The notes under the pieces: generated by a model | What the model was told of the DNA's origin: nothing | Seen by the model: the letters and a program-made list of their open reading frames with translations, nothing else | Database searches by the model: none | Shown: positions 1 through 64,000 of the stretch, one piece after another | Layout of the letters: each line of letters starts with the position of its first letter | How positions within the stretch are numbered: the first letter of the stretch is position 1 | Translations under genes and position numbers: made by a program | Assembly: GCA_045645365.1 (NCBI GenBank) | Contig: JAZRIR010000008.1 | Coordinates: forward strand, 8,912 to 72,911 | Length of the DNA stretch: 64,000 bases | From: Clostridia bacterium | GTDB taxonomy: Bacteria; Bacillota; Clostridia; UBA1381 | Reading direction: 5' to 3'

Positions 1-1611
1 CTCATTGACTATGTTAACAATGTACTTGTTCCTGTTAACCAGTTCAAGGGTATGCAGCTTCCTGTTTCAACATTCGAACCTTATGTTACAGGTGAAGTTC
101 CTCTCGGTTCATCAGCATTCGAAAAGAGAGGTATTGCTATAGATGTTCCTGTATGGAATCCTGATGTCTGCTTGCAGTGCGGATTGTGTTCTTATGTATG
201 TCCACACGGATGTATCAGACCTGTTGTATTGACAGAAGAAGAAAAGAACAATGCTCCTGAAGGAACAAAATATATAGGTATGAAGCAGATGGACGGCTTG
301 TACTTTGCTATCGCTGTATCAGTTCTTGACTGTACAGGTTGTGGTTCATGTGCTAATGTATGTCCTGAAGTTAAGGGTAACAAGGCACTTTCTATGCAGC
401 CATTGGATACTCAGCTTGATGTTCAGGCATCATTCGATTATGGTATCAAGCTTGATACAAAGCCATCAGTATTTGATAAGTTTAAAATCAGCACAGTTAA
501 GGGTTCACAGTTTAGAGTTCCTTATCTTGAATTCTCAGGCGCTTGCGCAGGCTGTGGTGAAACTCCTTATGCTAAGCTTGTAACACAGTTGTTCGGTGAC
601 AGAATGTATATTGCTAACGCAACAGGTTGTTCATCAATCTGGGGTGGTTCTGCTCCTTCAACACCATACACAACAAACAAGGAAGGAAGAGGTCCTGCTT
701 GGGCTAACTCATTGTTTGAAGATAACGCTGAATACGGCTACGGTATGTATTTAGGTCAGAAGGCTCTAAGAGATACAAACATTTCTAAGCTTGAAAAAAT
801 TGCAGAACAGGCTCCTGAAACAAAGCCTGCTATTGAAAAGTTCCTTGAAACAAAAGAACTTGGATTTGAAAATAAGGTTGCAACTGATGAATTGTTAAAG
901 GCCATTGCTAATGTAAATTCACAGGAAGCAAAAGATGTTTTGGCTGATAAGGAATTCCTTGCTAAGAAGTCTGTTTGGATATTCGGTGGTGACGGTTGGG
1001 CATACGATATCGGCTTCGGCGGTGTTGACCACGTATTGGCATCAGGCGAAGATGTAAACATTATGGTATTCGATACTGAAGTTTACTCAAATACAGGCGG
1101 TCAGTCTTCAAAGTCAACTCCTACAGGTGCTATAGCTCAGTTCGCAGCTGCAGGTAAGGTTGTTAAGAAGAAAGACTTGGCAGCAATCGCTATGAGTTAT
1201 GGCTATGTATATGTAGCTCAGATTGCTCAGGGTGCTGATTATAACCAGTGCTTGAAGGCTATGCTTGAAGCTGAAAGCTACAATGGTCCTTCATTGATTA
1301 TTGCTTATGCTCCATGTATCAACCACGGTATTAAGGGCGGTATGAGCATTGCTCAGACAGAAGAAAAGAAAGCAGTTGAAGCTGGTTACTGGCACTTGTT
1401 CAGATATGACCCAAGACTTGCTTTGGAAGGAAAGAATCCATTCCAACTTGATTCAAAAGAACCAAAGGCAAGCTACGAAGACTTCATCATGGGTGAAGTT
1501 CGTTACAACTCACTTGCTCGTTCAAACCCTGAAAGAGCTAAGGAATTGTTCGAAAAGGCTGCTGCTGATGCAAAGGCTAAGTATGAACATTTGGTTGAAT
1601 TGGCTAAATAA
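1..1611 (+). CDS. nifJ: pyruvate:ferredoxin (flavodoxin) oxidoreductase, C-terminal part; the 5' end lies outside the window
   Basis: Frame 1 is open from base 1, upstream of the listed Met at 52. Two 4Fe-4S motifs (CLQCGLCSYVCP, CTGCGSCANVCP) are followed by the ThDP-binding GGDGWAYDIGFGG...NTGGQ block and a conserved C-terminal GYWHLFRYDP. This is typical of single-chain PFOR. Confidence 0.93.
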   Translation, partial: LIDYVNNVLVPVNQFKGMQLPVSTFEPYVTGEVPLGSSAFEKRGIAIDVPVWNPDVCLQCGLCSYVCPHGCIRPVVLTEEEKNNAPEGTKYIGMKQMDGLYFAIAVSVLDCTGCGSCANVCPEVKGNKALSMQPLDTQLDVQASFDYGIKLDTKPSVFDKFKISTVKGSQFRVPYLEFSGACAGCGETPYAKLVTQLFGDRMYIANATGCSSIWGGSAPSTPYTTNKEGRGPAWANSLFEDNAEYGYGMYLGQKALRDTNISKLEKIAEQAPETKPAIEKFLETKELGFENKVATDELLKAIANVNSQEAKDVLADKEFLAKKSVWIFGGDGWAYDIGFGGVDHVLASGEDVNIMVFDTEVYSNTGGQSSKSTPTGAIAQFAAAGKVVKKKDLAAIAMSYGYVYVAQIAQGADYNQCLKAMLEAESYNGPSLIIAYAPCINHGIKGGMSIAQTEEKKAVEAGYWHLFRYDPRLALEGKNPFQLDSKEPKASYEDFIMGEVRYNSLARSNPERAKELFEKAAADAKAKYEHLVELAK

Positions 1612-1625
1612 TTATTTTCTAAATT

Positions 1626-1659
1626 GGTACGCTTAAAATTTTAAGCGTACCTTTTTTTG
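1626..1659 (+). terminator. rho-independent terminator after PFOR
   Basis: Perfect palindrome ggtacgcttaaaa/ttttaagcgtacc followed by a T7 run. Confidence 0.8.
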
Positions 1660-1750
1660 TTCTTAAATTATCTAAAAGTGTTATAAATCTGATTTTTTAG
1701 AATATAAATATAGCAAACGCGTTATAGAAAAAATAAGGAGGACAAAGAAA

Positions 1751-3229
1751 GTGGCAGAATATAACATTTATCAGGATATTGCAGAACGCAGCGGGGGAGA
1801 TATTTATATAGGGGTGGTTGGACCTGTGAGAACAGGGAAATCGACATTTATTAAGAAGTTTATGAATGAGTTGGTTATCCCTAATATCTCAAATCAATAT
1901 CAGGCTGAACGCACCCGTGACGAGCTCCCGCAATCGGCGGCGGGAAGAACAATTATGACTACAGAGCCAAAATTCATACCAAATGAGGCAATTAATATAA
2001 ATCTTGGGGATAATGCCAAGTTAAAGGTCAGAATGATAGATTGTGTAGGATATGTGGTTGACGGCTCTTTAGGTCACATTGAAGAGGATGGGCCAAGAAT
2101 GGTTAACACACCGTGGCAGGAAGAGGCGATTCCCTTTGAAAAAGCAGCTGAAATTGGTACAAAAAAGGTTATTTGCGAACATTCAACAATCGGACTTGTG
2201 GTGACCACAGACGGAAGTATATGTGAAATTGACAGACAGGACTATGTTGATGCTGAAAATCGTGTTATTAATGAGTTAAAGGAAATAGACAAACCGTTTG
2301 TAATTCTTTTAAACAGTACAAATCCTGAGTCTGAATATGCAAAAAATCTTGCACACGAACTGGAAAGAAAACATATGGTTCCTGTTGTTTTAGTAAACTG
2401 TGAGGAGCTTGATGCCGATGATATAAACAGAATAATAGAAACTGTTTTGTTTGAATTCCCTGTTTGTGAAATAAGAGTTAAGGTTCCAGGCTGGTTTAAG
2501 ACACTTGACAAGAGTCATTGGATTTCGGGTTCAGTTTATGAATACATTAACAAAGCGATGACCGATATTTACAGAATACGTGATTCAAAATGTTTTTGTG
2601 ATGTTATAAATGAATGTGAATATATCGATGATGTACGAATTGAAGCTATGGATTTGGGACAGGGAAAGGTGTATGTTGAATTAAAACCACAGGGTTCACT
2701 TTTTTATAAAGTAATCGGAGAGATTACAGGTCTTGAAATTTGCGATGAGAGAAAACTTGTCGATGTTATGACGGAACTATCCGAAATGAAGAAGGAATAC
2801 CAAAAAATTGAATACGCCCTGAATGAAGTTTATGAAAAGGGATATGGAATAGTTTCCCCAAGTCTTGAAGAACTTACCCTGCAAGAGCCTAAGATAATAA
2901 AGCAAGGTGGAAAATTTGGCGTAAAGCTGAAGGCATCAGCACCAAGTATTCATATGATAAGAGCAGATATCGAAACAGAAGTGAGTCCTATAGTTGGAAC
3001 GGAAAAGCAGTCTGAGGAATTGTTGCAGTATATTCTTTCGGATTTTGAGGGTGATCCGTCAAAAATATGGGAAACAAATATATTCGGCAAATCGTTGTAT
3101 GAGCTTGTTAATGACGGATTACACACAAAACTGTCAAAAATGCCTGATGAATCACGAATGAAGATTAAGGAAACTCTTTCGAGAATAATTAATGAGGGCA
3201 GTGGTGGTCTGATTTGTATAATTCTATAA
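1751..3229 (+). CDS. spoIVA: stage IV sporulation protein A (spore coat basement-layer ATPase)
   Basis: 492 aa with a GTG start after the AAGGAGG RBS. The N-terminus YNIYQDIAERSGGDIYIGVVGPVRTGKSTFIKKFM (Walker A) and the length are characteristic of SpoIVA. Confidence 0.95.
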   Translation: MAEYNIYQDIAERSGGDIYIGVVGPVRTGKSTFIKKFMNELVIPNISNQYQAERTRDELPQSAAGRTIMTTEPKFIPNEAININLGDNAKLKVRMIDCVGYVVDGSLGHIEEDGPRMVNTPWQEEAIPFEKAAEIGTKKVICEHSTIGLVVTTDGSICEIDRQDYVDAENRVINELKEIDKPFVILLNSTNPESEYAKNLAHELERKHMVPVVLVNCEELDADDINRIIETVLFEFPVCEIRVKVPGWFKTLDKSHWISGSVYEYINKAMTDIYRIRDSKCFCDVINECEYIDDVRIEAMDLGQGKVYVELKPQGSLFYKVIGEITGLEICDERKLVDVMTELSEMKKEYQKIEYALNEVYEKGYGIVSPSLEELTLQEPKIIKQGGKFGVKLKASAPSIHMIRADIETEVSPIVGTEKQSEELLQYILSDFEGDPSKIWETNIFGKSLYELVNDGLHTKLSKMPDESRMKIKETLSRIINEGSGGLICIIL

Positions 3230-3906
3230 AGAAAATAATTGTTATGGCACTATGTGTTTTTACTGTCTGCGGTTGTTCGTCGAATAAGGTGAAGCTCCAG
3301 ACAGAAAATAGTAATTATGAAACTGAAAATGAAATTATTTATATTGAGATACCTGAGTTTAAAGGTTTAGGAAATAAGGAATTCGATGACGAAATAAGCA
3401 GTAATTATGAAAATTATTCAAAGGATTTATTGAATTCCTTTATAAAGAATTCAGAGGAACAGGCAGAGAATCGGGCAGGGAAGAGCAAGCTCGAGGTGAA
3501 ACAAGAGGAAAAGTATAATAAAAACGGGTTATATTCGCTCATAAGTGAAATTTACGAATATACAGAAGGTACATACGGAGTTTCAAGAAGAAGAATTTTA
3601 AATGTTGATATAGAAAATTCCAAAGTGTTGCTTTTGGAGGATTTATTTAATGATGACAAATATATTGATATGTTAAATTCTAAGCTCGAGAAACTCTCTG
3701 AGGATTCAATGTATTCTGATTTATGGGAAAAGCCTGTTATAAATGAAGAACAAAATGAATATTTTTATTTTGATGATAAAGGTCTTGTTATTTTCTATCC
3801 ACCTTATGAATTGTCATATTATGCAAGAGGTTTTGTTGAATTCACAATTCCTTATTCCGAGCTTTACGGTTATTTAAAACCAGAATATTCTGTTCTTTAC
3901 AGATAA
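3214..3906 (+). CDS. lipoprotein, DUF3298/PdaC-RsiV-like C-terminal domain (tentative)
   Basis: Signal peptide with a lipobox (ALCVFTVCGCSS). The C-terminus (LVIFYPPYELSYYARGFVEFTIPYSEL) resembles the DUF3298 fold family. An alternative start is at 3244. Confidence 0.6.
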   Translation: MYNSIKKIIVMALCVFTVCGCSSNKVKLQTENSNYETENEIIYIEIPEFKGLGNKEFDDEISSNYENYSKDLLNSFIKNSEEQAENRAGKSKLEVKQEEKYNKNGLYSLISEIYEYTEGTYGVSRRRILNVDIENSKVLLLEDLFNDDKYIDMLNSKLEKLSEDSMYSDLWEKPVINEEQNEYFYFDDKGLVIFYPPYELSYYARGFVEFTIPYSELYGYLKPEYSVLYR

Positions 3907-3907
3907 C

Positions 3908-3946
3908 AAAAATCCTGTCTGAATGACATCAGACAGGATTTTTTTG
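3908..3946 (+). terminator. rho-independent terminator
   Basis: Stem aatcctgtctga / tcagacaggatt followed by a T-run. Confidence 0.8.
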
Positions 3947-4011
3947 CTTTTAGGGTTGCAATTTCATTTGATATAAGATAAAATATACTTTGATTGCGAG
4001 GATTTGATATT

Positions 4012-4191
4012 ATGAAAAAAACTAATTGTGAAACATGTGTGTATTATGAATATGATGAGGAATACGAGTGCTACACATGTTTGATGAATCTCGATGAAGA
4101 TGAAATGTACAGATTTATTAAAAATTCATTTGATAACTGCCCATATTACAAATGTGGTGATGAATATACAATAGTGAAAAAACAGATTTGA
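4012..4191 (+). CDS. small cysteine-rich protein (CxxC...CxxC), function unknown
   Basis: GAGGA RBS 9 nt upstream of the ATG at 4012. The product is 59 aa with CETC...CYTC...C...C spacing. It abuts the MATE gene. Confidence 0.5.
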   Translation: MKKTNCETCVYYEYDEEYECYTCLMNLDEDEMYRFIKNSFDNCPYYKCGDEYTIVKKQI

Positions 4192-4205
4192 GAAGGATGA
4201 ATGTA

Positions 4206-5555
4206 ATGAATAATAAAAATTCTGACATATTAAATGGGTCTATATTCAAGAACCTGTTATTATTTACAATTCCTATTATATTGACAGGAGTTTTTCAACT
4301 CTTTTATAATGCGGCGGATGTAATTGTTGTTGGAAGATATGCAGGGAGCGATTCGCTTGCGGCAGTTGGTTCAACATCTTCGATAACTCATCTTTTCATA
4401 AATTTGTTTATAGGTTTATCGGGAGGTACATCAGTTTGTGTTGCGCAGTTTGTAGGCGGAAAAGAAAAAGAAAATCTTGAAAGAACTGTGCATACATCAA
4501 TGGCGATTGCATTTATCGGCGGTATAATAATGATGATTTTAGGTGTTCTTTTTTCTGGAAAAGTGTTAGGCCTTATGAAGACACCCGAAAACATTATTGC
4601 TGAAGCAACATTATATATGAGAATAATTTTTTTGGGGCTTCCGGTAAATCTTATTTATAATTTCGGAGCCGCTGTTTTAAGAGCGGAGGGAGATACAAAA
4701 TCACCATTGATTTATCTGACAATTTCGGGAATTATCAATATAGTGTTAAATCTCATATTTGTTATTTTATTTAAAATGAAAGCAGAAGGTGTGGGACTGG
4801 CTACAATTATTTCTCAGTTTATTTCCGCATTTTTGATTGTTAGACATTTGATGAGACTTGATAGTGACTGTAAACTGATAATAAAAAATATCAAAATACA
4901 TAAAAATATGCTTTTAAGAATTTTGAAAATAGGTGTCCCTGCGGGTATTCAGGGTATGATATTCTCGATTTCAAATGTATTGATACAGTCTTCAATTAAT
5001 TCATTCGGCTCTATTGTTGTTGCAGGAAACTCTGCAGCATCAAATCTTGAAGGCTTTGCATATACGGCTATGAATTCAATGTACCAGTCTGTGGTGACAT
5101 TTGTAGGTCAACATATGGGTGCAAAGAAATTTTCAAGAATAAAAAAGATTATAAAAACAGGATGTTTACAGGTATTTTTGATTGGTGTAATATTTAGCGG
5201 ATTTTTGCTCTTGTTTGCCCATCCGCTATTAAATCTTTATGCTCCTGGTGATGAGGCTGTAATAGCCGCAGGAATTGACAGATTTTGGGTAATTCTTTCT
5301 TTGTATTTTCTGTGCGGAATAATGGAGGTTGCAGTCGGAGGCTCAAGGGGTATGGGAGAATCATTTAAACCAATGATTGTTTCAATAGTTGGGGTATGTG
5401 GCATCAGAATTTTATGGATTTATACCATATTTGAATATTTCAAAACCCCGTTTTCAGTTTATATATCCTATCCCGTTTCGTGGTTTATAACAGGATTTTT
5501 TCAGATAGTTATATGTATGAGGGTTTTAAGAAAACAATTAAAAAACTGTTCGTGA
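4206..5555 (+). CDS. MATE family efflux transporter
   Basis: About 450 aa with 12 predicted TM segments. The N-terminal FKNLLLFTIPIILTGVFQLFYNAADVIVVGR is a typical MATE/NorM signature. The start is ambiguous (4188, 4197 or 4206). Confidence 0.9.
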   Translation: MNNKNSDILNGSIFKNLLLFTIPIILTGVFQLFYNAADVIVVGRYAGSDSLAAVGSTSSITHLFINLFIGLSGGTSVCVAQFVGGKEKENLERTVHTSMAIAFIGGIIMMILGVLFSGKVLGLMKTPENIIAEATLYMRIIFLGLPVNLIYNFGAAVLRAEGDTKSPLIYLTISGIINIVLNLIFVILFKMKAEGVGLATIISQFISAFLIVRHLMRLDSDCKLIIKNIKIHKNMLLRILKIGVPAGIQGMIFSISNVLIQSSINSFGSIVVAGNSAASNLEGFAYTAMNSMYQSVVTFVGQHMGAKKFSRIKKIIKTGCLQVFLIGVIFSGFLLLFAHPLLNLYAPGDEAVIAAGIDRFWVILSLYFLCGIMEVAVGGSRGMGESFKPMIVSIVGVCGIRILWIYTIFEYFKTPFSVYISYPVSWFITGFFQIVICMRVLRKQLKNCS

Positions 5556-5570
5556 GAACAGTTTTTTTTG
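5541..5570 (+). terminator. rho-independent terminator overlapping the MATE stop codon
   Basis: ctgttc-gtga-gaacag hairpin followed by T8. Confidence 0.75.
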
Positions 5571-5629
5571 TATATTAATTTGTGATGGTGAAAAGATAAC
5601 TAAAATATGTCTAATTTTTAAAAATTATA

Positions 5630-5658
5630 TGTACAATTTAGTAAAAATGTGATATAAT
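5630..5658 (+). promoter_or_regulatory. candidate sigma-A promoter of the V-ATPase operon
   Basis: TGTACA, a 17 nt spacer, then TGaTATAAT (extended -10), about 40 nt upstream of the RBS/ATG at 5700. Confidence 0.4.
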
Positions 5659-5699
5659 ACAAAATATGTATATTTTTAACATCTAAAAGGAGGTTAATT

Positions 5700-6014
5700 A
5701 TGGCACAGGAAGCAGTTTTAGCTATAAAAAAGGCTGAAAATGATGCTAAGATAATAATTGAAAATGCTGAAAAAGAAGCTCATGAAATTGTCAAAAATGC
5801 GGAAATTTCTGCGGTACAAAAGATTGATGAATTAAAAATCTCATTAAAGGCTGATTATGAAAATGCGGTTTTGGTAGCTTGGGATAATTCGAATGCTATA
5901 AAAAAGGAAAACCTTTTAAAAAATGAGCAAAACGCTGAGGATTTAGAGAAAAAACTTCTGAGTAATAAGGAAAAGGCTATTAATGAGGTGCTTAAAAAAG
6001 TGATTGAAGCTTAA
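5700..6014 (+). CDS. V-type ATPase small peripheral-stalk subunit (G/H-like)
   Basis: 104 aa, A/E/K-rich and predicted coiled coil. It is the first gene of the V-ATPase operon, as in other Firmicutes ntp operons. Confidence 0.6.
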   Translation: MAQEAVLAIKKAENDAKIIIENAEKEAHEIVKNAEISAVQKIDELKISLKADYENAVLVAWDNSNAIKKENLLKNEQNAEDLEKKLLSNKEKAINEVLKKVIEA

Positions 6015-6043
6015 AACTTATTCAATCGAAAAGGGGTGATAAA

Positions 6044-8011
6044 TTGGCTATTCTGGAAATGAACAAAATTTTCATTTACGGACTTAACGATAGAAGAAAA
6101 GAAGTTCTTGAATTTTTGCATCAGAGTGAAATTGTTGAAATATCAGATTTTGATGCTGAAGAAAACGGATTAGGTCGCAGAGAAACCGAAAAAAATATTT
6201 CCTCATTTATGCAGTTTATTGCATCAGCAGAGAGGGCTTTAAATATTCTTAACAGTTATCTGCCTGAAAAACAGGGAATGTTTTCCAAAAGAATAGAGGC
6301 AGGTCTTGACAAATACAGTATGAATTCGGATGAAGTCAATGTTGTTAATAAGCACATTTATGACATTATTTCTTCGGAAAAGGAAATTAAAAATAATATT
6401 GATAATATAGGAAAAATCAACTTAAAATTATCACAGATAATGCCTTATATGAATCTTGATATTCCTATGAATTTTAAAGGAACAAAAACAACAAAGGCTA
6501 TTGTGGGTGTAATAGGAGGAGAATGGAGTGAAGAGCGTTTTATAAACGCCATGAATGATGCAGAAGTTGGTGCATATCATTTTGAGATTTTAAGCTCCTC
6601 CAAGCAGCAGACCTGCTTATGGGTAATATACCCTAAAGAGAATTCTGAAAGTGTTGAAAATGCTTTGAGGGTAATTGGTTTTGGTGAACCGTCTTTTAGC
6701 CTATCTCACAGGAATACCGAAGAAAAGTATAAAAAGCTTTCAGAGGATAAAGAAAAGCTGTTATCAGAAAATGAAGAATTGGTTGAGAAGATTAAAGAAT
6801 TCGCCGAATACAGACAGGAAATAGAGCTTTTTTACGACCATCTTGTTATGAGAAAGGAAAAATATGAAGCATTATCAAGAGTAGGTGTAACAGATAATGT
6901 GTTCATAATTTCAGGATTTGTTCCCGTTAAATTCTCAAAAAAGCTTGAAGATGAATTGTGCGAAAAATTTGATGTTACTGTAGAGATTTTAAAAGCGGAT
7001 AAGGAAGAAGCACCTGTTGCTTTTTCAAATAATGAATTTGTCTCGCCTGTTGAGGGAATAACTTCGGACTACAGTATGCCGTCGGCAAATGATATTGACC
7101 CTAACCCTGTTATGTCGGTATTTTATTATCTTTTCTTCGGAATGATGTTCTCCGATGCGGGCTACGGGTTATTGATGATGATAGTTTGCGGTATTTTGGG
7201 ATTTGGAAAGGTTTTGGAAAAGGGTAAGAGAAGAGCGTATAAAATGTTTTTCTACTGCGGAGTTTCAACAACTTTCTGGGGAATTATGTACGGGAGCTTT
7301 TTTGGTGATATGATTGATACTGTTGCTTCAAAATTTTTAAACAGTTCCTTCAGATTAACGCCCATTCTTTTAAATCCTACACAAAAGCCGCTTGAACTGT
7401 TAATTATAAGTGTGGCTTTTGGAATGATACACATTCTTGCGGCACTGGTAATAAAATTCTATATGCAATGGCGAAACGGAGACAAAGCTGACGCTGTATG
7501 TGATACAGGATTTTGGATTTTGGCATTATTAGGAATAAGCTTGTTTGCTGCGGGCTTAGGACTTGGAATAGGCGGTCTTGATACTGTAGGGCTTGTGATT
7601 GCGATTGCAGGTTTTGGAGGTATTTTGATTACAGGCGGAAGAAAGAGCAATAACATAATCGGAAAAATGTTTGGCGGTGTATTGAGTCTATACGATATAA
7701 CAAGCTATGTTGGTGATGTTTTGTCATATTCAAGACTTATGGCGTTGGGGCTTGCAACGGGAGTTATAGCATCTGTTATAAATGTACTTGGCTCGCTTGG
7801 CGGTGCAAGTGTGGTAGGTGTTATTGCCTATATTTTAATATCGATTTTCGGTCATGCTCTTAACTTTGCAATTAACTGTCTTGGTGCTTATGTACACACA
7901 AACAGATTGCAGTATGTTGAGTTTTATCAGAAATTTTATGAGGGCGGGGGTAAGAGGTTTAAGCCGTTCTCAATGAATACAAAATATTTTAATTTTTCAA
8001 AAAATAAATAA
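6044..8011 (+). CDS. ntpI: V-type ATP synthase subunit I (membrane a-subunit)
   Basis: 655 aa with a soluble N-terminal half and a multi-TM C-terminal half. It carries the conserved LSYSRLMALGLA motif with the essential Arg. Confidence 0.9.
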   Translation: MAILEMNKIFIYGLNDRRKEVLEFLHQSEIVEISDFDAEENGLGRRETEKNISSFMQFIASAERALNILNSYLPEKQGMFSKRIEAGLDKYSMNSDEVNVVNKHIYDIISSEKEIKNNIDNIGKINLKLSQIMPYMNLDIPMNFKGTKTTKAIVGVIGGEWSEERFINAMNDAEVGAYHFEILSSSKQQTCLWVIYPKENSESVENALRVIGFGEPSFSLSHRNTEEKYKKLSEDKEKLLSENEELVEKIKEFAEYRQEIELFYDHLVMRKEKYEALSRVGVTDNVFIISGFVPVKFSKKLEDELCEKFDVTVEILKADKEEAPVAFSNNEFVSPVEGITSDYSMPSANDIDPNPVMSVFYYLFFGMMFSDAGYGLLMMIVCGILGFGKVLEKGKRRAYKMFFYCGVSTTFWGIMYGSFFGDMIDTVASKFLNSSFRLTPILLNPTQKPLELLIISVAFGMIHILAALVIKFYMQWRNGDKADAVCDTGFWILALLGISLFAAGLGLGIGGLDTVGLVIAIAGFGGILITGGRKSNNIIGKMFGGVLSLYDITSYVGDVLSYSRLMALGLATGVIASVINVLGSLGGASVVGVIAYILISIFGHALNFAINCLGAYVHTNRLQYVEFYQKFYEGGGKRFKPFSMNTKYFNFSKNK

Positions 8012-8024
8012 AAGAAAGAGGTAA

Positions 8025-8495
<471 letters not shown>

Positions 8496-8534
8496 TTTGA
8501 CAACTAATAATTTTAATCAGAAAGGATTGATATT

Positions 8535-9122
8535 GTGGGCGGTTTGGAAAAAATAACTGAACATATAATTAATAATGCTCAAAAATCTGCCGATGAAATT
8601 ATTGCGAACGCAAATCAAAAGGCTGATGAAATAAAAAAATCAGCTGAAGAAAAATGTAAAAAGCTAATATTAGAAAATGATTTGAATATTAAAACTGAAT
8701 GTGAAAAAATAAAGCAAATGGCAGAAGCGGAAAAAAGACAAAATGAAAGACAGTCTGTTCTTGACACTAAAAACAGAGTAATTAAGGAAATTATTAAGAG
8801 TGCAAAAGAAAAAATTTTTAATATGCAAAAGGCTGAATATAGAGAGTTTATAAAAACAATACTTAAAAATTCTATAACGGGCGAAAAGGGAGAAATTCTT
8901 TTTGCCGAGGCCGATACAGATTTAGTTGATGCTGAATTTAAATCTGATTGCAATAAAATTACAAATGGAATGTTGGAATTTTCAGACGAAATTGCACCGA
9001 TTGAAAAAGGGTTTATTATAAGATACGGAAAAATCGAACAAAATTGTTCAATAAATAGCATTATTGAAGATAAGTATAATGAACTTACAGATTTGGTAAA
9101 TAGTTGCATAACTGAAGGTTAA
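8535..9122 (+). CDS. ntpE: V-type ATP synthase subunit E
   Basis: 195 aa with a long charged N-terminal helix and a globular C-terminus. It sits in the conserved position after subunit K. Confidence 0.8.
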   Translation: MGGLEKITEHIINNAQKSADEIIANANQKADEIKKSAEEKCKKLILENDLNIKTECEKIKQMAEAEKRQNERQSVLDTKNRVIKEIIKSAKEKIFNMQKAEYREFIKTILKNSITGEKGEILFAEADTDLVDAEFKSDCNKITNGMLEFSDEIAPIEKGFIIRYGKIEQNCSINSIIEDKYNELTDLVNSCITEG

Positions 9123-9133
9123 GGAGTGATTAT

Positions 9134-10102
9134 ATGCATGAAACTGAATATGCTTATGCGGTTGCATATATGAAAACCCTTGAAAATAAGATGCTTTCTC
9201 AAAGTGAGATTGAGTCTTTAATTGTGGCAAATGATGTCAAATCAGCAATAAGAATATTAACCGATAAAGGCTTTGGGAAAAACTCTAAAACTTATTATAA
9301 TGCTGATGAACTTTTAAAGGATGAGCTTGAGAAGATATGGGATGAGGCTAAAAATGCCTGTCCTGAGGAATCTCCATTAGATATAATCTTATATAAAAAT
9401 GATTTTCATAATCTTAAGACAATCCTAAAGGCGTCTGTATATGGAGTTATGTGGGAAAATCTTATGATAAGACCGTGTACCGTAGAGCCTCAGAGAATTG
9501 ATGATGCTATAAAATCGTCTGATTTTGAAAGTTTACCAGAATTTATCCGCAATGTTTTGAAAAATGGATACGAGCTTATTACAACAACAGGTGACGGTCA
9601 GCTTTTTGAAATTTACGTTGATAAGTCCCAGTTAACTGTGATGAAGGAATATGCCGATTTATCAAAGAGTGAATTTCTAAAGGAATGGGTAAAAATAGAA
9701 ATTCTTATTGCAAATATGAAAATTCTAGCAAGATGTGTCGGCAGAAACAGGGAATTTATTGAAAATGCAGTTATTCCAATTAAGGATGTTAATATCGAGA
9801 AACTGATTGATGCAGCACTTATAAGCAGTCAGGAATTAGCTGAAGCTTTTTCGAGAATTGGATATTCGAAAGCAGCAGATGCTCTTATGGTAAATTTTGC
9901 GGAATTTGAAAAGTGGTGCGATAACTATAAAATAAACTTTATCAAAAAAGCAAAAAATAAATTTTTTGGTTTTGAGCCTATTATGGCATTTTTGATTGGA
10001 AAAGAGTATGAATTGCAGACCTTGAGGATCATTCTTTCGGGAAAGCAAAATGATATTAGTGTTGATATTATAAGGGAAAGGCTGCGTGAGCTTTATGTAT
10101 AA
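9134..10102 (+). CDS. ntpC: V-type ATP synthase subunit C (d-type)
   Basis: 322 aa, all-helical, in the conserved operon position between E and F. Confidence 0.8.
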   Translation: MHETEYAYAVAYMKTLENKMLSQSEIESLIVANDVKSAIRILTDKGFGKNSKTYYNADELLKDELEKIWDEAKNACPEESPLDIILYKNDFHNLKTILKASVYGVMWENLMIRPCTVEPQRIDDAIKSSDFESLPEFIRNVLKNGYELITTTGDGQLFEIYVDKSQLTVMKEYADLSKSEFLKEWVKIEILIANMKILARCVGRNREFIENAVIPIKDVNIEKLIDAALISSQELAEAFSRIGYSKAADALMVNFAEFEKWCDNYKINFIKKAKNKFFGFEPIMAFLIGKEYELQTLRIILSGKQNDISVDIIRERLRELYV

Positions 10103-10415
10103 GATTGGTGTCGTTGGTGATTATGACAGTATATGCGGCTTTGGTGCTCTTGGATTAGACACATATCCTGCAAATGATATTGAAGAAGCTGAACAGATTT
10201 TAAAAAAGATTAGTCAAGGTGACTACGGTATTATATATATTGTTGAGGATTATATCGAAAAAATGCCGCAAATATTTGAGAAGTATCAGGAAAAACAGGT
10301 GCCTGCTATCATTCCAATTCCGTCGTGTAAGGGTTCTACAGGGTTTGGTATCGGAAATGTTAAAAAGTATGTTGAACAGGCAGTCGGCTCTGATATAATT
10401 TTTAATGAAGAATAA
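10095..10415 (+). CDS. V-type ATP synthase subunit F
   Basis: About 106 aa, starting [20 protein letters not shown]..., which is typical of subunit F. The ATG at 10095 overlaps the stop of subunit C. Confidence 0.85.
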
Positions 10416-10435
10416 ATGCAGAAAGGAATTCTATA

Positions 10436-12208
10436 ATGGGAAGTAATGGTGTAATTAAAAAGGTTTCAGGACCTTTGGTTATTGCAAGTAATATGTTTGA
10501 TGCCAATATGTATGATGTGGTAAGAGTCAGTAAGCACGGTCTTATTGGAGAAATAATCGAAATGCATGGAGATTTAGCATCTATTCAGGTTTATGAAGAA
10601 ACTTCAGGCTTAGGTCCGGGTGAAGAAGTGGTTTCTACAGGAAGTCCATTGAGTGTTGAATTAGGACCTGGGTTGATTAAGAGTATATACGACGGAATTC
10701 AAAGGCCTCTTAATAAGATTATGGAACAGGTTGGAACAAATCTTCAAAGAGGAGTTAATGTTCCCGCTTTGGATAGAGATACTAAATGGGATTTCGTGCC
10801 TTTATTAAAGGCAGGTGAGAAAGTGTCGGGAGGTATGATATTGGGTACCGTTCAGGAAACTGATGTTGTAACTCATAAGATAATGGTACCACCTAATGTA
10901 AAAGGTGAATTGACAGAGCTTAATCAAGGAAAATATACAGTAACAGAATGTATAGGCAAGGTTAAGGATGATAAGGGTAATATAACGGAATTGACTCTTA
11001 TGCAAAAATGGCCTGTTCGTGTGGGAAGACCTTATAAGGAAAAACTCTCACCTGATATTCCATTGGTAACAGGTCAAAGAGTTATTGATACATTGTTCCC
11101 GATTGCAAAGGGCGGTGTAGGAACAGTTCCGGGGCCTTTCGGAAGCGGTAAGACAGTTGTTCAGCATCAACTTGCAAAATGGGCAGATGCGGATATAGTT
11201 GTTTATATTGGTTGTGGTGAAAGAGGAAATGAAATGACAGATGTTCTTAATGAATTTCCTGAAATTCACGACCCAAGAACAGGTGAAACTCTGATGGAAA
11301 GAACAGTACTTATCGCAAACACATCAGATATGCCTGTTGCGGCAAGAGAAGCCTCTATTTATACAGGTATAACTATAGCTGAATATTTCAGAGATATGGG
11401 ATACAGTGTTGTTTTATTGGCAGACTCTACATCAAGATGGGCAGAGGCATTAAGAGAAATGTCGGGCCGTCTTGAAGAAATGCCTGGTGAGGAAGGCTAC
11501 CCTGCTTACCTTGGAAGCCGTCTTGCAGGATTTTATGAAAGAGCAGGAAGAGTTATATCAATAGGTGATGACAAAAGAGAGGGAGCTTTAAGTATTGTCG
11601 GTGCAGTTTCACCACAGGGCGGGGATATATCAGAACCTGTATCTCAAGCTACCTTGAGAATTGTTAAAGTATTCTGGGGACTTGATTCTAATCTCGCATA
11701 CAAAAGACATTTCCCTGCAATTAACTGGTTAAAGAGCTATTCGTTATATATTGATATGATGGCTGATTGGTACAGCGAAAATGTTGATGAGGACTGGGTG
11801 GCCCTAAGACATAGAATTATGGGACTTTTGCAGGATGAAGCAGAGCTTGATGAAATTGTTAAGATGGTTGGTATGGATGCTTTGAATTCATATGATAAAA
11901 TTAAGCTTGAGGCTGCAAGATCTATCAGAGAAGATTTCTTGCATCAGGACGCATTCCATGAGATTGACACATATGCTTCGCTAAAGAAACAGTATATTAT
12001 GATGAAGCTTGTTATGGATTATTATGATTTATCAACTGCTGCACTCTCTAATGGGGTTGGAGCGCAAAAGCTTATGGATATGCCTGTTAGAGAAAGAATA
12101 GGAAGGATTAAATATGTTCCTGAAGAAAGAGTTGCAGATGAATATACATCTGTTCTGGATGAACTCAAGCACAGTATTAATGAGCTGAAAGCTGTCTTGG
12201 AAGATTAA
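10436..12208 (+). CDS. ntpA: V-type ATP synthase catalytic subunit A
   Basis: 590 aa with Walker [10 protein letters not shown] and the conserved [27 protein letters not shown] block. Confidence 0.97.
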
Positions 12209-12215
12209 GAAAGGA

Positions 12216-13595
12216 TTGATTGTATTGCCTAAAGAATATCGTACTATACAAGAGGTTTCGGGGCCTCTTATGCTTATAAAGGATGTTGATGATGTAACCT
12301 ATAACGAGCTTGGAGAAATAGAGCTTGCAAACGGTGAAAAAAGAAGATGCCGTGTTCTTGAGATTGACGGAAGTAATGCACTTGTTCAGTTATTTGAAAA
12401 CAGTGCAGGAATTAACCTGTCAAACAGTAAGGTTCGTTTTTTAGGACATGGAATTGAGCTTGGTGTTTCGGAAGATATGCTTGGCAGAGTATTTGACGGA
12501 CTGGGACACGCAAAAGACGGAAAATCCGATATAATTCCCGAGAAGAGGATGGATGTTAACGGTGTTCCGATGAACCCTGCAGCAAGAAATTATCCTGAAG
12601 AATTTATTCAGACGGGTGTTTCTGCAATCGACGGACTTAACACATTGGTAAGAGGACAAAAATTACCTATCTTCTCCGGCTCAGGCTTACCACACGCAAA
12701 TCTTGCAGCACAAATTGCAAGACAGGCAAAGGTTTTGGGTGATAATGAGAAGTTTGCGGTTGTTTTTGCGGCTATTGGTATCACATTTGAAGAAGCTAAC
12801 TTCTTTGTTGAAGATTTCAAGAAAACGGGAGCTATGGAGAGAACAGTTCTCTTTATAAATCTTGCAAATGACCCTGCCATTGAGCGTATTGCAACACCTA
12901 AAATGGCTTTGACAGCGGCTGAATATCTTGCATTTGATTTGGGAATGCATGTGCTTGTTATAATGACAGATATTACAAACTATGCCGATGCGTTGAGAGA
13001 AGTATCTGCAGCAAGAAAGGAAGTTCCTGGAAGAAGAGGATACCCGGGTTATATGTACACTGACCTTGCAACAATGTATGAAAGAGCTGGAAGACTAAAG
13101 GGTAAGGACGGAAGTATTACCCTGATACCTATTCTCACTATGCCTGAAGATGACAAGACCCATCCTATTCCTGACCTGACAGGATACATTACAGAGGGAC
13201 AGATAATTTTAAGCCGTGAGTTGTACAGAAAGAATATTGCTCCCCCTATTGATGTTTTGCCGTCCCTTTCAAGACTTAAAGATAAAGGTATTGGAAAAGG
13301 GAAGACAAGAGAAGACCATGCAAACACAATGAACCAGTTGTTTGCTGCATATGCAAGGGGTAAGGAAGCAAAAGAACTTATGGTTATTCTTGGTGATGCG
13401 GCTTTATCTGAGGTTGATAAGCTTTATGCCAAATTTGCGGATGAATTTGAAAAAGAATATGTATCACAGGGTTATAATACCGACAGAACTATTGAAGAAA
13501 CACTCACAATCGGGTGGAAACTTCTTTCCATACTTCCAAGAGCCGAGCTAAAGAGAATAAAGGACGAATATTTAGACCTTTATTATGGCAAGTGA
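12216..13595 (+). CDS. ntpB: V-type ATP synthase subunit B
   Basis: 459 aa with the conserved [32 protein letters not shown] block. It has a non-ATG start, and the exact start codon is uncertain. Confidence 0.96.
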
Positions 13596-13605
13596 GGTGA
13601 GGTAA

Positions 13606-14256
13606 GTGGCACAGTTAAATGTTAATCCTACCCGTATGGAACTTACAAGACTCAAAAAAAGTCTCGCCACTGCAACAAGAGGCCATAAGCTTTTGAAGGA
13701 TAAGAGAGATGAGCTTATGAGACAGTTTCTTGATATTGTCAAAGAAAACAAAAGACTAAGAGAAAGTGTTGAAAAAAAGCTTGAAGAGGCTAATAAATAT
13801 ATGGCTGTAGCAGGTTCTGTAATGCAAAAGGAAGCTCTTGTTTCGGCTCTTATGATGCCAAAACAGGGTGTTAACTTAAAACTTGGTACAAAAAATATTA
13901 TGAGTGTTGATATTCCTACTTATGAAATAAAAACTAAAACAGCGTCGGGCAGTGATATATTTTCATACGGATTTGTTAATACAAGCGGTGACCTTGATAA
14001 AGCAATTTCACTTTTTTCAGAAAGCTTAGAGGATATGCTAAGGCTTGCTGAATATGAAAAATCAGCACAGTTATTGGCATCTGAAATTGAAAAAACAAGA
14101 AGAAGAGTTAATGCTTTGGAATATGTTATGATTCCAAATTATCAGGATACTATTAAGTATATTTCTATGAAGCTTGATGAGATGGAGAGAAGTAATAATA
14201 CAAGGTTGTTGAAAATAAAAGATATGATGATTGAGAGAAATCTGAAACAAAAATAA
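13606..14256 (+). CDS. ntpD: V-type ATP synthase subunit D (central stalk)
   Basis: 216 aa with a GTG start. The N-terminus NVNPTRMELTRLKKSLATATRGHKLLKDKRDEL is the subunit D signature. Confidence 0.93.
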   Translation: MAQLNVNPTRMELTRLKKSLATATRGHKLLKDKRDELMRQFLDIVKENKRLRESVEKKLEEANKYMAVAGSVMQKEALVSALMMPKQGVNLKLGTKNIMSVDIPTYEIKTKTASGSDIFSYGFVNTSGDLDKAISLFSESLEDMLRLAEYEKSAQLLASEIEKTRRRVNALEYVMIPNYQDTIKYISMKLDEMERSNNTRLLKIKDMMIERNLKQK

Positions 14257-14296
14257 AAAATTGCGGTATCTTCATTACGATACCGCAGTTTTTTTG
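14257..14296 (+). terminator. rho-independent terminator of the V-ATPase operon
   Basis: tgcggtatc / gataccgca hairpin followed by a T7 run. Confidence 0.8.
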
Positions 14297-14400
14297 GAAA
14301 AAATTAAAAAAAAGATTATAAAAAATTCATAAAATCAGAATGTTATTAATGATAATAATTGTAATGATAAACACTATGTATGAAAAAAGCTGTTCTAAAT

Positions 14401-14429
14401 TTGACAAATTGTTATGTATGATATAAAAT
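14401..14429 (+). promoter_or_regulatory. candidate sigma-A promoter of glgA
   Basis: TTGACA (14401-14406), then TGaTATAAA / TAAAAT at 15-17 nt spacing, about 65 nt upstream of the glgA ATG. Confidence 0.45.
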
Positions 14430-14493
14430 ATAAAGTAGAAATTTTCTTAAAAGCTATTACAAATATCATTTTATTTGAAAGGATAGGTGTATT

Positions 14494-16035
14494 ATGAATA
14501 TACTTTATGTTAGTTCAGAAGCTGCTCCGTTTGCAAAAACCGGAGGATTGGGAGATGTGGCAGGTTCGTTGCCGATTGCTCTTAACAAAAAGGGAGCAGA
14601 TGCAAGAGTAATGCTCCCGCTTTACAGATGTATGGATGAAAAATATAAAGAAAAACTGGAGTATATAAACCATATTTATATTGATATGGGTTGGAGAAAA
14701 CAATATTGCGGTGTATTTAAATTAGTCCACGAGGGATGCACATTTTATTTTGTTGATAATGAGTTTTATTTTAATGGAGATAAGCCTTATGATTATATCC
14801 ATTTAGATTGCGAAAAGTTTATTTTCTTTTCAAAAGCAGTTTTATCACTTTTACCGACAATAGACTTTAGGCCTGATGTAATCAACTGTAATGATTGGCA
14901 GACTGCAGCAATTCCTGTATTTTTAGATACATTTTTAGATAATCCTTTTTATCAGGGAATTAAGACTGTTATGTCAATTCATAACCTAAAGTATCAGGGC
15001 AGATGGGACATTAACAAGGTAAGAGATTTTATGGGTATCAGTGACTATTACTTTACGAGTGATAAGCTTGAATATTATGATGATGCCAATCTTTTAAAGG
15101 GCGGTCTTGCTTATGCAACTAAGATTTCAACTGTATCGGAAAGCTATGCAGAAGAAATTAAGACAGATGCATACGGCGAGGGCTTGCAGGGCTTAATAAG
15201 TGCAAGAAGTAATGATTTGGTGGGAATTGTAAACGGAATTTCATATACCGAATGGAATCCTGCAAAGGACGAAATGATTTTTGAAAATTTCAATAAGGTT
15301 AATGTGTTCAAAAAGAAAAAGGAAAATAAAACAAAGCTACAGGAAATGCTAAATCTTCCTGTTGATGAGAATATTTTTATGGTAGGTATAGTTTCAAGAC
15401 TTACTGACCAAAAGGGATTTGACCTTGTTGCATCTGCATTAGATGAGATGTGCAAGGGGGGAATGCAGATAGTAATTTTGGGTACAGGTGATGAAAAGTA
15501 TGAAAATCTGTTCAGACATTATGCATGGCAGTATCCTGATAAGGTTTCTGCAAATATCTGCTTCTCAAATGATTTGTCGCATAAGGTATATGCAGCATGT
15601 GACGCTTTTCTGATGCCGTCAGCGTTTGAGCCTTGCGGATTGTCACAAATTATAAGTATGAGATATGCGACATTGCCGATAGTTCGTGAAACTGGAGGAC
15701 TTAGAGATACAGTTGTTCCTTGTAATGAATTTACAGGAGAGGGAACAGGCTTTTCGTTTGCAAATTATAACTCCCATGATATGCTTCATATACTCAAGTA
15801 TGCAATGGAGATATTCTATACCAACAAAACTCTTTGGAATGGTATGATGAAAAATGCTATGAGCACAGATTTTTCATGGGATATTTCAGCAGATAAGTAT
15901 TTGGGAATGTATAGTGAGATAACAGGAATTCCTGCTCCGAAAAAGGAGAAGAAAGCGCCTGCAAAGAAAGAAAAAACTACAGAAAAAAAGACTGTTAAAA
16001 AGACAACTAAAACTGTTAAGAAAACAGGTAAGTAA
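14494..16035 (+). CDS. glgA: glycogen (starch) synthase, with a Lys-rich C-terminal tail
   Basis: The N-terminus MNILYVSSEAAPFAKTGGLGDVAGSLP (KTGGL motif) and the GT5/GT1 core identify GlgA. The last 34 or so residues are PAPKKEKKAPAKKEKTTEKKTVKKTTKTVKKTGK. Confidence 0.93.
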   Translation: MNILYVSSEAAPFAKTGGLGDVAGSLPIALNKKGADARVMLPLYRCMDEKYKEKLEYINHIYIDMGWRKQYCGVFKLVHEGCTFYFVDNEFYFNGDKPYDYIHLDCEKFIFFSKAVLSLLPTIDFRPDVINCNDWQTAAIPVFLDTFLDNPFYQGIKTVMSIHNLKYQGRWDINKVRDFMGISDYYFTSDKLEYYDDANLLKGGLAYATKISTVSESYAEEIKTDAYGEGLQGLISARSNDLVGIVNGISYTEWNPAKDEMIFENFNKVNVFKKKKENKTKLQEMLNLPVDENIFMVGIVSRLTDQKGFDLVASALDEMCKGGMQIVILGTGDEKYENLFRHYAWQYPDKVSANICFSNDLSHKVYAACDAFLMPSAFEPCGLSQIISMRYATLPIVRETGGLRDTVVPCNEFTGEGTGFSFANYNSHDMLHILKYAMEIFYTNKTLWNGMMKNAMSTDFSWDISADKYLGMYSEITGIPAPKKEKKAPAKKEKTTEKKTVKKTTKTVKKTGK

Positions 16036-16065
16036 TTATATTGTGCAGAAAGGTTTGTAGATGTA

Positions 16066-18525
16066 ATGGAAAAAAAAGTAAAGCTTACCGCTAAAGAGGA
16101 AGCATTGAAAAACGAAATTATTGGAAAGGTGTCAAGACATTTTGGTAAGACTATGGATGATGCCACTCCTAAAATGGTATATACTGCTTGTGCGCTGACA
16201 GCGCGTGACCAGATAATGACTAAATGGGCAAAATCACACAAGCAGGTAAAAGAAGAGGGTTCAAAAAAGCTTTATTATCTTTCTTTTGAGTTCTTAATGG
16301 GAAGGCTTTTGACAACTAATGTATTAAATCTTATGCAGACAAAGACATATACTAATGCCTTAAAGGCTTTGGGATATGATGTTAATGAAATTGCAGAGCT
16401 TGAAAATGATGCTGGACTCGGAAACGGAGGACTTGGAAGACTTGCTGCCTGCTTTATTGATTCTTTGACAACCCTTGATTTGCCTGCATACGGATGTACC
16501 ATAAGATATGAGTACGGACTTTTTAAACAAAAAATTGTTGACGGATACCAGATAGAGCTTCCTGATTCGTGGCTCGAGGACGGAAATGCATGGGAAATTC
16601 CAAGACCGGAAGAAACTGTTGAGGTAAAATTCGGAGGACAGGTGCATACTGACTGGCATGAGGGAAGATTTTACTGCAGATATGAGAATGAGCGCACAAT
16701 CCTTGCAATGCCTTATGATGTACCGCTTGTTGGATATGATTCAAAAATTGTTAATAAGCTAAGACTTTGGTCTGCAAAATCTCCTGACCATATGAATATG
16801 AAAGAGTTTAATAGTGGAAACTATGTGCGTGCTGTTGAGGAAAAACAGTTGGCAGAGGTTATTTCCAAGGTACTATATCCTGAGGATAATCACACAGAAG
16901 GTAAAGAATTGAGATTAAAACAGCAATATTTTTTGGTTTCTGCTACAATTCAATGGATTTTGAGAGAGTTTGAGACAAGATATGGTTATGACTGGAAGAA
17001 ACTGCCTGAAAAGGCTGCAATTCATATTAACGATACACATCCTACTCTTGCTATTCCTGAGTTGATGAGAATTCTTCTTGATGACAAGGGACTCTCATGG
17101 GATGATGCCTGGGAAATAACAAGCAAGGTATTTGCATATACTAATCATACTGTTATGAGTGAAGCGTTGGAAAAATGGCCATTGGATATGTTTAAGAGAG
17201 TACTTCCTAGAATTTCTATGATAGTTGAGGAAATGAACAGAAGACTTATGGAATATCTTGAGGTTGTATATCCTAATGACCCTGCAAAACATAAGTATAT
17301 GGCAATTATCGCTGATAACAGAGTATATATGGCAAATATATGTCTTGCAAGCTGTTTTGCTGTAAACGGAGTTTCAGGACTTCATACAAAAATTCTTACG
17401 TCCGACATATTTGCTGATTATTACAGACTCAGTAAGGATAGCTTCTATGCAATTACAAATGGAATTACATTCAGAAGATGGATTGCAAATTGTAATCCTG
17501 AGCTTGCTGCGCTTATTTCATCAAAGATAGGTAAAACATGGATAAGAAATTATGATGAGCTATCAAAGCTTAAGGAGTTTGCAAAAGATAAGGAATTTTG
17601 TGATGAATTCTATAAGATTAAGCAAAAAAATAAGAAAAGGCTTGCAGAGTATATTAAGGAGCATAATGGAATTGATGTCGATGTTAATTCAATTTTCGAT
17701 GTTCAGTCAAAGAGATTGCATGAATATAAGCGTCAGCTTATGAATGTTCTGCACATTATGGCAGAGTATAATGCCCTTTTGGAAAATCCTGATATGGATT
17801 ATTATCCAAAGACATATATCTTCGGTGCTAAGGCAGCTCCGGGATATGCAAGGGCAAAGCTTATAATAAAACTTATTAATAATGTTGCCGATAAAGTCAA
17901 TAATGACGATAGAATAAAGGGTAAATTAAAGGTTGTTTTCCTTGAAAATTATGGCGTTTCAATAGCTGAAAAGTTGATTGTTGCAGCGGATATATCTGAA
18001 CAGATTTCAACTGCAGGTAAGGAAGCATCAGGTACAGGAAATATGAAATTTATGTTAAACGGTGCACTTACAATCGGTACTCTTGACGGAGCGAATGTTG
18101 AAATGCTTGAACAGGTTGGAGAGGATAACATCTTCATCTTCGGTCTTAAGGCTGATGAGGTTGATGCAAGACTTAAATATAATAATTCCGATGAGGTCAA
18201 AGATATTTATTCAACAAATGAAAAGCTCCGTAAGGTTATTGACCAACTTGTAAACGGTGAATTCTCAAATGGAAATTCACAAATGTTTAAGGATTTGTAT
18301 CAGACATTATTGTTCGGTGATTACGGAAACCCTGATGTTTATATGGTACTTCGTGACTTTGAAGAATACTGCAATATGCAGGAAAAATTGTCAAAGCTTT
18401 ACCAGGACAGAGATAGTTGGGTATCTAAGGCTGTTATGAATACAGCTTGCTCAGGATATTTCTCAAGTGACAGAACAATTAAAGAGTATAATGACAATAT
18501 CTGGCATTTAAAGCCAATTAAGTAA
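16066..18525 (+). CDS. glgP: glycogen/maltodextrin phosphorylase
   Basis: 819 aa with the GLGNGGLGRLAACF motif and the pyridoxal-phosphate site EASGTGNMKFMLNGALTIGTLDGANVE. Confidence 0.96.
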   Translation: MEKKVKLTAKEEALKNEIIGKVSRHFGKTMDDATPKMVYTACALTARDQIMTKWAKSHKQVKEEGSKKLYYLSFEFLMGRLLTTNVLNLMQTKTYTNALKALGYDVNEIAELENDAGLGNGGLGRLAACFIDSLTTLDLPAYGCTIRYEYGLFKQKIVDGYQIELPDSWLEDGNAWEIPRPEETVEVKFGGQVHTDWHEGRFYCRYENERTILAMPYDVPLVGYDSKIVNKLRLWSAKSPDHMNMKEFNSGNYVRAVEEKQLAEVISKVLYPEDNHTEGKELRLKQQYFLVSATIQWILREFETRYGYDWKKLPEKAAIHINDTHPTLAIPELMRILLDDKGLSWDDAWEITSKVFAYTNHTVMSEALEKWPLDMFKRVLPRISMIVEEMNRRLMEYLEVVYPNDPAKHKYMAIIADNRVYMANICLASCFAVNGVSGLHTKILTSDIFADYYRLSKDSFYAITNGITFRRWIANCNPELAALISSKIGKTWIRNYDELSKLKEFAKDKEFCDEFYKIKQKNKKRLAEYIKEHNGIDVDVNSIFDVQSKRLHEYKRQLMNVLHIMAEYNALLENPDMDYYPKTYIFGAKAAPGYARAKLIIKLINNVADKVNNDDRIKGKLKVVFLENYGVSIAEKLIVAADISEQISTAGKEASGTGNMKFMLNGALTIGTLDGANVEMLEQVGEDNIFIFGLKADEVDARLKYNNSDEVKDIYSTNEKLRKVIDQLVNGEFSNGNSQMFKDLYQTLLFGDYGNPDVYMVLRDFEEYCNMQEKLSKLYQDRDSWVSKAVMNTACSGYFSSDRTIKEYNDNIWHLKPIK

Positions 18526-18580
18526 TAATTATAAATCCCCCGCATATGCAGGGGATTTAATATAACTGGAGTGGGAATTA

Positions 18581-20497
18581 ATGAAAATTGAACATAATTC
18601 GCAAATGGAAATTTACCGATTTCCCTTTGGCGCAGTGATAAGGGGAACTAAAGTAAGGCTCCGTCTTGGAATAGCTGACGGGGGTATTCCGAATTCTGTA
18701 AAGGTTCACTATCGTTTTAAAGATGAGATTTATTTTGCTAATATGTTTTATATATTCGAAGTCTGCGGATTTTGTATGTATGAGGCTGAAATCGTTATGC
18801 CTGACAGAGTCGGAAACCTTTGGTACTATTTTGAAATAGTGACAGGAGATGGTAGAGTTTTTTATGCAAATAACAAAGAAAGGCTTGGCGGACGTGGGGA
18901 AGAATATATGAATGAGCCCGATAGTCTGTACCAGATAACCGTTTATTCCCCTGACTATAAAACTCCTGAATGGTTCAGGGAAAGTGTTGTTTATCAGATT
19001 TTTCCAGACAGATTTGCCAACGGTAATGAAAATGGTGAATTTTTAGGTGAAAGAAATGATATAATCAAAAGAAATTGGGGGGAAATGCCTTTTCATAAAG
19101 CAGAACAGTTTGGTGGAGAATATCTTGCAAATGACTTTTTTGGCGGAAATTTAAAGGGTATTACGAAAAACCTTAACTACCTTGCTGAGCTTGGTGTAGG
19201 AGCTATATACCTAAATCCAATATTCAAAGCATATTCAAACCATAAATATGATACGGGTAATTATAAAGAAATTGACCCGTCATTTGGTGAGCTTAAAGAT
19301 TTTAAGGAACTGTGTCAAAAGGCAGAGGAACTTGGTATAAGATTGATTTTAGACGGTGTGTTCAATCATACAGGCAGTAATAGTTTGTACTTTAACAAAA
19401 GCGGCGAATATGCCGGAGTTGGAGCATATCAATCTCAGAATTCAAAGTATTATGATTGGTATAACTTCAGAAACTGGCCTGACGATTATGATTCATGGTG
19501 GGGAATGAAAACTCTGCCGAATGTAAATGAAAATTCAGAGGATTATCAGAATTATATTTTGAAAGATGAGGATGCAGTTGTTAAACACTGGATTAAAAAC
19601 GGAAGCTACGGCTGGAGATTGGATGTTGTAGATGAACTTCCGGGATTTTTCGTGAAAGAAATCAGGAAAGCGGTTAAAAGTGTTGATGAGGATGCCGTTA
19701 TTATCGGTGAAGTCTGGGAGGATGCATCAAATAAATGCAGTTATGGAGAAACAAGAGAATATTTTCTCGGAGGCGAGCTTGATTCGGTTATGAATTATCC
19801 TTTGCGTTCTGCATTGATTGATTTTGCGAAAAAAAATATTGATGCAAAGGAATTTGACAGGCGAATAATGAGCCTTAAGGAAAATTATCCTGCTCCTGCA
19901 TATTATTCGTTACTAAATTTCTTGTCCAGCCACGATGTTGAAAGGATAATAACTGCGGTGAGTTCTGCACCTGATAAAGCCTGTGTTAATAAGGATTTTA
20001 TGGCTCGGTTCACTCTTTCGGATGAAGAGTATGGAAAAGCGGTAAAAAAGGTAAAACAAATAATAGTAATGCTTATGCTTATGCCTGGAGTTCCGTGCAT
20101 TTATTATGGTGACGAAATAGGTATGCAAGGCTATGGCGATCCGTTTTGCAGACAGTGTTTTGATTGGGATAATAAGAATATCGACCTTAAGGTATGGTAT
20201 TCAATGGCTGTTGCGTTAAGGAAAAGTTCTCCGGCATTTTCTAAAGGTGAATTTGAAAATGTATATAAAGTTAACAACGGCTATGGGTTTATGAGAAGCT
20301 ATAAAGACGATATTCATATCGTTCTTACAAACTTCTCCGACAATAATGAATGCTTCAGGCTTGACCTTGCAAGATTTGGTGTGCGGGAATTAGAACTTGA
20401 AAACGGTCTTTTTAAAGAATTTTATAATTCTGGGGATGGAATATACTATATCCAGATGTCAGGATGTGAAGTAAAAGTCTTTAAGTGCAGAAAGTAG
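18581..20497 (+). CDS. GH13 alpha-glycosidase (neopullulanase/cyclomaltodextrinase-like)
   Basis: The four GH13 regions are present: DGVFNHTG, GWRLDVVDEL, GEVWED, FLSSHDVER. It has an N-terminal extension domain and no signal peptide. Confidence 0.85.
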   Translation: MKIEHNSQMEIYRFPFGAVIRGTKVRLRLGIADGGIPNSVKVHYRFKDEIYFANMFYIFEVCGFCMYEAEIVMPDRVGNLWYYFEIVTGDGRVFYANNKERLGGRGEEYMNEPDSLYQITVYSPDYKTPEWFRESVVYQIFPDRFANGNENGEFLGERNDIIKRNWGEMPFHKAEQFGGEYLANDFFGGNLKGITKNLNYLAELGVGAIYLNPIFKAYSNHKYDTGNYKEIDPSFGELKDFKELCQKAEELGIRLILDGVFNHTGSNSLYFNKSGEYAGVGAYQSQNSKYYDWYNFRNWPDDYDSWWGMKTLPNVNENSEDYQNYILKDEDAVVKHWIKNGSYGWRLDVVDELPGFFVKEIRKAVKSVDEDAVIIGEVWEDASNKCSYGETREYFLGGELDSVMNYPLRSALIDFAKKNIDAKEFDRRIMSLKENYPAPAYYSLLNFLSSHDVERIITAVSSAPDKACVNKDFMARFTLSDEEYGKAVKKVKQIIVMLMLMPGVPCIYYGDEIGMQGYGDPFCRQCFDWDNKNIDLKVWYSMAVALRKSSPAFSKGEFENVYKVNNGYGFMRSYKDDIHIVLTNFSDNNECFRLDLARFGVRELELENGLFKEFYNSGDGIYYIQMSGCEVKVFKCRK

Positions 20498-20640
20498 AGT
20501 ATAGCATAACACAATATATTGTGTAAAATTTGCAACAATGTTACAAAAATTATACAAATTGTGCAATTCTATTGAATTTTATTTTAGTATATGTTATAGT
20601 TATAATGTAAAGTTAGAAATAAACGAGAGGAATGATTTTC

Positions 20641-22443
20641 ATGAAGAAATTTTTTGGATTTTTGCTTGCGACATCTGTTGCATTGAGTTCTTTTTCTGCG
20701 TTAGCTGCAGGAGAAAGCGCATTTAAAGATATATCTGATGCGAAATATGCATGGGCAAAACCTTATATCGAAGAAATGGCAAAAGGCGGATATATCGCCG
20801 GATATGAGGATAATACATATAGACCCGATAATATGGTAACAAAATTGGAAACTATTGTTCTTTTCTCAAGAGCAATGGGGGCAAAGAAGTCAACAAATGC
20901 TGATGCAGTTGAGCTCGCTCTTGATAAGTATTCAAAGGTTATAGATAAAGCTAATTTGAATTTTGGTGAAGAAGAAGTAGCATATATGCTGTATAGAGGT
21001 GCATTGACAGAAGAAGATGTTACACTTTATCTTGCTGACGGAAAAGCATCATTGGCAATGTCAAGACAGGAAGCTGCTGCTATAATCACAAAGGCTATGT
21101 GTGCAGATGAAGCTGCAAAAGCAGAGCTTTTGATAGATATGGACTATACAGATGCAAAATCTATTGATTCAGATTATGCACAGTATGTATTTTATGTTAG
21201 TGAAAATGGAATAATGAATGGTATGGACGACGGCTCATTCGGACCTGAGGCAAATGTTTTAAGAAGCCAGATTGCAGCAATGCTTTACCGTACTGTTGAC
21301 AAAATGAATTTATACATTGAAACGGTTTTAGTTCCTGAAATTGATGCGAAGGTAAACAACATCACAATTCTTGACGAACAGAACGAATCAATTAAAATTG
21401 GTTATGAAGATACAACAAAATTCTTCTCAGCCGGAGAAGAGATTGCTGATACTGAATTTGTAAACAGCTCAAGAGCAATGCTTACATATATCAATAATGC
21501 ATTGGTATTTGTTGATATGTATGACAGAGTTGTTGATGAGACTGTTAAGGGAGTATATCAGGGTGCGTTTGTTGAAGACGAAATTACAACCATAACATTC
21601 AAGCCAAGCAATCAGACAAAGGCTGTTGAATATGAAGCACTAAACGGAGCACAGGTGATTAATCAGGATGGTTCCTTGGTTAGCTTTAAGAATATTGCTG
21701 CAGGAAGCTATGTTGAACTTGAATTGACTAATGATAAGGTTGTTAAGCTTACTCAGCTTAAAACAAACAGCTATATTCCTGGAGCGATTGTTGCAAACTT
21801 AAGTATTGAAGATGATTTGTACTTGACAATTTCACACGAGGATGAAGAGTATGACGGTATGGTATTTAGACTTGGTGATGAAATTTTAGTTTACAAAAAT
21901 GATGATATACAGGATTTGTCAAAGATTTATAAGGGTGACAAAATTGATATAACAATGGAATATGGCGAAATCACAAAGATTAAAGCTTATTCTAATACTA
22001 AGACATATCAGGGAACAATCGCTGAAATAGTTTATTCTTCCGAGCCTATAGTTAAAATTAAATCTGGCGGAGAAATCATTGAATTTGGTGTAACTCCTGA
22101 TGTAAAGGTCAAGGTTAATGGAGAGGCTGCAACATTGTATGAACTAAGAGTTGGTGATTCTGTTAAGGCTACTGCTGAAAGTGATACGATCTTGTCAATA
22201 GAAACAACAGCAGTTACAGGTGCAGGCAGCAGTATAAGCGGTATAGTTGAGGTTGTTAATGCTTCTAAGGGATTTATTAAGGTAAACGGTGAAACTATTT
22301 TCTGCAAAGATACAACAACAAAGGTTGTTACTGCAAGCGGAGAAGATAAGGTTATTAAAAATCTTTTGGAGGGACAAACTGTTTCTGTAAGAGGTATAAT
22401 TCAAAACGGTGCATATACAGCAACTTTGATTATAATTGAATAA
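20641..22443 (+). CDS. secreted SLH-domain cell-wall protein
   Basis: Signal peptide MKKFFGFLLATSVALSSFSALA, followed by SLH-type repeats (FKDISDAKYAWAKPYIEEMAKGGYIAGYEDNTYRPDNMVTKLE; a second copy near DYTDAKSIDSDYAQYVFYVSENGIMNG). Confidence 0.8.
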   Translation: MKKFFGFLLATSVALSSFSALAAGESAFKDISDAKYAWAKPYIEEMAKGGYIAGYEDNTYRPDNMVTKLETIVLFSRAMGAKKSTNADAVELALDKYSKVIDKANLNFGEEEVAYMLYRGALTEEDVTLYLADGKASLAMSRQEAAAIITKAMCADEAAKAELLIDMDYTDAKSIDSDYAQYVFYVSENGIMNGMDDGSFGPEANVLRSQIAAMLYRTVDKMNLYIETVLVPEIDAKVNNITILDEQNESIKIGYEDTTKFFSAGEEIADTEFVNSSRAMLTYINNALVFVDMYDRVVDETVKGVYQGAFVEDEITTITFKPSNQTKAVEYEALNGAQVINQDGSLVSFKNIAAGSYVELELTNDKVVKLTQLKTNSYIPGAIVANLSIEDDLYLTISHEDEEYDGMVFRLGDEILVYKNDDIQDLSKIYKGDKIDITMEYGEITKIKAYSNTKTYQGTIAEIVYSSEPIVKIKSGGEIIEFGVTPDVKVKVNGEAATLYELRVGDSVKATAESDTILSIETTAVTGAGSSISGIVEVVNASKGFIKVNGETIFCKDTTTKVVTASGEDKVIKNLLEGQTVSVRGIIQNGAYTATLIIIE

Positions 22444-22459
22444 TATACTTTGTTTTATA

Positions 22460-22490
22460 GGGGTTGCATTGATTTTGTGCAACCCCTTTG
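22460..22490 (+). terminator. terminator hairpin after the SLH gene
   Basis: ggggttgca / tgcaacccc stem followed by a short T-run. Confidence 0.65.
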
Positions 22491-22512
22491 ATTGTTGATT
22501 GGAGTTTTATTG

Positions 22513-23643
22513 ATGAAAAAAAGAAAATTAAACGGACAGTTTTTGACATTCTTACTAATAGTATTATTGTTGATAATTTATAAGTCTATTGATAATTTAT
22601 CTGCTGTAGGAAGTTTTTTTGGGAATATCTTCGATGCGGTGAAACCATTTGTTGCAGGTTTTTTAATTGCATATATACTGAATTTGCCTTGTAAAAATAT
22701 TGAAGGGCTTTTAAATAAAACAAAGTTTAAAATTATTAATAAAAACAGTAAGGGAATAAGTATTTTTATTGTGTATATTCTGGCTTTGATAATTATTACT
22801 ATCAGTGTGAGAATAATTGTTCCTGCAATATACGAAAACTGCCTTGATTTATATAAGAATGCTCCCTTATATATGGATAAGATTGTTTCATATATAAACG
22901 GATGGCTTGGTAGATTTGATTATAACATTATTTCTCTTGACTCAATAAAGACAGCAATACTTAAATATATAAAAAACATTGATGTTACAGAGTTTTCAAA
23001 ATATGCCCAAGGTGTTATCAATCTTACATCAGGTTTGATGAACACTTTTATAGCTATTATTGCTTCAATTTATATGCTAATTGATTCTGACAGAATAAAA
23101 GGTTTATTAAAATATATTTTTGCAGCATTTACATCTAAAGAGACATCTGAAAAGGTGAGTGATTTCTTCAAAAGAGTTAACGATATTTTTTCAAAGTATA
23201 TATACTGTAAACTCATTGAAGCAGTTATTGTCGGAGTGATTTCGACATTAATTCTGTTTATATTTAAGGTTAAATATGCTGTAATGCTTGGTTTTTTGAT
23301 AGGATTTTTGAATTTAATCCCTTATTTCGGTTCAATTATTTCATCGATATTTGTAGTTTTGATTACATTGGTTACAGGCGGTATTTTACAAGCACTATGG
23401 ATTGCAGTTGCTCTGTTGATATTGGAGCAGATTGATGGAAACTTTATTGGCCCTAAAATTATGAATAATATGCTCGAAATTCGTCCGCTTTGGGTAATAT
23501 TTGCAGTAACGGTTTTCGGGAAACTTTTTGGGGTTGTTGGTATGTTATTCTCTGTTCCTGTGTTCGTTGTTCTTAAAATGATTACAAAGGAATTTGTTAT
23601 TTCAAAAAGAGAGAGAAAAAAGGCTTTAGAGAATAAAGATTAA
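22513..23643 (+). CDS. AI-2E family (PerM/UPF0118) transporter
   Basis: About 376 aa and multi-TM. The C-terminal LIPYFGSII...EQIDGNFIGPKIM block is typical of the family. Confidence 0.85.
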   Translation: MKKRKLNGQFLTFLLIVLLLIIYKSIDNLSAVGSFFGNIFDAVKPFVAGFLIAYILNLPCKNIEGLLNKTKFKIINKNSKGISIFIVYILALIIITISVRIIVPAIYENCLDLYKNAPLYMDKIVSYINGWLGRFDYNIISLDSIKTAILKYIKNIDVTEFSKYAQGVINLTSGLMNTFIAIIASIYMLIDSDRIKGLLKYIFAAFTSKETSEKVSDFFKRVNDIFSKYIYCKLIEAVIVGVISTLILFIFKVKYAVMLGFLIGFLNLIPYFGSIISSIFVVLITLVTGGILQALWIAVALLILEQIDGNFIGPKIMNNMLEIRPLWVIFAVTVFGKLFGVVGMLFSVPVFVVLKMITKEFVISKRERKKALENKD

Positions 23644-23663
23644 TTTTTTGGAGGCTACAGTAT

Positions 23664-24881
23664 ATGAGAATTGCTGTAATAGGCGGTGGAGCATCCGGGA
23701 TTATGTCAGCAATTTCGGCTGCACGGAACAATGCCGAGGTTACAATATATGAGCGATGTGAAAGAATTGGAAGAAAAATTCTTGCAACAGGTAACGGTAG
23801 ATGTAATTATACAAACATAAATGCAGGAGTATTGAATTATCACGGCAAAAATCCACGCTTTATTGAAAATTCGATAAACAGCTTTTGGGTAAATGAAACA
23901 AAAGACTTTTTTGCTGAGTTAGGTATGCTTACCAAGGTTGAGGAAAATGGAAAAGCTTATCCTTACAGTCTGCAGGCATCGGCAGTATTGGATGTTTTAC
24001 GATATGAGCTTGAGAGATTAGGTGTTAAAATAGTAACAGAGTTTGAGGTAAAAGAAATATTCAAAAAGAATTCGGAATTTGTAATCAAATCATATGATGG
24101 TCAAACTGCAATTAGTGATAAGGTTATAGTTTCTACAGGAGGCAAAGCAAGTCCATCGCTTGGCTCTAATGGGAGCGGATATAAAATTGCAGAGGATTTT
24201 GGTCATAAGATTACAAAGCTATATCCGTCACTCGTCCAGATTAAAACTGATACAAATATTATAAAAGCACTAAAAGGTATTAAGCTTGATGCAAATGTCG
24301 AAATATTTGCAGGCAACAAAAAGGAAAAAGCATTCGGTGAAATTCTTTTTACCGATTACGGTCTCTCAGGTCCTGTAATATTTAATATTTCAAGAATTTG
24401 CACAGAAGCTGGTAATAAGCAAATATCACTTGATATTCTTCCTGAAATCAACCATAATGACCTATACGATATTCTAAGAGAAAGAAGAACACAAAAAAGA
24501 AATCTTGAAACTTTTTTTGTTGGAATGATAAATAAAAAGGTGGGAATGGCTGTTATGAAATATGCCGGTGTTCTTCCGTATTCAAGAACATCAGATACCA
24601 TTTCTGATAAGGAATTGAAAAGATTAGTTGATGCTCTTAAAAATTTCAGGTTAGAGGTTACGGGAACAATGTCATGGAATAATGCTCAGGTGACAGCAGG
24701 CGGTATAGTGACTGATGACATAAATCCGTCAACAATGGAATCAAAGTTTATAAATGGTCTTTATTTTACAGGTGAAATTCTTGATATTGACGGTGATTGC
24801 GGAGGATATAATCTGCAGTGGGCATGGTCAAGCGGATATATTGCAGGTAAAGAGGCCTCAAAGGAGAGTTGTAATGCTTAA
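23664..24881 (+). CDS. HI0933/BaiN-family FAD flavoprotein
   Basis: Rossmann motif IAVIGGGASGIMSA, and the C-terminal FTGEILDIDGDCGGYNLQWAWSSG characteristic of HI0933-like proteins. Confidence 0.8.
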   Translation: MRIAVIGGGASGIMSAISAARNNAEVTIYERCERIGRKILATGNGRCNYTNINAGVLNYHGKNPRFIENSINSFWVNETKDFFAELGMLTKVEENGKAYPYSLQASAVLDVLRYELERLGVKIVTEFEVKEIFKKNSEFVIKSYDGQTAISDKVIVSTGGKASPSLGSNGSGYKIAEDFGHKITKLYPSLVQIKTDTNIIKALKGIKLDANVEIFAGNKKEKAFGEILFTDYGLSGPVIFNISRICTEAGNKQISLDILPEINHNDLYDILRERRTQKRNLETFFVGMINKKVGMAVMKYAGVLPYSRTSDTISDKELKRLVDALKNFRLEVTGTMSWNNAQVTAGGIVTDDINPSTMESKFINGLYFTGEILDIDGDCGGYNLQWAWSSGYIAGKEASKESCNA

Positions 24882-26442
24882 AATAAGCAATATAAGACTG
24901 GAAATTGATGAAGAACTTACCAAAGATACAATTTCAAAAAAGAATCAAATAAAAAAAGAGGATATTTTAAATTTCAAATTATATAAAAAATCGGTTGATG
25001 CAAGAAAAAAGAATGATATTCATTATACTTGTGCAGTTTTGGTGGAATTAAAAAACGAAAAGAAATATCTTTCATATAACAATGTTTCTGTATATAAAAA
25101 ATTTAATATCAATATTCCAAATATAAGTGTTGATCTTAGACCGATAGTTGTAGGATGCGGACCTGCAGGATTATTTGCTGCCTTGTACCTGTCTTATGCG
25201 GGATTAAAACCACTCTTAATTGAACGCGGTGCAAATGTTGATAAAAGAATAGAGTCCGTTAAGAATTTCTGGGAAAATGGTGTATTTGACAAAAAAACTA
25301 ATGTTCAGTTCGGAGAGGGCGGAGCTGGTACATTTTCGGACGGCAAACTCACAACAGGTGTGAATGATGAGAGAATGGATTTTATAAAGGAAGAACTGGT
25401 TAAATTTGGAGCACCTGAAGAAATACTCTATATATCTAAACCTCATATTGGCACTGATAAGCTCTGTACAACTGTAAAAAATATCAGAAATGAGATAATA
25501 AGGTTAGGCGGTACCGTTTTATTTGAAACACAATTAATTGATATTATTTCGGATAACGGCAAATTAACTGCTATTGAGGTTAAAAATGACGGAGTAGTTA
25601 AAACAATTAACTGCCAGGAATTAATACTTGCAATAGGACACAGTGCAAGAGATACATTTCTAATGCTTAAAAATAAAAATATCAAAATGCAGAGAAAGAC
25701 ATTTTCAATCGGAGGAAGAATTGAACATTTGCAATCTGATATAGGATATTCACAGTATGGTGAGCTATATAAAAAACTTTCACCCGCAGACTATAAGCTT
25801 TCCATTAAAACCAAGGACGGAAGAGGGGTATATACTTTTTGTATGTGTCCGGGAGGTATGGTTGTTGCATCCACATCTGATGAGGGGTGTGTTGTAACTA
25901 ACGGTATGAGTTATTTTTCCCGTGATGGTGTTAATGCGAACAGTGCACTTTTAGTTACTGTAAATCCTGAGGATATTGAGGGTGATGATGTTCTTGGTGG
26001 CGTGTATTTACAAAAATCGATAGAAGAAAAAGCCTTTTTAGTAGGAGGGAAAAATTATTTTGCACCTGTACAGAGGGTTGGTGATTTTCTCTTGGATATA
26101 CCAAGCGAAAGCTTTGGTAAGGTAAAGCCAACATACTTACCCGGTACTGTTTTTGCAGAAATCAAGGATATACTTCCTGAATTTATTGTTAATTCGATGA
26201 AAGAAGCTATTGTGCTGCTTGATAAAAAGCTAAAAGGTTTTGCAGATGAAGATGCAATAATAACAGTTCCTGAAACAAGGAGCTCATCTCCTGTTCGTAT
26301 AGTAAGAGATAAAGACACATTAGAGTGTGAAATATCAGGGATTTTCCCTTGCGGAGAGGGAGCAGGTTATGCAGGAGGAATTATGTCTGCAGCATTGGAC
26401 GGTATTCGCTGTGCACAGAGTCTGATTTCAAAATACACTTGA
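24874..26442 (+). CDS. FAD-dependent protein (COG2509-like dehydrogenase)
   Basis: I moved the start to the ATG at 24874 (RBS AAGGAGAG, 8-nt overlap with the upstream stop). Motifs seen: VVGCGPAGLFAAL, FCMCPGG, PCGEGAGYAGGI. Confidence 0.8.
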   Translation: MLKISNIRLEIDEELTKDTISKKNQIKKEDILNFKLYKKSVDARKKNDIHYTCAVLVELKNEKKYLSYNNVSVYKKFNINIPNISVDLRPIVVGCGPAGLFAALYLSYAGLKPLLIERGANVDKRIESVKNFWENGVFDKKTNVQFGEGGAGTFSDGKLTTGVNDERMDFIKEELVKFGAPEEILYISKPHIGTDKLCTTVKNIRNEIIRLGGTVLFETQLIDIISDNGKLTAIEVKNDGVVKTINCQELILAIGHSARDTFLMLKNKNIKMQRKTFSIGGRIEHLQSDIGYSQYGELYKKLSPADYKLSIKTKDGRGVYTFCMCPGGMVVASTSDEGCVVTNGMSYFSRDGVNANSALLVTVNPEDIEGDDVLGGVYLQKSIEEKAFLVGGKNYFAPVQRVGDFLLDIPSESFGKVKPTYLPGTVFAEIKDILPEFIVNSMKEAIVLLDKKLKGFADEDAIITVPETRSSSPVRIVRDKDTLECEISGIFPCGEGAGYAGGIMSAALDGIRCAQSLISKYT

Positions 26443-26496
26443 TTTTTTTGTCGATTTATGATAAGTTATATGTAGTAATATTTAGGAGGAAATACG

Positions 26497-26928
26497 ATGA
26501 AAAAATTACTTTCACTTTTATTGACTGCGGTAATTATTTTATCATCTATGTTAGTTATGGCACAAAAGGATGTTACAGTTATAAAAGACGGAGAAGAACT
26601 ATTATTTGATGTTAATCCGTATATTGATGTTGATGTAACAATGGTGCCTATGAGAGCAATATTTGAATCTGTTGGTGCCAAGGTTAGCTGGGATAATGAT
26701 ACAAGAACAGTTATATCGGTATATCAGGTGGGAGAAGAAAATAGAAATTTAATTCTTCAGGTTGGAACTGATTATGCATTTTTAAATGGTGAAAAAATCA
26801 CCATGGATAAAACTGCAGTAATAGTTGGTGACAGAACATTTATTCCATTAAGAGCAGTTGTTGAGACATTAGGACATAATGTCTTATGGGACCCTGATAC
26901 ATACACAGTTACAATTACTACTAAATAA
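26497..26928 (+). CDS. secreted copper-amine-oxidase N-terminal (stalk) domain protein
   Basis: It has a signal peptide. MVPMRAIFESVGAKVSWD and FIPLRAVVETLGHNVLWDPDTYTVTI are the two halves of the Cu_amine_oxidN1-type fold. Confidence 0.7.
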   Translation: MKKLLSLLLTAVIILSSMLVMAQKDVTVIKDGEELLFDVNPYIDVDVTMVPMRAIFESVGAKVSWDNDTRTVISVYQVGEENRNLILQVGTDYAFLNGEKITMDKTAVIVGDRTFIPLRAVVETLGHNVLWDPDTYTVTITTK

Positions 26929-26933
26929 TTTTT

Positions 26934-26960
26934 GGGCGGTTTTTTAACCGCCCATTGTTG
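26934..26960 (+). terminator. terminator hairpin
   Basis: gggcggtt / aaccgccc stem. Confidence 0.6.
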
Positions 26961-26974
26961 CAGAAAGGCTTGAA

Positions 26975-27994
26975 ATGAAAAGAAATTATTGGTTTTACAT
27001 TTTGGTTTTTGTGCTTATTGCACTGGTTGCTTTTTCCGTATTAAAAAACCAACAGATGGAGTACAATACACATATAGAGGGGGTTATGGATACCACTTCT
27101 GATATAACTGTTATTACTGGAGATGACGGTACAAAAATCATTAGTGATATAACAGATTTACTGTATAAGTATGACAAAATGTTCTCCCATACAAATGAAA
27201 ATAGTGATATATATAAGCTTAACAATTTTGAAGATGCCGAAATTTCTTGGGAAACCTACGATATTATAAAAAGATGTAGAGATTTTTATAATGATACAAA
27301 GGGTTCTTACGATATTACTGTAGGGACGGTGGCTGAATTATGGAATGAAACCTTCAAAACAGGTAAATTACCAGATTTTGAAGTATTAAGGTCTTGTGTC
27401 GAAAATGTTTCATATGAATCTCTAAAATTTACAGATAAAAAAGTTAAAATAACACAAAAAAATCAAAAAATCATTCTCGGTTCTGTTGTTAAAGGATATT
27501 TGACGGACATTATAAAGGAATATCTTGATGCTTCTAATGTAGATGATGCACTCATAAATCTTGGAGGAAATATATACGCAAGAGGCAAAAACAAGAATAA
27601 CAATTTATGGAATATAGGTGTTCAAGACCCTGTCAATGAAAATGAGCTATTGATGACGGTAAAGGTCAATGACAAGTTTGTTGTTACATCGGGTAATTAC
27701 ATAAGATGTGCGGATATTGATTCTGTAAGATACCATCATATTATAGACGCAAAAACAGGCTACCCTGTGTGGAATGAATTAAATAGTGTAACTATTATTT
27801 CAGATAGTGGATTTGTTGCCGATGCACTAAGCACCTCATGCTATATAATTGGATATGAAGAAAGCAAAAAGCTGTTGGAAAAGTACGATGTATATGCAGT
27901 ATTTGCAACAAATGAGAATAAGGTATTTTACTCTAAAGAGCTTGAAAATTTTATCGAAAAAATTAATAATAACTACGAATATATTCCATTTTAA
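26975..27994 (+). CDS. apbE: FAD:protein FMN transferase (ApbE family)
   Basis: 339 aa with an N-terminal membrane anchor. Motifs MDT...SDIYKLN..., GSVVKGY and HHIIDAKTGYP are typical of ApbE. Confidence 0.85.
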   Translation: MKRNYWFYILVFVLIALVAFSVLKNQQMEYNTHIEGVMDTTSDITVITGDDGTKIISDITDLLYKYDKMFSHTNENSDIYKLNNFEDAEISWETYDIIKRCRDFYNDTKGSYDITVGTVAELWNETFKTGKLPDFEVLRSCVENVSYESLKFTDKKVKITQKNQKIILGSVVKGYLTDIIKEYLDASNVDDALINLGGNIYARGKNKNNNLWNIGVQDPVNENELLMTVKVNDKFVVTSGNYIRCADIDSVRYHHIIDAKTGYPVWNELNSVTIISDSGFVADALSTSCYIIGYEESKKLLEKYDVYAVFATNENKVFYSKELENFIEKINNNYEYIPF

Positions 27995-28017
27995 TATAAA
28001 TAATGACAATTTTTTTT

Positions 28018-28071
28018 CCTTTGTCGGATTGTGGCATACGATTGCCTTAATTCGACAAAGGATTTTTTTTA
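28018..28071 (+). terminator. rho-independent terminator after apbE; its stem arms carry Spo0A-box-like sequences
   Basis: cctttgtcg (28018-28026) pairs with cgacaaagg (28053-28061), followed by T8. Confidence 0.75.
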
Positions 28072-28115
28072 TTGATTATATAAATAGATAATGTATAAAC
28101 AAAGGAGGAATTACT

Positions 28116-28451
28116 ATGGAAATAACATTGTTGTGTGAGAGAAGGACTGTAGTTGTCAAAATTCAGAGTGACCTTGACCACCATTTAGCAGTACAAATAA
28201 GAAGAGCGGTTGATGCAAAGATTAAAAGCTCCAATGCAATCAATATTATTTTTGATTTCAATATGGTAGATTTTATGGATAGTTCTGGAATAGGTATGTT
28301 AATGGGTAGATATAAAATGACAAGTATTCTTGGAGGAAAGGTAGTTGTTTTTGGAGTGAAAAAGCACATAAAGAGAATAATTGATATGTCGGGAATAGAT
28401 AAGATTATTAATATATGCGACACTTACGAAAATTCGCTTAAATTGATATAG
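28116..28451 (+). CDS. spoIIAA: anti-sigma-F factor antagonist (STAS domain)
   Basis: 111 aa with the phosphorylatable-Ser motif DFMDSSGIGMLMGR. It is the first gene of the spoIIA operon. Confidence 0.93.
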   Translation: MEITLLCERRTVVVKIQSDLDHHLAVQIRRAVDAKIKSSNAINIIFDFNMVDFMDSSGIGMLMGRYKMTSILGGKVVVFGVKKHIKRIIDMSGIDKIINICDTYENSLKLI

Positions 28452-28475
28452 TACTAAAGAAAGGATAAAATTGAA

Positions 28476-28901
28476 ATGGAAAATATAATGAAATTAGAAT
28501 TTGCAAATAAATCCTGTAACGAAAATCTTGCAAGATTGGCAGCTGCAGCCTTTGTGACACCGCTTGACCCCACCTGTGAGGAATTATCGGAAATAAAAAC
28601 AGCAATATCAGAAGCCGTGACAAATGCAATTATACACGGCTATGAGGACAGTATCGGAATGGTGAGGCTTGATGGAAGGATATACGGCAATATTGTTGAA
28701 TTTACAATAAGTGACAAGGGATGCGGTATTCAGGATGTTTCAAAGGCAATGGAACCTCTTTATACTGGTAAACCTGAGCTTGAGCGTTCAGGTCTTGGAT
28801 TTACTATTATGGAAAGCTTTATGGATAAAATTGAAGTAAAGAGTACGTTGGGAATAGGTACAGTAGTTAAAATGAAAAAGGTTATTAAAAATGACAGATA
28901 A
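28476..28901 (+). CDS. spoIIAB: anti-sigma-F factor (Ser kinase)
   Basis: 141 aa, GHKL-type, with EAVTNAIIHGY, DKGCGI and RSGLGFTIM. Confidence 0.94.
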   Translation: MENIMKLEFANKSCNENLARLAAAAFVTPLDPTCEELSEIKTAISEAVTNAIIHGYEDSIGMVRLDGRIYGNIVEFTISDKGCGIQDVSKAMEPLYTGKPELERSGLGFTIMESFMDKIEVKSTLGIGTVVKMKKVIKNDR

Positions 28902-29595
28902 TTTAACTTTACTAAAGAATTTACATAACGGAAATCAGGAATCGGAAAACGAACTGATAAAAAATAATATAGGACTTGTTGCCGGAATAGCAAGACGTTT
29001 TTATTCAAGTGGTTATGACAGTGAGGAGTTAATACAGATAGGATGTATGGGGCTCATTAAAGCCATTAGAAGATTTAATTTTGACTTTAATGTTCAGTTC
29101 TCCACGTACGCTGTTCCGTTGATTATAGGTGAAATAAAAAGATTTATAAGAGATGATGGCATAATAAAGGTCAGTAGGACTCATAAGGTTAATGCAATTA
29201 AAGCCAATATTGCAAAGGAAAAATTGCAACAAAAGTTAAAAAGAACTCCTACCATTTCTGAAATTGCAAGTGAAGCTTCTCTAACGGAAGAGGAAATCAT
29301 TGAGGCGATGGATGCAACCAATCCCCCCGAATCAATTCATCAAAGCTATGATGATAAAAATGAGTTGATTGATAAAATAGGTGTGGTTGAGGAAGAAGGA
29401 AAAATTATTAACAGAGTTTTGGTGAAAGAGGCGTTGAATATCTTAAATACCAGAGAGAAAAAGATTGTTGTAATGCGTTATTTTTACCAAAAAACTCAAA
29501 CAGAGATTTCAAAGGTCATAGGTGTTTCACAAGTTCAAGTATCCAGACTTGAAAAGGGAGCACTTATAAAAATGCATAAGTTTCTTGAAAGTTAA
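28891..29595 (+). CDS. sigF: sporulation sigma factor F
   Basis: 234 aa with sigma-70 regions 2-4 (FSTYAVPLIIGEIKRFIRDD; QTEISKVIGVSQVQVSRLEK). It sits immediately after spoIIAB. Confidence 0.94.
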   Translation: MTDNLTLLKNLHNGNQESENELIKNNIGLVAGIARRFYSSGYDSEELIQIGCMGLIKAIRRFNFDFNVQFSTYAVPLIIGEIKRFIRDDGIIKVSRTHKVNAIKANIAKEKLQQKLKRTPTISEIASEASLTEEEIIEAMDATNPPESIHQSYDDKNELIDKIGVVEEEGKIINRVLVKEALNILNTREKKIVVMRYFYQKTQTEISKVIGVSQVQVSRLEKGALIKMHKFLES

Positions 29596-29623
29596 AACAG
29601 TGTCGGAAAATTCCGACACTGTT
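29596..29623. terminator. bidirectional terminator between sigF (+) and the cotJC-type gene remnant (-)
   Basis: 12-bp perfect stem aacagtgtcgga / tccgacactgtt with A/T runs on both sides. Confidence 0.8.
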
Positions 29624-29626
29624 TAT

Positions 29627-29701
29627 TTATTTCTTATTGCCCATAAAGAACTTGTTTTTCTCGCACATTTTAGCCTGTAAATTGTTTAACGCTTCACCGA
29701 A
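29627..29701 (-). pseudogene. cotJC: cotJC-type Mn-catalase gene, C-terminal fragment (FGEALNNLQAKMCEKNKFFMGNKK*)
   Basis: The minus-strand translation continues exactly where the 43323-43656 fragment breaks (…VVHFQRFGEA|LNNLQ…). My recollection of B. subtilis CotJC ends …MRFREAVEILKEERDKKKIF. Confidence 0.85.
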
Positions 29702-29720
29702 GCTACTGTTTCAAACAAAC

Positions 29721-29755
29721 ACAGCCAAAGCCTGTTAAATTCAGGATTTGGCTGT
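29721..29755 (-). terminator. terminator of the minus-strand ATPase/Toprim operon
   Basis: acagccaaa / tttggctgt stem, followed on the minus strand by a T-rich tract, 40 nt downstream of the stop at 29795. Confidence 0.65.
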
Positions 29756-29794
29756 ATTGTATCTTTAAAATTTTGTGATTAAAATATAATGACT

Positions 29795-31039
29795 TTATAC
29801 GACACTGATGGGAATTTTTGCTCCCCATTGGTAGCATAATTCTGCTATCTCATTCCAATACTGCTGGAATTCTGGTGATAAGTTGTTTATAATGTCGAGA
29901 ATTTTGACTTCGGTTTCTTCTAATTCATAAATTTCTTTTTCAAGCGTTTCACTTGAATTTTCTAGATTTTTTATTAATTCTTTTTTTTGGTTTATATCAC
30001 TCTGTATTTCATTATTAAGGATTTTTTTATGAAATTTGGTAAAGGTGTTTCTTACCCCCGATAACAATCTTTGTTTTGGATTAGATTGTGTTGATGTACA
30101 AAATTCCTCTAAAACGGCAGCTAAAGTAGTACCACGTAAATACTTTGGAATTGAAGCGGTCAGATTGATTAAATCTTCAACAGTAAAATCTTCGGTTAAC
30201 AAATCATTTAACTGATTTCTTATATATTTTTTAACTTGGACATCATCAATTTTCAATCCACTCTTTATGTCACCATACAAATATGTTTCTTTACTCTGGT
30301 TGAATATATCTACTAGAATTGAATAGTGCTTTTTTTGGCTCGATTCTGTTTCCAAATAGTAATATATATAAGGAGGTATGAGATTCTCTCTTTCTCTAAC
30401 ATTCAGAATATGCATAGTTGTTACGTGCTCTCTAAAATATTTTTCATGAATATTCTCTAGTTCTAGTGCTGTTTTCCCTAAATTTGAACATTCGTTGACT
30501 TTATCGCTATCAGCTATAACCAAGCAAGGACTAGAATTAGATTCTAGATTTTCCAAATAAGTTTCGCTTATGTTTATTCCGCCGCCATTTATGTTTTCAA
30601 AACCTAATTCCCAGCTTAGGTTTTTTTGATTCATTATGAATTTAGTGAGAGAAGCATAAAACTTGCAATCTGATAAATCTTCACAAATTAATTTGGTTTT
30701 TTGGAGATTTGCAGAATCACTAAGAAATTTTATAGGAACATCGTAGATGTTTTTTGTTGTAGACGATAAAAGTATTTTGTCGTTGTTGCTCATAACTCTT
30801 ATATATGTATTAAAATTTTTTTTGATAGCTCCATATTGTGTGATTTTTGAAGCTAATTTTTTGAAGATTCTTTTGTTATATGAATCTAGTTGTTTGATTT
30901 TAGACAATTTTCTAAATAGATTTCTAGAAGCATAAACTATGTGCCTATTATTTATTGCACATTCCGCAATGTTTTGTAATGCTCTAATCGTCAAATCGTT
31001 TATTTCGTCTAGTATATTATCATCTAAAACTATAAGCAT
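29795..31039 (-). CDS. Toprim/DUF4435-like (OLD-type) putative nuclease partner of the upstream ATPase, with a C-terminal coiled coil
   Basis: 414 aa. Motifs in the order of OLD/DUF4435 Toprim domains: LICEDLSDCKFY (Glu motif), CLVIADSDK (DxD), HILNVRERENLIP (the …ENyl motif). It starts 6 nt after the ATPase stop. Confidence 0.5.
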   Translation of the reverse strand: MLIVLDDNILDEINDLTIRALQNIAECAINNRHIVYASRNLFRKLSKIKQLDSYNKRIFKKLASKITQYGAIKKNFNTYIRVMSNNDKILLSSTTKNIYDVPIKFLSDSANLQKTKLICEDLSDCKFYASLTKFIMNQKNLSWELGFENINGGGINISETYLENLESNSSPCLVIADSDKVNECSNLGKTALELENIHEKYFREHVTTMHILNVRERENLIPPYIYYYLETESSQKKHYSILVDIFNQSKETYLYGDIKSGLKIDDVQVKKYIRNQLNDLLTEDFTVEDLINLTASIPKYLRGTTLAAVLEEFCTSTQSNPKQRLLSGVRNTFTKFHKKILNNEIQSDINQKKELIKNLENSSETLEKEIYELEETEVKILDIINNLSPEFQQYWNEIAELCYQWGAKIPISVV

Positions 31040-31045
31040 TAAATA

Positions 31046-32638
31046 TTATGCCTCCTCAAAAAAGTCAATTGGCCATTCTTCCAAATAACCATCTTTATTA
31101 AACGCAACGTGTCTAATACAGCTTTCAAGACCTGTTGGTTGTTCAATCAACAACACATTTATACTATCTGGGCTTATATTCTTACTTTCAATCTGAAATC
31201 CAATTTGATTGATAATAGTTTCACTATGTGTTTCCAAAAAGAATTTTATATTTTTGTTGTGGGAAATGACATTCAATATTACCTTTAATAACTGTACTTG
31301 CATTTTAGGATGTAGATGCAATTCTGGCTGTTCAATAACAATTTGTACTTCATCTGAATTTTTTTTGTGTATATTTTTCCATAGAATTAATATTATTGGG
31401 AGGATTTGGGAATAACCAAATCCTGCATCTGCAATATTCGTTTCTATGTTATCATTAAGTAGTTTTACTGATACATGTTCTTCTATTATCTTTGTAGTAA
31501 TTTCAAAGCCAAAATTGTCATGTAGCCAATTGTTAAATTGAGAGAGTTCTTTTCGGCTCATACTCTGTAATATCATAGGAACGTTTTCGCCTCTAGCATC
31601 TACTTCTTGTATATTTAAACCTTGCCTTCGATAATACCGTTCAGCTGTTGCTCTAACAGGTGCAATATATTTAACGTTTTTGAAATAATTAGATAAATAA
31701 GCGTTGCAAGCATCAATTACATCTGGCATTAAAGTTTTAATGATATAAATAGATATTTGTTCTTTATGTAGTTTTATTTCTTCTAATATATCAGATATTG
31801 TTTTTTTGTTTAATTTTTTATAATTAGTAACGTCAAAAATCAAACTTATACCCTGATGTTTAGCTTTTGATAAGAAAGCTTCGATATTCTTATATTTTAG
31901 CTCAAAATTTAATTCATTTTTTAACAAGTACTCATATGTAGATATTGCATAAAAATGATTTTCGTCGGGCACCTTGCATCTATCGAAAACTTTTATAAGC
32001 AATGATATCAACTCATCTTTTAGTAAAGTTTTTTCAAGAGATTTCTCATAGTTAATCAATGCTCGCATCAGTAAATAAACAAATTCGTTATTATCTGAGT
32101 TTATTTTGGGAATAATATTACCAAATTCATCATCGTTTCCAATTTTAAATTTTTTAGTATATTTGTTATTAATATTTAAAACTGCAAAATTTGTGTTTCT
32201 ATTAAAAGCAATTTCGGTTTCAACGCCAAACACATTAATATATATCTTCTTTATTTCGTCTTTTTCGATATATATTTTTATTTTCATTTTCACACTTGCC
32301 TTTTCATTAGGCTTTATCATAAAAGGAAGAAAACCATATGCTAATTCTTTGTCAAAGTAATTTATGGTTGTACTAAAATCAAATGAAAAGCATATGGTAT
32401 CAGAATCAGGTTGAAATTTTGATTTGCTTTCATTATATCCTCCAAAATCGACATATCTACCATACCATAATATAGGTTCGGATAGCTTGGTTTCCAATGT
32501 TTGTTTGAATAGAGGGAAAACTCTCGCTAAAGTGCTTTTACCGCTACTGTTTTTTCCAACTGCAATTGTTAATGGTTTTAGTTCAATTTCACCAGTGTTT
32601 TTAAAGCATCTTAAGTTTTCAAGTTGTATTTTATCCAT
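31046..32638 (-). CDS. ABC-type (AAA_15/AAA_21-like) ATPase with a DUF3696-like C-terminus
   Basis: 530 aa with Walker A GKNSSGKST, ABC-signature/Walker B IVIEQPELHLHP, and H-loop ETHSE. The long insertion between Walker A and B is typical of OLD/AriA/GajA-class ATPases. Confidence 0.8.
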   Translation of the reverse strand: MDKIQLENLRCFKNTGEIELKPLTIAVGKNSSGKSTLARVFPLFKQTLETKLSEPILWYGRYVDFGGYNESKSKFQPDSDTICFSFDFSTTINYFDKELAYGFLPFMIKPNEKASVKMKIKIYIEKDEIKKIYINVFGVETEIAFNRNTNFAVLNINNKYTKKFKIGNDDEFGNIIPKINSDNNEFVYLLMRALINYEKSLEKTLLKDELISLLIKVFDRCKVPDENHFYAISTYEYLLKNELNFELKYKNIEAFLSKAKHQGISLIFDVTNYKKLNKKTISDILEEIKLHKEQISIYIIKTLMPDVIDACNAYLSNYFKNVKYIAPVRATAERYYRRQGLNIQEVDARGENVPMILQSMSRKELSQFNNWLHDNFGFEITTKIIEEHVSVKLLNDNIETNIADAGFGYSQILPIILILWKNIHKKNSDEVQIVIEQPELHLHPKMQVQLLKVILNVISHNKNIKFFLETHSETIINQIGFQIESKNISPDSINVLLIEQPTGLESCIRHVAFNKDGYLEEWPIDFFEEA

Positions 32639-32824
32639 AAAACAACCTCCTTGATTTTACAGCATTATATCACAAAATTCCTGAATTTTCAATATAATAT
32701 TAGAAAAATATTAATATTGTTTGTATAAATCCAATATTCTAATTATATATTATTTCTTTGAGTATGTATATAACATATTCCCGGCTTAACCGGCACATAG
32801 AAAAATGAAAGTGAGGATTTTTTA

Positions 32825-33937
32825 ATGAAAACAAACGAAAAAATAGTGTGCTCTGTATGTGGGATAGTCATAACAGAGGGAACAACAAAAAGCTTTGATG
32901 GTCAGAAAATGTGTGAGCATTGTTTTGATGAAAGGACAACAACTTGCGATAATTGCGGGGACAGAATATGGGGAGATAATGCAGAGGGCGATTCTAATTA
33001 TACATTATGCTCTCATTGTTACGAGTATAGTTATACAACTTGCGAGGAGTGCGGTAGGCTCATACACAATGAAGATGCTTTGTATGAAGATGGTGAGGAT
33101 TATCCTTATTGCAGAGATTGCTTTGAAAAGCTGAATGACAATTCAATAAAAAATTACAGTTATAAGCCTGAGCCGATTTTTTATGGCTCAGGCAATTTAT
33201 TTTATGGGGTTGAATTGGAAATAGACAAAGGCGGTGAAGATAACTTAAATGCACAAAAATTGATTGATATTGCAAATGAAAATGATGAAAGAATTTACTG
33301 TAAGCACGATGGCTCCATTAATAATGGATTTGAGATAGTGTCTCACCCCATGAGCCTTGAATATCACATCAATAATATGAATTGGCTTGATGTATTTGAA
33401 AAGGCTACTCAAATGGATTACCGCTCCCATAATACCTCTACTTGCGGTCTGCATATTCATTGTTCTCGCTCCGCTTTTGGAAAGGATTATGATGAACAGG
33501 AAAAGACTATCGGCAGAGTTGTATTCTTCGTTGAAAGACATTGGAATGAACTTGTTAAGTTTTCAAGACGCACACCTGAAAAACTTAACCACTGGGCAGC
33601 TAAATATGCGACCATATCCAATACAACAGAAGAAACTTATAAAAAGGCAAAGGATAAGCGTATGGGAAGATACGTAGCTGTTAATCTTGAAAATTATAAC
33701 ACAATAGAGTTTCGCTTGTTCAGAGGTACTCTCCGCTATAAAACATTTATTGCAACCTTACAGCTAGTTGATGAAATCTGCTACCAAGCAATTAATCTGT
33801 CGGATAAGGAAATGGAAGAATTGTCTTGGTCTGACTTTGTATCAAATATACTACCGAAAAAGTTTGAGCTTATAGAATACTTGAAATCAAAAAGGCTCTA
33901 TGTAAATGATGCCGTAATAGAAAGCGAGGAAATGTAA
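32825..33937 (+). CDS. amidoligase (glutamine-synthetase-like COOH-NH2 ligase, Amidoligase_2 family) with N-terminal multi-CxxC zinc ribbons
   Basis: 370 aa. The N-terminus has six CxxC pairs (CSVC…CEHC…CDNC…CSHC…CEEC…CRDC). The core has YGVELEI, HDGSINNGFEIVSHP, CGLHIHCS and IEFRLFRGT, as I recall for the amidoligase family described by Iyer et al. 2009. Confidence 0.75.
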   Translation: MKTNEKIVCSVCGIVITEGTTKSFDGQKMCEHCFDERTTTCDNCGDRIWGDNAEGDSNYTLCSHCYEYSYTTCEECGRLIHNEDALYEDGEDYPYCRDCFEKLNDNSIKNYSYKPEPIFYGSGNLFYGVELEIDKGGEDNLNAQKLIDIANENDERIYCKHDGSINNGFEIVSHPMSLEYHINNMNWLDVFEKATQMDYRSHNTSTCGLHIHCSRSAFGKDYDEQEKTIGRVVFFVERHWNELVKFSRRTPEKLNHWAAKYATISNTTEETYKKAKDKRMGRYVAVNLENYNTIEFRLFRGTLRYKTFIATLQLVDEICYQAINLSDKEMEELSWSDFVSNILPKKFELIEYLKSKRLYVNDAVIESEEM

Positions 33938-34846
33938 ATGTGTTGCTTATTTGGATTTTATAATTATAGCGGTCAGCCTATTAAGAATTTAAGTCATTTA
34001 ACAAATGCTCTCGCAGAGGAAGCAACGGTGAGAGGTACAGATGCAACGGGAATTGCCTATAACCATAAAGGTAAGCTTACTATACATAAAGAACCGAAAG
34101 CTGCTTTTCAGATTAATTTTAAGCATCCTGATGATATTGTTTCCGTTACAGGTCATACAAGGCATTCTACGCAAGGAAATAAAAACAAGAATTATAACAA
34201 TCACCCTTTTTCAGGACACTGCAAAAATATTAATTTTGCACTTGCACACAACGGTGTTTTAACCAACGATTCTAAACTGCGAAAGGAACTGCGATTACCT
34301 AATACAAAAATAGAAACCGACAGTTTTATTGCAGTTCAGCTTATCGAAAAGAATAAGATACTTAATAGCGAGAGTATAAAATTTATGTCGGAAAAGATAC
34401 GTGGAAGCTTCGCATTTTCGATTCTTGATAGCAACAACACTTTATGGCTTGTTCGTGGCGATAGTCCGCTATCACTTATACATATTCCGAGATACAAATT
34501 ATATGTATATGCTTCAACAGAAGAAATTCTTTATAAAGCATTAGTTGGGACAAAGCTTTTTGCAGAAATAAAGAAAGGAGCTTTTGAGGAACTTGAAATA
34601 AACTCCGGTGATATTTTTAATATATTAACTGACGGAACTATCGTTAATGATAAGTTTGATTATACAGACTATAGCTATTTCGGTCATTGCCAATGGTGGA
34701 ACTATAACACATCAAAAAAGAGTTACATTGATGATTTGAAATCTGTTGCTGCTTATCAGGGATATTCACCTGATGATGTGGATGCGTTACTACAAAATGG
34801 TTTTACTCCCGAAGAGGTTGAGGAATATCTGTATTGTATAGAATAA
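33938..34846 (+). CDS. class II (Ntn) glutamine amidotransferase-like protein
   Basis: 302 aa. It begins MCCLFGF… (Cys2 is the Ntn nucleophile), then has GTDATGIA, GHTRHSTQG and LAHNGVL motifs. The ATG abuts the amidoligase stop, which suggests translational coupling. Confidence 0.75.
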   Translation: MCCLFGFYNYSGQPIKNLSHLTNALAEEATVRGTDATGIAYNHKGKLTIHKEPKAAFQINFKHPDDIVSVTGHTRHSTQGNKNKNYNNHPFSGHCKNINFALAHNGVLTNDSKLRKELRLPNTKIETDSFIAVQLIEKNKILNSESIKFMSEKIRGSFAFSILDSNNTLWLVRGDSPLSLIHIPRYKLYVYASTEEILYKALVGTKLFAEIKKGAFEELEINSGDIFNILTDGTIVNDKFDYTDYSYFGHCQWWNYNTSKKSYIDDLKSVAAYQGYSPDDVDALLQNGFTPEEVEEYLYCIE

Positions 34847-34931
34847 TCGGAATTTTATAAGGAAGAATACAATGCATTATGCGTTTTACAATACATAGAA
34901 AAATGTATATAATTGTTTAAAAACGCAGGGG

Positions 34932-35192
34932 GTGGTTGCAATTGGTGTAGATGAGATTAATGCTTTAAATGAAGTATATAAAGAGATGGTTGACCTAATA
35001 GGCTATGACAATACTATGATACTTTATACATACTACAAAGGTCAGCAAATTACTTTCCCGATAAAGCTTTTTAAATCTGAATGTGTATGTGAAATGATTA
35101 AAAAGCAATATGATGGAACAAACGCAAAAAAATTAGCAAGAACTTATGGTTATTCAGAACGTTGGATAAAGGAATTGTTAAGAAATAAATAA
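34932..35192 (+). CDS. Mor-like small HTH transcription activator (tentative)
   Basis: 86 aa. …GQQITFPIKLF…YDGTNAKKLARTYGYSERWIKELL resembles the phage Mu Mor family. The start codon is uncertain. Confidence 0.45.
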   Translation: MVAIGVDEINALNEVYKEMVDLIGYDNTMILYTYYKGQQITFPIKLFKSECVCEMIKKQYDGTNAKKLARTYGYSERWIKELLRNK

Positions 35193-35234
35193 AATCGAAT
35201 ATTTCTGACAAAACAGTTAAAGGAGAAATTATCA

Positions 35235-35417
35235 ATGATAATTATAATAGCTTATTTAGCATTAGGCTATTGGGCAACAGGAAAGGTTGTTTACGCAAAT
35301 AAAGTTGTATTTTATACCGGATATACGTTTTTTATAAGAAAAGTTATGTGGGCTTTTTTCTTAGGATGGTTACTTATTCCAATAGCTATTTTAAAATTAC
35401 TTTTCGGAAAAAGATAA
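35235..35417 (+). CDS. small two-TM membrane protein
   Basis: 60 aa with two hydrophobic helices and a GGAG RBS upstream. Confidence 0.4.
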   Translation: MIIIIAYLALGYWATGKVVYANKVVFYTGYTFFIRKVMWAFFLGWLLIPIAILKLLFGKR

Positions 35418-35461
35418 AATTAACAAAATCAATTAAGAGCAAATAAGAAGGAGATATTAAA

Positions 35462-35848
35462 ATGGGAATTTTTGAAAATTTAAGTGACAGAGCGGTAGAA
35501 AAATTTGCAAAGAAAGAAACAATACGTGTTCCTTATGAACAAATTGTTGAACTTGTAAAGGAGGAATTTATAGCCGATGCAAATGATGAATTTTTACAAA
35601 AAGTTCTTAAGACCTCTAAAGGTGGAAATTTCTTCACAAGTAAGAAACTTGAATCAGCATCAGGGAGATATCTTTTGCATGTAGGAAATTTGCAAAGAGG
35701 AATAATTTTCGGAAAACGTAAATGTGTATGGATACAAGACAATGAAACGAATAAATTTTATCAGCTTGATAAAGACAGGTATTGGAAAAAGTTTTATAAA
35801 TCTACCGATGCAGCTATTAAGATGGAAAAAATCAATCGAAGCAGATAA
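35462..35848 (+). CDS. hypothetical protein
   Basis: 128 aa with a strong RBS (AGGAGA). I recognised no motif. Confidence 0.5.
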   Translation: MGIFENLSDRAVEKFAKKETIRVPYEQIVELVKEEFIADANDEFLQKVLKTSKGGNFFTSKKLESASGRYLLHVGNLQRGIIFGKRKCVWIQDNETNKFYQLDKDRYWKKFYKSTDAAIKMEKINRSR

Positions 35849-35914
35849 TCTAAAGCACTCCTTAAAGGTACACCTTTAGGAACAGTGAAAATTTAATAAA
35901 AACAAGACAAAAAA

Positions 35915-35981
35915 AGCGTGTATAAAGGTTCAGATGCAGTATAGGGATATGTCCCTATATTGACCGAGGTTTATACACGCT
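35915..35981. repeat. nested inverted repeats immediately upstream of the resolvase gene
   Basis: The outer 12-bp perfect inverted repeat is agcgtgtataaa (35915-35926) / tttatacacgct (35970-35981). It encloses an inner inverted repeat, tataggga (35940-35947) / tccctata (35952-35959). Confidence 0.7.
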
Positions 35982-36000
35982 TATATTTTGGGAGGTAGAT

Positions 36001-36594
36001 ATGAATAATAAGATTTTTTATTATGCACGAGTATCAAGCCGAGAACAAAATCTTGACAGACAGATTGAAGCTTTTAAAAAGCTCGGTGCAGATGAACGTG
36101 AAATTATATGTGATAAGGAAAGCGGAAAGGACTTTAACAGAAGCGGTTATCAGGCGCTTAAAAACACAATGCTTCGCAGTGGTGATACGTTGATTGTAAA
36201 ATCTCTTGACCGCCTTTCGAGGAATAAGAGTGATATAAAAACCGAGCTTCAATATTTTAAGGATAATAATATCCGTTTAAAAGTCATTGACCTGCCTACA
36301 ACGATGATTGATTTGCCCGAAGGACAGGAATGGGTGTTTGATATGGTTAATAACATCCTGATTGAAGTGCTTGGAACAATCGCAGAACAGGAACGGCAGA
36401 CTATTCGCAAACGGCAACGAGAAGGTATAGAGGCTGCTAAAGCAAAAGGTAAACATCTCGGCAGACCGAAGACTGTAAAGTCCGACAATTGGGATGAAGT
36501 TGTATCAGATTGGAAACGTGGAAACATAACAGCACGCCAAGCATACACAATGCTTGACGTTTCAAAATCCGTTTTTTATAGACTTGTTAAGTAA
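36001..36594 (+). CDS. small serine recombinase (resolvase/invertase)
   Basis: 197 aa with the catalytic motif YYARVSSREQNLDRQ, SLDRLSRN, and a C-terminal HTH. Confidence 0.9.
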   Translation: MNNKIFYYARVSSREQNLDRQIEAFKKLGADEREIICDKESGKDFNRSGYQALKNTMLRSGDTLIVKSLDRLSRNKSDIKTELQYFKDNNIRLKVIDLPTTMIDLPEGQEWVFDMVNNILIEVLGTIAEQERQTIRKRQREGIEAAKAKGKHLGRPKTVKSDNWDEVVSDWKRGNITARQAYTMLDVSKSVFYRLVK

Positions 36595-36784
36595 ACAGAA
36601 ATAATCATTAGAAGCTGATGTCATGTTTTGTTTTGTTGACTTATGCTAAAATTGAGAGTATAATTAGTATGGTATAAATGTGTAATTTCATTTCACGGTA
36701 ATCTCTTTTAGTCATTCGCACATCATGAAAGAGAAAAACTAATTGCTATTTGTGCTGGTACGGAGCAGCAGAATGGAGATTAAT

Positions 36785-38032
36785 ATGAAAATAGAAATTA
36801 AAAAAGAATTTAATATCCTTTCAAGAAAACAATTTGACGTAATGGTTGAAAAATTAAAAAGAGAAAAATCAAATGAAATAAGTAATACAAGCATAGAATA
36901 TATAAAAGAGCAAATCAAAAAGATATTTAAAGAATGTTGTATAGCTGCAAAGATTGCTTTCTCAGTTGAACAAACTAATGAAATAATAAATTTGATATTA
37001 TTAACTTACATTGATTTAATTATTGAAAATGATAAAAGTACATTTGAATCTATATTTCAATATGTTAGAAATATAGAACCCGAGAATTCCGATATTATAA
37101 ATGAAATAACAAAAAAATTAAAATACGGAATAAACAATTACAAATTGAATGTTTCAATATATAATCAATATGCAAAAACGAATGATTTTTTGTATTCACG
37201 TGGTAAATATCATACAAATCACGAAAGAGATAAAAAAGTTTTTAGCACAAGAATCCCTCATAATTTAATTAAGTTGGAATTTGCTGAAGCATTTTCTAAT
37301 GGATGTCTACTAATATATGAATTGATGTACAAAAACAAAAATCCATTTACAACAACACATAGAGATAAAAATAATATATTATTTTCTGCATATCAAAATT
37401 TGTGTTGCTATATGGATGAAATATGTAAATGCAGCACATCAAAAGAAATAGTATTAAAAAATGTATTTTTTTGGAAGTTTGAAAAAACATATAGGTTTGT
37501 TTTCATTTCAATTTTAGCAAAGTATATTTTTGAACAGAATATAGAAGCGTCAGCATTAAAACTACCAAAGTTATTATATAATTACTATTTTCCGTATCAT
37601 TTTAAGGATGATAACACCGGTGTTTTTTGCGGTTCGCCTATTATTTCATATTATGAGGAAATAATTAAATACTCATTTGAAACAAAAAATACTGTTTTAG
37701 ATGTTGAAGCTCTTGAAATACAAAGAGAAATGATGGCATATACATTATCAATACTTTGTGTGTTATTTCCTCCAACCGAAACAAGGTCACATAAATTATT
37801 TTATAATAGAGAAACAAATAAATTTGATTTTGATGCTGTTGGGGATTTCTTGATTAAAGACTGCAAAATACCAGTATTATTATCAGAATATAAGGAGCTT
37901 ATTGAGGAAAATATTAATAATAATTTATATGTAAAGACTATCCAAGAGCTTTTACTAAATAATGATGTTGTTGAACAAAAAATATTGAGTAATTCAGCAA
38001 AGAAAATGAAAAGCTTTAAAAAAACAAATTAA
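36785..38032 (+). CDS. hypothetical protein (415 aa), no recognisable domain
   Basis: Long ORF with a GGAGA RBS before the ATG at 36785 and its own terminator. Asn/Lys/Ile-rich. Confidence 0.6.
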   Translation: MKIEIKKEFNILSRKQFDVMVEKLKREKSNEISNTSIEYIKEQIKKIFKECCIAAKIAFSVEQTNEIINLILLTYIDLIIENDKSTFESIFQYVRNIEPENSDIINEITKKLKYGINNYKLNVSIYNQYAKTNDFLYSRGKYHTNHERDKKVFSTRIPHNLIKLEFAEAFSNGCLLIYELMYKNKNPFTTTHRDKNNILFSAYQNLCCYMDEICKCSTSKEIVLKNVFFWKFEKTYRFVFISILAKYIFEQNIEASALKLPKLLYNYYFPYHFKDDNTGVFCGSPIISYYEEIIKYSFETKNTVLDVEALEIQREMMAYTLSILCVLFPPTETRSHKLFYNRETNKFDFDAVGDFLIKDCKIPVLLSEYKELIEENINNNLYVKTIQELLLNNDVVEQKILSNSAKKMKSFKKTN

Positions 38033-38043
38033 TAAACAATTAA

Positions 38044-38085
38044 ATCAGACTGTCTCGCATAAAGCCGGGACAGTCTGATTTTTAT
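38044..38085 (+). terminator. rho-independent terminator
   Basis: atcagactgtc / gacagtctgat stem followed by T5. Confidence 0.8.
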
Positions 38086-38319
38086 ATATTTCAAAGAATA
38101 AAAATACCCAAAAACCATTGAAAACACAAGGTTTTTTCAATGCACATTTTACCTCCTGTTTTTTTATCCATTATATGCTATAGTTGATACATAATACTTT
38201 TAGGAGGTTTTCTATATGAAATAAAAAAAATAAAACTTGTACGGAAATTTTGTATTGGATTATATTAGGACAATACACAGAAAAAATGTATAACACAGTA
38301 TTTTTAGGAGGGAATCTAT

Positions 38320-40134
38320 ATGTCATATGATTCATATTATCATTCGATTTGGAACCACGACGCAGAAACGGAAAGTACACTGCAAGTTTCAATTGGTGTA
38401 AAGCCTAGGCTTAATACACAATCTATTGATACAGAAGAAAATGTTAAATTATTTGAAATTGACGAAAAGATAAGATATATATCGGAATACTTTGCATCTA
38501 ATCACCTAATTCCACCAGGACATGTTGATTTGTTGCAATGTGGTACCGGTAAAGGTAAGACTTATAGAACCACAAAAGGATTTTTGAATGAAGCACGGAG
38601 GTGTAATTACAATATAATGCTAATTCTGCCAAGGAATATGATAGTACAACAAGTTTTGTCAGAGATGTTGTCTAAAGAAGTTAGTTTTAGTTTTGATAAT
38701 GGTGTGTATCATATAGATAATCTGACTATATGCACTTATCAAAAACTCTATAATGAACTTAAAAAGAAAAAACACATAGACAATACAATTTTTGGCAGAG
38801 AATATCGTGCGGTCATATTTGACGAATCGCATGTAATATTAGAAGACTCGTTATTTTCTGAAGCAGCAAATTTTATACTTGATGAAATGTTTGACTTTTT
38901 TAGAACTAAAGTTTCGTATTATTTCTTATCGGCAACAATGAAGTATGTTGAAAGAATAATTTATGAAACAGCTTGCGAAAAGCTAAAAAAAGTTAGTCAA
39001 ACTTATATGGGTGTTACAACAAAGAACCCGCCATTTTTTAGAAAATTTGTATTTCCTAACACCTATGAGAAATATAATGTCACTTATTTAGATACTGAAA
39101 ATGAAATAGTAAAATTGTATAATGAATTACCTGACAGTCGAAAACTATTAATTTTTGTATCATCAAAACAAATGGGAGAAAGATTATCATCATTAATGCC
39201 TGATTCAGTTTTCTTGTTTGCGGAAAATGATGATGAAAAGCTGTCAGATGAAGCACAGCTACAGTATTCAAAGATTAAGGAGTTATCATCATTTGATTGT
39301 AAAGCTTTAATTACCACTAAATTGCTTGATGCCGGAGTTAATTTCAAAATGAAAGACTTACGGGATATAGTAATTAATATTGAAGGCGGTGAAGATGAAT
39401 TCATTCAAATTGTCGGCAGGAGGAGGGCAATAGATGATGCTATGATAAACCTACATATTATGAAAATGGATTCTGATTACTTCAGGAAGAGAAGGTTTAA
39501 CTGTATTCAAAAATTAAATGCTATAAGTGATATTAAGAGATGTAATAAATGCATGAAGCAAAATAGAATTTATGCTGAAAGATTTAATATAGAAATAAAA
39601 CTATCTGGGTGTAAAACCTGCTATAAAAATGCGAAGAAAAAGTATTATTTAGAACCCAAAAATTATATGTTAATACAAGGCTTATTTACTGTTGATGGAC
39701 AAAATGTTGTAATCAATAAAATGGCTGAAGCAAAACTTAAACTAATGGTTGATTTTTATGATAGCATTCTTGATGATTTCAATACCGTTGGCGAACAAGC
39801 ATATATTATTAGACAATTGTCATGGCTTGGACTTGAAAATACATACAGCGAGTCGAATTATTTTTCAAAGGAGAGTATTCCTGTACAACTTATGGACTTA
39901 TCAAATATGCTTGAAGAATACCAGGAAAAAGAAATGAATGATGAGCTGCAGGCAGATTTTAGGCAGGAATTTCAAGAAATTGCAATTAAACTAAAGCTAT
40001 ACTCAAAAAGGAGTGAGAATAACATAGGACTAAACAAGATTAATCAAATTATAGAAGAAGCAAAATTATCATATAAAGTTGAATCACAAAGTACAAACAA
40101 CGGGACTGCTTGGAAGGTAATAAAGAAACTTTGA
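38320..40134 (+). CDS. SF2 (DExH-type) helicase-family protein
   Basis: 604 aa with motif I LLQCGTGKGKTY, motif II VIFDESH, motif III-like LSATM, TTKLLDAGVNF, and motif VI QIVGRRRA. A CxxC…CxxC cluster follows the core. Confidence 0.75.
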   Translation: MSYDSYYHSIWNHDAETESTLQVSIGVKPRLNTQSIDTEENVKLFEIDEKIRYISEYFASNHLIPPGHVDLLQCGTGKGKTYRTTKGFLNEARRCNYNIMLILPRNMIVQQVLSEMLSKEVSFSFDNGVYHIDNLTICTYQKLYNELKKKKHIDNTIFGREYRAVIFDESHVILEDSLFSEAANFILDEMFDFFRTKVSYYFLSATMKYVERIIYETACEKLKKVSQTYMGVTTKNPPFFRKFVFPNTYEKYNVTYLDTENEIVKLYNELPDSRKLLIFVSSKQMGERLSSLMPDSVFLFAENDDEKLSDEAQLQYSKIKELSSFDCKALITTKLLDAGVNFKMKDLRDIVINIEGGEDEFIQIVGRRRAIDDAMINLHIMKMDSDYFRKRRFNCIQKLNAISDIKRCNKCMKQNRIYAERFNIEIKLSGCKTCYKNAKKKYYLEPKNYMLIQGLFTVDGQNVVINKMAEAKLKLMVDFYDSILDDFNTVGEQAYIIRQLSWLGLENTYSESNYFSKESIPVQLMDLSNMLEEYQEKEMNDELQADFRQEFQEIAIKLKLYSKRSENNIGLNKINQIIEEAKLSYKVESQSTNNGTAWKVIKKL

Positions 40135-40154
40135 TAAAAAAGGAAGTGATTCCA

Positions 40155-40811
40155 ATGAAAAAAAGCATATTAAAATTTGATAGGGTTTCGGGAAACACCT
40201 ATCACACTATTATCAAAAATAATCACGGACGAAAGATATATTTAAGAGTTAATCGTTTTGATGAAACAATTACAATTTGCGATTGTTTCTATATTGACAG
40301 ACCAATGAGGAATGGCAACAGAGCCATTCCTCAAAAGTGGACAACCATTAAATGTAATTTTAATAGTCTAATTGATGTGTTGACAGGTGAGTTGGATAAG
40401 CATTTTTACGGAGTTGAGTTTTCTGAAAAGGAAACCAATACATCAGCAGAAGAATATATAACGCACTGTTTGAAGAGTAGTAAAAAATTTAGATTTCTGA
40501 TACTAGTTGACTGTGATGGTGTTTTGAAAACAAGGTTAAAAAACAGGGTGCACCGAACTATCTATCTTGAAATTAAACAAAACGTGGATAAAGGTCTGAT
40601 AAAGAATTGTCACTATTGCGATAGGAGCTATAAGCAAAACAATCGGGCTGTAACGCCTTTCGACTTAAAAACCATATACTTTGACTACAGCACGAAAAAG
40701 GTGCTTGAAATTATAAATAACGAGCTTAATTGCGATTTCACAGATGTTGTTGTTACAAGTGATACATTTAACTTCGTGGAAAGTAATATCCCTATATGCG
40801 GTTCGATATAA
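40155..40811 (+). CDS. hypothetical protein made of two tandem copies of an uncharacterised domain of about 85-90 aa
   Basis: Self-alignment by eye: GRKIYLRVNRFDETITICDCFYIDRPMRNGNRAIPQKWTTIKCNFNSLIDVLTGELDKHF matches HRTIYLEIKQNVDKGLIKNCHYCDRSYKQNNRAVTPFDLKTIYFDYSTKKVLEIINNELNCDF. RBS AGGAAG precedes the ATG at 40155. Confidence 0.6.
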   Translation: MKKSILKFDRVSGNTYHTIIKNNHGRKIYLRVNRFDETITICDCFYIDRPMRNGNRAIPQKWTTIKCNFNSLIDVLTGELDKHFYGVEFSEKETNTSAEEYITHCLKSSKKFRFLILVDCDGVLKTRLKNRVHRTIYLEIKQNVDKGLIKNCHYCDRSYKQNNRAVTPFDLKTIYFDYSTKKVLEIINNELNCDFTDVVVTSDTFNFVESNIPICGSI

Positions 40812-40855
40812 GTACAGGCTTATGTTGCATAAAATAAAAAGGAGGTTGATGTGTT

Positions 40856-40987
40856 ATGTCAGAATACACAGATATAAAAAACAATACATACATGATAACT
40901 AATACTGTGCTATTAACCGAAGAGGAAAGAGAACAGGCTGAAAATGAAATAGTTGAGGAATTATATAAGATTTTCGCACGAAAGTAA
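40856..40987 (+). CDS. possible 43-aa acidic protein directly upstream of the LSR gene
   Basis: GGAGG RBS 10 nt before the ATG. Product: MSEYTDIKNNTYMITNTVLLTEEEREQAENEIVEELYKIFARK. It is below the ORF-track size cutoff. Confidence 0.35.
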   Translation: MSEYTDIKNNTYMITNTVLLTEEEREQAENEIVEELYKIFARK

Positions 40988-41022
40988 AAAAATAAAAATT
41001 GGAGCAAAGGAGGTGAAATCGT

Positions 41023-42543
41023 ATGTCTATTGCTCTTTATGCAAGAAAGTCCATAGAACGTGAAAACAGTATTTCATGCGAAACGCAGCTTGAATATTGT
41101 AAATCTATGATAAAGCCTGATGAACAGGCGGAAAAAATCGTTACATTTGTTGACAATGGATTTTCGGGCGGTAATGTTGACCGTGACGGATTTCAGAAAA
41201 TGATGCGTCAGGTCGAGCGTGGGAAAATAAGCAAAATTATTGTTTACCGACTTGACAGAATAAGCAGAAGCTTATCAGATTTCGTTAATATTTTGAATAC
41301 ACTAAAAAAGTACAATGTAAAATTTATAAGCTCGCAGGAATTGTTTGATACATCAAGTCCTTATGGTGAAATGATTGTCAAAATACTTATGATTTTTGCA
41401 GAATTTGAAAGGCAAAGTATTATTGAAAGAGTAACGCAGGCTTATGCCCACAGGAGCGAAATGGGCTTTTATATGGGCGGTAGAAGACCGTACGGTTTCA
41501 CCTTGACAGATACAATTATTCACAATATTAAGACAAAAATGTTCTCTCCTATAGTGGAAGAAATTGAACAGCTAAAATATATATTTGAAGCATACTCAGT
41601 TCCGGGAATAACACTTCGAAGACTTATGGATAATCTTATTGATAATGGTATTCTTCCTACTGTCGGAAGTTGGTCAACAGGAAAACTATCTACAATTCTG
41701 AAAAATCCAATTTATGTTAAAGCAGATAATGATGTGTATGAGTATCTCTTAAAACATAATACAAATATTATAAGCGATATTTCAGAATTTGACGGAGTAC
41801 ACGGACTGCAGATTTATGGTAAAACAAAACATTCCGCAGATGATTGGTCAGATATGAAAGCTGTGGTTATGTCCCACGAAGGTATTATAAATTCTGATGT
41901 TTGGATTAACTGTCAGAAAAAGCTTGCAAAAAACAAGCAGATAGGAAATGCTATAAGCAATACAACAAGCTGGCTTGGTGGTAAAATTGTATGTAAAAAC
42001 TGCAGACGGACAATGACGGTTACAAAGGGTGGTAAACGTAAAGACGGCTCTCAAACAAGATATTTTAGTTGTACAGGAAAATCCCATAATCGCATCTGCA
42101 AAGGCACAAGTAAGCCTGTATATGCTGATAGTTTGGAGGATATGGTTTACGAGCTTGTTTCCGAGAAGCTTGAAACATTAAGAAGTTGTCGCAAAAAAAT
42201 ATCAACAGACAATTCTAATCAGATAAATCTTCTCAAAAACCGTATCAGTGAAATAAAAAAGGCACAGGAAAAGCTTGTAAACCTACTGATGAATGACACT
42301 ATTGAAGCAGATATGATTAATCTTCTAAATGAAAAAGCAAAAAAGCTTGCAGAAGAAAAAGCTGATATTCTTTCTAAAATTGATGCTCTTGAAAACGAAG
42401 AAAGTGAAATAATAAGTGCCATCAATTTATCAAAGAAATGGAGAACAGCAAACTATGAGGAGCGAAAGGCTGTATGCAATATATTGATACATAAAATACT
42501 GATAGATGAATCAGGAAATTGCGAAGTCGTATGGAATATATAA
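41023..42543 (+). CDS. large serine recombinase (integrase of element A)
   Basis: 506 aa with the resolvase catalytic domain (IALYARKSIERENSISCETQ, YRLDRISRS), a recombinase domain, a Cys-rich zinc ribbon (CKNC…CTGKSHNRIC) and a C-terminal coiled coil. Confidence 0.92.
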   Translation: MSIALYARKSIERENSISCETQLEYCKSMIKPDEQAEKIVTFVDNGFSGGNVDRDGFQKMMRQVERGKISKIIVYRLDRISRSLSDFVNILNTLKKYNVKFISSQELFDTSSPYGEMIVKILMIFAEFERQSIIERVTQAYAHRSEMGFYMGGRRPYGFTLTDTIIHNIKTKMFSPIVEEIEQLKYIFEAYSVPGITLRRLMDNLIDNGILPTVGSWSTGKLSTILKNPIYVKADNDVYEYLLKHNTNIISDISEFDGVHGLQIYGKTKHSADDWSDMKAVVMSHEGIINSDVWINCQKKLAKNKQIGNAISNTTSWLGGKIVCKNCRRTMTVTKGGKRKDGSQTRYFSCTGKSHNRICKGTSKPVYADSLEDMVYELVSEKLETLRSCRKKISTDNSNQINLLKNRISEIKKAQEKLVNLLMNDTIEADMINLLNEKAKKLAEEKADILSKIDALENEESEIISAINLSKKWRTANYEERKAVCNILIHKILIDESGNCEVVWNI

Positions 42544-42545
42544 CA

Positions 42546-42583
42546 AAAATCTGCTAATCTATTGATTTAAAGCAGATTTTTTG
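42546..42583 (+). terminator. rho-independent terminator after the LSR gene
   Basis: aaatctgct / agcagattt stem followed by a T-run. Confidence 0.75.
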
Positions 42584-42622
42584 TTATAATATAAAAAAAG
42601 AGAGTTGAAAGGAGCGGAATTT

Positions 42623-42925
42623 ATGTCGGATAAGATTTATACAGTAGATGATATTAAAATGGTTTTACACCCTATTTTTAGTGGTTATAGCGTAAAAAAA
42701 GCTATTCTTTTCGGTTCGTATGTAAAAGGAATGGCGAACTCAAGAAGCGATATAGATTTGCTTCTTGATAGCGGTTTAAGAGGTTTGAGTTTTGTTGGTC
42801 TTATTGAGGATATTCGCACAGCACTTGATAAAGAAGTAGATGTTTTTGATGTTTCACACATTGTACCACAATCCCGAATATCGTCAGAAATTTTAAAAGA
42901 CGGGGTAACAATCTATGAAGAATAA
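42623..42925 (+). CDS. minimal nucleotidyltransferase (MNT/MntA-type antitoxin)
   Basis: About 100 aa with the pol-beta-type motif GSYVKGMANSRSDIDLLLD. Confidence 0.85.
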   Translation: MSDKIYTVDDIKMVLHPIFSGYSVKKAILFGSYVKGMANSRSDIDLLLDSGLRGLSFVGLIEDIRTALDKEVDVFDVSHIVPQSRISSEILKDGVTIYEE

Positions 42926-43247
42926 AATTATAATTGAAAAAATACTCAAATATATTCAAAAAGTTTTATCCTATGTTGAAGGAGCAGACTACGATAGCTT
43001 TGTCGAAAATACAATGCTTGTTGAAGCCTGTGTTTTTAATCTCGGACAAATAGGTGAACTTGCAAACAAAATTGACAAAGAGTTTGAGGAACAATATAAT
43101 CAAATTCCGTGGAGAGTATTATACGGATTAAGAAATAAAATAGTTCACGATTATGAGGGTGTTAATTTAACTCTTATATGGGAAATACTCGAAACTGATT
43201 TGTCTGAGCTTAATAGCCAATTAGATGAATTATATAATAAAATTTAG
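42915..43247 (+). CDS. HEPN (DUF86/HepT-type) toxin
   Basis: 110 aa with the Rx4H motif LRNKIVHDY. It overlaps the MNT gene by 11 nt. Confidence 0.85.
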   Translation: MKNKIIIEKILKYIQKVLSYVEGADYDSFVENTMLVEACVFNLGQIGELANKIDKEFEEQYNQIPWRVLYGLRNKIVHDYEGVNLTLIWEILETDLSELNSQLDELYNKI

Positions 43248-43280
43248 GTGCTGGAAATTTAATTTCAGCACCTTTGATAT
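43246..43280 (+). terminator. terminator hairpin at the right end of element A
   Basis: ggtgctggaaatt / aatttcagcacc stem followed by a T-rich tract. Confidence 0.65.
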
Positions 43281-43322
43281 TTATAGAAAATCTGTTTGAA
43301 TTAGTCAGTTTTGCTTCACCAA

Positions 43323-43656
43323 ATCTCTGGAAATGCACAACCTCTCGTTGTCTTAAGAATTTAATGACTTCATTTACATCAGGGTCATCTGAAAGTCTTA
43401 AGATGTTGTCATAGACAGCTCGTGCTTTTTGCTCTGCAGCGAGATTTTCATAGAGATTAGTAAGCGGGTCGCCTGTTACAGCTATCGATGCTGCGTTAAA
43501 AGGAGTTCCCTGTGCGTTTTGTGGGAATACACTTGCGCCGTTGTCTGCGTAATATTCCGCACTCTTCATATTCAGCCATTCTTTTGGTGTTGCACCGTCT
43601 GCTAGTTGCTGAACTAGTGTTCCGACCATTTCAAGATGCCCGAGTTCCTCAGTTCC
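43323..43656 (-). pseudogene. cotJC: cotJC-type Mn-catalase gene, central fragment
   Basis: Minus-strand translation: GTEELGHLEMVGTLVQQL…TGDPLTNLYENLAAEQKARAVYDNILRLSDDPDVNEVIKFLRQREVVHFQRFGEA. This is collinear with my recollection of CotJC (…TDIGTEEFAHLEM…KGDPIADLYEDIAAEEKARATY…SDDPDLNDSLRFLREREIVH…). The listed ORF 43210-43629 is this fragment read through into element A. Confidence 0.9.
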
Positions 43657-43925
43657 TGTGTTCTATACTATTTTGCTCTGTTAAAAATTTTTAAAAATTT
43701 TATTTTCAGCAATAGCACAGAAAAGCCCTATTTTGAAAAATATTTTTGAAAAAAGTTTTATATTGGACATAAATTTAAACAGTGTGTGTTAATTAATAAT
43801 AGAGAATGCTATATATACTAGTTTAAAATATTGATACTACTAAATAATTGATAACAACCTTAAAGCATACGGGGATTATGCCCTTACGGTATTTTTGAAG
43901 GGTGGGTGGTTGGGTTGTACCTTTG

Positions 43926-44717
43926 CTAAATTTCATTTATCTCTAATATATTGTCATAAGGTATAATTGCATCAGGTTTCAAGTAAGCAAATATTTCCCC
44001 ACAAGCACAATCTGATATTACAGACAATGACATATCAATCAGATTTTCAGCAATAGTCTTTCCTTCATTAGGGAAACTATATTCTGCAAAATCACTTATT
44101 TTAGCATAAAATTTTATTCCATATCCTTTACAAGATTTATACCATTTTCGAGATAAATCAGTTTTCAGTAGTTCATCTATATTATACAATATTTCAGGAC
44201 GTAGATGAACACATCCCAAATAATCATTTATATCTTCAATATAAAAGAAACAACTAACTTGATTGTCGTAATAAATTTTTCTTGCAATATGAGTGACTGG
44301 ATTATCTGCTCTATAATTTACATATTCTATATTATATTCGTTTCCGTTTGCTATCATTGATTTTTTCTCTATATTAAAATTAATGCCAAAAGTATTCAAA
44401 AAATTATTTAATGGCGTATTATGAGATAGCGCAAATTGTAAATCTCTTAAACCAAATTTTTTTATTGATTGGCATTGGTCAAAATTAGATGTGTAATGAA
44501 TAGCACATAACAAGACGTTTTTAGTATCTAAATCTTCTAATTGGATATTAAAAGTTCTACATAAATTATTAACATTCACTTTTGTTGCATCGGTACAAAA
44601 GTCAGTTTGTATAATATTGTCATTGATAAACTCAATAATATTTTCTTTTGAAATCCCTGTAAATTGAGATAAAAATTCTAATGCGTTGTCTTTATTTGCT
44701 ATATCAAAGTATATCAT
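43926..44717 (-). CDS. hypothetical protein (263 aa)
   Basis: Long ORF with an AAGGTGA RBS. It is the last gene of the minus-strand cluster. I recognised no motif. Confidence 0.55.
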   Translation of the reverse strand: MIYFDIANKDNALEFLSQFTGISKENIIEFINDNIIQTDFCTDATKVNVNNLCRTFNIQLEDLDTKNVLLCAIHYTSNFDQCQSIKKFGLRDLQFALSHNTPLNNFLNTFGINFNIEKKSMIANGNEYNIEYVNYRADNPVTHIARKIYYDNQVSCFFYIEDINDYLGCVHLRPEILYNIDELLKTDLSRKWYKSCKGYGIKFYAKISDFAEYSFPNEGKTIAENLIDMSLSVISDCACGEIFAYLKPDAIIPYDNILEINEI

Positions 44718-44740
44718 AATGTCACCTTATTAAATAAATC

Positions 44741-44784
44741 TGACACCAAAGACTCGTCTATTATAAGGCGAGTTTTTGGTGTCA
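44741..44784 (-). other. 16-bp stem-loop between the DUF2752 gene and the 263-aa gene
   Basis: tgacaccaaagactcg / cgagtttttggtgtca, with one G-U pair and a 12-nt loop. No clear U-tract follows on the minus strand. Confidence 0.6.
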
Positions 44785-44794
44785 TCAATATCCA

Positions 44795-45136
44795 TTAGCT
44801 TTTATTCTTTCTAATTTTTTTCATAACAATAATTAGCACATCAATACTGATTAAACAAAGAATAAAAAGAACAACAACTATATACTTATTACTTTGAAAG
44901 GCAGAAACAAAGTCAAAATGCAACAAATAATTTATTGCTGTTCTCATTCCACAAAAAATACAAGAATAATCTTCGTTGTCACACAAAAATCTAAACGGAG
45001 CAAAGAATTGTATAAACATTCCATTAGCAAAAAAAACTATATATACGATAATTCTTATTTCCTCAAATAGTGTGATGTTGTAATTATTGCATTTTTTCAC
45101 AATCTTTAACTCCTGAAACAAACTTTGTCCCAGCAA
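44795..45136 (-). CDS. DUF2752-like small membrane protein
   Basis: A TM helix followed by C…CIFCGMRTAINYLLHFDFVSAFQSN, matching the CxxCGxTR…A…N signature as I recall it for DUF2752. The start is uncertain, because the listed start overlaps the upstream gene by 53 nt. Confidence 0.55.
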   Translation of the reverse strand: MLGQSLFQELKIVKKCNNYNITLFEEIRIIVYIVFFANGMFIQFFAPFRFLCDNEDYSCIFCGMRTAINYLLHFDFVSAFQSNKYIVVVLFILCLISIDVLIIVMKKIRKNKS

Positions 45137-45626
45137 TTATTTGTAAAATGCCTGGAACAAATAAAATAATACCTAACCCACAAGTTGCAACAATACCTGC
45201 TGCACAAGTAAAGAAAAGGATGGAAATAGCCACAATTGAACCAATTAAATAGATATAAGATAGTGTTTTCTTAGTTTTAATATTTTTTGTGAAAAATAAA
45301 ACTAATCCTATTATAAAAACAGCAATACCAATTAAAACTGCAATAAACAATCCTTGTGAAGACACATCAGCGCCTACACTAATGCTTAGACCTCCATCAT
45401 TTGTTTCTTCACTTTGTGAAAGGGTATCTACTATGTAGCTGCTTATAGCCAAAAGAAAAGGCACACAAAACGCAATAATATTTAACAAATGAGCAGAAAA
45501 CATTTTTTTCTTGCCGTTGTCGTTTGCAATAGTGGTCTCCTTATGTAACACATAACCGCAATTTATACACGATTGAGCTTGGTCAGATATTTCTTTTCCG
45601 CATTCAGGACAATTAATCAAAGCCAT
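45084..45626 (-). CDS. zinc-ribbon membrane protein
   Basis: 180 aa with an N-terminal zinc ribbon (CPECGKEISDQAQSCINCG) followed by four hydrophobic helices. Confidence 0.65.
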   Translation of the reverse strand: MALINCPECGKEISDQAQSCINCGYVLHKETTIANDNGKKKMFSAHLLNIIAFCVPFLLAISSYIVDTLSQSEETNDGGLSISVGADVSSQGLFIAVLIGIAVFIIGLVLFFTKNIKTKKTLSYIYLIGSIVAISILFFTCAAGIVATCGLGIILFVPGILQIIAGTKFVSGVKDCEKMQ

Positions 45627-45759
45627 AATTTTACACTCCTATCAAAATTATATAATCATTATATCACAAACTAACATAATAGTCAATTATTGTGGGAAAA
45701 TTTAGAATTTTATGTCGAAAGTTTACTATTATATAATTTAAAATATTTATGTCATGGGC

Positions 45760-45788
45760 GTTGACTATAGTATTTAATGGAGGTATAA
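45760..45788 (+). promoter_or_regulatory. near-consensus sigma-A promoter
   Basis: TTGACT (45760-45765), a 17-nt spacer, then TATAAT (45783-45788). Confidence 0.65.
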
Positions 45789-45794
45789 TATATA

Positions 45795-45989
45795 TAAGCA
45801 AGTTATATGGGTATATGATTTGCTTGGTTTTATGGTATATAGTGCAACGGCACGGCTTGAATTATTATTTAAGTTGGTGGCGGTGGCGGTGGTTTTCTTT
45901 TGCAGGTGCTAAAGAGATTAAATAATGAATAGAGCAATAGCCAGTATTGGCTTTAAGTGTCGTTACAAATGGTAACGGCACTTTTTTTG
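45795..45989 (+). ncRNA. transcription unit of about 190 nt: either a terminated leader or small RNA, or a 32-aa peptide mini-gene (45814-45912)
   Basis: It lies between the promoter above and an intrinsic terminator (gtgtcgttac / gtaacggcac, 45957-45981, plus T7). It contains the ORF MICLVLWYISATARLELLFKLVAVAVVFFCRC. The next gene's RBS follows the terminator. Confidence 0.4.
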
Positions 45990-46021
45990 TGTAGAAATAT
46001 TTTTATAAGGGGGTAACGGAT

Positions 46022-46528
46022 ATGTTACATAGTAGTTATTTTAATAGTGTTTGGAAAAAGAACAAGGGTGTTAAGGACGTTAGGTTTAAATTTGCAACGG
46101 TGGCGGTATTTGTCAGAAGGGTACTTGATAAAATGGGGTTATTTAGTTGTGCTGATGTTGAGAAAGATATTACGTGTGCTATGAAACAAGACTTTGATGA
46201 GTTTGATATTACAGTTGATAAGAAAAATGCACAAGTAGTATTAGAGGCAGATATTTGGGGTATTGGTACACTTGATAACGAAAGAAGAAAAGCACAGGTG
46301 CTTAAACGTATAAATGAGTATAACCAACACCTGCAGTTCGGGTATTGTATGCTGATAGATAGCAGGGTTATATATCGTATTAGAGAGAGCATCTATCTGG
46401 GTGCTGATGATGCGGAAGATTTAGCAGTAGCAGAAAGGCTAATCAGACGCTTTGAAATGGATGTCAAGTATGTTGATGATAAAATCTTTGACAGAGCAGT
46501 TGACAATCTCAATACCTTGACTAAATGA
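46022..46528 (+). CDS. hypothetical protein (168 aa)
   Basis: ORF with a GGGGG RBS. I recognised no confident motif. Confidence 0.5.
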   Translation: MLHSSYFNSVWKKNKGVKDVRFKFATVAVFVRRVLDKMGLFSCADVEKDITCAMKQDFDEFDITVDKKNAQVVLEADIWGIGTLDNERRKAQVLKRINEYNQHLQFGYCMLIDSRVIYRIRESIYLGADDAEDLAVAERLIRRFEMDVKYVDDKIFDRAVDNLNTLTK

Positions 46529-46741
46529 GATAGAAAAAGTGTCATCAGCAGGCGTTGCAAAAATGGGTATCTGGTTTCAACCAGATACAAAAATTGTGTT
46601 TTGAGCCATTTGAAATATGGAATTCATCGGCACAGAATAGGTTGAGTATATAAAAGTGTTACGTTATAAAATTTCAAAATTTTAGATTTTTAGGTGTAGT
46701 CAAAAAATCAGACTTTACAGGACAGAAAGGCGGTTGATTAG

Positions 46742-47278
46742 ATGAAATTTGCATATATGCTTGAAAATACAAATCGTACATACAAGATTGATAATCAGCC
46801 GCTTATGGCTGAAATTGTCAGGAATGATATTCCAGAAGAAAAGATTTACATAGATGCAGTTGGAGACGGTAAAAGACCAGAGTTTAATTTGTTGCTGAAT
46901 GACATTCAGGGTGGAGACATCCTTTACATTCGTAGCATCGGAGATTTATCGGATACAACAGGCGCTATTTTATATATATTAAGTAGTTTGGGTGAAATGG
47001 GTATTGTTGTCAGGTCGGTATGTGAGCCACAGTATGAGTACGGCAATCTCGTTATTCTTGGGTATGGGGTTAAGGTTGTCAGGGAGCTTTCAGAGAAGAA
47101 AAGAAAGTTGGGTATCTTACAGGCGGCATCTGCTGGCAAGATGGGGAGAAAAATTGATGAAGATACCAGAGATATGGTTGTCAGGCTGAAAAATTCGGGG
47201 TTTACGGTGGAAGAAATCACAAATCTGTGTAATATAAGCCGTAGCACCTATTACAGATATGTAAAAAATGCAGATTAA
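46742..47278 (+). CDS. resolvase-like protein lacking the catalytic serine (probably inactive; HTH retained)
   Basis: 178 aa. FAYMLENTNR stands where resolvases have Y-x-R-V-S-[ST]-x-x-Q, and SIGDLSD replaces DRLxR. The RPEFNLLL…GGDIL framework and the C-terminal HTH (ISRSTYYRYV) are retained. Confidence 0.6.
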   Translation: MKFAYMLENTNRTYKIDNQPLMAEIVRNDIPEEKIYIDAVGDGKRPEFNLLLNDIQGGDILYIRSIGDLSDTTGAILYILSSLGEMGIVVRSVCEPQYEYGNLVILGYGVKVVRELSEKKRKLGILQAASAGKMGRKIDEDTRDMVVRLKNSGFTVEEITNLCNISRSTYYRYVKNAD

Positions 47279-47572
47279 TTCAACCTTATTTATCTTTTGT
47301 CGTTAAATAGTGGTATCAGAAAATTAAGATTAAAGAAATCTGCAAATATTTTATTTTGACATCAAGAAAATGTTGAAATTACGCCATTTTGAGATTTTAA
47401 AATTTTCATCGTAATTTTGTGTTGAGATGACAAGGTTTTTATAAATTTTAATAAAATTTATGGTTAAGAGAGTTAAAAAAGAGAGTTCATATATTTTAAG
47501 TTATGGGTACACCAATCCTATACAGGTAACTTACAGGCTTGGATGTATTCATTAAATGTGTTCATAAGGTAG

Positions 47573-48172
47573 GTGTTAGATATGGAATACGGATACGTTC
47601 GTGTGTCAAGTAAAAGTCAGGCAGAAAATAATTCTCTGGCAGAGCAAGAGCAGACTATATTAGAAAAGTATCCTTCGGCAGAGATATACAGAGAAGTTTA
47701 TACTGCTGCAAAGGACTTTAATAATAGACAGGTGTTTAATGACCTAATTGACAGGTTGACAGATGGGAATTGTTTGATAGTTTGCAAGATGGATAGATTT
47801 TGCCGTAATGTGCGCGAAGGACTTAATATTATAGATGCCCTTTTATCAAAGGGCGTTACGGTGCATATTCTTAATCTGGGTGTTATTGATAATTCGCCTA
47901 TTGGCAGATTGTTATATACTGTTCTGCTTGCGTTTGCAGAGTTTGAAAGAAATATGATTGTAGAACGCACCAAAGCAGGCAGAGAGTTGGCAAGACAAAA
48001 GGATGGTTACACAGAAGGCAGACCAAAGAAATATAGCAAGACACAATTAAGTCTGGCTATGCAGTTGTTGGAAAATCACTCATACAAACAAGTTTCATCG
48101 ATGACAGGTATCTCAAAGAGCACACTACAAAGAGAAAAGAAAAGGACAGTTGACGAAAATAATAGGACATAA
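47573..48172 (+). CDS. small serine recombinase (resolvase/invertase)
   Basis: Motifs [20 protein letters not shown] and KMDRFCRN, plus a C-terminal HTH (ISKSTLQR). The likely true start is the ATG at 47582. Confidence 0.88.
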
Positions 48173-48284
48173 ATTAAAAAATTTTAACTAAAATCTCAAA
48201 AAATTTACTGATGAGAACAAAACGGACTAAAATGCACACAGTTACCTTAATTTAAGTATCAATTCGTAAGGGAGGGTACTTAAA

Positions 48285-48503
48285 ATGGGTAGTGCATTAA
48301 GACAACCTGATAGCGCATATACATCTATTGGTGGTGTTATGCCTATGGGTAATAAAGTTAATGTTGTTCTTTCAGATAAAGAGAAAGAGAACTTAAATCA
48401 TAGTCTTAAATCTTCTGTATATAAAGAATTATATAAAAAGTCTCTTATTACAGATAGAGAGTTAAGATTATTGTTAGAAAAAGCGCCTAAATTTTTAAAT
48501 TAG
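48285..48503 (+). CDS. small hypothetical protein upstream of the LSR gene
   Basis: 72 aa with a GGGAGGG RBS. A GC-rich stem-loop follows (ggagtggt/accactcc, 48517-48549). Confidence 0.45.
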   Translation: MGSALRQPDSAYTSIGGVMPMGNKVNVVLSDKEKENLNHSLKSSVYKELYKKSLITDRELRLLLEKAPKFLN

Positions 48504-48587
48504 GGGCTGAGATATCGGAGTGGTTGCGTTATAATACAGTGACCACTCCACAATACAAAAAGAAAAATTAGTTAGGAGAAGAGATTT

Positions 48588-50270
48588 ATGATTGATTTGA
48601 AAAATTTAAGTATTAGTAATGTAGTAGAAGTTAGTCCTTTTAATGTATTAAATGATGCAAAAGTGTTGCGCGCAGCAGCCTATGCAAGAATCAGTACAGA
48701 TAAGGATGACCAAGCCAATTCCTTTGAAAGTCAAGTTAAGTATTTTACAGAATTTATAGAAAAACAAGATAATTGGCAGTTGGTTAAGATATATAGTGAT
48801 GAAGGTATTTCGGGAACGTCAACTAAAAATCGTGTGGGTTTTAACTCAATGATTGATGATGTAATGGCAGGTAAAATTGATTTTATTATAACAAAAGAAG
48901 TTTCACGTTTTGCAAGAAATACAGTTGATACATTGCAGGTAACAAGGGACCTAAAAGAAAAGGGTGTTGGGGTTTACTTTATGCTTGATAATATCAATAC
49001 TTTGGACAAAGATGGCGAACTGCGCTTGACGCTTATGGCATCTCTCGCACAAGAAGAAAGTAGAAAGACATCTGAACGTGTTAAGTGGGGGCAGAAAAGA
49101 CAGATGGAAAAAGGTGTTGTCTTTGGTCGTAGCCTGCTTGGGTATAAGGTGGTTGAAGGTAAGTTATATCTGGTTGAAGATGAAGCAGAAATTGTGAGAA
49201 AAATATTTCACAAATATCTTGTTGAAGGTAAAGGTACTCATATAATAGCAAGAGAACTTAAAGAAGAAGGCATCAAGCCTTATGACCCTGATGGGCGTGC
49301 GAAATATAAGAATGATTGGTCAAACACACAGATTTTGCGTGTTCTTCACAATGAGAAATATGTTGGAGATTTGGTGCAAAAAAAGACTTGGACACAAAAC
49401 TTTTTAGACCACAAGAAAAGGTATAACAGGGATAACGAAGAGATGGTTAGAATTGAAAACCATCATCCAGAGATAGCGATTATCTCAAGAGAAATGTGGG
49501 ATGCCACGCAGGCAGAGTTACAACGCCGTACTACAACAGCGGAACAGAAGTCCAAACATAGCAATCGCTATTGGGCATCTGGTAAGATTTTCTGTGGTGT
49601 ATGTGGTGAGCGCTTTGTTAACAAAATCAAGAAAACAAGTGCAGGAACATCAAGGGCTTGGAATTGTATGAACCATATCAAACCACACGCCTTTCGTGAA
49701 GTAGAATGTTCTATGTCGGAGTGGGCAAGTGATAGGAGTATGAAGAATATTGTCCTTTATATTCTTAATATGTTAGTTGAGAACAGAAATGAACTCAAAG
49801 CAGAGATTGTAAAAGAGATTTCACAGTTAAATCTTGAAGAAAAGGTAAAGACAACAGATGACATACAGGACAAGATTGATAGATTAGAGCAGAAAAAATT
49901 AAAGTTGCTTGATATTAGATTGGCAGAAGAAATCTCAAAGGAAGATTTTAAGAAAAAGAATACACAAATTGAAACAGAGATTTCAAATTTACAGGTACAA
50001 TTAGAAGAAATCAGAGAACTTGCTACAACAAAACAACGTCAGCAAGACAGAATGGATGGTATCATTAAAGAGATTGATAGAGTGTTGCAGTTAGATAGTG
50101 AAGATTTGGATGAACTGTTGGGTACAGTTACACAGAGTATCACAGTTTATGAAGGTCATACAGTTGTGGTAAGACTTAAGGATGTTCCATTTAATTTCAA
50201 GGTGGTTTATAAGTCAACAGGTAAGTTAGATACATATAGGACAGAGATTTTAAGTCTTGAAGTGGTATAA
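48588..50270 (+). CDS. large serine recombinase (integrase of element B)
   Basis: 560 aa with AAAYARISTDKDDQANSFESQ (catalytic Ser), KEVSRFARN, a recombinase domain, a zinc ribbon (CGVCG…CMNH) and a long C-terminal coiled coil. Confidence 0.93.
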   Translation: MIDLKNLSISNVVEVSPFNVLNDAKVLRAAAYARISTDKDDQANSFESQVKYFTEFIEKQDNWQLVKIYSDEGISGTSTKNRVGFNSMIDDVMAGKIDFIITKEVSRFARNTVDTLQVTRDLKEKGVGVYFMLDNINTLDKDGELRLTLMASLAQEESRKTSERVKWGQKRQMEKGVVFGRSLLGYKVVEGKLYLVEDEAEIVRKIFHKYLVEGKGTHIIARELKEEGIKPYDPDGRAKYKNDWSNTQILRVLHNEKYVGDLVQKKTWTQNFLDHKKRYNRDNEEMVRIENHHPEIAIISREMWDATQAELQRRTTTAEQKSKHSNRYWASGKIFCGVCGERFVNKIKKTSAGTSRAWNCMNHIKPHAFREVECSMSEWASDRSMKNIVLYILNMLVENRNELKAEIVKEISQLNLEEKVKTTDDIQDKIDRLEQKKLKLLDIRLAEEISKEDFKKKNTQIETEISNLQVQLEEIRELATTKQRQQDRMDGIIKEIDRVLQLDSEDLDELLGTVTQSITVYEGHTVVVRLKDVPFNFKVVYKSTGKLDTYRTEILSLEVV

Positions 50271-50345
50271 AGAAAATGGCAAAGCATACTGATTTCAGTA
50301 GGCTTTGCCTATTCTGGTATAAAGGGGCAAAATCATCGCGGATAG

Positions 50346-50507
50346 ACCAATATCGGTTAGCAATCCCTTTGAAATATCATCAGGCATCATATATCTTTGA
50401 GAAAGGTATCTTAATGATGCACCTAATTCGCCGTGAGGACCACCGTACCAAAATGTTTGAGTATAGAAAAAATGGTAACTATTTATTCTTAAAAAACTTA
50501 ATATTTG
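50346..50507 (-). pseudogene. cotJC: cotJC-type Mn-catalase gene, N-proximal fragment (no start codon present)
   Basis: Minus-strand translation: …YGGPHGELGASLRYLSQRYMMPDDISKGLLTDIG. This matches my recollection of CotJC …QYGGADGELAAALRYLNQRYTIPDKVIGLLTDIG. Similarity fades upstream of about 50450, and no Met or RBS precedes it. Confidence 0.85.
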
Positions 50508-50518
50508 CTAGTATCGAA

Positions 50519-50552
50519 AGGTAGTTGTTATGTGAAAACAACTACCTTTTTT
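50519..50552 (+). terminator. rho-independent terminator-like hairpin where the 5' end of the catalase gene would be expected
   Basis: aggtagttgtt / aacaactacct stem followed by T6. Confidence 0.6.
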
Positions 50553-50586
50553 CTATGCAAAAACTCAAACACAAGGAGGTACAAAA

Positions 50587-51453
50587 ATGAGATTACAATT
50601 TGAATATTTTTACGGAAACGAAGCGGAAGATTTTACATTCTACCGCATACCGAAGAAAATCATAACATCGCCACAATTTAAAGATGTATCATACGGAGCT
50701 AAAATGCTTTACGGACTTTTGTTTGACCGTGTTGGTCTTTCTATAATGAACAGTTGGTTTGATGAAGAAAATCGTGCATACATCATTTTCTCCATTCAGG
50801 AGATTATGGATTTAATATATTGCAGTAAGCCAACCGCCATTAAGCTTATGTCCGAGCTTGAAGATGCCGGACTTATTGAAAGGCAAAAACGTGGTCGTGG
50901 TCTTACAGATTATATCTATGTTAAAAAGGTTGTGGATAATGAAAAAGTGGTAAAGAAAATTGACCACAAGGAGTTAAAAGAATTTACTTCTGATGGTAAA
51001 GAAACTGAACCTCAAGAGGTTAAAGATTTTAACCCTAATAATACTAATATAAATAATAATTACTTTAATGATATCTACACCAACCCTCCACCCAAAAGTC
51101 GAGCAGATTACGAGGAAATTATCAAAGAAAATATTGAATACGATATTTTGAAGCTTGATTTTAAAGGTGAATGGTTGGACAACATCATAGAACTTATGCT
51201 TGATGTTGTTTGTTCTGACAGTAATACGGTAAGGGTTAACCAAACAAATATTCCGATAGAACAGGTTCGTAAAAGGTATCTGCAAATAGGTGATATGCAT
51301 ATAAGATATCTTGATGATTTCGTCAGGAAGAATGATTATGTGATACATAATTTCAGAAATTTCTATATTTCAGCGATATACAATGCTCCTTTAATGATAG
51401 ATGCGTTTTATGACAAGTGGGTTAAAGAAGATATAGAAAGAGGTGCAATATAA
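50587..51453 (+). CDS. replication initiator protein, RepA_N family
   Basis: The N-terminus FTFYRIPKKIITSPQFKDVSYGAKMLYGLLFDRVGLSIMNSWFDEENRAYIIFSIQEIMDLI…LEDAGLIERQKRG is the characteristic RepA_N winged-helix region. Confidence 0.85.
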   Translation: MRLQFEYFYGNEAEDFTFYRIPKKIITSPQFKDVSYGAKMLYGLLFDRVGLSIMNSWFDEENRAYIIFSIQEIMDLIYCSKPTAIKLMSELEDAGLIERQKRGRGLTDYIYVKKVVDNEKVVKKIDHKELKEFTSDGKETEPQEVKDFNPNNTNINNNYFNDIYTNPPPKSRADYEEIIKENIEYDILKLDFKGEWLDNIIELMLDVVCSDSNTVRVNQTNIPIEQVRKRYLQIGDMHIRYLDDFVRKNDYVIHNFRNFYISAIYNAPLMIDAFYDKWVKEDIERGAI

Positions 51454-52349
51454 TGAGTGTAAATAACATCGGCTTAAAAAGCTACGAAGATTTATTCAAG
51501 GATGACAAAGGTAGAAAAACAGAAGAAATTATCCCTATGGACATCAAAGAATTAAAACCTTATGCAGAGCAACCCTTTAAAGTGCTGCTCGATAGCAGTA
51601 TGGACGAGCTTTGCGATAGCATAGCACAAAGCGGTGTTTTATCACCGATTATTACAAGACCACATCCCGAAGGTGGTTATGAGATTTTGTCAGGTCATCG
51701 TCGTGTGAAAGCTTGCGAACTTTTAAAAATCGAAGAAGTCCCGGTAGTTGTTAAAGAACTTGATGATGATACTGCTGCAATTCTTCTTGTCGATAGTAAT
51801 CTTCAAAGAGAAAATATACTGCCAAGCGAAAAGGCATTTGCTTACAAATTGAAGCTCGAAGCAATGAAACATCAAGGCAAATCCACTTTGTCCCAAATTG
51901 GGACGAAGTTAAGAAGCGACGAGGAACTTGCCCTTCAAGTTGGTGAAAGTAGAAATCAAGTTCAACGCTACATTAGACTCACAAACCTCATTGATCCTCT
52001 TCTTGATTTAGTTGATAAAAACGAAATGGCAATGAGTGCAGGTGTCGAGCTTTCATATCTTGGTACAAAGCATCAGGCAGAAATCAATAAAGTCATTGAG
52101 AGTGAATCTCCGCCATCAATCGCACAAGCAGTAAAACTTCGTAAATGTGCTGAAGAAGGTAATCTCGATGATAAAATGATAGAGCGTATTCTATCGACAG
52201 AAAAAGAAGAAAAAGTAAAACTTGTAATTTACGAGGACAAGCTCCGCAGATACTTTCCAAAGAACTACACAAAAGAACAAATTGAAGATACGGTTATGAA
52301 ACTGATTCAGAAGTGGCACAAAAATCGAGAAAAAGAAAATGAACGCTGA
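51453..52349 (+). CDS. ParB/Spo0J-like N-terminal-domain protein
   Basis: 298 aa with the ParB box ILSGHRRVKA and an HTH region. Its ATG overlaps the repA stop. Confidence 0.85.
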   Translation: MSVNNIGLKSYEDLFKDDKGRKTEEIIPMDIKELKPYAEQPFKVLLDSSMDELCDSIAQSGVLSPIITRPHPEGGYEILSGHRRVKACELLKIEEVPVVVKELDDDTAAILLVDSNLQRENILPSEKAFAYKLKLEAMKHQGKSTLSQIGTKLRSDEELALQVGESRNQVQRYIRLTNLIDPLLDLVDKNEMAMSAGVELSYLGTKHQAEINKVIESESPPSIAQAVKLRKCAEEGNLDDKMIERILSTEKEEKVKLVIYEDKLRRYFPKNYTKEQIEDTVMKLIQKWHKNREKENER

Positions 52350-52408
52350 TAATTTTTTGAAAGTTAATGACAGCCACGATAAAATAATGTCGAAAGGAGT
52401 CGAAACAA

Positions 52409-52774
52409 ATGAACATTACTTACAGAAATGAAGGTAACATTTTAATCCCTAACTTAACAGTTCCAAAGTCACCCGAAAAGCCAATCGGTTCTTATGGCAG
52501 AATGAGAAAGATTTTTCTTAAAAATTATCATCCCGGTATATATTCCGCTATGATGATAAAAGGAACACTTTTAAACCATCTTGCAGAAGTAGATGAAACT
52601 TGCCATAAGCAATACATTGAACGAGTAAAAGTTATGGCTGAATCACAAGGCGTAACCGAAGAACTCAAAAAGACTGACCGTTACAAATGGACTAGGCTTA
52701 TGAATAATATTGGTCAATGCGTGAAAGAACAAATTATTCGTGAGTTTGTATATGCCGAGGAGGTGTCAAAATGA
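52409..52774 (+). CDS. tnpV: TnpV-family protein
   Basis: 121 aa. MNITYRNEGNILIPNLTVP…GSYGRMRKIFLKNYHPGIYSAMMIKGTLLNHLAEVDE resembles TnpV of Tn4451-type elements. Confidence 0.7.
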   Translation: MNITYRNEGNILIPNLTVPKSPEKPIGSYGRMRKIFLKNYHPGIYSAMMIKGTLLNHLAEVDETCHKQYIERVKVMAESQGVTEELKKTDRYKWTRLMNNIGQCVKEQIIREFVYAEEVSK

Positions 52775-53058
52775 ACTTTATCGAAGAACTCTACTACGGC
52801 AACATCAATCCAAACGAGAAACGCTACGACGGACATACCGATTACGCAAAAGCAATGAGAAAATTCTGCAATAACGAAAATGAACTGAATAAAATGCTTA
52901 AAGGTAAACCTCTTCATCTTCTGAACGACCTTATCAATGCAAGTGATGAAGTAATTGCTATAACAAGCATCGAAAACTTTAAAATAGGTTTCCGTCTCGG
53001 CGTGCAGATGATATGCGATAGCCTGATCTGTGATGATAGTATATTTAAAGATTTGTAG
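52771..53058 (+). CDS. small conserved element protein (DUF6809-like)
   Basis: 95 aa. The N-terminus MNFIEELYYGNINPNE and the C-terminal FKIGFRLGVQM are typical of a family common in clostridial mobile elements. I name the family from memory. Confidence 0.5.
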   Translation: MNFIEELYYGNINPNEKRYDGHTDYAKAMRKFCNNENELNKMLKGKPLHLLNDLINASDEVIAITSIENFKIGFRLGVQMICDSLICDDSIFKDL

Positions 53059-53067
53059 GAGGTGCTT

Positions 53068-53631
53068 ATGAAAAAGCTTATTGTTTTGTTCTTGAGTTTG
53101 TTTATGATTTCAACATCAGTAAATGCTGCAGAGATACCGCCGGAATCACTTCCGTCAAATGCAACCTTTGATTGTATGGAATATACCGAATCACTTATAT
53201 CGGATATTCTTGATAAAGTTCAAAACGGTCTTGGATTTTCAGATGCACAAGCTGAAGCAAGACGAAGATTCTTTGCTCTCGTAGTCAGCGGTCAGTCAAA
53301 CGGATATAGTTTTTCACAGTTAAGTGAGATTGCAAGTAATGCAATCTTTCAATATCGGGATATGTACCTGCGACCTGAATTTTATGTGCAGAATGAAGAG
53401 AAAGTGCGGAGGCTGATATCGGATGTGCTCGAAGAATATAAGCTCAGAAGAATCGATTATAATGAAGCAAAGAAACGAGCCTACGAAAAGATATATAAGT
53501 CGGTTGATACAAGCTTTGACTACGACAGAGAATTTGTAAAGGATACTTGCTACCGGAATATTCCGTCAGTTGATAATAGCCTATTTACAATCGCACGAAA
53601 GTTAATATTAGCGGAGAGAACACCAGTCTAA
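53068..53631 (+). CDS. secreted hypothetical protein
   Basis: Signal peptide MKKLIVLFLSLFMISTSVNA, with an AGGAGG RBS. Confidence 0.6.
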   Translation: MKKLIVLFLSLFMISTSVNAAEIPPESLPSNATFDCMEYTESLISDILDKVQNGLGFSDAQAEARRRFFALVVSGQSNGYSFSQLSEIASNAIFQYRDMYLRPEFYVQNEEKVRRLISDVLEEYKLRRIDYNEAKKRAYEKIYKSVDTSFDYDREFVKDTCYRNIPSVDNSLFTIARKLILAERTPV

Positions 53632-53648
53632 CGATGGGTGTTCTTTTC
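53617..53648 (+). terminator. rho-independent terminator
   Basis: agaacacc / ggtgttct stem followed by a T-run. Confidence 0.65.
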
Positions 53649-53680
53649 AGTTTTAAGAAGGAATAAAAGCAATTGTTTTA

Positions 53681-53804
53681 TGCATTAGCAAGCACGGCAT
53701 TTGGTCCCCCACAAAACAACAAATGCGTAACTTGCATTCGCAAGCACGGCATTTGTCTTGACCAAAAGCCAATGATAATTTGTTTTAGCAAGCACGGAAA
53801 TTTG
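53681..53804 (+). repeat. three direct repeats of about 24 nt (TGCATTaGCAAGCACGGCATTTG-like), spaced about 50 nt apart
   Basis: The copies start at 53681, 53733 and 53781: tgcattagcaagcacggcatttgg, tgcattcgcaagcacggcatttgt, tgttttagcaagcacggaaatttga. Confidence 0.8.
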
Positions 53805-53911
53805 ACGCCAAATTATCCCTTGTTAGTGGCTACGCCCCTAATACCCCAATTTAAAATCAGAAATGATGACACAAAAATTTCGTAATAGAAGTAATTATTT
53901 TCTCAAAACTA

Positions 53912-53965
53912 TTGACAAAATACTTCTGTGGGAGTATAATGTATATGTATAACTCTACAGAAGTA
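53912..53965 (+). promoter_or_regulatory. perfect-consensus sigma-A promoter with a flanking 9-bp inverted repeat (candidate operator)
   Basis: TTGACA (53912-53917), a 17-nt spacer, then TATAAT (53935-53940). The inverted repeat tacttctgt (53921-53929) / acagaagta (53957-53965) brackets the -10 and the likely +1. Confidence 0.65.
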
Positions 53966-53979
53966 CGAGGAGTGTAACT

Positions 53980-54657
53980 ATGAGTAAATTAACAATATAT
54001 CACGGCTCGCCCGAAATCATTGAAAAGCCACAATTTGGTAAGGGGAAAACCTATAACGATTACGGCAGAGGTTTTTACTGCACAGAACACATTGAACTGG
54101 CAAAAGAATGGGCTTGTACCGAAGATGTAGACGGCTTTGTAAATAAATATGAGATTGAGTTATCAAACCTTAAAGTATTAAATCTTTCATCAGATGAATA
54201 TACCATTTTGCATTGGCTTGCAATTTTGATGAAAAATAGAAAGGTTCGTCTTTCAACCCCAGTTATGAAACGTGGTCGTGAATGGCTTATTGAACATTTT
54301 ATGCCTGACACAGAAGGCTACGATGCAATTATTGGATACCGTGCTGACGATTCTTATTTCTCATTTGCGAGAGCCTTTGTTAATAACGAAATTTCGCTTA
54401 ATCAGTTATCTTATGCTATGCGACTCGGCAAACTTGGAGAACAGGTTGTTTTGAAGAGTAAAAAAGCATTTGAAGAGATTAAGTATGTTTCGTATGAAGT
54501 TTGCGACAACACAATCTACTATGCAAAACGTAAAGCAAGAGATGACGAAGCAAGAGAAGCATTTAATGCAGAACTTGAAAAAGAAGATTTAAACGGTTTA
54601 TTTATGAGAGATATTATTCGTGAGGAGGTAACACCTGATGATGCGCGCTTACGATGA
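53980..54657 (+). CDS. DUF3990-family protein
   Basis: 225 aa. The N-terminus LTIYHGSPEIIEKPQFGKGKTYNDYGRGFYCTE contains the conserved GFY motif that I recall for DUF3990. Confidence 0.7.
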   Translation: MSKLTIYHGSPEIIEKPQFGKGKTYNDYGRGFYCTEHIELAKEWACTEDVDGFVNKYEIELSNLKVLNLSSDEYTILHWLAILMKNRKVRLSTPVMKRGREWLIEHFMPDTEGYDAIIGYRADDSYFSFARAFVNNEISLNQLSYAMRLGKLGEQVVLKSKKAFEEIKYVSYEVCDNTIYYAKRKARDDEAREAFNAELEKEDLNGLFMRDIIREEVTPDDARLR

Positions 54658-55282
54658 ACAATATTTAGATGATGCAATGCGAAATCTTGGCGAGGCTGCA
54701 GATTATGCTGTGAACGCCTGCAAGATTAGTTTACAGAAATTCTTTGATTTGTTTGTTACAACGGGTTTCGCTACACAGTTTGGAAACGGTGTACCAAAAA
54801 TTATTTCGGGATTATCAGGAACAGAGCTTGTTCACGAAATTGTTGTAAAATCAGGTATTGAACATGACCTCCCGGAAGTGCAGACTGAATATGATTGTTC
54901 CCCTGAATATTGGTGCGGATGGATTGTAGCTTATTATCAATGGAGCACTGGCAGAACTTTTAAAGATATCTTTCAAAATGTATCGGCAAAAGAAATTGAA
55001 AAGCTTTATCCAACACTCCACGAAGCACACGAAGATAAATTTGTTGATGTCGTAAATTCTATAATTGAGAGAAAAACTACAACAACAAAATTGCAGGAAC
55101 TTCGTAAAAACATCGGCTATTCCCAAAGAGAACTTGCCGAGAAATCAGGAGTAAATTTGAGAACTTTGCAACAGTATGAACTGAAAGCAAAGGATATAAA
55201 TAAAGCAGCAACAACCACTCTTCTTGCACTTTCCAAAACGCTTGGATGCAAGATTGAAGATTTGTTGGAAAATATGCAATAG
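54638..55282 (+). CDS. XRE-family HTH protein with an uncharacterised N-terminal domain (usual partner of DUF3990)
   Basis: 214 aa with a C-terminal HTH, LRKNIGYSQRELAEKSGVNLRTLQQYELKAKDINKAATTTLLALSKTLGCKIEDLL. It overlaps the upstream gene by 20 nt. Confidence 0.75.
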   Translation: MMRAYDEQYLDDAMRNLGEAADYAVNACKISLQKFFDLFVTTGFATQFGNGVPKIISGLSGTELVHEIVVKSGIEHDLPEVQTEYDCSPEYWCGWIVAYYQWSTGRTFKDIFQNVSAKEIEKLYPTLHEAHEDKFVDVVNSIIERKTTTTKLQELRKNIGYSQRELAEKSGVNLRTLQQYELKAKDINKAATTTLLALSKTLGCKIEDLLENMQ

Positions 55283-55297
55283 AAAGGAGCGTAATCT

Positions 55298-57826
55298 ATG
55301 AAAGCAAAAGAAGCTAAAGCTCGCTTAAAAATAAATAAACTTCTCGAAGCTGCAGGTTGGCGCTTTTTTGATGACGAGAACGGAGCTGCAAATATTCAAG
55401 TTGAACCTAATGTAAAAATGACAAAAACTCAGGTTGATGCATTTGGTGATAATTTTGATACAGTCAAAAATGGATTTATAGATTTTCTGTTGCTTGACAA
55501 TAACGGAAAGCCTTTTGTTGTGCTTGAAGCAAAGTCAGAAGATAAAGACCCACTTGTTGGAAAAGAGCAAGCAAGAGAATATGCAAAATCTTTGTATGTT
55601 AAATATGTTATCTTGTCAAATGGTAATCAACATTATTTTTGGAACATTACAAAGGGCAATCCTCAAATTATAACGGCATTCCCTAGCTATGAGAGTTTAA
55701 GAGACAGTAAAGCTTTTAATGCTAATCCTTCAAGATTATACAACGAAGAAATTAAAAGCGATTACATAGCAGTTGTAAAGAACTCTAATTATGCAGAAGC
55801 ACCTGAATATAAAAATGAACAAACAAGACAGAAATTTATCTTTGATACTGGACTGCGTTTTTTAAGACCATATCAAGTTAATACATTAAAAGCATTACAA
55901 GCATCAGTTAAAGCAGGAAATCAGCGTTTCTTGTTTGAAATGGCAACAGGAACAGGAAAAACACTTACTTCCGCTGCTGTTATCAGGTTGTTTTTGAGGA
56001 GTGGAAATGCTAATAGAGTTTTGTTCCTTGTAGATAGAATTGAGCTTGAAAATCAAGCAAAGAAAAACTTCCAAAATTACCTTACACCCGATTATCAAAC
56101 TGTTATTTTCAAAGAGAATACAGATGATTGGCGTAAAGCTGAAATAGTCGTGTCAACAGTACAGACGCTTGTTGCGAATAATAAATACAAGAAGTTTTTC
56201 AAGCCTACTGACTTTTCATTGATTATTGCAGACGAAAGTCACCGTTCAATCAATGGTAACAGTAGAGCTGTATTTGAGTATTTCTTAGGATACAAATTAG
56301 GTCTTACAGCTACCCCAAAAGATTACATAAAGAATGTTGATGTTGAAAAACTGAAAACTACTGACCCAAGAGCATGGGAAAAGAGGCAACTCCTTGATAG
56401 TTATAAGACCTTTGGCTGTGAAAGCGGAGAACCAACATTCAGATACTCATTACTTGACGGAGTTCGTGATGGATATTTGATCAATCCTACAGTTGTTGAT
56501 GCAAGAACTGAGATTACAACCGAACTACTTGCAGAAGAAGGTTATGCCGTTGTAACAACTGGAGACGAGCAAGATGAAGAACAAGAAGAAACTTTCTTTG
56601 CAAGAGATTTTGAACGCAAGTTCTTTTCGGAAACTACTAACAAAGTATTTGTGAAAACGTTTATGGATAATGCTTTGAGAGACCCGCTATCGGGTGAGAT
56701 TGGCAAAGGCATTATTTTCTGTGTTAGTCGTAGACATGCATCTAAAATTACACAATTACTTAATGAATATGCTGATAAAATGTTCCCTGACAGATATTGT
56801 TCTGACTTTGCAATGCAAATAACTTCTGATGTTATGAACGCACAAACTTATACTACGAATTTTCAAAACAACAACTTAAGTGGAACAACTACATTTTTGG
56901 ATGGGTATAAATCTTCAAAAACAAGGATATGCGTCACTGTTGGCATGATGACAACGGGATATGACTGTGAAGATTTGCTTAACATCGGTTTATTTAGACC
57001 TATTTTTTCTCCTACTGATTTCATTCAGATAAAAGGTAGAGGAACAAGAAAAGCAACCTTTGTATATAAAGAAAAGGTAAATGGAGCCATTGAAGAGCAC
57101 AAGGAAGAAAAAACAACATTTAAGCTGTTTGATTTCTTTGGTAATTGTGAATACTTTGAAGAAAAATTTGATTACGATGAAATCATAAAATTGCCACGTG
57201 CTCAGTCATCAGGTGGAATCCCCGGTGATCCACCTCCGCAGACAGAAGACTATGAGAATTTTAACCCTGACCCATTAGCTTCCATGACCGAAACTAAAAT
57301 AGGTCTTGAAGGCATGAAGATCGACAGAATGTTCTTTGATAAATTCGAAGAAACGGTTAAAGATGATCCGGTTGCTAAAGAACAGTACGAACAAGGTAAT
57401 TATCAGGCTGTTATTACTTATATTGATGAAAATATAATGAACAAACCTAACGAATATTATACTTGGGATAAACTCCGAAGGGCAATCGGAAGCGACAGAC
57501 GAATTACTGCAAGAGAAATTATTGATAAGATATTTGGCGTGTTGCCGTTCTTCAAGAGCAAGAAGGAACTTGTCGAGGATGAATTTGAATCATTTATGCT
57601 CACAAGAACAGTCCCACAGGAAAAATATTGGGATATAAAACAATTCTTTGAAACTTACATAACCGATAAAGATGTAAGACGAGCTATTGAAGATGGTGAG
57701 TATCAGCTTTTAGGTACAGAAGTCAGCACATATACGATGTCTGATTTAAAAAGACTTGGCAAAGAGTCTATGCTCAGTATTGTTGATTATGTCAATGATA
57801 ATGTAAATGTTTCAAGGTTTATGTAG
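55298..57826 (+). CDS. hsdR: type I restriction enzyme R subunit (HsdR-like: PD-(D/E)xK nuclease plus SF2 motor)
   Basis: 842 aa. The N-terminus is KINKLLEAAGWRF…IDFLLLDNNGKPFVVLEAKSEDK (D…E-x-K nuclease). Helicase motifs are EMATGTGKT, IIADESHR, GLTATP and QIKGRGTR, followed by a helical C-terminal domain. Confidence 0.85.
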   Translation: MKAKEAKARLKINKLLEAAGWRFFDDENGAANIQVEPNVKMTKTQVDAFGDNFDTVKNGFIDFLLLDNNGKPFVVLEAKSEDKDPLVGKEQAREYAKSLYVKYVILSNGNQHYFWNITKGNPQIITAFPSYESLRDSKAFNANPSRLYNEEIKSDYIAVVKNSNYAEAPEYKNEQTRQKFIFDTGLRFLRPYQVNTLKALQASVKAGNQRFLFEMATGTGKTLTSAAVIRLFLRSGNANRVLFLVDRIELENQAKKNFQNYLTPDYQTVIFKENTDDWRKAEIVVSTVQTLVANNKYKKFFKPTDFSLIIADESHRSINGNSRAVFEYFLGYKLGLTATPKDYIKNVDVEKLKTTDPRAWEKRQLLDSYKTFGCESGEPTFRYSLLDGVRDGYLINPTVVDARTEITTELLAEEGYAVVTTGDEQDEEQEETFFARDFERKFFSETTNKVFVKTFMDNALRDPLSGEIGKGIIFCVSRRHASKITQLLNEYADKMFPDRYCSDFAMQITSDVMNAQTYTTNFQNNNLSGTTTFLDGYKSSKTRICVTVGMMTTGYDCEDLLNIGLFRPIFSPTDFIQIKGRGTRKATFVYKEKVNGAIEEHKEEKTTFKLFDFFGNCEYFEEKFDYDEIIKLPRAQSSGGIPGDPPPQTEDYENFNPDPLASMTETKIGLEGMKIDRMFFDKFEETVKDDPVAKEQYEQGNYQAVITYIDENIMNKPNEYYTWDKLRRAIGSDRRITAREIIDKIFGVLPFFKSKKELVEDEFESFMLTRTVPQEKYWDIKQFFETYITDKDVRRAIEDGEYQLLGTEVSTYTMSDLKRLGKESMLSIVDYVNDNVNVSRFM

Positions 57827-57836
57827 GAGGCTAATT

Positions 57837-60329
57837 ATGTTAAATTTTGATATTAAACGTAAAATAAATACTTTGCGTGACATATTGGTCGGTAAAGTAC
57901 CTGATCCTAAGGCTCAGGTAGAACAAATTACTATTGCAATGATTTATAAGTTTATGGATGATATGGATATAGAAGCAATGGAATTTGGTGGAGAACGTGT
58001 ATTCTTTAAGGAAGAATATGAGAAATACGCTTGGTCTAACCTTATGAGCTCTGAAAACAGCGGGCAACAAAGAGCTTTAGTTTATGCAGAAGGCATTGAT
58101 AAAATGTCTATGAACCCTCATATTCCGCAACTATTTAGAGACATTTTTAGAGGTGCATATATACCATATAGAGACCCTGAAACTCTCAATATGTTTTTAA
58201 AGGAAATCGGTGAATTTTCTTATGATAACAGTGAGGATTTGGGAAATGCTTTTGAATATTTGCTTATGATTATGGGAAGCCAAGGAGATGCAGGACAATT
58301 CAGAACTCCGAGACATATTATCGACATGATGGTTGAGATAGTAAATCCCAAAAAGAATGATACAGTTCTTGATCCGGCGTGTGGTACAGCTGGCTTTTTG
58401 ATAAGTGCATACAAGCATATATTAAAAACAAATGTAGATGAAAATGGTAAGTCTACATTGACTTCTGACGACAAAAAGCGTTTAACAGATAACTTTGCGG
58501 GATATGATATTTCTCCTGATATGGTAAGATTGGCACGTGTAAATATGTATTTACATCGTTTCACAAAACCTCAAATTAGTGAGTATGATACTTTGTCAAG
58601 CGATGAAAAATGGGATGAGAATTACGATGTAATTCTTGCAAATCCCCCATTTATGACACCAAAGGGTGGTATAATACCACACAACAGATACAGAGTAAAA
58701 GCTAAACGTGCAGAAGTGTTGTTTGTCGATTATATTGCAGAACATTTGAATCCAACAGGAAAAGCGGCTATCATTGTTCCTGAAGGTATTGTTTTTCAGT
58801 CAGCTACAGCATACAAAGAATTAAGAAAGTATCTTGTAGATGATGGTTTGCTATATGCAGTAATTTCTTTGCCTGCAGGTGTATTTAATCCTTACAGTGG
58901 TGTAAAAACAAGTATTTTATTAATTGATAAGCCATTAGCAAGAATGCGTGATGACATTCTCTTTGTGAAAATGAATCACGATGGTTTTGATCTCGGTGCA
59001 CAACGCAGAGAAATAAAGCAGAATGATATTCCTGATATTATTAACGCTGTAAAGGCATATCAAAACGGTGAAGAAATCAACAATACTTCACTTGTTACAT
59101 TAGCAGATAAGAAAGATATTGCTAAACGAGATTATATCTTGATTGGAGAAAAATATAAGAAAATTAGTATTAGCGATAATATTTATCCAATGATTAAAAT
59201 AGGAGATGTATGCAATATCGTTACAGGATATGCATTTAAAAGTTCAGAGCTGAAAGATGAACCGGAACAAGGAGATTTTCCTGTTATTAAAATTGGGAAT
59301 TTAATGAATAAATCTGTACTTGATTTAAGTAGTGTGCAATTTTATCCATTTAGTGAAGTGTTAAGGAAATACATTGTTAATAAAAATGATATTTTATTAG
59401 CAATGACAGGAGCTACTGTTGGTAAGGTTTCTATTGCTCAGGAGAACAATCTGTTATTAAATCAACGTGTAGCAAAGATCACTCCTGATGAAAAGCATAT
59501 ACTTAACAAATTCCTTAAAATAATAATGTTTTCAGATGTTTTCTACAATTACTGTCAAAACAATGCAGGTGGAGGAGCACAAGGCAATATCTCACCGAAT
59601 GGAATTGCTAATTTCACCTTTCCATTACCTCCTCTTTCTATTCAACAAGAAATAGTTGAAGAAATAGAAAGCTATCAAAAGATTATTGATGGAGCCAAGC
59701 AAATTGTTACTAACTACAAACCGATAATAAATGTTGATTCTGACTGGGAATTAACAACAATAGGAAATATATGCATACTGAACCCAGTTAAATCAGAAGT
59801 TAAGGATCTTGCTGACGATACACTAGTATCTTTTGTTCCAATGTCAGATATTAGCGAAACAGATATGTTGTTTACACCACAAAATATTACAACATTATCT
59901 GAGGCTTACAATGGATATACGTATTTTAGAGATGAAGATGTATTACTTGCAAAAGTTACTCCTTGCTTTGAAAATGGCAAATCTGGTATAGCAAGGGACT
60001 TGTGCAACGGAATTGGCTTTGGATCAAGTGAATTTTATGTATTGAGACCAGATGAAACAAAAGTTTTGCCTGAAATTATTTATTATACTATTAATAGTGA
60101 TCGTTTTATCAATAACGGAAAAGAACATATGACTGGTACAGGTGGGTTACGAAGGCTTACAAAAGATTATGTTTTGAATGCACAAATTGCCGTTCCCTCG
60201 ATAGAAATACAAAAACGCATAGTTGATAGTATAAATGCTGAAATGAATATTGTTGAACAAAACAAACGTCTAATAGAAATCTTTGAACAGAAAATTTCAA
60301 ATAAAATCTCCGAGGTTTGGGGGGATTGA
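57837..60329 (+). CDS. fused type I methyltransferase and specificity subunit (HsdM-HsdS in one polypeptide)
   Basis: About 830 aa. It has SAM motif I VLDPACGTAGFL and catalytic NPPF. Two target-recognition domains follow, each ending in the HsdS conserved helix (PLPPLSIQQEIVEEIES and AVPSIEIQKRIVDSINAE). RBS AGGAGG precedes the ATG at 57837. Confidence 0.85.
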   Translation: MLNFDIKRKINTLRDILVGKVPDPKAQVEQITIAMIYKFMDDMDIEAMEFGGERVFFKEEYEKYAWSNLMSSENSGQQRALVYAEGIDKMSMNPHIPQLFRDIFRGAYIPYRDPETLNMFLKEIGEFSYDNSEDLGNAFEYLLMIMGSQGDAGQFRTPRHIIDMMVEIVNPKKNDTVLDPACGTAGFLISAYKHILKTNVDENGKSTLTSDDKKRLTDNFAGYDISPDMVRLARVNMYLHRFTKPQISEYDTLSSDEKWDENYDVILANPPFMTPKGGIIPHNRYRVKAKRAEVLFVDYIAEHLNPTGKAAIIVPEGIVFQSATAYKELRKYLVDDGLLYAVISLPAGVFNPYSGVKTSILLIDKPLARMRDDILFVKMNHDGFDLGAQRREIKQNDIPDIINAVKAYQNGEEINNTSLVTLADKKDIAKRDYILIGEKYKKISISDNIYPMIKIGDVCNIVTGYAFKSSELKDEPEQGDFPVIKIGNLMNKSVLDLSSVQFYPFSEVLRKYIVNKNDILLAMTGATVGKVSIAQENNLLLNQRVAKITPDEKHILNKFLKIIMFSDVFYNYCQNNAGGGAQGNISPNGIANFTFPLPPLSIQQEIVEEIESYQKIIDGAKQIVTNYKPIINVDSDWELTTIGNICILNPVKSEVKDLADDTLVSFVPMSDISETDMLFTPQNITTLSEAYNGYTYFRDEDVLLAKVTPCFENGKSGIARDLCNGIGFGSSEFYVLRPDETKVLPEIIYYTINSDRFINNGKEHMTGTGGLRRLTKDYVLNAQIAVPSIEIQKRIVDSINAEMNIVEQNKRLIEIFEQKISNKISEVWGD

Positions 60330-60330
60330 T

Positions 60331-61515
60331 ATGAACAACATTGAAGTTGGCAAAGAATATGTTTCAAAGGTGCTTAAAAAAGTAGGGAATCTACCATTGA
60401 GTTCATTAAAGGACTATAATATAAAAGATGAACTTCCTGAACAAATTCATGAAATTAACAAGTTTCTACCTCAGGCGTTTCAAGATGAAAGTGAAAAAAA
60501 GTATATTGAAGCCTTGTATCTTGCACTTGAAACAAGCTACAAAAATGGACTTTATCAATTTGCCTATGTACAATATCATATGTTATTTATGACATCTATC
60601 TATTTTGTGTTGCTTAAAATTTATAAGCTGCACAAAGAAGAAATGGACAAGGCAATTTACTACTTGCTTAAAGAGCGAAAAAACGAATTCTATAACGAAG
60701 AAAACACAAAAAGCGGAGAACTTTATTTTGGTAGCTTTGCAATTATTGGTGAAAGTGATGTTTTTATGCTGTTGCGAGTGATTGGTCTTAGTGATTCGAT
60801 TTTAGGGGAGCTTAAAAAGTTAGTTAAATCACGAAATGGCTATGCACACGCAAATGGTCGATTGCTTTTAACTTCAAATGAATTATTTTTGAAAGAAATT
60901 CAAAAGTACAATGATAAAACTATGCAGGTGTTTGACTTGTTAAAAGATGACATCACGAAATTGTATATAGATACAATAACAGATGTTGAATTTTATGACC
61001 CTGAAGTAAGAGCTTATTATGATCCTGATGAGCAAATAATACAAGAATTTATCAATTCGTACTCAATAACTCAAACAGAGCTTAATTGGTTGCGGAAAAT
61101 TAAAACTAATGATTTTAAAACTTATGATGGTTACGAGCATATCAAAGATTTACATATTGCACTTTGTCATTATTATGACTGTTTAGCGGATACTGATGAG
61201 AATTATTCTCCGATTAAAGATGCTTATTTGCTTTACAAATACAGGGATAATGCAGAAGAGTTTATCGAAAAAGAACTTGGTATAAACGGCTATGAATGTG
61301 TTAAACATGGCGGAGAGTTTCCGTTGTATGAATGCCCTGAATGCGGTGAAGAACAATTAGCTCATGATGCTGAAAATGGAAAATTTCATTGTTTTCATTG
61401 CAATGAGGACTATACTTCCGAAACACTAACCTTTTGCACTCGTTGTGGTTCGTTAACAAGCAAAAACGAAATGGATATATGCAAAAATTGTATTGACGAT
61501 ATGATGGAAGATTGA
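60331..61515 (+). CDS. HEPN-motif protein (RNxxAH) with a C-terminal zinc ribbon, translationally coupled to the RM genes
   Basis: 394 aa. The ATG lies 1 nt after the hsdMS stop (tgaTatg). Motifs: LVKSRNGYAHANG (Rx4H); C-terminal CPECGEEQ…CFHC…CTRCG…CKNC. Confidence 0.6.
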   Translation: MNNIEVGKEYVSKVLKKVGNLPLSSLKDYNIKDELPEQIHEINKFLPQAFQDESEKKYIEALYLALETSYKNGLYQFAYVQYHMLFMTSIYFVLLKIYKLHKEEMDKAIYYLLKERKNEFYNEENTKSGELYFGSFAIIGESDVFMLLRVIGLSDSILGELKKLVKSRNGYAHANGRLLLTSNELFLKEIQKYNDKTMQVFDLLKDDITKLYIDTITDVEFYDPEVRAYYDPDEQIIQEFINSYSITQTELNWLRKIKTNDFKTYDGYEHIKDLHIALCHYYDCLADTDENYSPIKDAYLLYKYRDNAEEFIEKELGINGYECVKHGGEFPLYECPECGEEQLAHDAENGKFHCFHCNEDYTSETLTFCTRCGSLTSKNEMDICKNCIDDMMED

Positions 61516-61650
61516 TAATTTTTAAAGTCGAATGTCGGAAAGCGATTTATAGTGTTAAGTGGGCGGACAATGTACCATTCTCGCCTATGCGATTGCGCGT
61601 ATTAATTCGTTAACGCCGATAATATAAAAGAAGAAACTTGATTTAACCTT

Positions 61651-63195
61651 ATGAGTAATTGGAGTTTTCTTATGAAAGATAATAAGTATATTAACCCTTT
61701 TTCTGAAAATAGCGAAAATCTTGCTAAAGAATTTGATAGCGCAGCAATGAGCAAAGATACGCAGAAAATAGAAAGAATAATAAAAAAAGCTATGTTTCTT
61801 GTGAAAACTGAAGACAACGCTTCTAAGGCTGCTATCTTCTATTCTTTAGGAACTGCATTTGGAGATTTACAAAGTATAGCAAAATCAGTTGATGAGGAAC
61901 TTATCAAGAAACAATTATATTACTTTAGAAAAAGTTTAAAGATTATCGAAAGTGATGAACTAAATAAGACCGAATATACACCATATGTTTTAACACAGAA
62001 AATACTCTTATATACAAATTATGCTAATGTTTTGGATGTATGTGGGAGAAAAATTGCAGCAATCGTATATCTAAAAAAGGCTATTGAAATTCATAACGAT
62101 TTTGGAATGGCTCTTGGGAATTTAGGAAGAATCTATCAACGTTATGGCGAACTTGATTTTGATGAAGGGCGTCAGGAGGAATTCCATTATTTTGCATGCC
62201 AGAAGCTATACGAGGCATGTGAAAGTAATGATCCAAATACACATATTAAGGCAAAAAAATATTTTAAAAAGATGTTAGAGAAGTATCCCCAAGACTTTAT
62301 AGACGATGCGCTTGAAGGGAAAATGATATTTAATAAATATTCTTATCCCGATCCTGATGAATTATCATACAGAAGTTGCTGTTTACAAAAAGGGTTGTTT
62401 TTAAATCCTGCAAACGATTTGCCTGTTTTGGAACTTGCTTTTGCAGGAGATACAATTCAATTGCCTAAAATGATAGTAAAAGTTCATGATAAACCTATAT
62501 TCCATGGAATGTTTTCCCAATTAAAACAAGAATACATTTATGCTCGAAATTTATATTATGAGGCTTTAAATTCGAATGGCGAAGTTCATTTTGCAGACAA
62601 GGAAACATACATAGTGTCTTACACTGATTATACTCAATACTGTATAAGAGTTGAAAAACTTAAAACATCATTTAAAACACTATATGGAATGTTTGATAAA
62701 ATCGCATTTTTCATTGAGCATTATTTCTGTATTGGTATTAAAGAGCGAGATGTTAATTTTAAAACTATATGGAGAAAATCTGCTGGATATGGTAAAAATG
62801 AGTATTTATACGCAAATCCTCTTAATCCAAAAAACAATATCTCGCTATATGCACTATATTGGATTAGCAAAGATTTTTTTGAAAAGTTTGAAGATTCACC
62901 AAATCCGGAACTTGCGAGAATCAGTGATATCAGAAATGCATTAGAGCATAAGTATGTGAAAGTTACAAGTAGTTTTTTTAATGCTGCTGAAGAATGGGAA
63001 GACGGTTTGGCTCTATATGTAAGTGAGAATGAATTATACGATGTTACTTTAGAATTGCTAAAAATTTTGAGAGAAGCAATTCTATGTTTGGCTTTCTGTG
63101 TAAATATTGAGGAAATCCCGAAAAGAGAAGATGCCAAAGGTAAGTTAATATTGCCAATGTCACTAATGGATTTTGAAGATGAATGGAAAGTTTAA
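61651..63195 (+). CDS. TPR-like N-terminal domain plus C-terminal HEPN (LA2681-like) protein
   Basis: 514 aa. The N-terminal half is helical-repeat (TPR-like). The C-terminal half has ISDIRNALEHKY (Rx4H). A better SD (GGAG) precedes the alternative ATG at 61672. Confidence 0.6.
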   Translation: MSNWSFLMKDNKYINPFSENSENLAKEFDSAAMSKDTQKIERIIKKAMFLVKTEDNASKAAIFYSLGTAFGDLQSIAKSVDEELIKKQLYYFRKSLKIIESDELNKTEYTPYVLTQKILLYTNYANVLDVCGRKIAAIVYLKKAIEIHNDFGMALGNLGRIYQRYGELDFDEGRQEEFHYFACQKLYEACESNDPNTHIKAKKYFKKMLEKYPQDFIDDALEGKMIFNKYSYPDPDELSYRSCCLQKGLFLNPANDLPVLELAFAGDTIQLPKMIVKVHDKPIFHGMFSQLKQEYIYARNLYYEALNSNGEVHFADKETYIVSYTDYTQYCIRVEKLKTSFKTLYGMFDKIAFFIEHYFCIGIKERDVNFKTIWRKSAGYGKNEYLYANPLNPKNNISLYALYWISKDFFEKFEDSPNPELARISDIRNALEHKYVKVTSSFFNAAEEWEDGLALYVSENELYDVTLELLKILREAILCLAFCVNIEEIPKREDAKGKLILPMSLMDFEDEWKV

Positions 63196-63208
63196 TAGGA
63201 TGTGTTTT

Positions 63209-63703
63209 ATGGGAAAAATATTACATGAAAATTCAGAGAAAATCTTAAAATGCAACGTAGAGATCCTTTTTGCCAATTTAAGTGATGCAATCAAAAAGTA
63301 TGTTGACGATGGCAAGTGGATGGGCGAACTAAAATACATAAATGCTTACTTGTCAGCAACTATACATGCAATTGTTTGTTATATTGATAAGCTTATAGAA
63401 GTTGGGCGTATGCAAGAAACTGAAACAGTGCAAGCATTAAAATATGTAAACAATCTTCAAAAACATAATCCAAACTTTGTAAGCATAACAAAACGAACAG
63501 GTGGGTTCGTTTTTCCTATATCATTTCCATTTTCGTGTGAAATGTATGATGTTGTATGGTCTGAATGCATTGGTCTAAAAACAAAAAAGCCACAGCAAAA
63601 AGAGTCATATGAAAAATTATTTCAAGATAAAAAAATTCTTGATATATTAGATGTAATTGTTAAAAAACTACTAAATGATAGTATAGATAAAAACTTGGAC
63701 TAA
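63209..63703 (+). CDS. hypothetical protein (about 164 aa), co-oriented with and abutting the TPR-HEPN gene
   Basis: ORF with an AGGA 9 nt upstream of the ATG at 63209. I recognised no motif. Confidence 0.5.
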   Translation: MGKILHENSEKILKCNVEILFANLSDAIKKYVDDGKWMGELKYINAYLSATIHAIVCYIDKLIEVGRMQETETVQALKYVNNLQKHNPNFVSITKRTGGFVFPISFPFSCEMYDVVWSECIGLKTKKPQQKESYEKLFQDKKILDILDVIVKKLLNDSIDKNLD

Positions 63704-63778
63704 ATTTGTACTGTTTTTGAATTGCAATTGATTGTTAAGGTATGTTACAATGTAAAATGTAAAGAGTATATACAAACG

Positions 63779-63811
63779 GCGGCTGACGAATGTCAGTCGC
63801 TTTTGTGTTTT
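63779..63811 (+). terminator. rho-independent terminator closing the HEPN gene block
   Basis: gcggctgac / gtcagtcgc stem with one G-U pair and loop gaat, followed by ttttgtgtttt. A second hairpin plus T9 follows at about 63813-63848. Confidence 0.75.
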
Positions 63812-64000
63812 AAGGATCGGTTTATGCCGGTCTTTTTTTTATGCCATAAATCTAGTGAATGTCACATTTTCTCGGACGATTTTTCAAAGAAATTTCAAAA
63901 AAAGGGGTTGAAAAATGGCCCTTTTTTCTGTTGGTATATGAGGGGTGTTTTTTTGAACTGTTGGAGAAATAGCAATTTGTGTCGAACGATTTTTTAAAGT

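Follow-up and report, generated by a model that had tools for sequence, protein, structure and literature searches.

The window analysed here, a 64-kb (64,000-nt) stretch of DNA, comes from an uncultured, spore-forming gut Clostridia bacterium. Its minus strand carries cotJC, the gene of a manganese catalase of the spore coat, in three consecutive pieces (Table 1). Piece A is separated from piece B by element 1 and piece B from piece C by element 2, and a third, partial element adjoins the 5′ side of piece A. An earlier note on this DNA had taken the three minus-strand stretches for consecutive parts of one CotJC. Its translations were as given, but two of its coordinates needed trimming: within 50507-50346 catalase is encoded at 50447-50347 only, whereas the 20 codons at 50507-50448 are an open frame of element 3.

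Removal of the two islands restores the reading frame, as the earlier note had stated, and it does so exactly if the pieces are joined at the dinucleotide GG (50348/47 and 43656/55) and at the 8-bp core GGTGAAGC (43320-13 and 29698-91). Piece C then starts with the core (29698-29691), continues with 29690-29627 and has TAA as terminal codon. In silico, the joined pieces encode an in-frame product of 168 amino acids that matches the Pfam family Mn_catalase (PF05067) with an E value of 6.7e-44 and 150 bits (cut-off 27 bits). Uninterrupted orthologues, which the earlier note had proposed to look for, were found as CotJC proteins of 196-197 amino acids encoded in cotJA-cotJB-cotJC operons; in L001, for example, cotJC is the third gene of this operon. 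The 168-aa product aligns to them collinearly and without gaps over 100% of its length with 89-91% identity, and all invariant alignment columns are retained. Judged from the alignment, this collinear full-length match is far beyond chance, and on these grounds the three pieces are one cotJC gene. Because the 64-kb window contains neither the N-terminal ~28 residues (codons 1-~28) nor cotJA or cotJB, cotJC must be broken a third time on its 5′ side, as the earlier note had also stated; the far side of this break lies beyond the window. On the other side lies host DNA with spoIIAA, spoIIAB and a sigF-like gene, which run towards the 3′ end of cotJC; these genes indicate that the host forms endospores. 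The hairpin between the two stop codons is, as read from the sequence, probably a bidirectional terminator.

Table 1 Features of the split cotJC locus (positions in the window)
Feature	Position	Strand	Remarks
spoIIAA (STAS), spoIIAB (HATPase), sigF-like sigma factor	28116..29595	+	Pfam STAS, HATPase_c_2, Sigma70_r2/r3/r4
G+C-rich hairpin, then T run	29590..29626		aaacagtgtcggaattttccgacactgtttt; between cotJC and sigF stop codons; read from sequence
cotJC piece C	29627..29698	-	…GEALNNLQAKMCEKNKFFMGNKK*; includes 8-bp core GGTGAAGC at 29691-29698
Element 2, 13.6-kb non-phage island	29699..43312		site s2 (RFGEA codons); flanked by 8-bp direct repeat GGTGAAGC
414-aa partner of the ATPase	29795-31039	-	ATPase pair, 29795..32638
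AAA_15/AAA_21 ATPase	31046-32638	-	Pfam; element 2 cargo
Amidoligase-like protein (N-terminal zinc-finger region) and class-II glutamine amidotransferase	32825..34846	+	Pfam Amidoligase_2, LIM, GATase_6/7
Small serine resolvase/invertase (element 2)	36001..36594	+	Pfam Resolvase, E 4.3e-30
233-aa ORF directly upstream of recombinase 2	40110..40811	+	tblastn co-occurrence
Large serine recombinase 2, 506 aa	41023..42543	+	catalytic Ser motif YARKS; Pfam Resolvase, Recombinase, Zn_ribbon_recom
MNT (nucleotidyltransferase) and HepT (HEPN RNase) toxin-antitoxin pair	42605..43247	+	Pfam Polbeta/NTP_transf_2, HepT-like
cotJC piece B	43313..43654	-	TEELGHLEMVG…HFQRFGEA; from GG core to GGTGAAGC core
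Element 1, 6.7-kb non-phage island	43655..50346		site s1 (TDIG|TEE codons); crossover dinucleotide GG
Variable cargo: 263-aa protein and zinc-ribbon membrane-type protein	43926..45626	-	Pfam
Conserved module of element 1	46022..48172	+	168-aa ORF, degenerate resolvase, small serine resolvase; Pfam
Degenerate resolvase with HTH domain (element 1)	46742-47278	+	Pfam
Small serine resolvase (element 1)	47573-48172	+	Pfam
72-aa ORF directly upstream of recombinase 1	48285..48503	+	conserved in 18 related loci
Large serine recombinase 1, 560 aa	48588..50270	+	Ser motif YARIST; Pfam Resolvase, Recombinase, Zn_ribbon_recom
cotJC piece A	50347..50447	-	YGGPHGELGASLRYLSQRYMMPDDISKGLLTDIG; translation and alignment
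Element 3, partial, >13.5 kb	50448..64000		site s3 (QYGGP codons); start ~50448, continues past window end
RepA_N (element 3)	50587-51453		Pfam
ParB (element 3)	51453-52349		Pfam
TnpV (element 3)	52409-52774		Pfam
DUF6809 (element 3)	between TnpV and DUF3990		Pfam
DUF3990 and HTH (element 3)	53980-55282		Pfam
hsdR, type I restriction-modification (element 3)	55298-57826		Pfam
Fused hsdM-S, type I restriction-modification (element 3)	57807-60329		Pfam
Two HEPN proteins (element 3)	60283-63195		Pfam

Elements 1 and 2 are complete, and each encodes its own intact site-specific recombinase near one end, the right end, in agreement with the earlier note. Both enzymes have the architecture of large serine recombinases (LSRs), a Resolvase domain with the nucleophilic serine followed by a Recombinase domain and a zinc ribbon in ~450-600 amino acids. 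In element 1, 76 bp lie between the end of the recombinase gene and the att site, the core GG is identical at both junctions and the reconstructed attP is dyad-symmetric (GCAAAAT…ATAGA-ACACAGG-TCTAT…ATTTTGC), with 12/20 symmetric positions versus 6/20 in attB. The short shared att cores (GG and GGTGAAGC) and the imperfect dyad symmetry of attP are consistent with the serine integrase class; with the intact LSRs at their edges, the elements resemble functional integrative units. The 72-aa ORF next to recombinase 1 is kept down to ~47% recombinase identity, with the motif IYKELYxKxLITDxQLxxLL, and matches no Pfam or PHROG family; it is a candidate recombination directionality factor (RDF) by analogy to the RDF of skin(Cd), CD1234, which also has 72 amino acids (PMC5025042). 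A 233-aa ORF takes the same position in element 2. It adjoins the recombinase in 56 of 80 related loci according to tblastn, has no Pfam or PHROG match and is a candidate accessory or directionality factor.

The conserved module of element 1 is common to L002, L005, L020, L013 and others, and the right-hand 4.7 kb of the element are 93% identical to L002, which belongs to another species. The 263-aa protein has no family match, and neither this protein nor the zinc-ribbon protein was found in related elements. In element 2, the ATPase and its partner match the PADLOC models PDC-M55A (E 1.2e-49) and PDC-M55B (E 2.2e-5), with NsnB and AriA-like matches as well, and are candidates for an anti-phage defence pair; the MNT/HepT pair is placed between recombinase 2 and the att site. 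The window ends inside element 3, and its visible part contains no recombinase gene. L181 has the end arm of element 3 (50449-50495) in conserved form at this very codon of cotJC, and it also has the DUF3990/HTH pair (89% nucleotide identity).

Are these insertions peculiar to one genome? We compared ~180 other loci, with one genome per species for the recombinase relatives. About 70 of the 80 relatives of recombinase 1 (45-99% identity), from ~70 Clostridia species, adjoin cotJC at …GAY ATH GG|, and in more than 50 loci the element 1 junction is nucleotide-identical. The family of recombinase 2 is large, with relatives up to 95% identical; ~27 of them adjoin cotJC at …GGN GAA GC| and have the element 2 junction with a similar element arm. 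Against this pattern, cotJC was not seen within 4-5.5 kb in the nearest subgroup of these relatives (74-75% identity, L084-L109). A third type of LSR is associated with site s3, which is also occupied in L002, L025, L056, L070 and L184, and a fourth site, s4 (AAE|QKAR), is occupied in 13 loci. Each docking position is served by its own recombinase lineage, the four attB sites lie in the four most conserved motifs of CotJC, and in more than 30 loci two or three sites are occupied at once. The repeated use of four exact positions in other species therefore makes cotJC a multi-site landing pad, and the integration hotspot considered in the earlier note is borne out. The word "stacked" used there does not apply if it meant nested, since the islands are neighbours, each at a different one of three attB sites. 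We are highly confident that cotJC is split here as one gene by three islands and that it is a recurrent hotspot with several sites.

What kind of elements are these? LSRs that are 99-99.8% identical occur in species whose cotJC N-terminal pieces are only ~60% identical (Spearman rho 0.17). Only the ORFs proximal to the LSR are conserved among related elements; the cargo falls into 66 clusters, mostly singletons, and includes defence, toxin-antitoxin and restriction-modification systems and transporters. Judged from the sequences, these are small elements with exchangeable cargo that are transferred horizontally between species. Pfam and PHROG searches revealed no capsid, tail, terminase or lysis genes in elements 1 and 2 and the visible part of element 3, and a prophage nature was rejected for them; recombinase 1 shares 42% identity with its best phage homologue. 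An integrative conjugative or mobilisable element was rejected as well for elements 1 and 2: among the scanned ORFs of these elements and of the visible part of element 3 there were no relaxase/Mob or type IV secretion genes. Element 3, which has RepA_N, ParB and TnpV, is incomplete and may still be of this kind.

The split cotJC belongs with the known intervening elements of sporulation genes of the skin and gin type. Skin in sigK, with the recombinases SpoIVCA in B. subtilis and CD1231 (with CD1234) in C. difficile (PMC5025042, bioRxiv 10.1101/2022.02.25.481979), likewise occupies one conserved position in many species, the recombinase alone is conserved and the cargo is variable, and a plausible RDF is encoded by a small ORF close to the LSR. 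Unlike the islands in cotJC, skin is prophage-derived, it interrupts a regulator and gates sigma-K activity instead of splitting the gene of a coat enzyme, and in the literature searched it is described with one site and one element per gene. SPbeta in spsM (SprA/SprB; PMC4191935, PMC5499854) has also entered, by means of an LSR, a gene of the spore surface that is expressed late in the mother cell and is non-essential for viability, with reconstitution inferred via precise excision. SPbeta is, however, an active 134-kb phage; apparent prophages occupy s3 in some other cotJC loci (L170), none in the window. Another related case is gin in gerE of Bacillus cereus ATCC 10987 (LSR GirC, RDF GirX; PMC5595907), a small, LSR-integrated non-prophage island with extra small resolvase genes in a short mother-cell gene that is precisely reconstituted in frame. 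The gene is a different one and the recombinases are unrelated to those described here, where three elements reside together at three sites, and excision of gin during sporulation has been demonstrated (PMC5595907), whereas the cotJC elements are known from sequence.

That cotJC can be interrupted has been mentioned before. Abe et al. 2013, as cited in bioRxiv 10.1101/2021.11.22.469490, name it as an insertion target, a skin-like element was reported in cotJC of Laceyella sacchari (bioRxiv 10.1101/2022.02.25.481979), and both sources speak, in single sentences and of single insertions, of phage-like, transposon-like or skin-like elements. A defined attB, several sites per cotJC, dedicated recombinase lineages and multiple occupancy are undescribed in the literature searched, which covers Abe et al. 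2013 only through citation. Among other mobile elements, Tn4451/Tn4453 (LSR TnpX, with TnpV and TnpY) are likewise small LSR islands of Firmicutes with accessory resolvases, and element 3 has TnpV in common with them; in contrast to such mobilisable transposons, no Mob/relaxase gene was seen here. TnpX has loosely defined targets and is not known to need an RDF for excision. SCCmec (CcrAB) resembles the present case in that elements accumulate at one chromosomal gene, orfX, but they form tandem arrays at a single attB, which is the end of orfX and leaves this gene undisrupted, and are not known to use several sites inside a coding sequence.

The best overall explanation, which we consider likely, is that three independent mobile islands reside in cotJC, with precise, sporulation-linked excision as the proposed way out. 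Each entered the 0.6 kb of cotJC through site-specific recombination with a separate attB, and targeting of conserved motifs probably opens a wide range of hosts to the recombinases. Each recombinase should be able to excise its own element precisely, with the conserved small ORF next to it probably acting as directionality factor. Expression of cotJ in the mother cell is established for B. subtilis. Excision would most likely take place in this terminally differentiated cell, by analogy to skin, SPbeta, vfbin, vrin, gin and yin; cotJC would be rebuilt when needed and the islands kept in the genome of the spore. For a full cotJC, three independent excisions and a 5′ piece from outside the window would be required. 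Because this piece and the recombinase of element 3 lie outside the window, complete rebuilding cannot be demonstrated here. Precedents for sporulation-linked excision exist (PMC5025042, PMC4191935, PMC5595907, PMC10747680), and on their analogy we regard such excision of the cotJC elements, the developmental option of the earlier note, as an evenly balanced proposition.

Alternatively, cotJC might be a tolerated "safe harbour", a dispensable gene with attB sites in conserved motifs that is knocked out permanently, so that the allele is null and regulated excision does not occur. We consider this rather unlikely, although several observations agree with it. An exact search of a viral contig collection gave no attP junctions, no convincing sigma-E or sigma-K promoter was seen in the aligned regions that precede the genes of the candidate RDF and of the recombinases, and a protein search gave no intact allele more than 91% identical to this cotJC. 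Mutants in cotJC-type catalases of C. difficile have mild phenotypes and some Clostridia have paralogues, as cited in PMC11222575; permanent inactivation may therefore be tolerated, and extra paralogue-like matches were also seen here (for example L056, residues 13-188). Three simultaneous excisions per mother cell are demanding. On the other hand, the pieces of split genes do not decay: 53 of 53 N-terminal and effectively all C-terminal pieces are intact, none of the more than 80 pieces, which come from many species, was seen to be decayed, cotJA/cotJB are kept upstream in 65 split loci, and the recombinases are intact as well, as are the conserved ORFs beside them. Since the elements were recently mobile, intact pieces could also be explained by recent insertion without selection for reconstitution. 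However, all experimentally tested intervening elements of mother-cell sporulation genes are excised during sporulation (PMC5025042, PMC4191935, PMC5595907, PMC10747680), which speaks against a permanent knockout.

It is very unlikely that the elements are immobile and kept by the host because their removal step by step would time or gate the expression of cotJC, in the way known from skin and sigK, even though a mother-cell coding sequence is hit and the recombinase sits at the element edge in a skin-like manner (bioRxiv 10.1101/2022.02.25.481979). Near-identical recombinases in distant hosts and a cargo that differs from genome to genome argue for active mobility over domestication, CotJC serves in the coat as a structural protein or an enzyme, not as a regulator, and occupancy differs among close relatives, with an intact cotJC in P0001, P0002 and P0004 and a break at s3 only in P0017 and P0006. 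Finally, the window is probably derived from a metagenome-assembled genome (MAG), as are its closest relatives (the 100%-identical recombinase P0121 is encoded on a 79.9-kb NCBI contig), but a chimeric assembly or remnants of separate paralogues can practically be dismissed, as the pieces do not overlap, follow one another collinearly in frame and are equally similar (~90%) to single intact proteins, the junctions coincide with att cores beside recombinase genes, and identical junctions are found in independent assemblies and in the cultured isolates Lacrimispora saccharolytica An817, Roseburia sp. 1XD42-69 and Lachnospiraceae JLR.KK009.

The split of cotJC is real, and a chance arrangement is impossible. 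The earlier note had read three stretches of the minus strand as consecutive parts of one CotJC-like manganese catalase. Re-read from the sequence, the translations are as reported, but only 50447-50347 of the first stretch is catalase; the codons upstream belong to another element. Joining the pieces at the cores, without the intervening blocks, restores an uninterrupted frame as claimed, and the 168-aa product matches Pfam Mn_catalase (E = 6.7e-44). Over 100% of its length it aligns collinearly with intact proteins of 196-197 aa, at 89-91% identity, and all columns invariant in this alignment are kept. One comparison locus, L001, has an intact orthologue of cotJC, in third place within a cotJA-cotJB-cotJC operon. 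CotJC of B. subtilis, which served as probe only, matched 43662-43312 (E = 1e-35) and 50447-50346 (E = 3e-9) in collinear order, and its first ~28 residues matched nowhere in the window. The third break, which the note had seen to remove the start of the gene, is placed by the alignment at …ITQ|YGGP, around residue 28.

Piece A ends with …ACC GAT ATT GG, followed by element DNA, and piece B starts with AACTGAGGAA directly after …ACAGG. At its other end, piece B closes with …TTT GGT GAA GC, and piece C begins after the same octamer, GGTGAAGC. The predicted attB junctions are …GATATTGG|AACTGAGG… for the first site (s1) and …TTTGGTGAAGC|GTTAAAC… for the second (s2); when attP of element 1 is reconstructed, it shows dyad symmetry, as a serine-integrase site should. 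Each block has its own large serine recombinase near its right end, as the note had stated, and both genes are intact. The gene is interrupted by three site-specific insertions, independent of one another, each at an attB site specific to its lineage and with a precise att core.

For comparison, 80 genome loci with relatives of recombinase 1 (one genome per species) and 80 metagenome loci with relatives of recombinase 2 were searched with intact CotJC. Among the 80 recombinase-1 relatives, about 70, with identities as low as 45%, directly adjoin a cotJC fragment at s1; the hosts include Lachnospiraceae, Oscillospiraceae, Butyricicoccus, Agathobaculum, Roseburia, Lacrimispora, Caldicoprobacter, Peptococcaceae and many Clostridia. 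At the nucleotide level, the 5' piece ends with …ACN GAY ATH GG| in more than 50 loci, and the 3' piece always continues with NACNGARGAR immediately after …RGG|. Recombinase 1 is therefore a member of a broad lineage that targets a single position in cotJC. In six loci with distant relatives of recombinase 1 (L026, L033, L038, L045, L046, L047; 46-50% identity) the neighbour of the recombinase is not the 5' but the 3' piece, which comprises residues 59/60 onward on the same strand (e.g. L046:11593-12003); the recombinase gene thus sits at the other end of the element there.

At s2, a cotJC piece ending in …TTY GGN GAA GC| is found 0.1-5 kb from about 27 relatives of recombinase 2 (54-79% identity), and this piece is followed by an element arm resembling that of the window. 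The locus L082, with a relative of 79% identity, has an s2-type arm and the core GCTTCACC at 4120-4180, and what lies beyond differs from cotJC; a secondary site, or another element next to the first, may account for this. In the loci L084-L109, a human-gut subgroup with recombinases of 74-75% identity and the 233-aa partner ORF retained (e.g. L096:10001-17086), neither cotJC nor an s2-type arm was found within 4-5.5 kb downstream. Their att site may be more distant, or else they use a different target.

The third site (s3) was not selected for by the recombinase queries, yet it recurs. The gene is broken in CAG TAC GGN GGN CC, with cores of 6-12 bp and a third type of large serine recombinase, in L056, L070 and L025, and the same break is seen in L002. 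In a search anchored on CotJC, "truncated" homologues of 169-172 aa turned out to result from insertion at s3; the related protein P0017 has a recombinase 40 bp upstream, and P0006 (locus L181) abuts an island whose terminal ~45 bp match 50449-50495 of the window. This makes ~50448 a true element end. The L181 island also has the DUF3990-HTH pair in common with element 3 (89% nucleotide identity). It carries a tyrosine-type integrase gene (Phage_integrase, L181:2979-4283) 3.7 kb from the junction, which may be part of a nested element or may encode the island's own recombinase. A fourth site (s4), at the AAE codons of AAEQKAR (…GCA GCA GA|), is not used in the window, but in 13 loci (L122, L124-L126, L136, L141, L143, L145, L148, L154, L156, L158 and L161; e.g. 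L122:3471-3602); another serine recombinase is adjacent, and most of these loci are co-occupied at s2.

A histogram of the fragment end points has sharp peaks at residues 28-34, 57-66, 132-136 and 176. All four sites fall within the four most conserved CotJC motifs, QYGGP, TDIG-TEE, AAEQKAR and HFQRFGEA, which, judging from manganese catalases generally, presumably carry the metal ligands. Two elements occupy s4 and s2 in 13 loci, s3 and s1 in at least 8 genome loci and 7 IMG/VR contigs, and s1 and s2 in 4 loci; Lacrimispora saccharolytica An817 (L025) has a triple-split cotJC. The integration hotspot that the earlier note had offered as an alternative is borne out by this recurrence of sites and multiple occupancy in other genomes.

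The fragments do not look decayed in frame: all 53 N-pieces and effectively all C-pieces have intact reading frames, and cotJA/cotJB are kept upstream in 65 loci. The main rival to developmental excision, and a plausible one, is that cotJC is merely a tolerated landing site which is permanently inactivated; mutants in CotJC-type catalases have mild phenotypes, as cited in PMC11222575. Since the elements moved recently, the intact fragments fit selection for reconstitution but do not prove it. This mobility is evident from recombinases that are 99-99.8% identical in species whose cotJC N-pieces are only ~60% identical, and element 1 and L002 share 93% identity over the right 4.7 kb of the element, against only 52% between their cotJC 3' pieces. 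The elements thus pass from species to species and insert at the same position each time. Vertical co-divergence of element and host is rejected by the near-identical recombinases beside dissimilar N-pieces and by the low overall correlation of recombinase and host similarity (Spearman rho = 0.17). A mismatch between the two cotJC pieces of L002 was also considered and set aside, as it merely reflects the generally higher conservation of residues 29-64.

In the case of developmental excision, each element would be excised precisely by its own recombinase together with a directionality factor. Conservation is limited to the ORFs beside the recombinases (the 72-aa ORF in 18 related loci, the 233-aa ORF in 56), and we infer that these two are the obvious candidates for such factors. 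The 72-aa ORF may be compared with CD1234 of skin(Cd), which also has 72 aa (PMC5025042). Neither ORF has a match in Pfam, PHROGs or PADLOC, and a single-sequence AlphaFold2 model of the 233-aa ORF reached a pLDDT of 39.6. Between the 72-aa ORF and recombinase 1, GGAGTGGT…ACCACTCC would form a hairpin that looks stable and whose loop contains TATAAT; it could be a terminator or attenuator controlling recombinase expression. Upstream of the 72-aa ORF, conserved blocks are present in an alignment of 15 loci, and no sigma-E or sigma-K promoter could be called with confidence. Excision would probably take place in the mother cell, by precedent of the experimentally studied intervening elements of sporulation genes, all of which excise there (PMC5025042, PMC4191935, PMC5595907, PMC10747680). 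We regard developmental excision of the cotJC elements as plausible, with the balance about level. It is tempting to go further, though only as a speculation that we rather doubt, and to see cotJC as a docking gene with multiple "sockets" in the spore-forming Clostridia: every one of the four motifs would serve as attB for a recombinase lineage of its own, a gene of 0.6 kb could therefore house up to three or four islands at once, defence cargo and true prophages among them, and all would be excised in the mother cell, so that several independent, developmentally timed events rebuild the coat gene and the spore keeps every island. The exact attP1 and attP2 junction patterns of circular forms were absent from the viral contig collection.

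The repair of interrupted sporulation genes by excision in the mother cell is a classic programmed DNA rearrangement in bacteria. Elements of this kind are skin in sigK, SPbeta in spsM, vfbin, vrin, gin and yin; gin, which is small, non-phage and equipped with a large serine recombinase and extra resolvases, is the nearest architectural analogue. For cotJC, one preprint cites Abe 2013, in passing, as naming it a target (bioRxiv 10.1101/2021.11.22.469490), and another briefly notes that Laceyella sacchari has a skin-like element in this gene (bioRxiv 10.1101/2022.02.25.481979). In the searchable literature we found neither a definition of attB sites in cotJC, nor several sites per gene with a recombinase lineage for each, nor simultaneous occupation by two or three elements. 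The cases described there are one element in one gene, whereas cotJC has four sites, often several of them occupied. Although the principle is well known, it is unexpected that several elements should use several sites of a single 0.6-kb gene: across ~180 related loci from many gut and environmental Clostridia, it offers four separate docking sites, and every site is served by a recombinase family of its own. If excision is linked to sporulation, the gene would be reconstituted in multiple steps, and islands in a coding sequence at low host cost would have a simple explanation. This can be tested directly in cultured carriers, among which are L. saccharolytica An817, Roseburia sp. 1XD42-69 (L070), Bacterium D16-51 (L056), Lachnospiraceae JLR.KK009 (L079) and Caldicoprobacter algeriensis TH7C1 (L033). 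The insertions explain many "truncated" cotJC annotations in MAGs, they yield several recombinase/attB pairs with well-defined natural sites, and they make cotJC a place to seek defence islands and prophages in Clostridia.

Coordinates of cotJC, its elements and the host flank
Feature	Position	Strand	Remarks
V-type ATPase operon, then glycogen synthase, phosphorylase and debranching-type genes	5700-20497	+	ordinary host genes
spoIIAA-spoIIAB-sigF	28116-29595		convergent on cotJC stop codon
cotJC piece C	29698-29627	-	
Element 2 (s2)	29699-43312		13.6 kb; also Mor-like gene, small resolvase, helicase, MNT/HepT toxin-antitoxin pair
AAA_15/AAA_21 ATPase and 414-aa partner	29795-32638	-	element 2; PADLOC candidate PDC-M55A/B
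Amidoligase-like protein and class-II glutamine amidotransferase	32825-34846	+	element 2; amidoligase with cysteine-rich N-terminus, weak LIM match
233-aa ORF	40110-40811		element 2
Recombinase 2	41023-42543		element 2
cotJC piece B	43654-43313	-	
Element 1 (s1)	43655-50346		6.7 kb; cargo of two minus-strand genes; module of 168-aa ORF and two small resolvase-type genes
72-aa ORF	48285-48503		element 1
Hairpin	48504-48587		element 1
Recombinase 1	48588-50270		element 1; end 76 bp from junction
cotJC piece A	50447-50347	-	
Element 3 (s3)	~50448 to beyond window edge		RepA_N, ParB, TnpV, DUF6809, DUF3990 and HTH
Type I R-M with fused methylase-specificity subunit (840 aa), two HEPN proteins	55298-63195	+	element 3

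The genes spoIIAA-spoIIAB-sigF, convergent on the stop codon of cotJC, mark the host as a low-GC endospore former. A prophage reading of the window elements is rejected, because elements 1 and 2 and the visible part of element 3 have no phage structural or lysis genes and recombinase 1 shares only 42% identity with its best homologue from phages. A genuine tailed prophage, recognised by genes for endolysin, tail fibre and Dit, does lie beside a cotJC fragment (residues 25-62, s3) on a 43.6-kb IMG/VR contig (L170:1934-11432), which indicates that cotJC hosts true phages besides non-phage islands. The ATPase of element 2 and its 414-aa partner are probably an anti-phage defence pair; the ATPase further matches the NsnB, AriA and GajA models, and the amidoligase/glutamine amidotransferase pair has no PADLOC match. 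Among the 19 fully bounded s1 elements (3.3-10.3 kb), the cargo is highly variable, with 66 protein clusters, mainly singletons, and includes AbiE, MazF, Fic, type I R-M, several PADLOC candidate systems, ABC transporters and surface LRR proteins. The two HEPN proteins of element 3 are MAE_28990-like and LA2681-like. The hsdR/hsdM part of element 3 is 81% identical at the nucleotide level to cargo of the s1 element in L048, so that cargo modules evidently move between elements of different sites.

Follow-up and report, generated by a model that had tools for sequence, protein, structure and literature searches.

A stand-alone two-gene cassette from a Clostridia bacterium pairing an NsnB-like ABC-type ATPase with a putative OLD-like Toprim nuclease

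Analysis of a 64,000-nucleotide stretch of DNA from a Clostridia bacterium (GCA_045645365.1, JAZRIR010000008.1:8912-72911; here termed the window, with positions counted from its first nucleotide) revealed two genes organized as a compact operon, the first encoding an ABC-type ATPase and the second a putative metal-dependent Toprim nuclease. Sequence comparisons indicate that the pair is a stand-alone split ATPase-Toprim cassette of a known general design, most likely related to PARIS, OLD and Menshen and a member of none of them. It is a self-contained two-gene operon on mobile DNA and probably an anti-phage or abortive-infection module.

Two open reading frames had been described in the initial annotation at 29795-32638 with the second gene 6 nt downstream of the first, and these coordinates were reproduced on the minus strand with the ATPase stop codon at 31046-31048 and the ATG of the partner at 31039-31037. 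The genes and their flanking signals are as follows.

31046..32638, minus strand: gene 1, encoding the 530-aa OLD/NsnB-type ABC ATPase, stop codon included (open reading frame and profile matches)
29795..31039, minus strand: gene 2, encoding the 414-aa partner, stop codon included, with an N-terminal adaptor-like domain, a predicted OLD-like Toprim nuclease and a C-terminal helical region (open reading frame and AlphaFold2 model)
32664..32692, minus strand: promoter-like site TTGAAA-17-TATAAT with a TG extension, ~25 nt ahead of the start codon of gene 1
29713..29764, minus strand: terminator-like hairpin, then UGUUUGUUUG, 30-80 nt past the partner stop codon

The ATPase gene has the Shine-Dalgarno sequence AAGGAGG ahead of its ATG, and that of the partner gene (GAGGAGG) overlaps the 3' end of the ATPase gene, at a distance of 10 nt from the partner ATG. 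The promoter-like site was the top score of the promoter scan with 11/12 matches; since the number of such sites in the region was not above that in shuffled sequence, the promoter call is based on position. The hairpin has a folding energy of -23.7 kcal/mol (RNA fold, z = -5.85) that was equalled by 0 of 200 shuffles. DNA homology with locus L001 spans the hairpin and ends at window position 29675, beyond which the flanks differ. The cassette is self-contained: all its signals for transcription and translation (promoter-like site, Shine-Dalgarno sequences, terminator) belong to it, and the homology to L001 has its edge just beyond the terminator. It begins about 80 nt past the sigF terminator at 29595-29624. 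It had initially been described as the first cargo beside an att site; no att site was identified. The upstream neighbor of the ATPase gene is an amidoligase gene, part of an amidoligase/GATase pair at 32825..34846 on the plus strand that is transcribed divergently from the cassette, as had been observed initially. Downstream are recombinase genes, for a small resolvase at 36001..36594 and for a large serine recombinase at 41023..42543; they lie with an MNT/HepT pair and the cassette in a low-GC stretch, the GC content of which is below that of the flanks.

The 530-aa protein had been assigned to the ABC ATPases of the OLD, GajA and AriA type, an assignment borne out by matches to Pfam AAA_15 (3.9e-24) and AAA_21 (4.4e-12); more than 3,860 homologues were found at E<=1e-10. 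The motifs originally quoted for it are present at residues 28-36, 433-444 and 469-473, with the correction that the Walker A lysine numbered K35 is K34. Conservation was measured in 120 homologues; the elements of the protein are as follows.

32531..32557, minus strand: Walker A GKNSSGKST, residues 28-36; G28, N30, G33, K34 and S35 invariant (n=120)
31631..31660, minus strand: PVRATAERYY, residues 327-336, with R at the position of the Q-loop glutamine; P327, R329 and R334 invariant (n=120)
31406..31429, minus strand: DAGFGYSQ, residues 404-411, with GxG for the ABC signature SGG; D404, G406, G408 and Q411 invariant (n=120)
31307..31342, minus strand: Walker B and D-loop IVIEQPELHLHP, residues 433-444, the dyad being E-Q and not D-E; E436, Q437, P438, E439, H443 and P444 invariant (n=120)
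31220..31234, minus strand: H-loop ETHSE, residues 469-473; E469, T470, H471 and S472 invariant (n=120)
31049..31177, minus strand: DUF3696-like tail at the C terminus, residues 488-530, proposed to dock the partner (Pfam DUF3696)

The usual ABC ATPase has a Q-loop glutamine, an SGG signature and a Walker B D-E pair. Since a family-invariant E-Q replaces the Walker B D-E pair here, the protein may hydrolyse ATP slowly or in an altered manner, and perhaps not in the usual way. The match of the tail to DUF3696 (E=0.018) was under the family cut-off; PF12476 is among the precomputed annotations of several homologues. Among PADLOC models the best match of the ATPase was PDC-M55A (1.2e-49), with NsnB (1.3e-46) and HEC-03B (3.6e-30) also matching. 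An AriA-like identity by PADLOC could not be sustained, as the AriA-labelled models scored far lower (1.3e-28 and 5.7e-13) and are generic, with lengths of 373 and 304 that are like those of Pfam AAA_15 (374) and AAA_21 (304).

The 414-aa partner belongs to a family of 1,686 clusters at 50% identity and matched no Pfam family. Among 70 diverse homologues no variation was found at E120, D124, G154, D177, D179 and E218, and conservation reaches at least 90% at E216, N219, D257, K259 and G261. The invariance of key residues among homologues indicates that the motifs of the ATPase and the partner are not chance matches. The catalytic set of Burkholderia OLD (BpOLD), comprising E400, E404, D455, D457, T506, E508 and K562 (PMC6755086), provides the reference for the features of the partner given below.

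30152..30703, minus strand: Toprim-like catalytic region, residues 113-296, predicted to contain strands b1 115-119, b2 147-151, b3 172-176 and b4 207-211, then helices (model)
30668..30682, minus strand: E120-x3-D124 (CEDLSDC), where strand b1 ends, invariant (n=70); by position, BpOLD E400/E404
30503..30511, minus strand: D177-S-D179, the DxD motif, where strand b3 ends, invariant (n=70); BpOLD D455/D457
30386..30394, minus strand: E216-R-E218 in RERENL, putative metal B ligands; by order, presumably BpOLD T506/E508
30263..30265, minus strand: K259 in GDIKSG, candidate catalytic lysine by analogy to BpOLD K562
30704..31039, minus strand: N-terminal alpha/beta domain, residues 1-112, weakly PIN-like (separate domain model, pLDDT 94.6)
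29798..30082, minus strand: C-terminal helical region, residues 320-414, ending in a conserved W..WG motif (AlphaFold2 model)

The three landmarks of OLD-type Toprim domains that had been proposed for this protein, CEDLSDCKFY (119-128), VIADSDK (174-180) and RERENLIP (215-222), were found in the right order and contain invariant residues, and the AlphaFold2 model (pLDDT 90.7, pTM 0.89) has Toprim topology, a fold whose absence by profile or structure prediction was to have counted against the initial proposal. The catalytic set appears to mirror that of BpOLD in order, the residue-by-residue correspondence being presumed from order and position. The family consensus matched Pfam OLD-like_TOPRIM (PF20469) with E=0.001 and 20.0 bits, below the cut-off of 23.2, and the same model was matched by 1 of the 70 family members (0.0014). 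With the PADLOC GajA model PDLC04168 the consensus gave 1.6e-5 over residues 118-305 against positions 363-547 of 570, the Toprim half, and 3 of the 70 members matched it (best 1.9e-6). Five of the 50 PDB matches listed by Foldseek for the partner model were OLD or GajA structures, all within the first 35 (6p74, 6nk8, 6njw, 8x5i and 8u7i), with E=0.018 for 6p74 and a probability of 0.84 and TM of 0.42 for 6nk8; nothing was returned at E<=0.001. The comparison of the partner with P2 Old by hhalign gave E=0.25, no OLD was found when the partner profile was searched against PDB sequences, and a phage-borne homologue is annotated as a 'putative OLD family nuclease'. No individual structure or profile link between the partner and OLD Toprim domains passes a strict threshold; the links are weak, but all point in the same direction. 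Considered with the conserved residues and the model, they make an OLD-like Toprim nuclease the very probable identity of the 414-aa protein.

The DUF4435 domain that had also been suggested for this protein was not detected, with no match for the partner (E<=1), the 70 relatives (E<=0.01) or the family consensus (E<=10), and RloB and DUF4276 likewise gave no match for partner, relatives or consensus. These null searches ruled out the candidate identification of the partner as a DUF4435/AriB protein. The only defence models matching the partner were PDC-M55B and a GajA model, and no AriB model was among the PADLOC matches of the partner, its relatives or the consensus.

The N-terminal extension and the C-terminal helical region noted initially are both present family-wide. 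H33 is the sole invariant residue of the N-terminal domain, which contains no conserved acidic PIN catalytic set. Foldseek returned nothing for this domain at E<=0.001; the top TM-score was 0.46 with the SMG5 PIN domain 2hwy, and four further PIN structures and Trm10 were among the matches listed, so that the modeled domain bears a weak resemblance to PIN. The C-terminal region is predicted to form helices at residues 330-341, 344-358, 364-385 and 389-406 (pLDDT 95-98), and its sole Pfam matches were sub-threshold and of coiled-coil type.

Conservation of the pair as neighbors in other genomes, on which the initial proposal had been made to depend, was found at all 17 loci examined, with the partner gene immediately downstream of the ATPase gene and always separate from it. 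The loci were from Clostridia, Planococcus, Streptococcus mitis, Paenibacillaceae, Bacillus subtilis, a B. thuringiensis plasmid, Pseudomonas germanica, Methanococcus maripaludis and a Pseudomonas filamentous phage; the pairing spans bacteria, an archaeon, a plasmid (the B. thuringiensis megaplasmid) and a filamentous (pro)phage. The flanking genes differ and are unrelated from locus to locus, and close relatives (75% identity) occur in unrelated contexts. Neighbors at some loci include Lamassu LmuAB, type I restriction-modification genes, a TIR/SEFIR gene and phage repressor or excisionase genes, showing occurrence in mobile-DNA and defence-island contexts. The pair of S. mitis sits between purK and purB with no obvious element. 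An NsnA gene was absent at 17 of 17 loci; no ParB/DUF262 domain was found in 8 upstream ORFs scanned over 5 related loci, nor in the called genes of the others.

The cassette was compared with characterized and candidate systems. Menshen (Millman 2022) is analysed in PMC12065111, and its Toprim-type NsnC variants are the ones of most interest here. In NsnB of Menshen, the glutamine of the Q-loop is replaced by R, SGG by GxG, and the Walker B dyad is E-N (PMC12065111). The ATPase described here shares with NsnB, in addition to the profile match, the Q-to-R and SGG-to-GxG replacements, an altered Walker B dyad and a weak DUF3696-type tail, and differs in that the dyad is E-Q. NsnC effectors carry an inactive PIN-like domain at the N terminus and a nuclease at the C terminus. 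The layout of the partner is likewise NsnC-like, in that a small alpha/beta domain, here weakly PIN-like, precedes the nuclease, whereas the nuclease resembles OLD and not RloB, DUF4276 or BECR and has an extra C-terminal helical region. AlphaFold 3 models of NsnB-NsnC have the NsnB tails clamping the N-terminal domain of NsnC (PMC12065111). By analogy with these models of another system, the DUF3696-like tail may dock the partner, and an assembly in which ATPase tails clamp the effector N-terminal domain is likely to be common to both. In contrast to Menshen, none of the 17 loci has an NsnA (ParB-DUF262 plus ParBDB) gene. In sequence the ATPase resembles NsnB (Menshen) or PDC-M55A in particular, and the nearest architectural parallel of the partner is NsnC, without NsnA.

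Both proteins find their best database match in PDC-M55; the PDC-x systems of PADLOC are unpublished candidates (PMC11811056). PDC-M55B matched the partner at 2.2e-5, the family consensus at 1.5e-9 and 54 of the 70 relatives (best 6.4e-13), and alignment offsets imply about 100-160 residues before its DxD. However, the weak partner match is limited to the Toprim core (profile positions 163-252, 90/315), some family members, the S. mitis and Pf-phage partners among them, have no PDC-M55B match at 1e-5, and the partner described here is ~100 residues longer on account of its C-terminal helical region. Neither a publication describing or validating PDC-M55 nor an experimental test of any member of the pair family was found in the literature. 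With OLD nucleases of classes 1 (P2 Old, Thermus scotoductus OLD) and 2 (Burkholderia OLD, Gabija GajA) the cassette shares the type of ABC ATPase, and the ordered set E-x3-[DE] ... DxD ... [TE]xE ... K of OLD nucleases is also found in the partner. OLD nucleases also supply the leading structural matches of the partner and its PF20469 and GajA profile matches. ATPase and Toprim are on one polypeptide in OLD classes 1-3 and on two here; the cassette also differs from OLD nucleases by having no helicase partner and an extra N-terminal domain on the nuclease, and the similarity is below family thresholds.

The data establish which domains are present, that the catalytic residues are conserved, that the genes are strictly paired and have operon signals, and that they occur on mobile DNA and in defence islands. 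From these we infer complex formation, trigger, substrate and defence phenotype, with the mechanism drawn by analogy from Menshen NsnB-NsnC, PARIS and Gabija. The ATPase is expected to bind ATP and would oligomerise, and its DUF3696-like tails would clamp the N-terminal domain of the nuclease, keeping the nuclease inactive. Since there is no NsnA sensor gene, a phage-derived trigger would be sensed by the ATPase itself, whereupon a nucleotide-dependent change would release or activate the nuclease. The two-metal Toprim nuclease would then cut nucleic acid (tRNA or DNA), halting growth of the phage and/or the host cell.

It had been proposed that the pair is in the style of PARIS or RloAB, of which the split ATPase plus Toprim design stands and the AriB/DUF4435 identity does not; the likeness is one of general design only. 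An ABC ATPase (AAA_15/AAA_21) gene followed by a separate Toprim nuclease gene on a mobile element is the design of PARIS, and the general logic, by which an ATPase sensor holds then frees a Toprim effector, would be the same. An AAA_15/AAA_21 ATPase beside an effector is a generic arrangement, common to Septu, Menshen and others. A divergent PARIS subtype ('class 4 OLD'), in which a hexameric ATPase senses a phage anti-restriction protein and frees a DUF4435 Toprim tRNase, would be consistent with this design, with the match of the ATPase to the generic AriA-labelled models, and with P2 OLD and AriB now being known as tRNases. This reading is nonetheless improbable, since DUF4435 is lacking in the partner, its relatives and the consensus, the ATPase matched PDC-M55A and NsnB with scores ~20 orders of magnitude ahead of those for the AriA-labelled models, and none of the 50 Foldseek matches listed for the partner is a PARIS structure. 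Furthermore, the Toprim glutamate of AriB is E26 (PMC12409363), so that AriB is without an N-terminal domain, whereas in the partner it is E120, preceded by a 112-residue domain that folds separately. The contact surface would also differ, as AriA is reported to bind AriB via the ATPase dimer surface and not via a DUF3696 tail (PMC12065111). The similarity to NsnB in profile match, unusual motif substitutions and tail, together with the NsnC-like layout of the partner and the existence of Toprim-fold NsnC effectors of the RloB or DUF4276 families (PMC12065111), could be explained by a decayed or non-functional remnant of a Menshen system that has lost the NsnA sensor. That explanation is quite improbable given that no locus has an upstream ParB-DUF262 gene, the upstream genes being unrelated, housekeeping or other, and that the partner has no match to the RloB or DUF4276 families of Toprim-type NsnC. 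Moreover, the catalytic residues are all intact and the family comprises a large number of representative clusters, which argues for a stable, selected two-gene system and not decay.

Association with mobile elements suits an addiction or toxin-antitoxin role equally well as defence. The nuclease would in that case be a toxin and the ATPase its inhibitor, stabilising the element or excluding rival elements in competition, in keeping with the location on mobile DNA beside recombinases and the MNT/HepT toxin-antitoxin pair, the carriage by a plasmid and a filamentous prophage, and the tight coupling of the genes with the nuclease downstream. We consider such a module unlikely, because the pair also occupies chromosomal sites without an obvious element, such as purK-purB in S. 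mitis, and adjoins bona fide defence systems, and because the characterized relatives OLD, Gabija, PARIS, Septu and Menshen are all anti-phage. A housekeeping DNA-repair or cell-cycle factor of OLD/Rad50-like type with no role in conflict is very improbable, the distribution being patchy, with a different location in each genome and 75%-identity relatives in unrelated contexts, carriage being by phage, plasmid and an integrative element, and GC content being low relative to the flanks. In its favor, one homologue is annotated as a 'DNA double-strand break repair ATPase', and the archaeal OLD-family ATPase Cran1 was reported to act in cell-cycle progression and not defence (PMC12796447).

The preferred reading of a two-gene defence module can be extended, tentatively and as a possibility only somewhat short of even, to a widespread stand-alone immune system, either an 'NsnA-less Menshen' or a fifth kind of split OLD, found in bacteria and archaea on plasmids, integrative elements and filamentous phages. 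The NsnB-type E-Q ATPase would serve as both the sensor and an ATP-bound latch holding the OLD-like Toprim nuclease via a catalytically dead PIN-like adaptor. If true, the Menshen, PARIS and OLD/Gabija architectures would be joined in one modular family, and the NsnB-NsnC core would be able to work without a ParB-type sensor. Modules of an ABC ATPase and a nuclease (OLD, Gabija, PARIS, Septu, Lamassu and Menshen) rank with the most frequent immune designs of bacteria, and how such ATPases sense infection and control nucleases is still being worked out. The cassette of ~3 kb, with about 1,700 clusters at 50% identity, is missing from curated Pfam and NCBIfam families and, being picked up only marginally by tools that search for defence systems, is probably underestimated in censuses of them. 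Its carriage by a Pseudomonas filamentous prophage and the B. thuringiensis megaplasmid bears on studies of phage-host range in those organisms. Importantly, the cassette offers a minimal two-protein system in which to ask whether an NsnB-type ATPase senses phage without NsnA, what role the natural E-Q Walker B plays, and whether tRNA is targeted by OLD-like Toprim effectors beyond PARIS and P2 Old.

The cassette occupies the following positions, and both open reading frames coincide in coordinates with those of the initial annotation.

Coding and regulatory features of the ATPase-partner pair
31046..32638, minus strand: gene 1, ATPase, ORF of 530 aa
29795..31039, minus strand: gene 2, partner, ORF of 414 aa
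32664-32692, upstream of gene 1: promoter-like site TTGAAA-17-TATAAT with a TG extension, top-scoring in the region

The ATPase stop codon is separated from the partner ATG by 6 nt, with the partner Shine-Dalgarno sequence (GAGGAGG) located within the final codons of gene 1 and an AAGGAGG Shine-Dalgarno sequence upstream of gene 1. At 30-80 nt past the partner stop codon, a strong hairpin precedes a U-rich run (-23.7 kcal/mol, z = -5.85). Having its own promoter-like site, Shine-Dalgarno sequences and hairpin terminator, the pair has the appearance of an independent transcription unit of ~3 kb. It begins ~80 nt beyond the terminator of the chromosomal spoIIAA-spoIIAB-sigF operon and has a GC content of 0.29, that of the flanks being 0.33-0.35. 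The reported divergence from an amidoligase pair was also found, the amidoligase/GATase genes (32825..34846) being in the opposite orientation. The protein motifs quoted earlier are all present; the lysine of Walker A, given there as K35, is residue K34.

The assignment of gene 1 to the OLD/GajA/AriA type of ATPase was borne out by Pfam matches to AAA_15 (3.9e-24) and AAA_21 (4.4e-12), and residues 488-530 at the C-terminus gave a match to DUF3696 that is below threshold (E=0.018). The top PADLOC models were PDC-M55A (1.2e-49), Menshen NsnB (1.3e-46) and HEC-03B (3.6e-30). Two models labeled 'AriA' gave much weaker matches (1.3e-28 and 5.7e-13); their lengths of 373 and 304 are those of the generic Pfam AAA_15 and AAA_21. 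Matches in NCBIfam and to PDB sequences were confined to P-loop or Walker B segments; the NCBIfam candidates MADS3, retron Eco8 and PtuA effectors were rejected, with coverage of the P-loop or Walker B only and scores far under the cut-offs.

With E<=1e-10 as the cut-off, the ATPase family exceeds 3,860 proteins. Among the best 120 of these homologues, five elements are invariant: Walker A (G-x-N-S-x-G-K-S), P-x-R-A-x-A-x-R-Y-Y at the position of the ABC Q-loop, D-x-G-F-G-Y-S-Q replacing the SGG signature, Walker B (h-h-h-E-Q-P-E-x-H-L-H-P) and the H-loop E-T-H-S. In ABC ATPases, a change of E to Q at the Walker B dyad position permits ATP binding and cripples hydrolysis. The features described for NsnB by Li et al. 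are Q to R, SGG to GxG, an altered D-E dyad and a DUF3696 helix (PMC12065111). The family has exactly the set of motif departures of NsnB, the dyad being E-N in NsnB whereas it is E-Q here.

The partner had no significant match in Pfam or NCBIfam and no PDB sequence match, and a comparison of its sequence and 70-sequence profile with PDB chains returned nothing meaningful. A word-based search found only five relatives. The profile of these relatives, run against 1.84 billion cluster representatives, retrieved 1,686 proteins at E<=0.001, of which 1,222 pass E<=1e-10. The majority have a length of 360-410 aa, and the match begins at residue 1 and ends near residues 270-280; the ~110 additional N-terminal residues noted in the initial annotation are therefore present as a feature of the whole family. 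In an alignment of 70 sequences with a mean identity of 26%, E120, D124, G154, D177, D179 and E218 are invariant, and conservation is 90% or higher at H33, Y128, G152, G153, S178, G188, T190, E216, N219, D257, K259 and G261.

The AlphaFold2 model of the partner is confident (pLDDT 90.7, pTM 0.89) and, as predicted, has the defining arrangement of a Toprim domain, with strands b1 (115-119), b2 (147-151), b3 (172-176) and b4 (207-211), E120 placed where b1 ends and D177-S-D179 where b3 ends. The C-terminal region described earlier as a coiled coil is seen as well-packed helices.

Regions of the partner model
Residues 1-112: N-terminal alpha/beta domain
Residues 215-219 and 256-261: helices bearing R-E-x-E-N and G-D-I-K-S-G, respectively
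Residues 297-319: disordered loop
Residues 324-406: well-packed helical C-terminal region

In Burkholderia OLD, metal A is ligated by E400, D455 and D457 and metal B by E404, T506 and E508, with K562 as the lysine (PMC6755086). Residues E120/D124, D177/D179, E216/E218 and K259 of the partner appear to reproduce this order and spacing, a correspondence based on position and not on superposition. The top PDB match of the model in Foldseek was Thermus OLD (6p74, E=0.018); the C-terminal region of Burkholderia OLD (6nk8; probability 0.84, TM 0.42), 6njw and two GajA structures were also among the matches listed, of which none reached E<=0.001. A Foldseek search of the full model against the BFVD viral structures found nothing. 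The family consensus matched Pfam OLD-like_TOPRIM at E=0.001 (20 bits; cut-off 23.2) and the PADLOC GajA model PDLC04168 at 1.6e-5, with residues 118-305 aligned to the Toprim half of GajA (positions 363-547 of 570). Individually, 3 of the 70 family members matched PDLC04168 (best 1.9e-6) and one matched PF20469 (0.0014). In Pseudomonas phage 62-2 the partner homologue carries the annotation 'putative OLD family nuclease'. Alignment of the family profile with the single P2 Old sequence by hhalign covered the Toprim b1 region only and was not significant (E=0.25); a homologue search with the P2 Old C-terminus gave 4 fragments only, and tblastn against plasmids gave none.

All of these links to OLD-type Toprim proteins are weak, yet they agree. 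Neither the protein, its 70 relatives nor the family consensus matched DUF4435, RloB or DUF4276 at any threshold tried. Since the OLD and GajA links are in agreement and these matches are absent, the partner is very probably an OLD-like Toprim nuclease and is not a DUF4435/AriB protein. Thus the Toprim identity first proposed is retained on the conserved catalytic set, the model and the profile and fold matches, and the DUF4435 assignment, which Pfam did not return, is withdrawn.

The N-terminal domain of the partner, modelled alone, gave a confident structure (pLDDT 94.6) to which no known structure was significantly similar. Its highest TM-score (0.46) was with the (inactive) PIN domain of SMG5; SMG6, EST1A, two VapC PIN domains and Trm10 were also among the structures listed.

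Pairing was examined by hmmsearch with both profiles on all loci, drawn from three metagenomic relatives of the partner, seven genome loci, one B. thuringiensis plasmid, one filamentous phage of Pseudomonas and three loci reached through the ATPase (B. subtilis, Pseudomonas germanica and the archaeon Methanococcus maripaludis). Each locus recovered has the two genes on one strand, the partner directly downstream of the ATPase homologue and separated from it, or overlapping it, by a few nucleotides; the pair is thus conserved as neighbours in other genomes. The flanking genes are unrelated between loci.

Genes flanking the pair at other loci
Streptococcus mitis SK597 (NZ_AEDV01000055.1), L009 4356-7035: pair between purE/purK and purB
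Eubacteriales metagenome-assembled genomes: hydrogenase genes
Planococcus: GNAT acetyltransferase
B. thuringiensis plasmid pH3-552 (CP052064.1, 552-kb), L013 3325-10082: Lamassu LmuA/LmuB
Methanococcus: type I R-M system
Pseudomonas: TIR/SEFIR gene
Pseudomonas phage 62-2 (OR621022.1, Tubulavirales), L012 2342-4978: repressor and excisionase genes

On plasmid pH3-552 a complete set of Lamassu genes (LmuA 9.2e-206, LmuB 8e-191) is situated 1.2 kb from the pair, the two forming a small defence island. Phage 62-2 is a 12.6-kb filamentous phage of Pseudomonas aeruginosa with the pair at one genome end; its ATPase homologue is annotated 'DNA double-strand break repair ATPase'. No recombinase was found in the 13 kb examined at the S. 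mitis locus. The closest relative (locus L001) has 75% protein identity, and its DNA homology extends past the terminator hairpin to end at window position 29675, beyond which the sequences diverge; this boundary is the behaviour of a mobile cassette.

Neighbours of the pair in the window are the amidoligase/GATase pair, a Mor-like regulator, a small resolvase, a helicase, a large serine recombinase and an MNT/HepT pair. At 32825-35192 (+), an Amidoligase_2 protein with an N-terminal cysteine-rich (LIM/zinc-ribbon-like) region is directly followed by a class II glutamine amidotransferase and then the Mor-family regulator; a Mor gene also adjoins the ATPase-partner pair divergently at another locus, L003. 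Three ORFs at 36743-40811 (+), between the small resolvase and the large serine recombinase, encode 429-aa and 233-aa proteins, neither with a family match, and a 604-aa DEAD/ResIII helicase with a weak Cas3-like PADLOC match (4.7e-9). Directly after the large serine recombinase (41023-42543), an MNT-type nucleotidyltransferase gene (Polbeta/NTP_transf_2; PADLOC PDC-S09) overlaps a HepT-like RNase gene at 42605-43247 (+), constituting a HepT/MNT toxin-antitoxin pair. Next to the recombinase and toxin-antitoxin genes, at 43210-43629 (-), is the pseudogene remnant of a manganese catalase: an internal fragment that covers positions 72-190 of 284 in Pfam Mn_catalase, with stop codons on its upstream side and unrelated sequence on its downstream side. 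This fragment had raised the possibility of a serine-recombinase element splitting a sporulation gene, which was ruled out because the fragment is internal and stop-bounded and the left junction showed no other half to match it. A second recombinase cluster at 46742-50270 (+), with two small resolvase/HTH proteins, of which the first matches weakly, and a large serine recombinase of 560 aa, suggests that a second mobile element or prophage begins there.

Metagenome contigs over 27-46 kb were short and of low depth and gave no usable junction for an empty site, att sites or element ends. In a goat gut metagenome (run X1), contig depth was ~3-5 over 29536-33339 vs 0.6-1.6 at 27000-29535, which, at very low depths and with short contig pieces, hints that the cassette is in more genomes of that sample than is this host's sigF locus.

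Given the domains identified, the intact catalytic residues, the gene pairing at every locus and a context of mobile DNA or defence islands, the pair is best read as a Toprim nuclease module under ATPase control that would act in phage defence or abortive infection. The rival proposal of a divergent PARIS draws on the split ATPase and Toprim common to both, the part of the earlier PARIS/RloAB description that holds; the pair differs in the absence of a DUF4435 match and in the layout of its effector. A decayed Menshen would share the NsnB-type ATPase and NsnC-like effector layout, but the ParB-DUF262 sensor gene nsnA is absent from every locus recovered. The other rivals are an addiction module and a housekeeping OLD. 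OLD and Gabija have the same catalytic set as the pair, but on a fused polypeptide. The design of the pair thus falls between Menshen, PARIS and OLD/Gabija. PADLOC PDC-M55 is the nearest catalogued entry, the ATPase matching its A model well and the partner its B model weakly and in part. PDC-x systems are described as unpublished candidates (PMC11811056); searches of the literature found no text on PDC-M55 itself and, under PDC-M55 or DUF3696 with phage, no description of this pair.

For the ATPase-controlled nuclease module, the ATPase would oligomerise and hold the nuclease by means of its own DUF3696-like tail and the N-terminal domain of the partner. The analogy is with NsnB4-NsnC2, whose AlphaFold 3 models show an inPIN domain sandwiched by two DUF3696 helices (PMC12065111). 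The trigger may be sensed by the ATPase itself, since NsnA is absent, and a nucleotide-dependent change would then free or activate the nuclease. The substrate may be DNA, which Burkholderia OLD cuts (PMC6755086), or tRNA, which AriB and P2 Old are reported to cut. The pair is unsurprising in principle, yet it is abundant and poorly captured by current tools, and it is a convenient minimal candidate system.

Follow-up and report, generated by a model that had tools for sequence, protein, structure and literature searches.

A conserved amidoligase–glutamine amidotransferase gene pair of a predicted, uncharacterised system in a serine-recombinase element splitting cotJC in a Clostridia bacterium

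Within the analysed window, a stretch of 64,000 nucleotides from a Clostridia bacterium contig, an amidoligase gene and a glutamine amidotransferase (GATase) gene form a co-translated enzyme module, and the pair is a member of a predicted, uncharacterised system of phages and plasmids. Its two genes come first in the rightward operon of a serine-recombinase element of 13.6 kb that is inserted in cotJC, and comparison of related loci shows that the pair is a conserved part of the backbone of mosaic mobile elements, not cargo. The module consists of the following features.

32825–33937, plus strand: amidoligase, 370 aa, with an N-terminal zinc-finger module and a predicted glutamine synthetase (GS)-like carboxylate-amine ligase core (Amidoligase_2)
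32849–33121, plus strand: three tandem four-Cys zinc fingers of the amidoligase (residues 9–99), LIM-like and strongly acidic
33938–34846, plus strand: predicted stand-alone class-II (Ntn) glutamine amidotransferase, 302 aa, nucleophile Cys2

Both open reading frames were found where the original prediction had placed them, with the second gene starting directly at the end of the stop codon of the first: the amidoligase gene ends with TAA at 33935–33937, the GATase ATG follows at 33938, and the GATase Shine-Dalgarno sequence, GAGGAA, lies within the final codons of the amidoligase gene. In relatives, a spacing of 0–4 nt between the two genes is kept. A database clustered at 90% contains 4,554 homologues of the amidoligase and 6,223 of the GATase, and amidoligase representative clusters at 50% identity number 13,147; because of these thousands of homologues, both ORFs are considered real genes and not chance ORFs. 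The nearest relatives of the window's amidoligase belong to gut Clostridia MAGs.

The amidoligase core matches Pfam Amidoligase_2 (PF12224) over residues 152–317 with 31.6 bits (cut-off 22), and the protein also matches PHROG 16683 (E = 8e-91) and PHROG 2443 ('amidoligase enzyme'; E = 7e-8). A Foldseek search with the AF2 model (pLDDT 84.7) returned GmaS (9qur), YbdK (1r8g/1tt4) and GS with a probability of 0.97–1.0 but a TM of only 0.3–0.36; matches to PafA/Dop were weak (E = 0.048), and viral 'amidoligase' models match the amidoligase fold with E down to 5e-24. Among the neighbouring genes, none for a conserved small tag protein ending in Gln/Glu, as in pupylation, stood out. At the sequence level the core had no PDB match, and a solved family member was not found by sequence. 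The motifs GVELE, HDGS, FEIVSHP, GLHIH and IEFRLFRGT, quoted in the original prediction, are all present and their key residues are conserved, with E130, E132, D162, E170, H210, H212, E295 and R297 invariant in 58 homologues. The G-x-E-x-E strand, H-x-H and E-F-R constitute the GS-type metal/ATP motif set; we take E130/E132, H210/H212 and E295/R297 to correspond to E129/E131, H269/H271 and E357/R359 of GS. Sequence and model together place the protein as a predicted ATP-dependent carboxylate-amine ligase with a GS-like fold and a complete metal/ATP motif set, in agreement with the earlier assignment. The fold and these motifs are common to the GS superfamily (GS, GmaS, YbdK/GCS2, PafA/Dop), which implies ATP-dependent acyl-phosphate chemistry, whereas the similarity is very remote (10–14% identity at the TM values above) and the amidoligase core is much smaller and carries the added zinc-finger module.

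The six CxxC pairs that had been read as three or more zinc ribbons (C9/12, C30/33, C41/44, C62/65, C73/76 and C96/99) resolve into three four-Cys fingers fused to the core, each a repeat of the form C-x2-C-x17-19-C-x2-C, and all 12 cysteines are invariant in 58 homologues. The module yields a Pfam LIM match and resembles the LIM pairs of PINCH1/LMO2 in Foldseek. Residues 1–107 of the amidoligase have a net charge of -14; the module is acidic in all 58 members of the close family (charge -9 to -23), and 63 of the 67 divergent versions likewise carry a negative charge. Longer amidoligase homologues add only further zinc fingers, repeats without an assigned family and BspA-type leucine-rich repeats (LRRs), the last fused to the amidoligase in some relatives. 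The acidic, LIM-like nature of the module, together with the BspA-type LRR fusions, points to a protein target, and the target is thus probably a protein and not nucleic acid.

The second gene had been proposed to encode a class II amidotransferase-like Ntn hydrolase in which Cys2 comes right after the Met, and the searches bear this out. The protein scores above the Pfam cut-offs for GATase_6 (44.8 bits, cut-off 27) and GATase_7 (37.3 bits, cut-off 25), and it begins with MCCLFG, of which the first two residues, M1 and C2, do not vary among 50 homologues. BLASTP aligns R32-G33, R75, N105-G106 and D128 with R26-G27, R73, N98-G99 and D123 of the GlmS N-domain; these positions are invariant in the 50 homologues, so that the glutamine-binding Arg (R75), the oxyanion Asn-Gly (N105-G106) and the alpha-amino-binding Asp (D128) are all intact. 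The AF2 model (pLDDT 84.3) adopts the Ntn four-layer fold of the PurF/GlmS glutaminase domain, followed by a helical C-terminal tail of ~45 residues, and Foldseek matches it to PurF 1ao0 (E = 5.7e-14, TM 0.61) and to the GlmS N-domain 1xff. In sequence and in fold the protein is nearest to these ammonia-generating domains, and it is accordingly predicted, from alignment and model, to be a class-II glutaminase with intact catalytic residues. Since the residues that bind glutamine through its free alpha-amino and alpha-carboxylate groups are invariant, the enzyme would require a free glutamyl head group, as in glutamine itself or a gamma-glutamyl amide, and a protein-internal glutamine residue would not serve. 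The N-terminal Cys, the Arg/Asn-Gly/Asp glutamine site and the fold are common to PurF and GlmS; unlike these, the GATase is a stand-alone protein with a short helical tail and no fused synthase domain, and its presumed acceptor enzyme is the separate GS-like ligase. To our knowledge, such a combination of a glutaminase with a separate GS-like ligase is not known among characterised amidotransferases.

Of the 97 loci that could be tested, spanning 28–96% identity, 86 have an Ntn/GATase-II gene immediately after the amidoligase, and the pairing is therefore not due to chance. Paired loci span Clostridia islands, true phages and one Mycobacterium plasmid. The remaining ~11 of the 97 amidoligases, mostly versions without zinc fingers, have no adjoining GATase. 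Divergent GATases are linked to that of the window by hhalign (97% probability, E = 5e-11), and those of divergent phages carry a YafJ/EgtC-like 'N-x-D-G-x-G' motif, which is seen in gamma-glutamyl amidohydrolases. Between close relatives the GATase is 53–60% identical and the amidoligase 75–87%; this greater GATase variation suggests swapping of modules rather than a tightly co-evolved interface. No genuine amidoligase–GATase fusion was found among the best 150 of 13,147 representatives. The single apparent fusion among these 150, P0276, was rejected as a frameshifted fragment.

In the loci examined, the family resides on mobile elements. Some of the phages that carry the module look strictly lytic and infect unrelated hosts (Mycobacterium, Methylophilales, Clostridia). 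The same block is found, behind varying upstream genes, in elements that encode D5_N primases and either a serine or a tyrosine integrase. The amidoligase block is located in the left-end early regions of podoviruses; on the plasmid, the module adjoins a methyltransferase-SNF2 giant protein. In LUZ24/tf, the amidoligase module lies within the early (left) unit (PMC3890496, PMC3517423).

The window's pair matches the amidoligase + GAT-II neighbourhood of phages and plasmids to which it had been likened, a system reportedly predicted by Iyer, Abhiman, Burroughs and Aravind in 2009. As in that system (phiEco32/LUZ24/tf type), a mobile element carries an Amidoligase_2 gene with a class-II GATase-like gene directly behind it; both have kept their catalytic residues, and their function is uncharacterised. 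In contrast to the clusters of that type, the version found here is a minimal two-gene one: COOH-NH2 ligase, ATP-grasp and AIG2/GGCT, which UFV-P2/LUZ24 clusters carry (PMC3890496), had no Pfam match among the element's other ORFs. The ligase here also bears three acidic LIM-like zinc fingers, and the carrier is a small integrative element of Clostridia with a large serine recombinase (LSR), not a lytic podovirus. Literature searches found no experimentally defined function or assayed substrate for the pair, consistent with the earlier statement on this point. The Amidoligase_2 + GAT-II module thus constitutes a large 'known unknown' of mobile elements with intact catalytic sites, ranging over phages of many phyla, crAss-like viruses, plasmids and small integrative elements, and the window's locus offers a compact two-gene version within a defined element.

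The surroundings of the module comprise the following features.

29691–43320, no strand: whole ~13.6-kb integrative element in split cotJC, with the GCTTCACC core at 29691–29698 and 43313–43320
29795–32638, minus strand: AAA_15 ATPase (31046–32638) and its partner (29795–31039), variable cargo, a PDC-M55-type candidate defence pair by PADLOC
32740–32824, plus strand: predicted leader/promoter region at the 5' side of the amidoligase operon, conserved in an upstream alignment of 7 loci
34932–35192, plus strand: Mor-family transcription activator, a backbone gene (Pfam Mor, E = 1e-6)
36001–36594, plus strand: small serine recombinase of the resolvase/invertase type (Pfam Resolvase, E = 4e-30)
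41023–42543, plus strand: large serine recombinase encoded by the host element; the recombinase of locus L001 shares 95% identity with it

The location in an LSR element, stated in the original prediction, was refined to the element inside cotJC. On the minus strand, the cotJC frame at the right junction, '...HFQRFGEA', carries on as 'FGEALNNLQAKMCEKNKFFMGNKK*' at the left junction, and the Mn_catalase match has E = 2.7e-21. The L001 recombinase contains Pfam Resolvase, Recombinase and Zn_ribbon_recom domains. Relatives of the LSR (57–94% identity) adjoin cotJC fragments in 4 other contigs; the contigs of LSR relatives are short, and L120 combines a similar LSR with a different backbone. Skin-like gene-intervening elements of spore formers, a class excised by large serine recombinases (PMC5595907, PMC4191935), likewise split a mother-cell sporulation gene and have an LSR near one end, and the cotJC frame can similarly be reconstituted across the short GCTTCACC core; in contrast to them, the target here is cotJC. 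No description of a cotJC-inserted element family was found in the literature. Downstream of the pair, the Mor gene is kept after the GATase in the closest relatives (L001, L003, L004, L007, L013, L017 and L031). The small serine recombinase lies downstream of the pair in 26 loci, tyrosine-integrase elements included, and is, besides the GATase, the commonest downstream neighbour of the amidoligase.

These findings narrow the hypotheses on the module's function: it has no tie to the defence neighbours, it probably targets a protein, its GATase would act on a free glutamyl head group, and it usually takes an early or leading position. We tentatively hypothesize, with somewhat less than even confidence, that the amidoligase and GATase form a heteromeric two-subunit glutamine-dependent amidotransferase. 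The glutaminase would set ammonia free, the ligase would use ATP to phosphorylate a target carboxylate, which would be converted to an amide, and the target, recruited by the acidic zinc-finger array, would most likely be a basic protein and not nucleic acid. The module would act early, at establishment or host takeover, for the carrier element or phage, a role supported by its early or leading position in podoviruses, in the LUZ24/tf unit and on the plasmid. The proposed amidotransferase logic is that of asparagine synthetase, MurT-GatD and the phage-borne Gat-QueC. MurT-GatD and Gat-QueC likewise combine a glutaminase with an ATP-dependent carboxylate-activating enzyme, which is a Mur-ligase in the former and a PP-loop enzyme in the latter, GatD being a class-I GATase; the GS-like partner enzyme here is, in contrast, not known to be homologous to these. 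Some observations speak against the amidotransferase model: a true fusion is missing among the best 150 representatives. The GATase also varies more than the amidoligase, and a share of the amidoligases lack an adjoining GATase. The YafJ/EgtC-like motif of divergent GATases, in turn, fits a gamma-glutamyl chemistry.

Such a chemistry, reportedly proposed by Iyer et al. in 2009, is possible although on balance unlikely: the amidoligase would join glutamate or a peptide via the gamma-carboxylate to a protein or metabolite amine, and the GAT-II-like enzyme, as a thiol amidase or peptidase, would mature, transfer or remove the linkage. The two enzymes could then be a writer and an eraser, or could relay an amine in the way known from the gamma-glutamylmethylamide pathway. 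In structure, the ligase does come closest to gamma-glutamylmethylamide synthetase, with YbdK-type gamma-glutamyl ligases next and Dop and PafA lower in the ranking; the invariant R75 and D128 suit gamma-glutamyl-X as well as free glutamine, and the motif of the divergent GATases points the same way. Genes for gamma-glutamyl cyclotransferase, ATP-grasp and COOH-NH2 ligase are further members of larger phage clusters (PMC3890496), but GGCT, ATP-grasp and a second ligase are missing from the element, and the window's GATase is closest to ammonia-generating domains. Moreover, a two-gene system that makes and then cleaves one bond would be futile unless a further acceptor exists.

A quite unlikely extension of a protein-modifying role is that the acidic LIM-like array serves as a bait or nucleic-acid mimic for a basic protein of the host or of a rival element, which would then be amidated or glutamylated and neutralised by the pair. 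Candidates for the captured protein include nucleoid proteins and defence nucleases. If true, phages, satellites and plasmids would share a new and very widespread kind of enzyme that modifies proteins for counter-defence or takeover; more generally, the target of the module, if found, could bring to light a new type of covalent modification with a part in the conflicts of phages, hosts and other mobile elements.

It is improbable that the pair acts at the cell envelope, amidating or decorating a cytoplasmic cell-wall precursor in the manner of MurT-GatD or AsnB/LtsA-type enzymes, so that rival phages adsorb poorly. The chemistry would be identical to that of the favoured amidotransferase, the pair adjoins a defence-cargo hotspot, and the idea of superinfection exclusion is repeated for phiEco32 in passages of papers citing Iyer et al.; however, the module is also found in strictly lytic-looking phages of hosts with different envelopes, its acidic zinc-finger modules and its LRR modules, both variable, speak for a macromolecule as the target, and neither protein has a membrane or wall-binding domain.

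An auxiliary metabolic role has a similarly slim chance. Here the pair would make a free metabolite, boost nitrogen assimilation or join in DNA base hypermodification, in keeping with its annotation as AMGs in papers on marine and deep-sea phages and with the occurrence of amidoligase and amidotransferase genes alongside thymidine-hypermodification genes in some viral contigs (PMC8989533). The AMG claims in print are annotations, not assays; the element lacks hydroxymethylase, kinase, transglycosylase and polymerase genes, an acidic zinc-finger module is ill-suited to DNA, and the location of the family on mobile elements in the loci examined also weighs against this role.

The divergent ATPase gives a strong match to PDC-M55A, of the AriA type (PADLOC; E = 1.2e-49), and its partner matches PDC-M55B (E = 2.2e-5). 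The original prediction had suggested a functional tie between these neighbours and the amidoligase pair, to be sought in the co-occurrence of homologues. Neither the ATPase nor the partner is present in any of 114 related loci; in relatives, the upstream slot is taken by differing defence-type genes (Shedu, YobI-ATPase, STAND, HD-CE/HATPase, Roc-COR or LRR genes). The amidoligase and GATase themselves had no PADLOC defence model match at E <= 0.01, and the module was rejected as a catalogued defence system. Although the genes adjoin across a common divergent intergenic region, joint action of the amidoligase pair with the ATPase and partner as effector, modifier or immunity function under common regulation is thus largely refuted by the survey of loci, the variable slot and a break in conservation, and is highly improbable.

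This break lies in the intergenic region of 186 bp (32639–32824), whose length and divergent arrangement were as first described, whereas its reading as a meaningful shared promoter did not hold: in the alignment of 7 loci, only the last ~85–95 nt before the amidoligase ATG are conserved, and the sequences further left are unrelated. A promoter scan gave 22 matches against 17.8 ± 3.6 in shuffles, i.e., no excess, so promoter assignments are weak, and the leader had no Rfam match to a riboswitch or known RNA. The conserved leader includes, besides a palindromic stretch, a small hairpin at 32781–32793 (CCGG-CTTAA-CCGG), and its RNA fold has a z of -2.1.

The amidoligase gene and the glutamine amidotransferase (GATase) gene behind it were recovered exactly as the original prediction described them, six CxxC pairs and abutting stop and start codons included:

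32825-33937, plus strand, amidoligase, 370 aa
33938-34846, plus strand, GATase, 302 aa

The amidoligase stop codon TAA (33935-33937) adjoins the GATase ATG, and a GAGGAA Shine-Dalgarno motif for the latter lies inside the final amidoligase codons. The N-terminal CxxC pairs form three C-x2-C-x17-19-C-x2-C units, and all 12 of their cysteines are unchanged across 58 aligned homologues. Profile searches placed both proteins in the proposed families: the remainder of the amidoligase matches Pfam Amidoligase_2 (31.6 bits, cut-off 22), and the second protein matches GATase_6 (44.8 bits) and GATase_7 (37.3 bits), each above cut-off, with partial NCBIfam matches to the GlmS, PurF and AsnB N-domains. 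Both ORFs are real genes, since homologues number in the thousands (4,554 for the amidoligase and 6,223 for the GATase in a 90%-clustered database; 13,147 representative amidoligase clusters in an exhaustive search).

The catalytic site of the ligase is complete: E130, E132, D162, E170, H210, H212, E295 and R297, invariant in the same 58-homologue alignment, correspond to the metal and ATP ligands of glutamine synthetase, E-F-R motif included. No solved structure of a family member was found by sequence search; the AlphaFold model (pLDDT 84.7, pTM 0.72) matched gamma-glutamylmethylamide synthetase, YbdK-type ligases and glutamine synthetases in Foldseek (probability 0.97-1.0, with low TM-scores), Dop and PafA lower in the list, and tandem LIM domains over the N-terminal module. 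The GATase model (pLDDT 84.3) matched the glutaminase domains of PurF and GlmS (E about 1e-13, TM about 0.6). Pairwise alignment equated R32-G33, R75, N105-G106 and D128 with R26-G27, R73, N98-G99 and D123 of the GlmS N-domain; these residues and M1-C2, the cysteine predicted to follow the initiator methionine, are invariant in 50 homologues, and the glutaminase site is likewise complete. Retention of the residues that grip the substrate's free alpha-amino and alpha-carboxylate groups suggests that the enzyme acts on free glutamine or on a gamma-glutamyl amide rather than on a polypeptide-internal glutamine.

To assess conservation of the pairing, 22 genome loci, 79 viral contigs, 6 phage or plasmid records and annotated contigs were sampled, and the 97 loci with enough downstream sequence were counted. 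A GATase directly follows the amidoligase in 86 of them, over amidoligase identities of 28%-96% and with a spacing of typically 0-4 nt, which makes the pair a conserved two-gene unit; the two genes are tightly coupled. In 46 loci the adjacent GATase was detected by a profile built on the window GATase's family, and in 38 the adjacent ORF begins with Met-Cys and has an HNG motif at about residue 100, these ORFs matching the window GATase in profile-profile comparison (97% probability, E = 5e-11). The remaining two, L027 and L030, carry annotated GATases, with Pfam GATase_4 above cut-off in L027 and below it in L030 (E = 0.002). The approximately 11 exceptions are mostly zinc-finger-less amidoligases from large Clostridioides phage-plasmid-like contigs. 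No genuine fusion of amidoligase and GATase was found among the 150 best representatives; the single apparent one was rejected as a frameshifted fragment. In many relatives the amidoligase is 75-87% identical and the GATase 53-60%, and this uneven divergence implies that partners are swappable, which mildly weakens the case for a tightly co-evolved complex. Loci with an amidoligase 67-87% but a GATase only 53-60% identical to the window's comprise L002, L005, L006, L008-L010, L014, L016 and L110-L115; where Mor lies downstream, GATase identity is 63-94% (at least 80% in all but L017). Two GATase types are thus exchanged behind one amidoligase type, suggesting recombination within the module.

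The predicted location within a large serine recombinase (LSR) element was borne out, and its limits could be drawn from a split cotJC gene. A 139-aa ORF (43210-43629, minus strand) encodes a Mn-catalase/CotJC fragment (E = 2.7e-21) that reads '...HFQRFGEA' and then diverges, while the minus strand immediately right of the sigF operon reads 'FGEALNNLQAKMCEKNKFFMGNKK*'. Both junctions share a GCTTCACC core (29691-29698 and 43313-43320), giving an element of about 13.6 kb.

Gene order in the cotJC element and features of the adjacent second element
29795-31039 and 31046-32638, minus strand, ATPase pair (partner and AAA_15 ATPase)
amidoligase and GATase, plus strand
Mor
two small ORFs
small resolvase
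429-aa protein of no assigned family
DEAD/ResIII helicase
233-aa protein of no assigned family
large serine recombinase, 506 aa
42605-43247, MNT (Polbeta nucleotidyltransferase)/HepT (HEPN RNase) toxin-antitoxin pair, between the LSR and the right end
~43660-50300, second integrative element, no amidoligase pair
45084-45626, minus strand, zinc-ribbon membrane protein (second element)
46742-47278 and 47573-48172, two small resolvase-like genes (second element)
48588-50270, large serine recombinase, 560 aa (second element)

Related recombinases (57-94% identity) adjoin cotJC fragments in four other contigs, so cotJC is the target of this recombinase clade. This spore-coat gene of the Mn-catalase family lies in at least three minus-strand pieces: a C-terminal one adjoining sigF (29630-29700), a middle one right of the first element (43210-43660) and an N-terminal one, 'YGGPHGELGASLRYLSQRY...LLTDIG', directly right of the 560-aa recombinase (~50300-50450). 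Two different LSR elements therefore sit in tandem in one sporulation gene, and a third interruption is possible because the N-terminal piece lacks an in-frame Met. Beside it, a RepA_N/DUF6017 replication-initiator gene (50587-51453) and long same-strand ORFs (up to 842 aa) extend to ~64000, which may represent a third, conjugative or plasmid-like element.

The pair is conserved and restricted to mobile elements in the loci examined. The block HTH_17 (minus strand), DUF960, amidoligase, GATase and small resolvase is likewise present in small elements that encode tyrosine integrases and D5_N primases; the module thus belongs to a mosaic backbone not bound to one integrase. Distant pairs lie between terminase/portal and sigma-factor/primase/helicase genes in a true phage (L085), at the left end, within the early region, of both Methylophilales phage MEP402 and a freshwater podovirus, and as gp105/gp106 in Mycobacterium phage Marvin. 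In Mycobacterium plasmid pTHAF192_a (L030) the pair immediately precedes a 1,574-aa methyltransferase and SNF2/DEAD helicase protein (7963-12687), an architecture that recalls polyvalent anti-restriction proteins of plasmid leading regions. The amidoligase model also matched predicted 'amidoligase' structures from crAss-like, Cellulophaga, Pseudomonas, Vibrio and even giant viruses. The locus is an additional member of an already known, computationally predicted system; compact and clearly bounded, it gives access to a module that is very widespread but experimentally uncharacterised.

Our best model, held tentatively, is a split glutamine-dependent amidotransferase made of two proteins: the glutaminase would supply ammonia to the ligase, a carboxylate on the target would be activated by ATP and receive it, and the zinc fingers would recruit that target. 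Strong acidity marks the zinc-finger module (net charge -14 in the window, -9 to -23 across 58 of 58 close homologues, and below zero in 63 of 67 divergent viral forms with 4 to 14 CxxC pairs), which disfavours direct nucleic-acid binding and favours a basic protein as the probable target, or mimicry of nucleic acid by the module. In two representatives, P0257 and P0319, the zinc-finger amidoligase is fused to a C-terminal BspA-type LRR_5 domain, leucine-rich repeats being another protein-binding module. In L019 a separate LRR_5 protein (7207-9501) lies immediately upstream of the pair.

The main rival, a gamma-glutamyl ligase with a thiol-amidase as in Iyer et al. (2009), is somewhat less likely than this model; in its favour are the structural match of the amidoligase to GmaS, a YafJ/EgtC-like motif in divergent GATases and the presence of GGCT genes in larger clusters. 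In LUZ24-like phages, the pair is part of such a larger cluster in the early region, where genes for a COOH-NH2 ligase, an ATP-grasp enzyme and an AIG2/GGCT protein accompany it (PMC3890496); none of these accompanying genes is found among the ORFs of the cotJC element. Involvement in cell-wall modification, in metabolite synthesis or in DNA hypermodification has little support in this element. As originally stated, the pair lacks an experimentally defined role: full-text searches returned annotations and speculation and no assay, and the published ideas (AMG, superinfection exclusion, co-occurrence with thymidine-hypermodification genes) all derive from the 2009 computational paper.

The earlier interpretation thus held for the families and the LSR element, but not for a link to the adjacent defence pair. 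Of the two members of that pair, the ATPase strongly matches the PDC-M55A/NsnB/AriA type and the partner weakly matches PDC-M55B; the proposed neighbourhood survey found neither in any of 114 related loci. Relatives carry a Roc-COR NTPase, YobI ATPases, Shedu SduA_C, metallophosphatase-STAND, HD-CE/HATPase or an LRR protein in the upstream slot. In the 186-bp divergent region, supposedly shared, alignment revealed conservation over only the ~85-95 nt that precede the amidoligase ATG; the remainder is unrelated between loci. Together these results make the ATPase pair interchangeable hotspot cargo and show that the amidoligase operon carries a leader of its own. Genes of the Roc-COR, Shedu, YobI-ATPase, metallophosphatase-STAND and HD-CE/HATPase types occupy slots at L001 4329-6674, L003 8575-9804, L004 4993-8925, L007 6276-9428 and L013 5982-8594, and this hotspot is a possible source of new defence systems.

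The conserved leader, which matched no Rfam family, contains a palindromic segment together with a small hairpin, CCGG-CTTAA-CCGG (32781-32793); these may form an operator or a leader structure. The palindrome GAGTATGT...ACATATTC lies directly upstream of the hairpin. In L007 the equivalent hairpin is CCGTA-AGGC-TACGG, possibly a compensatory change that keeps the structure.
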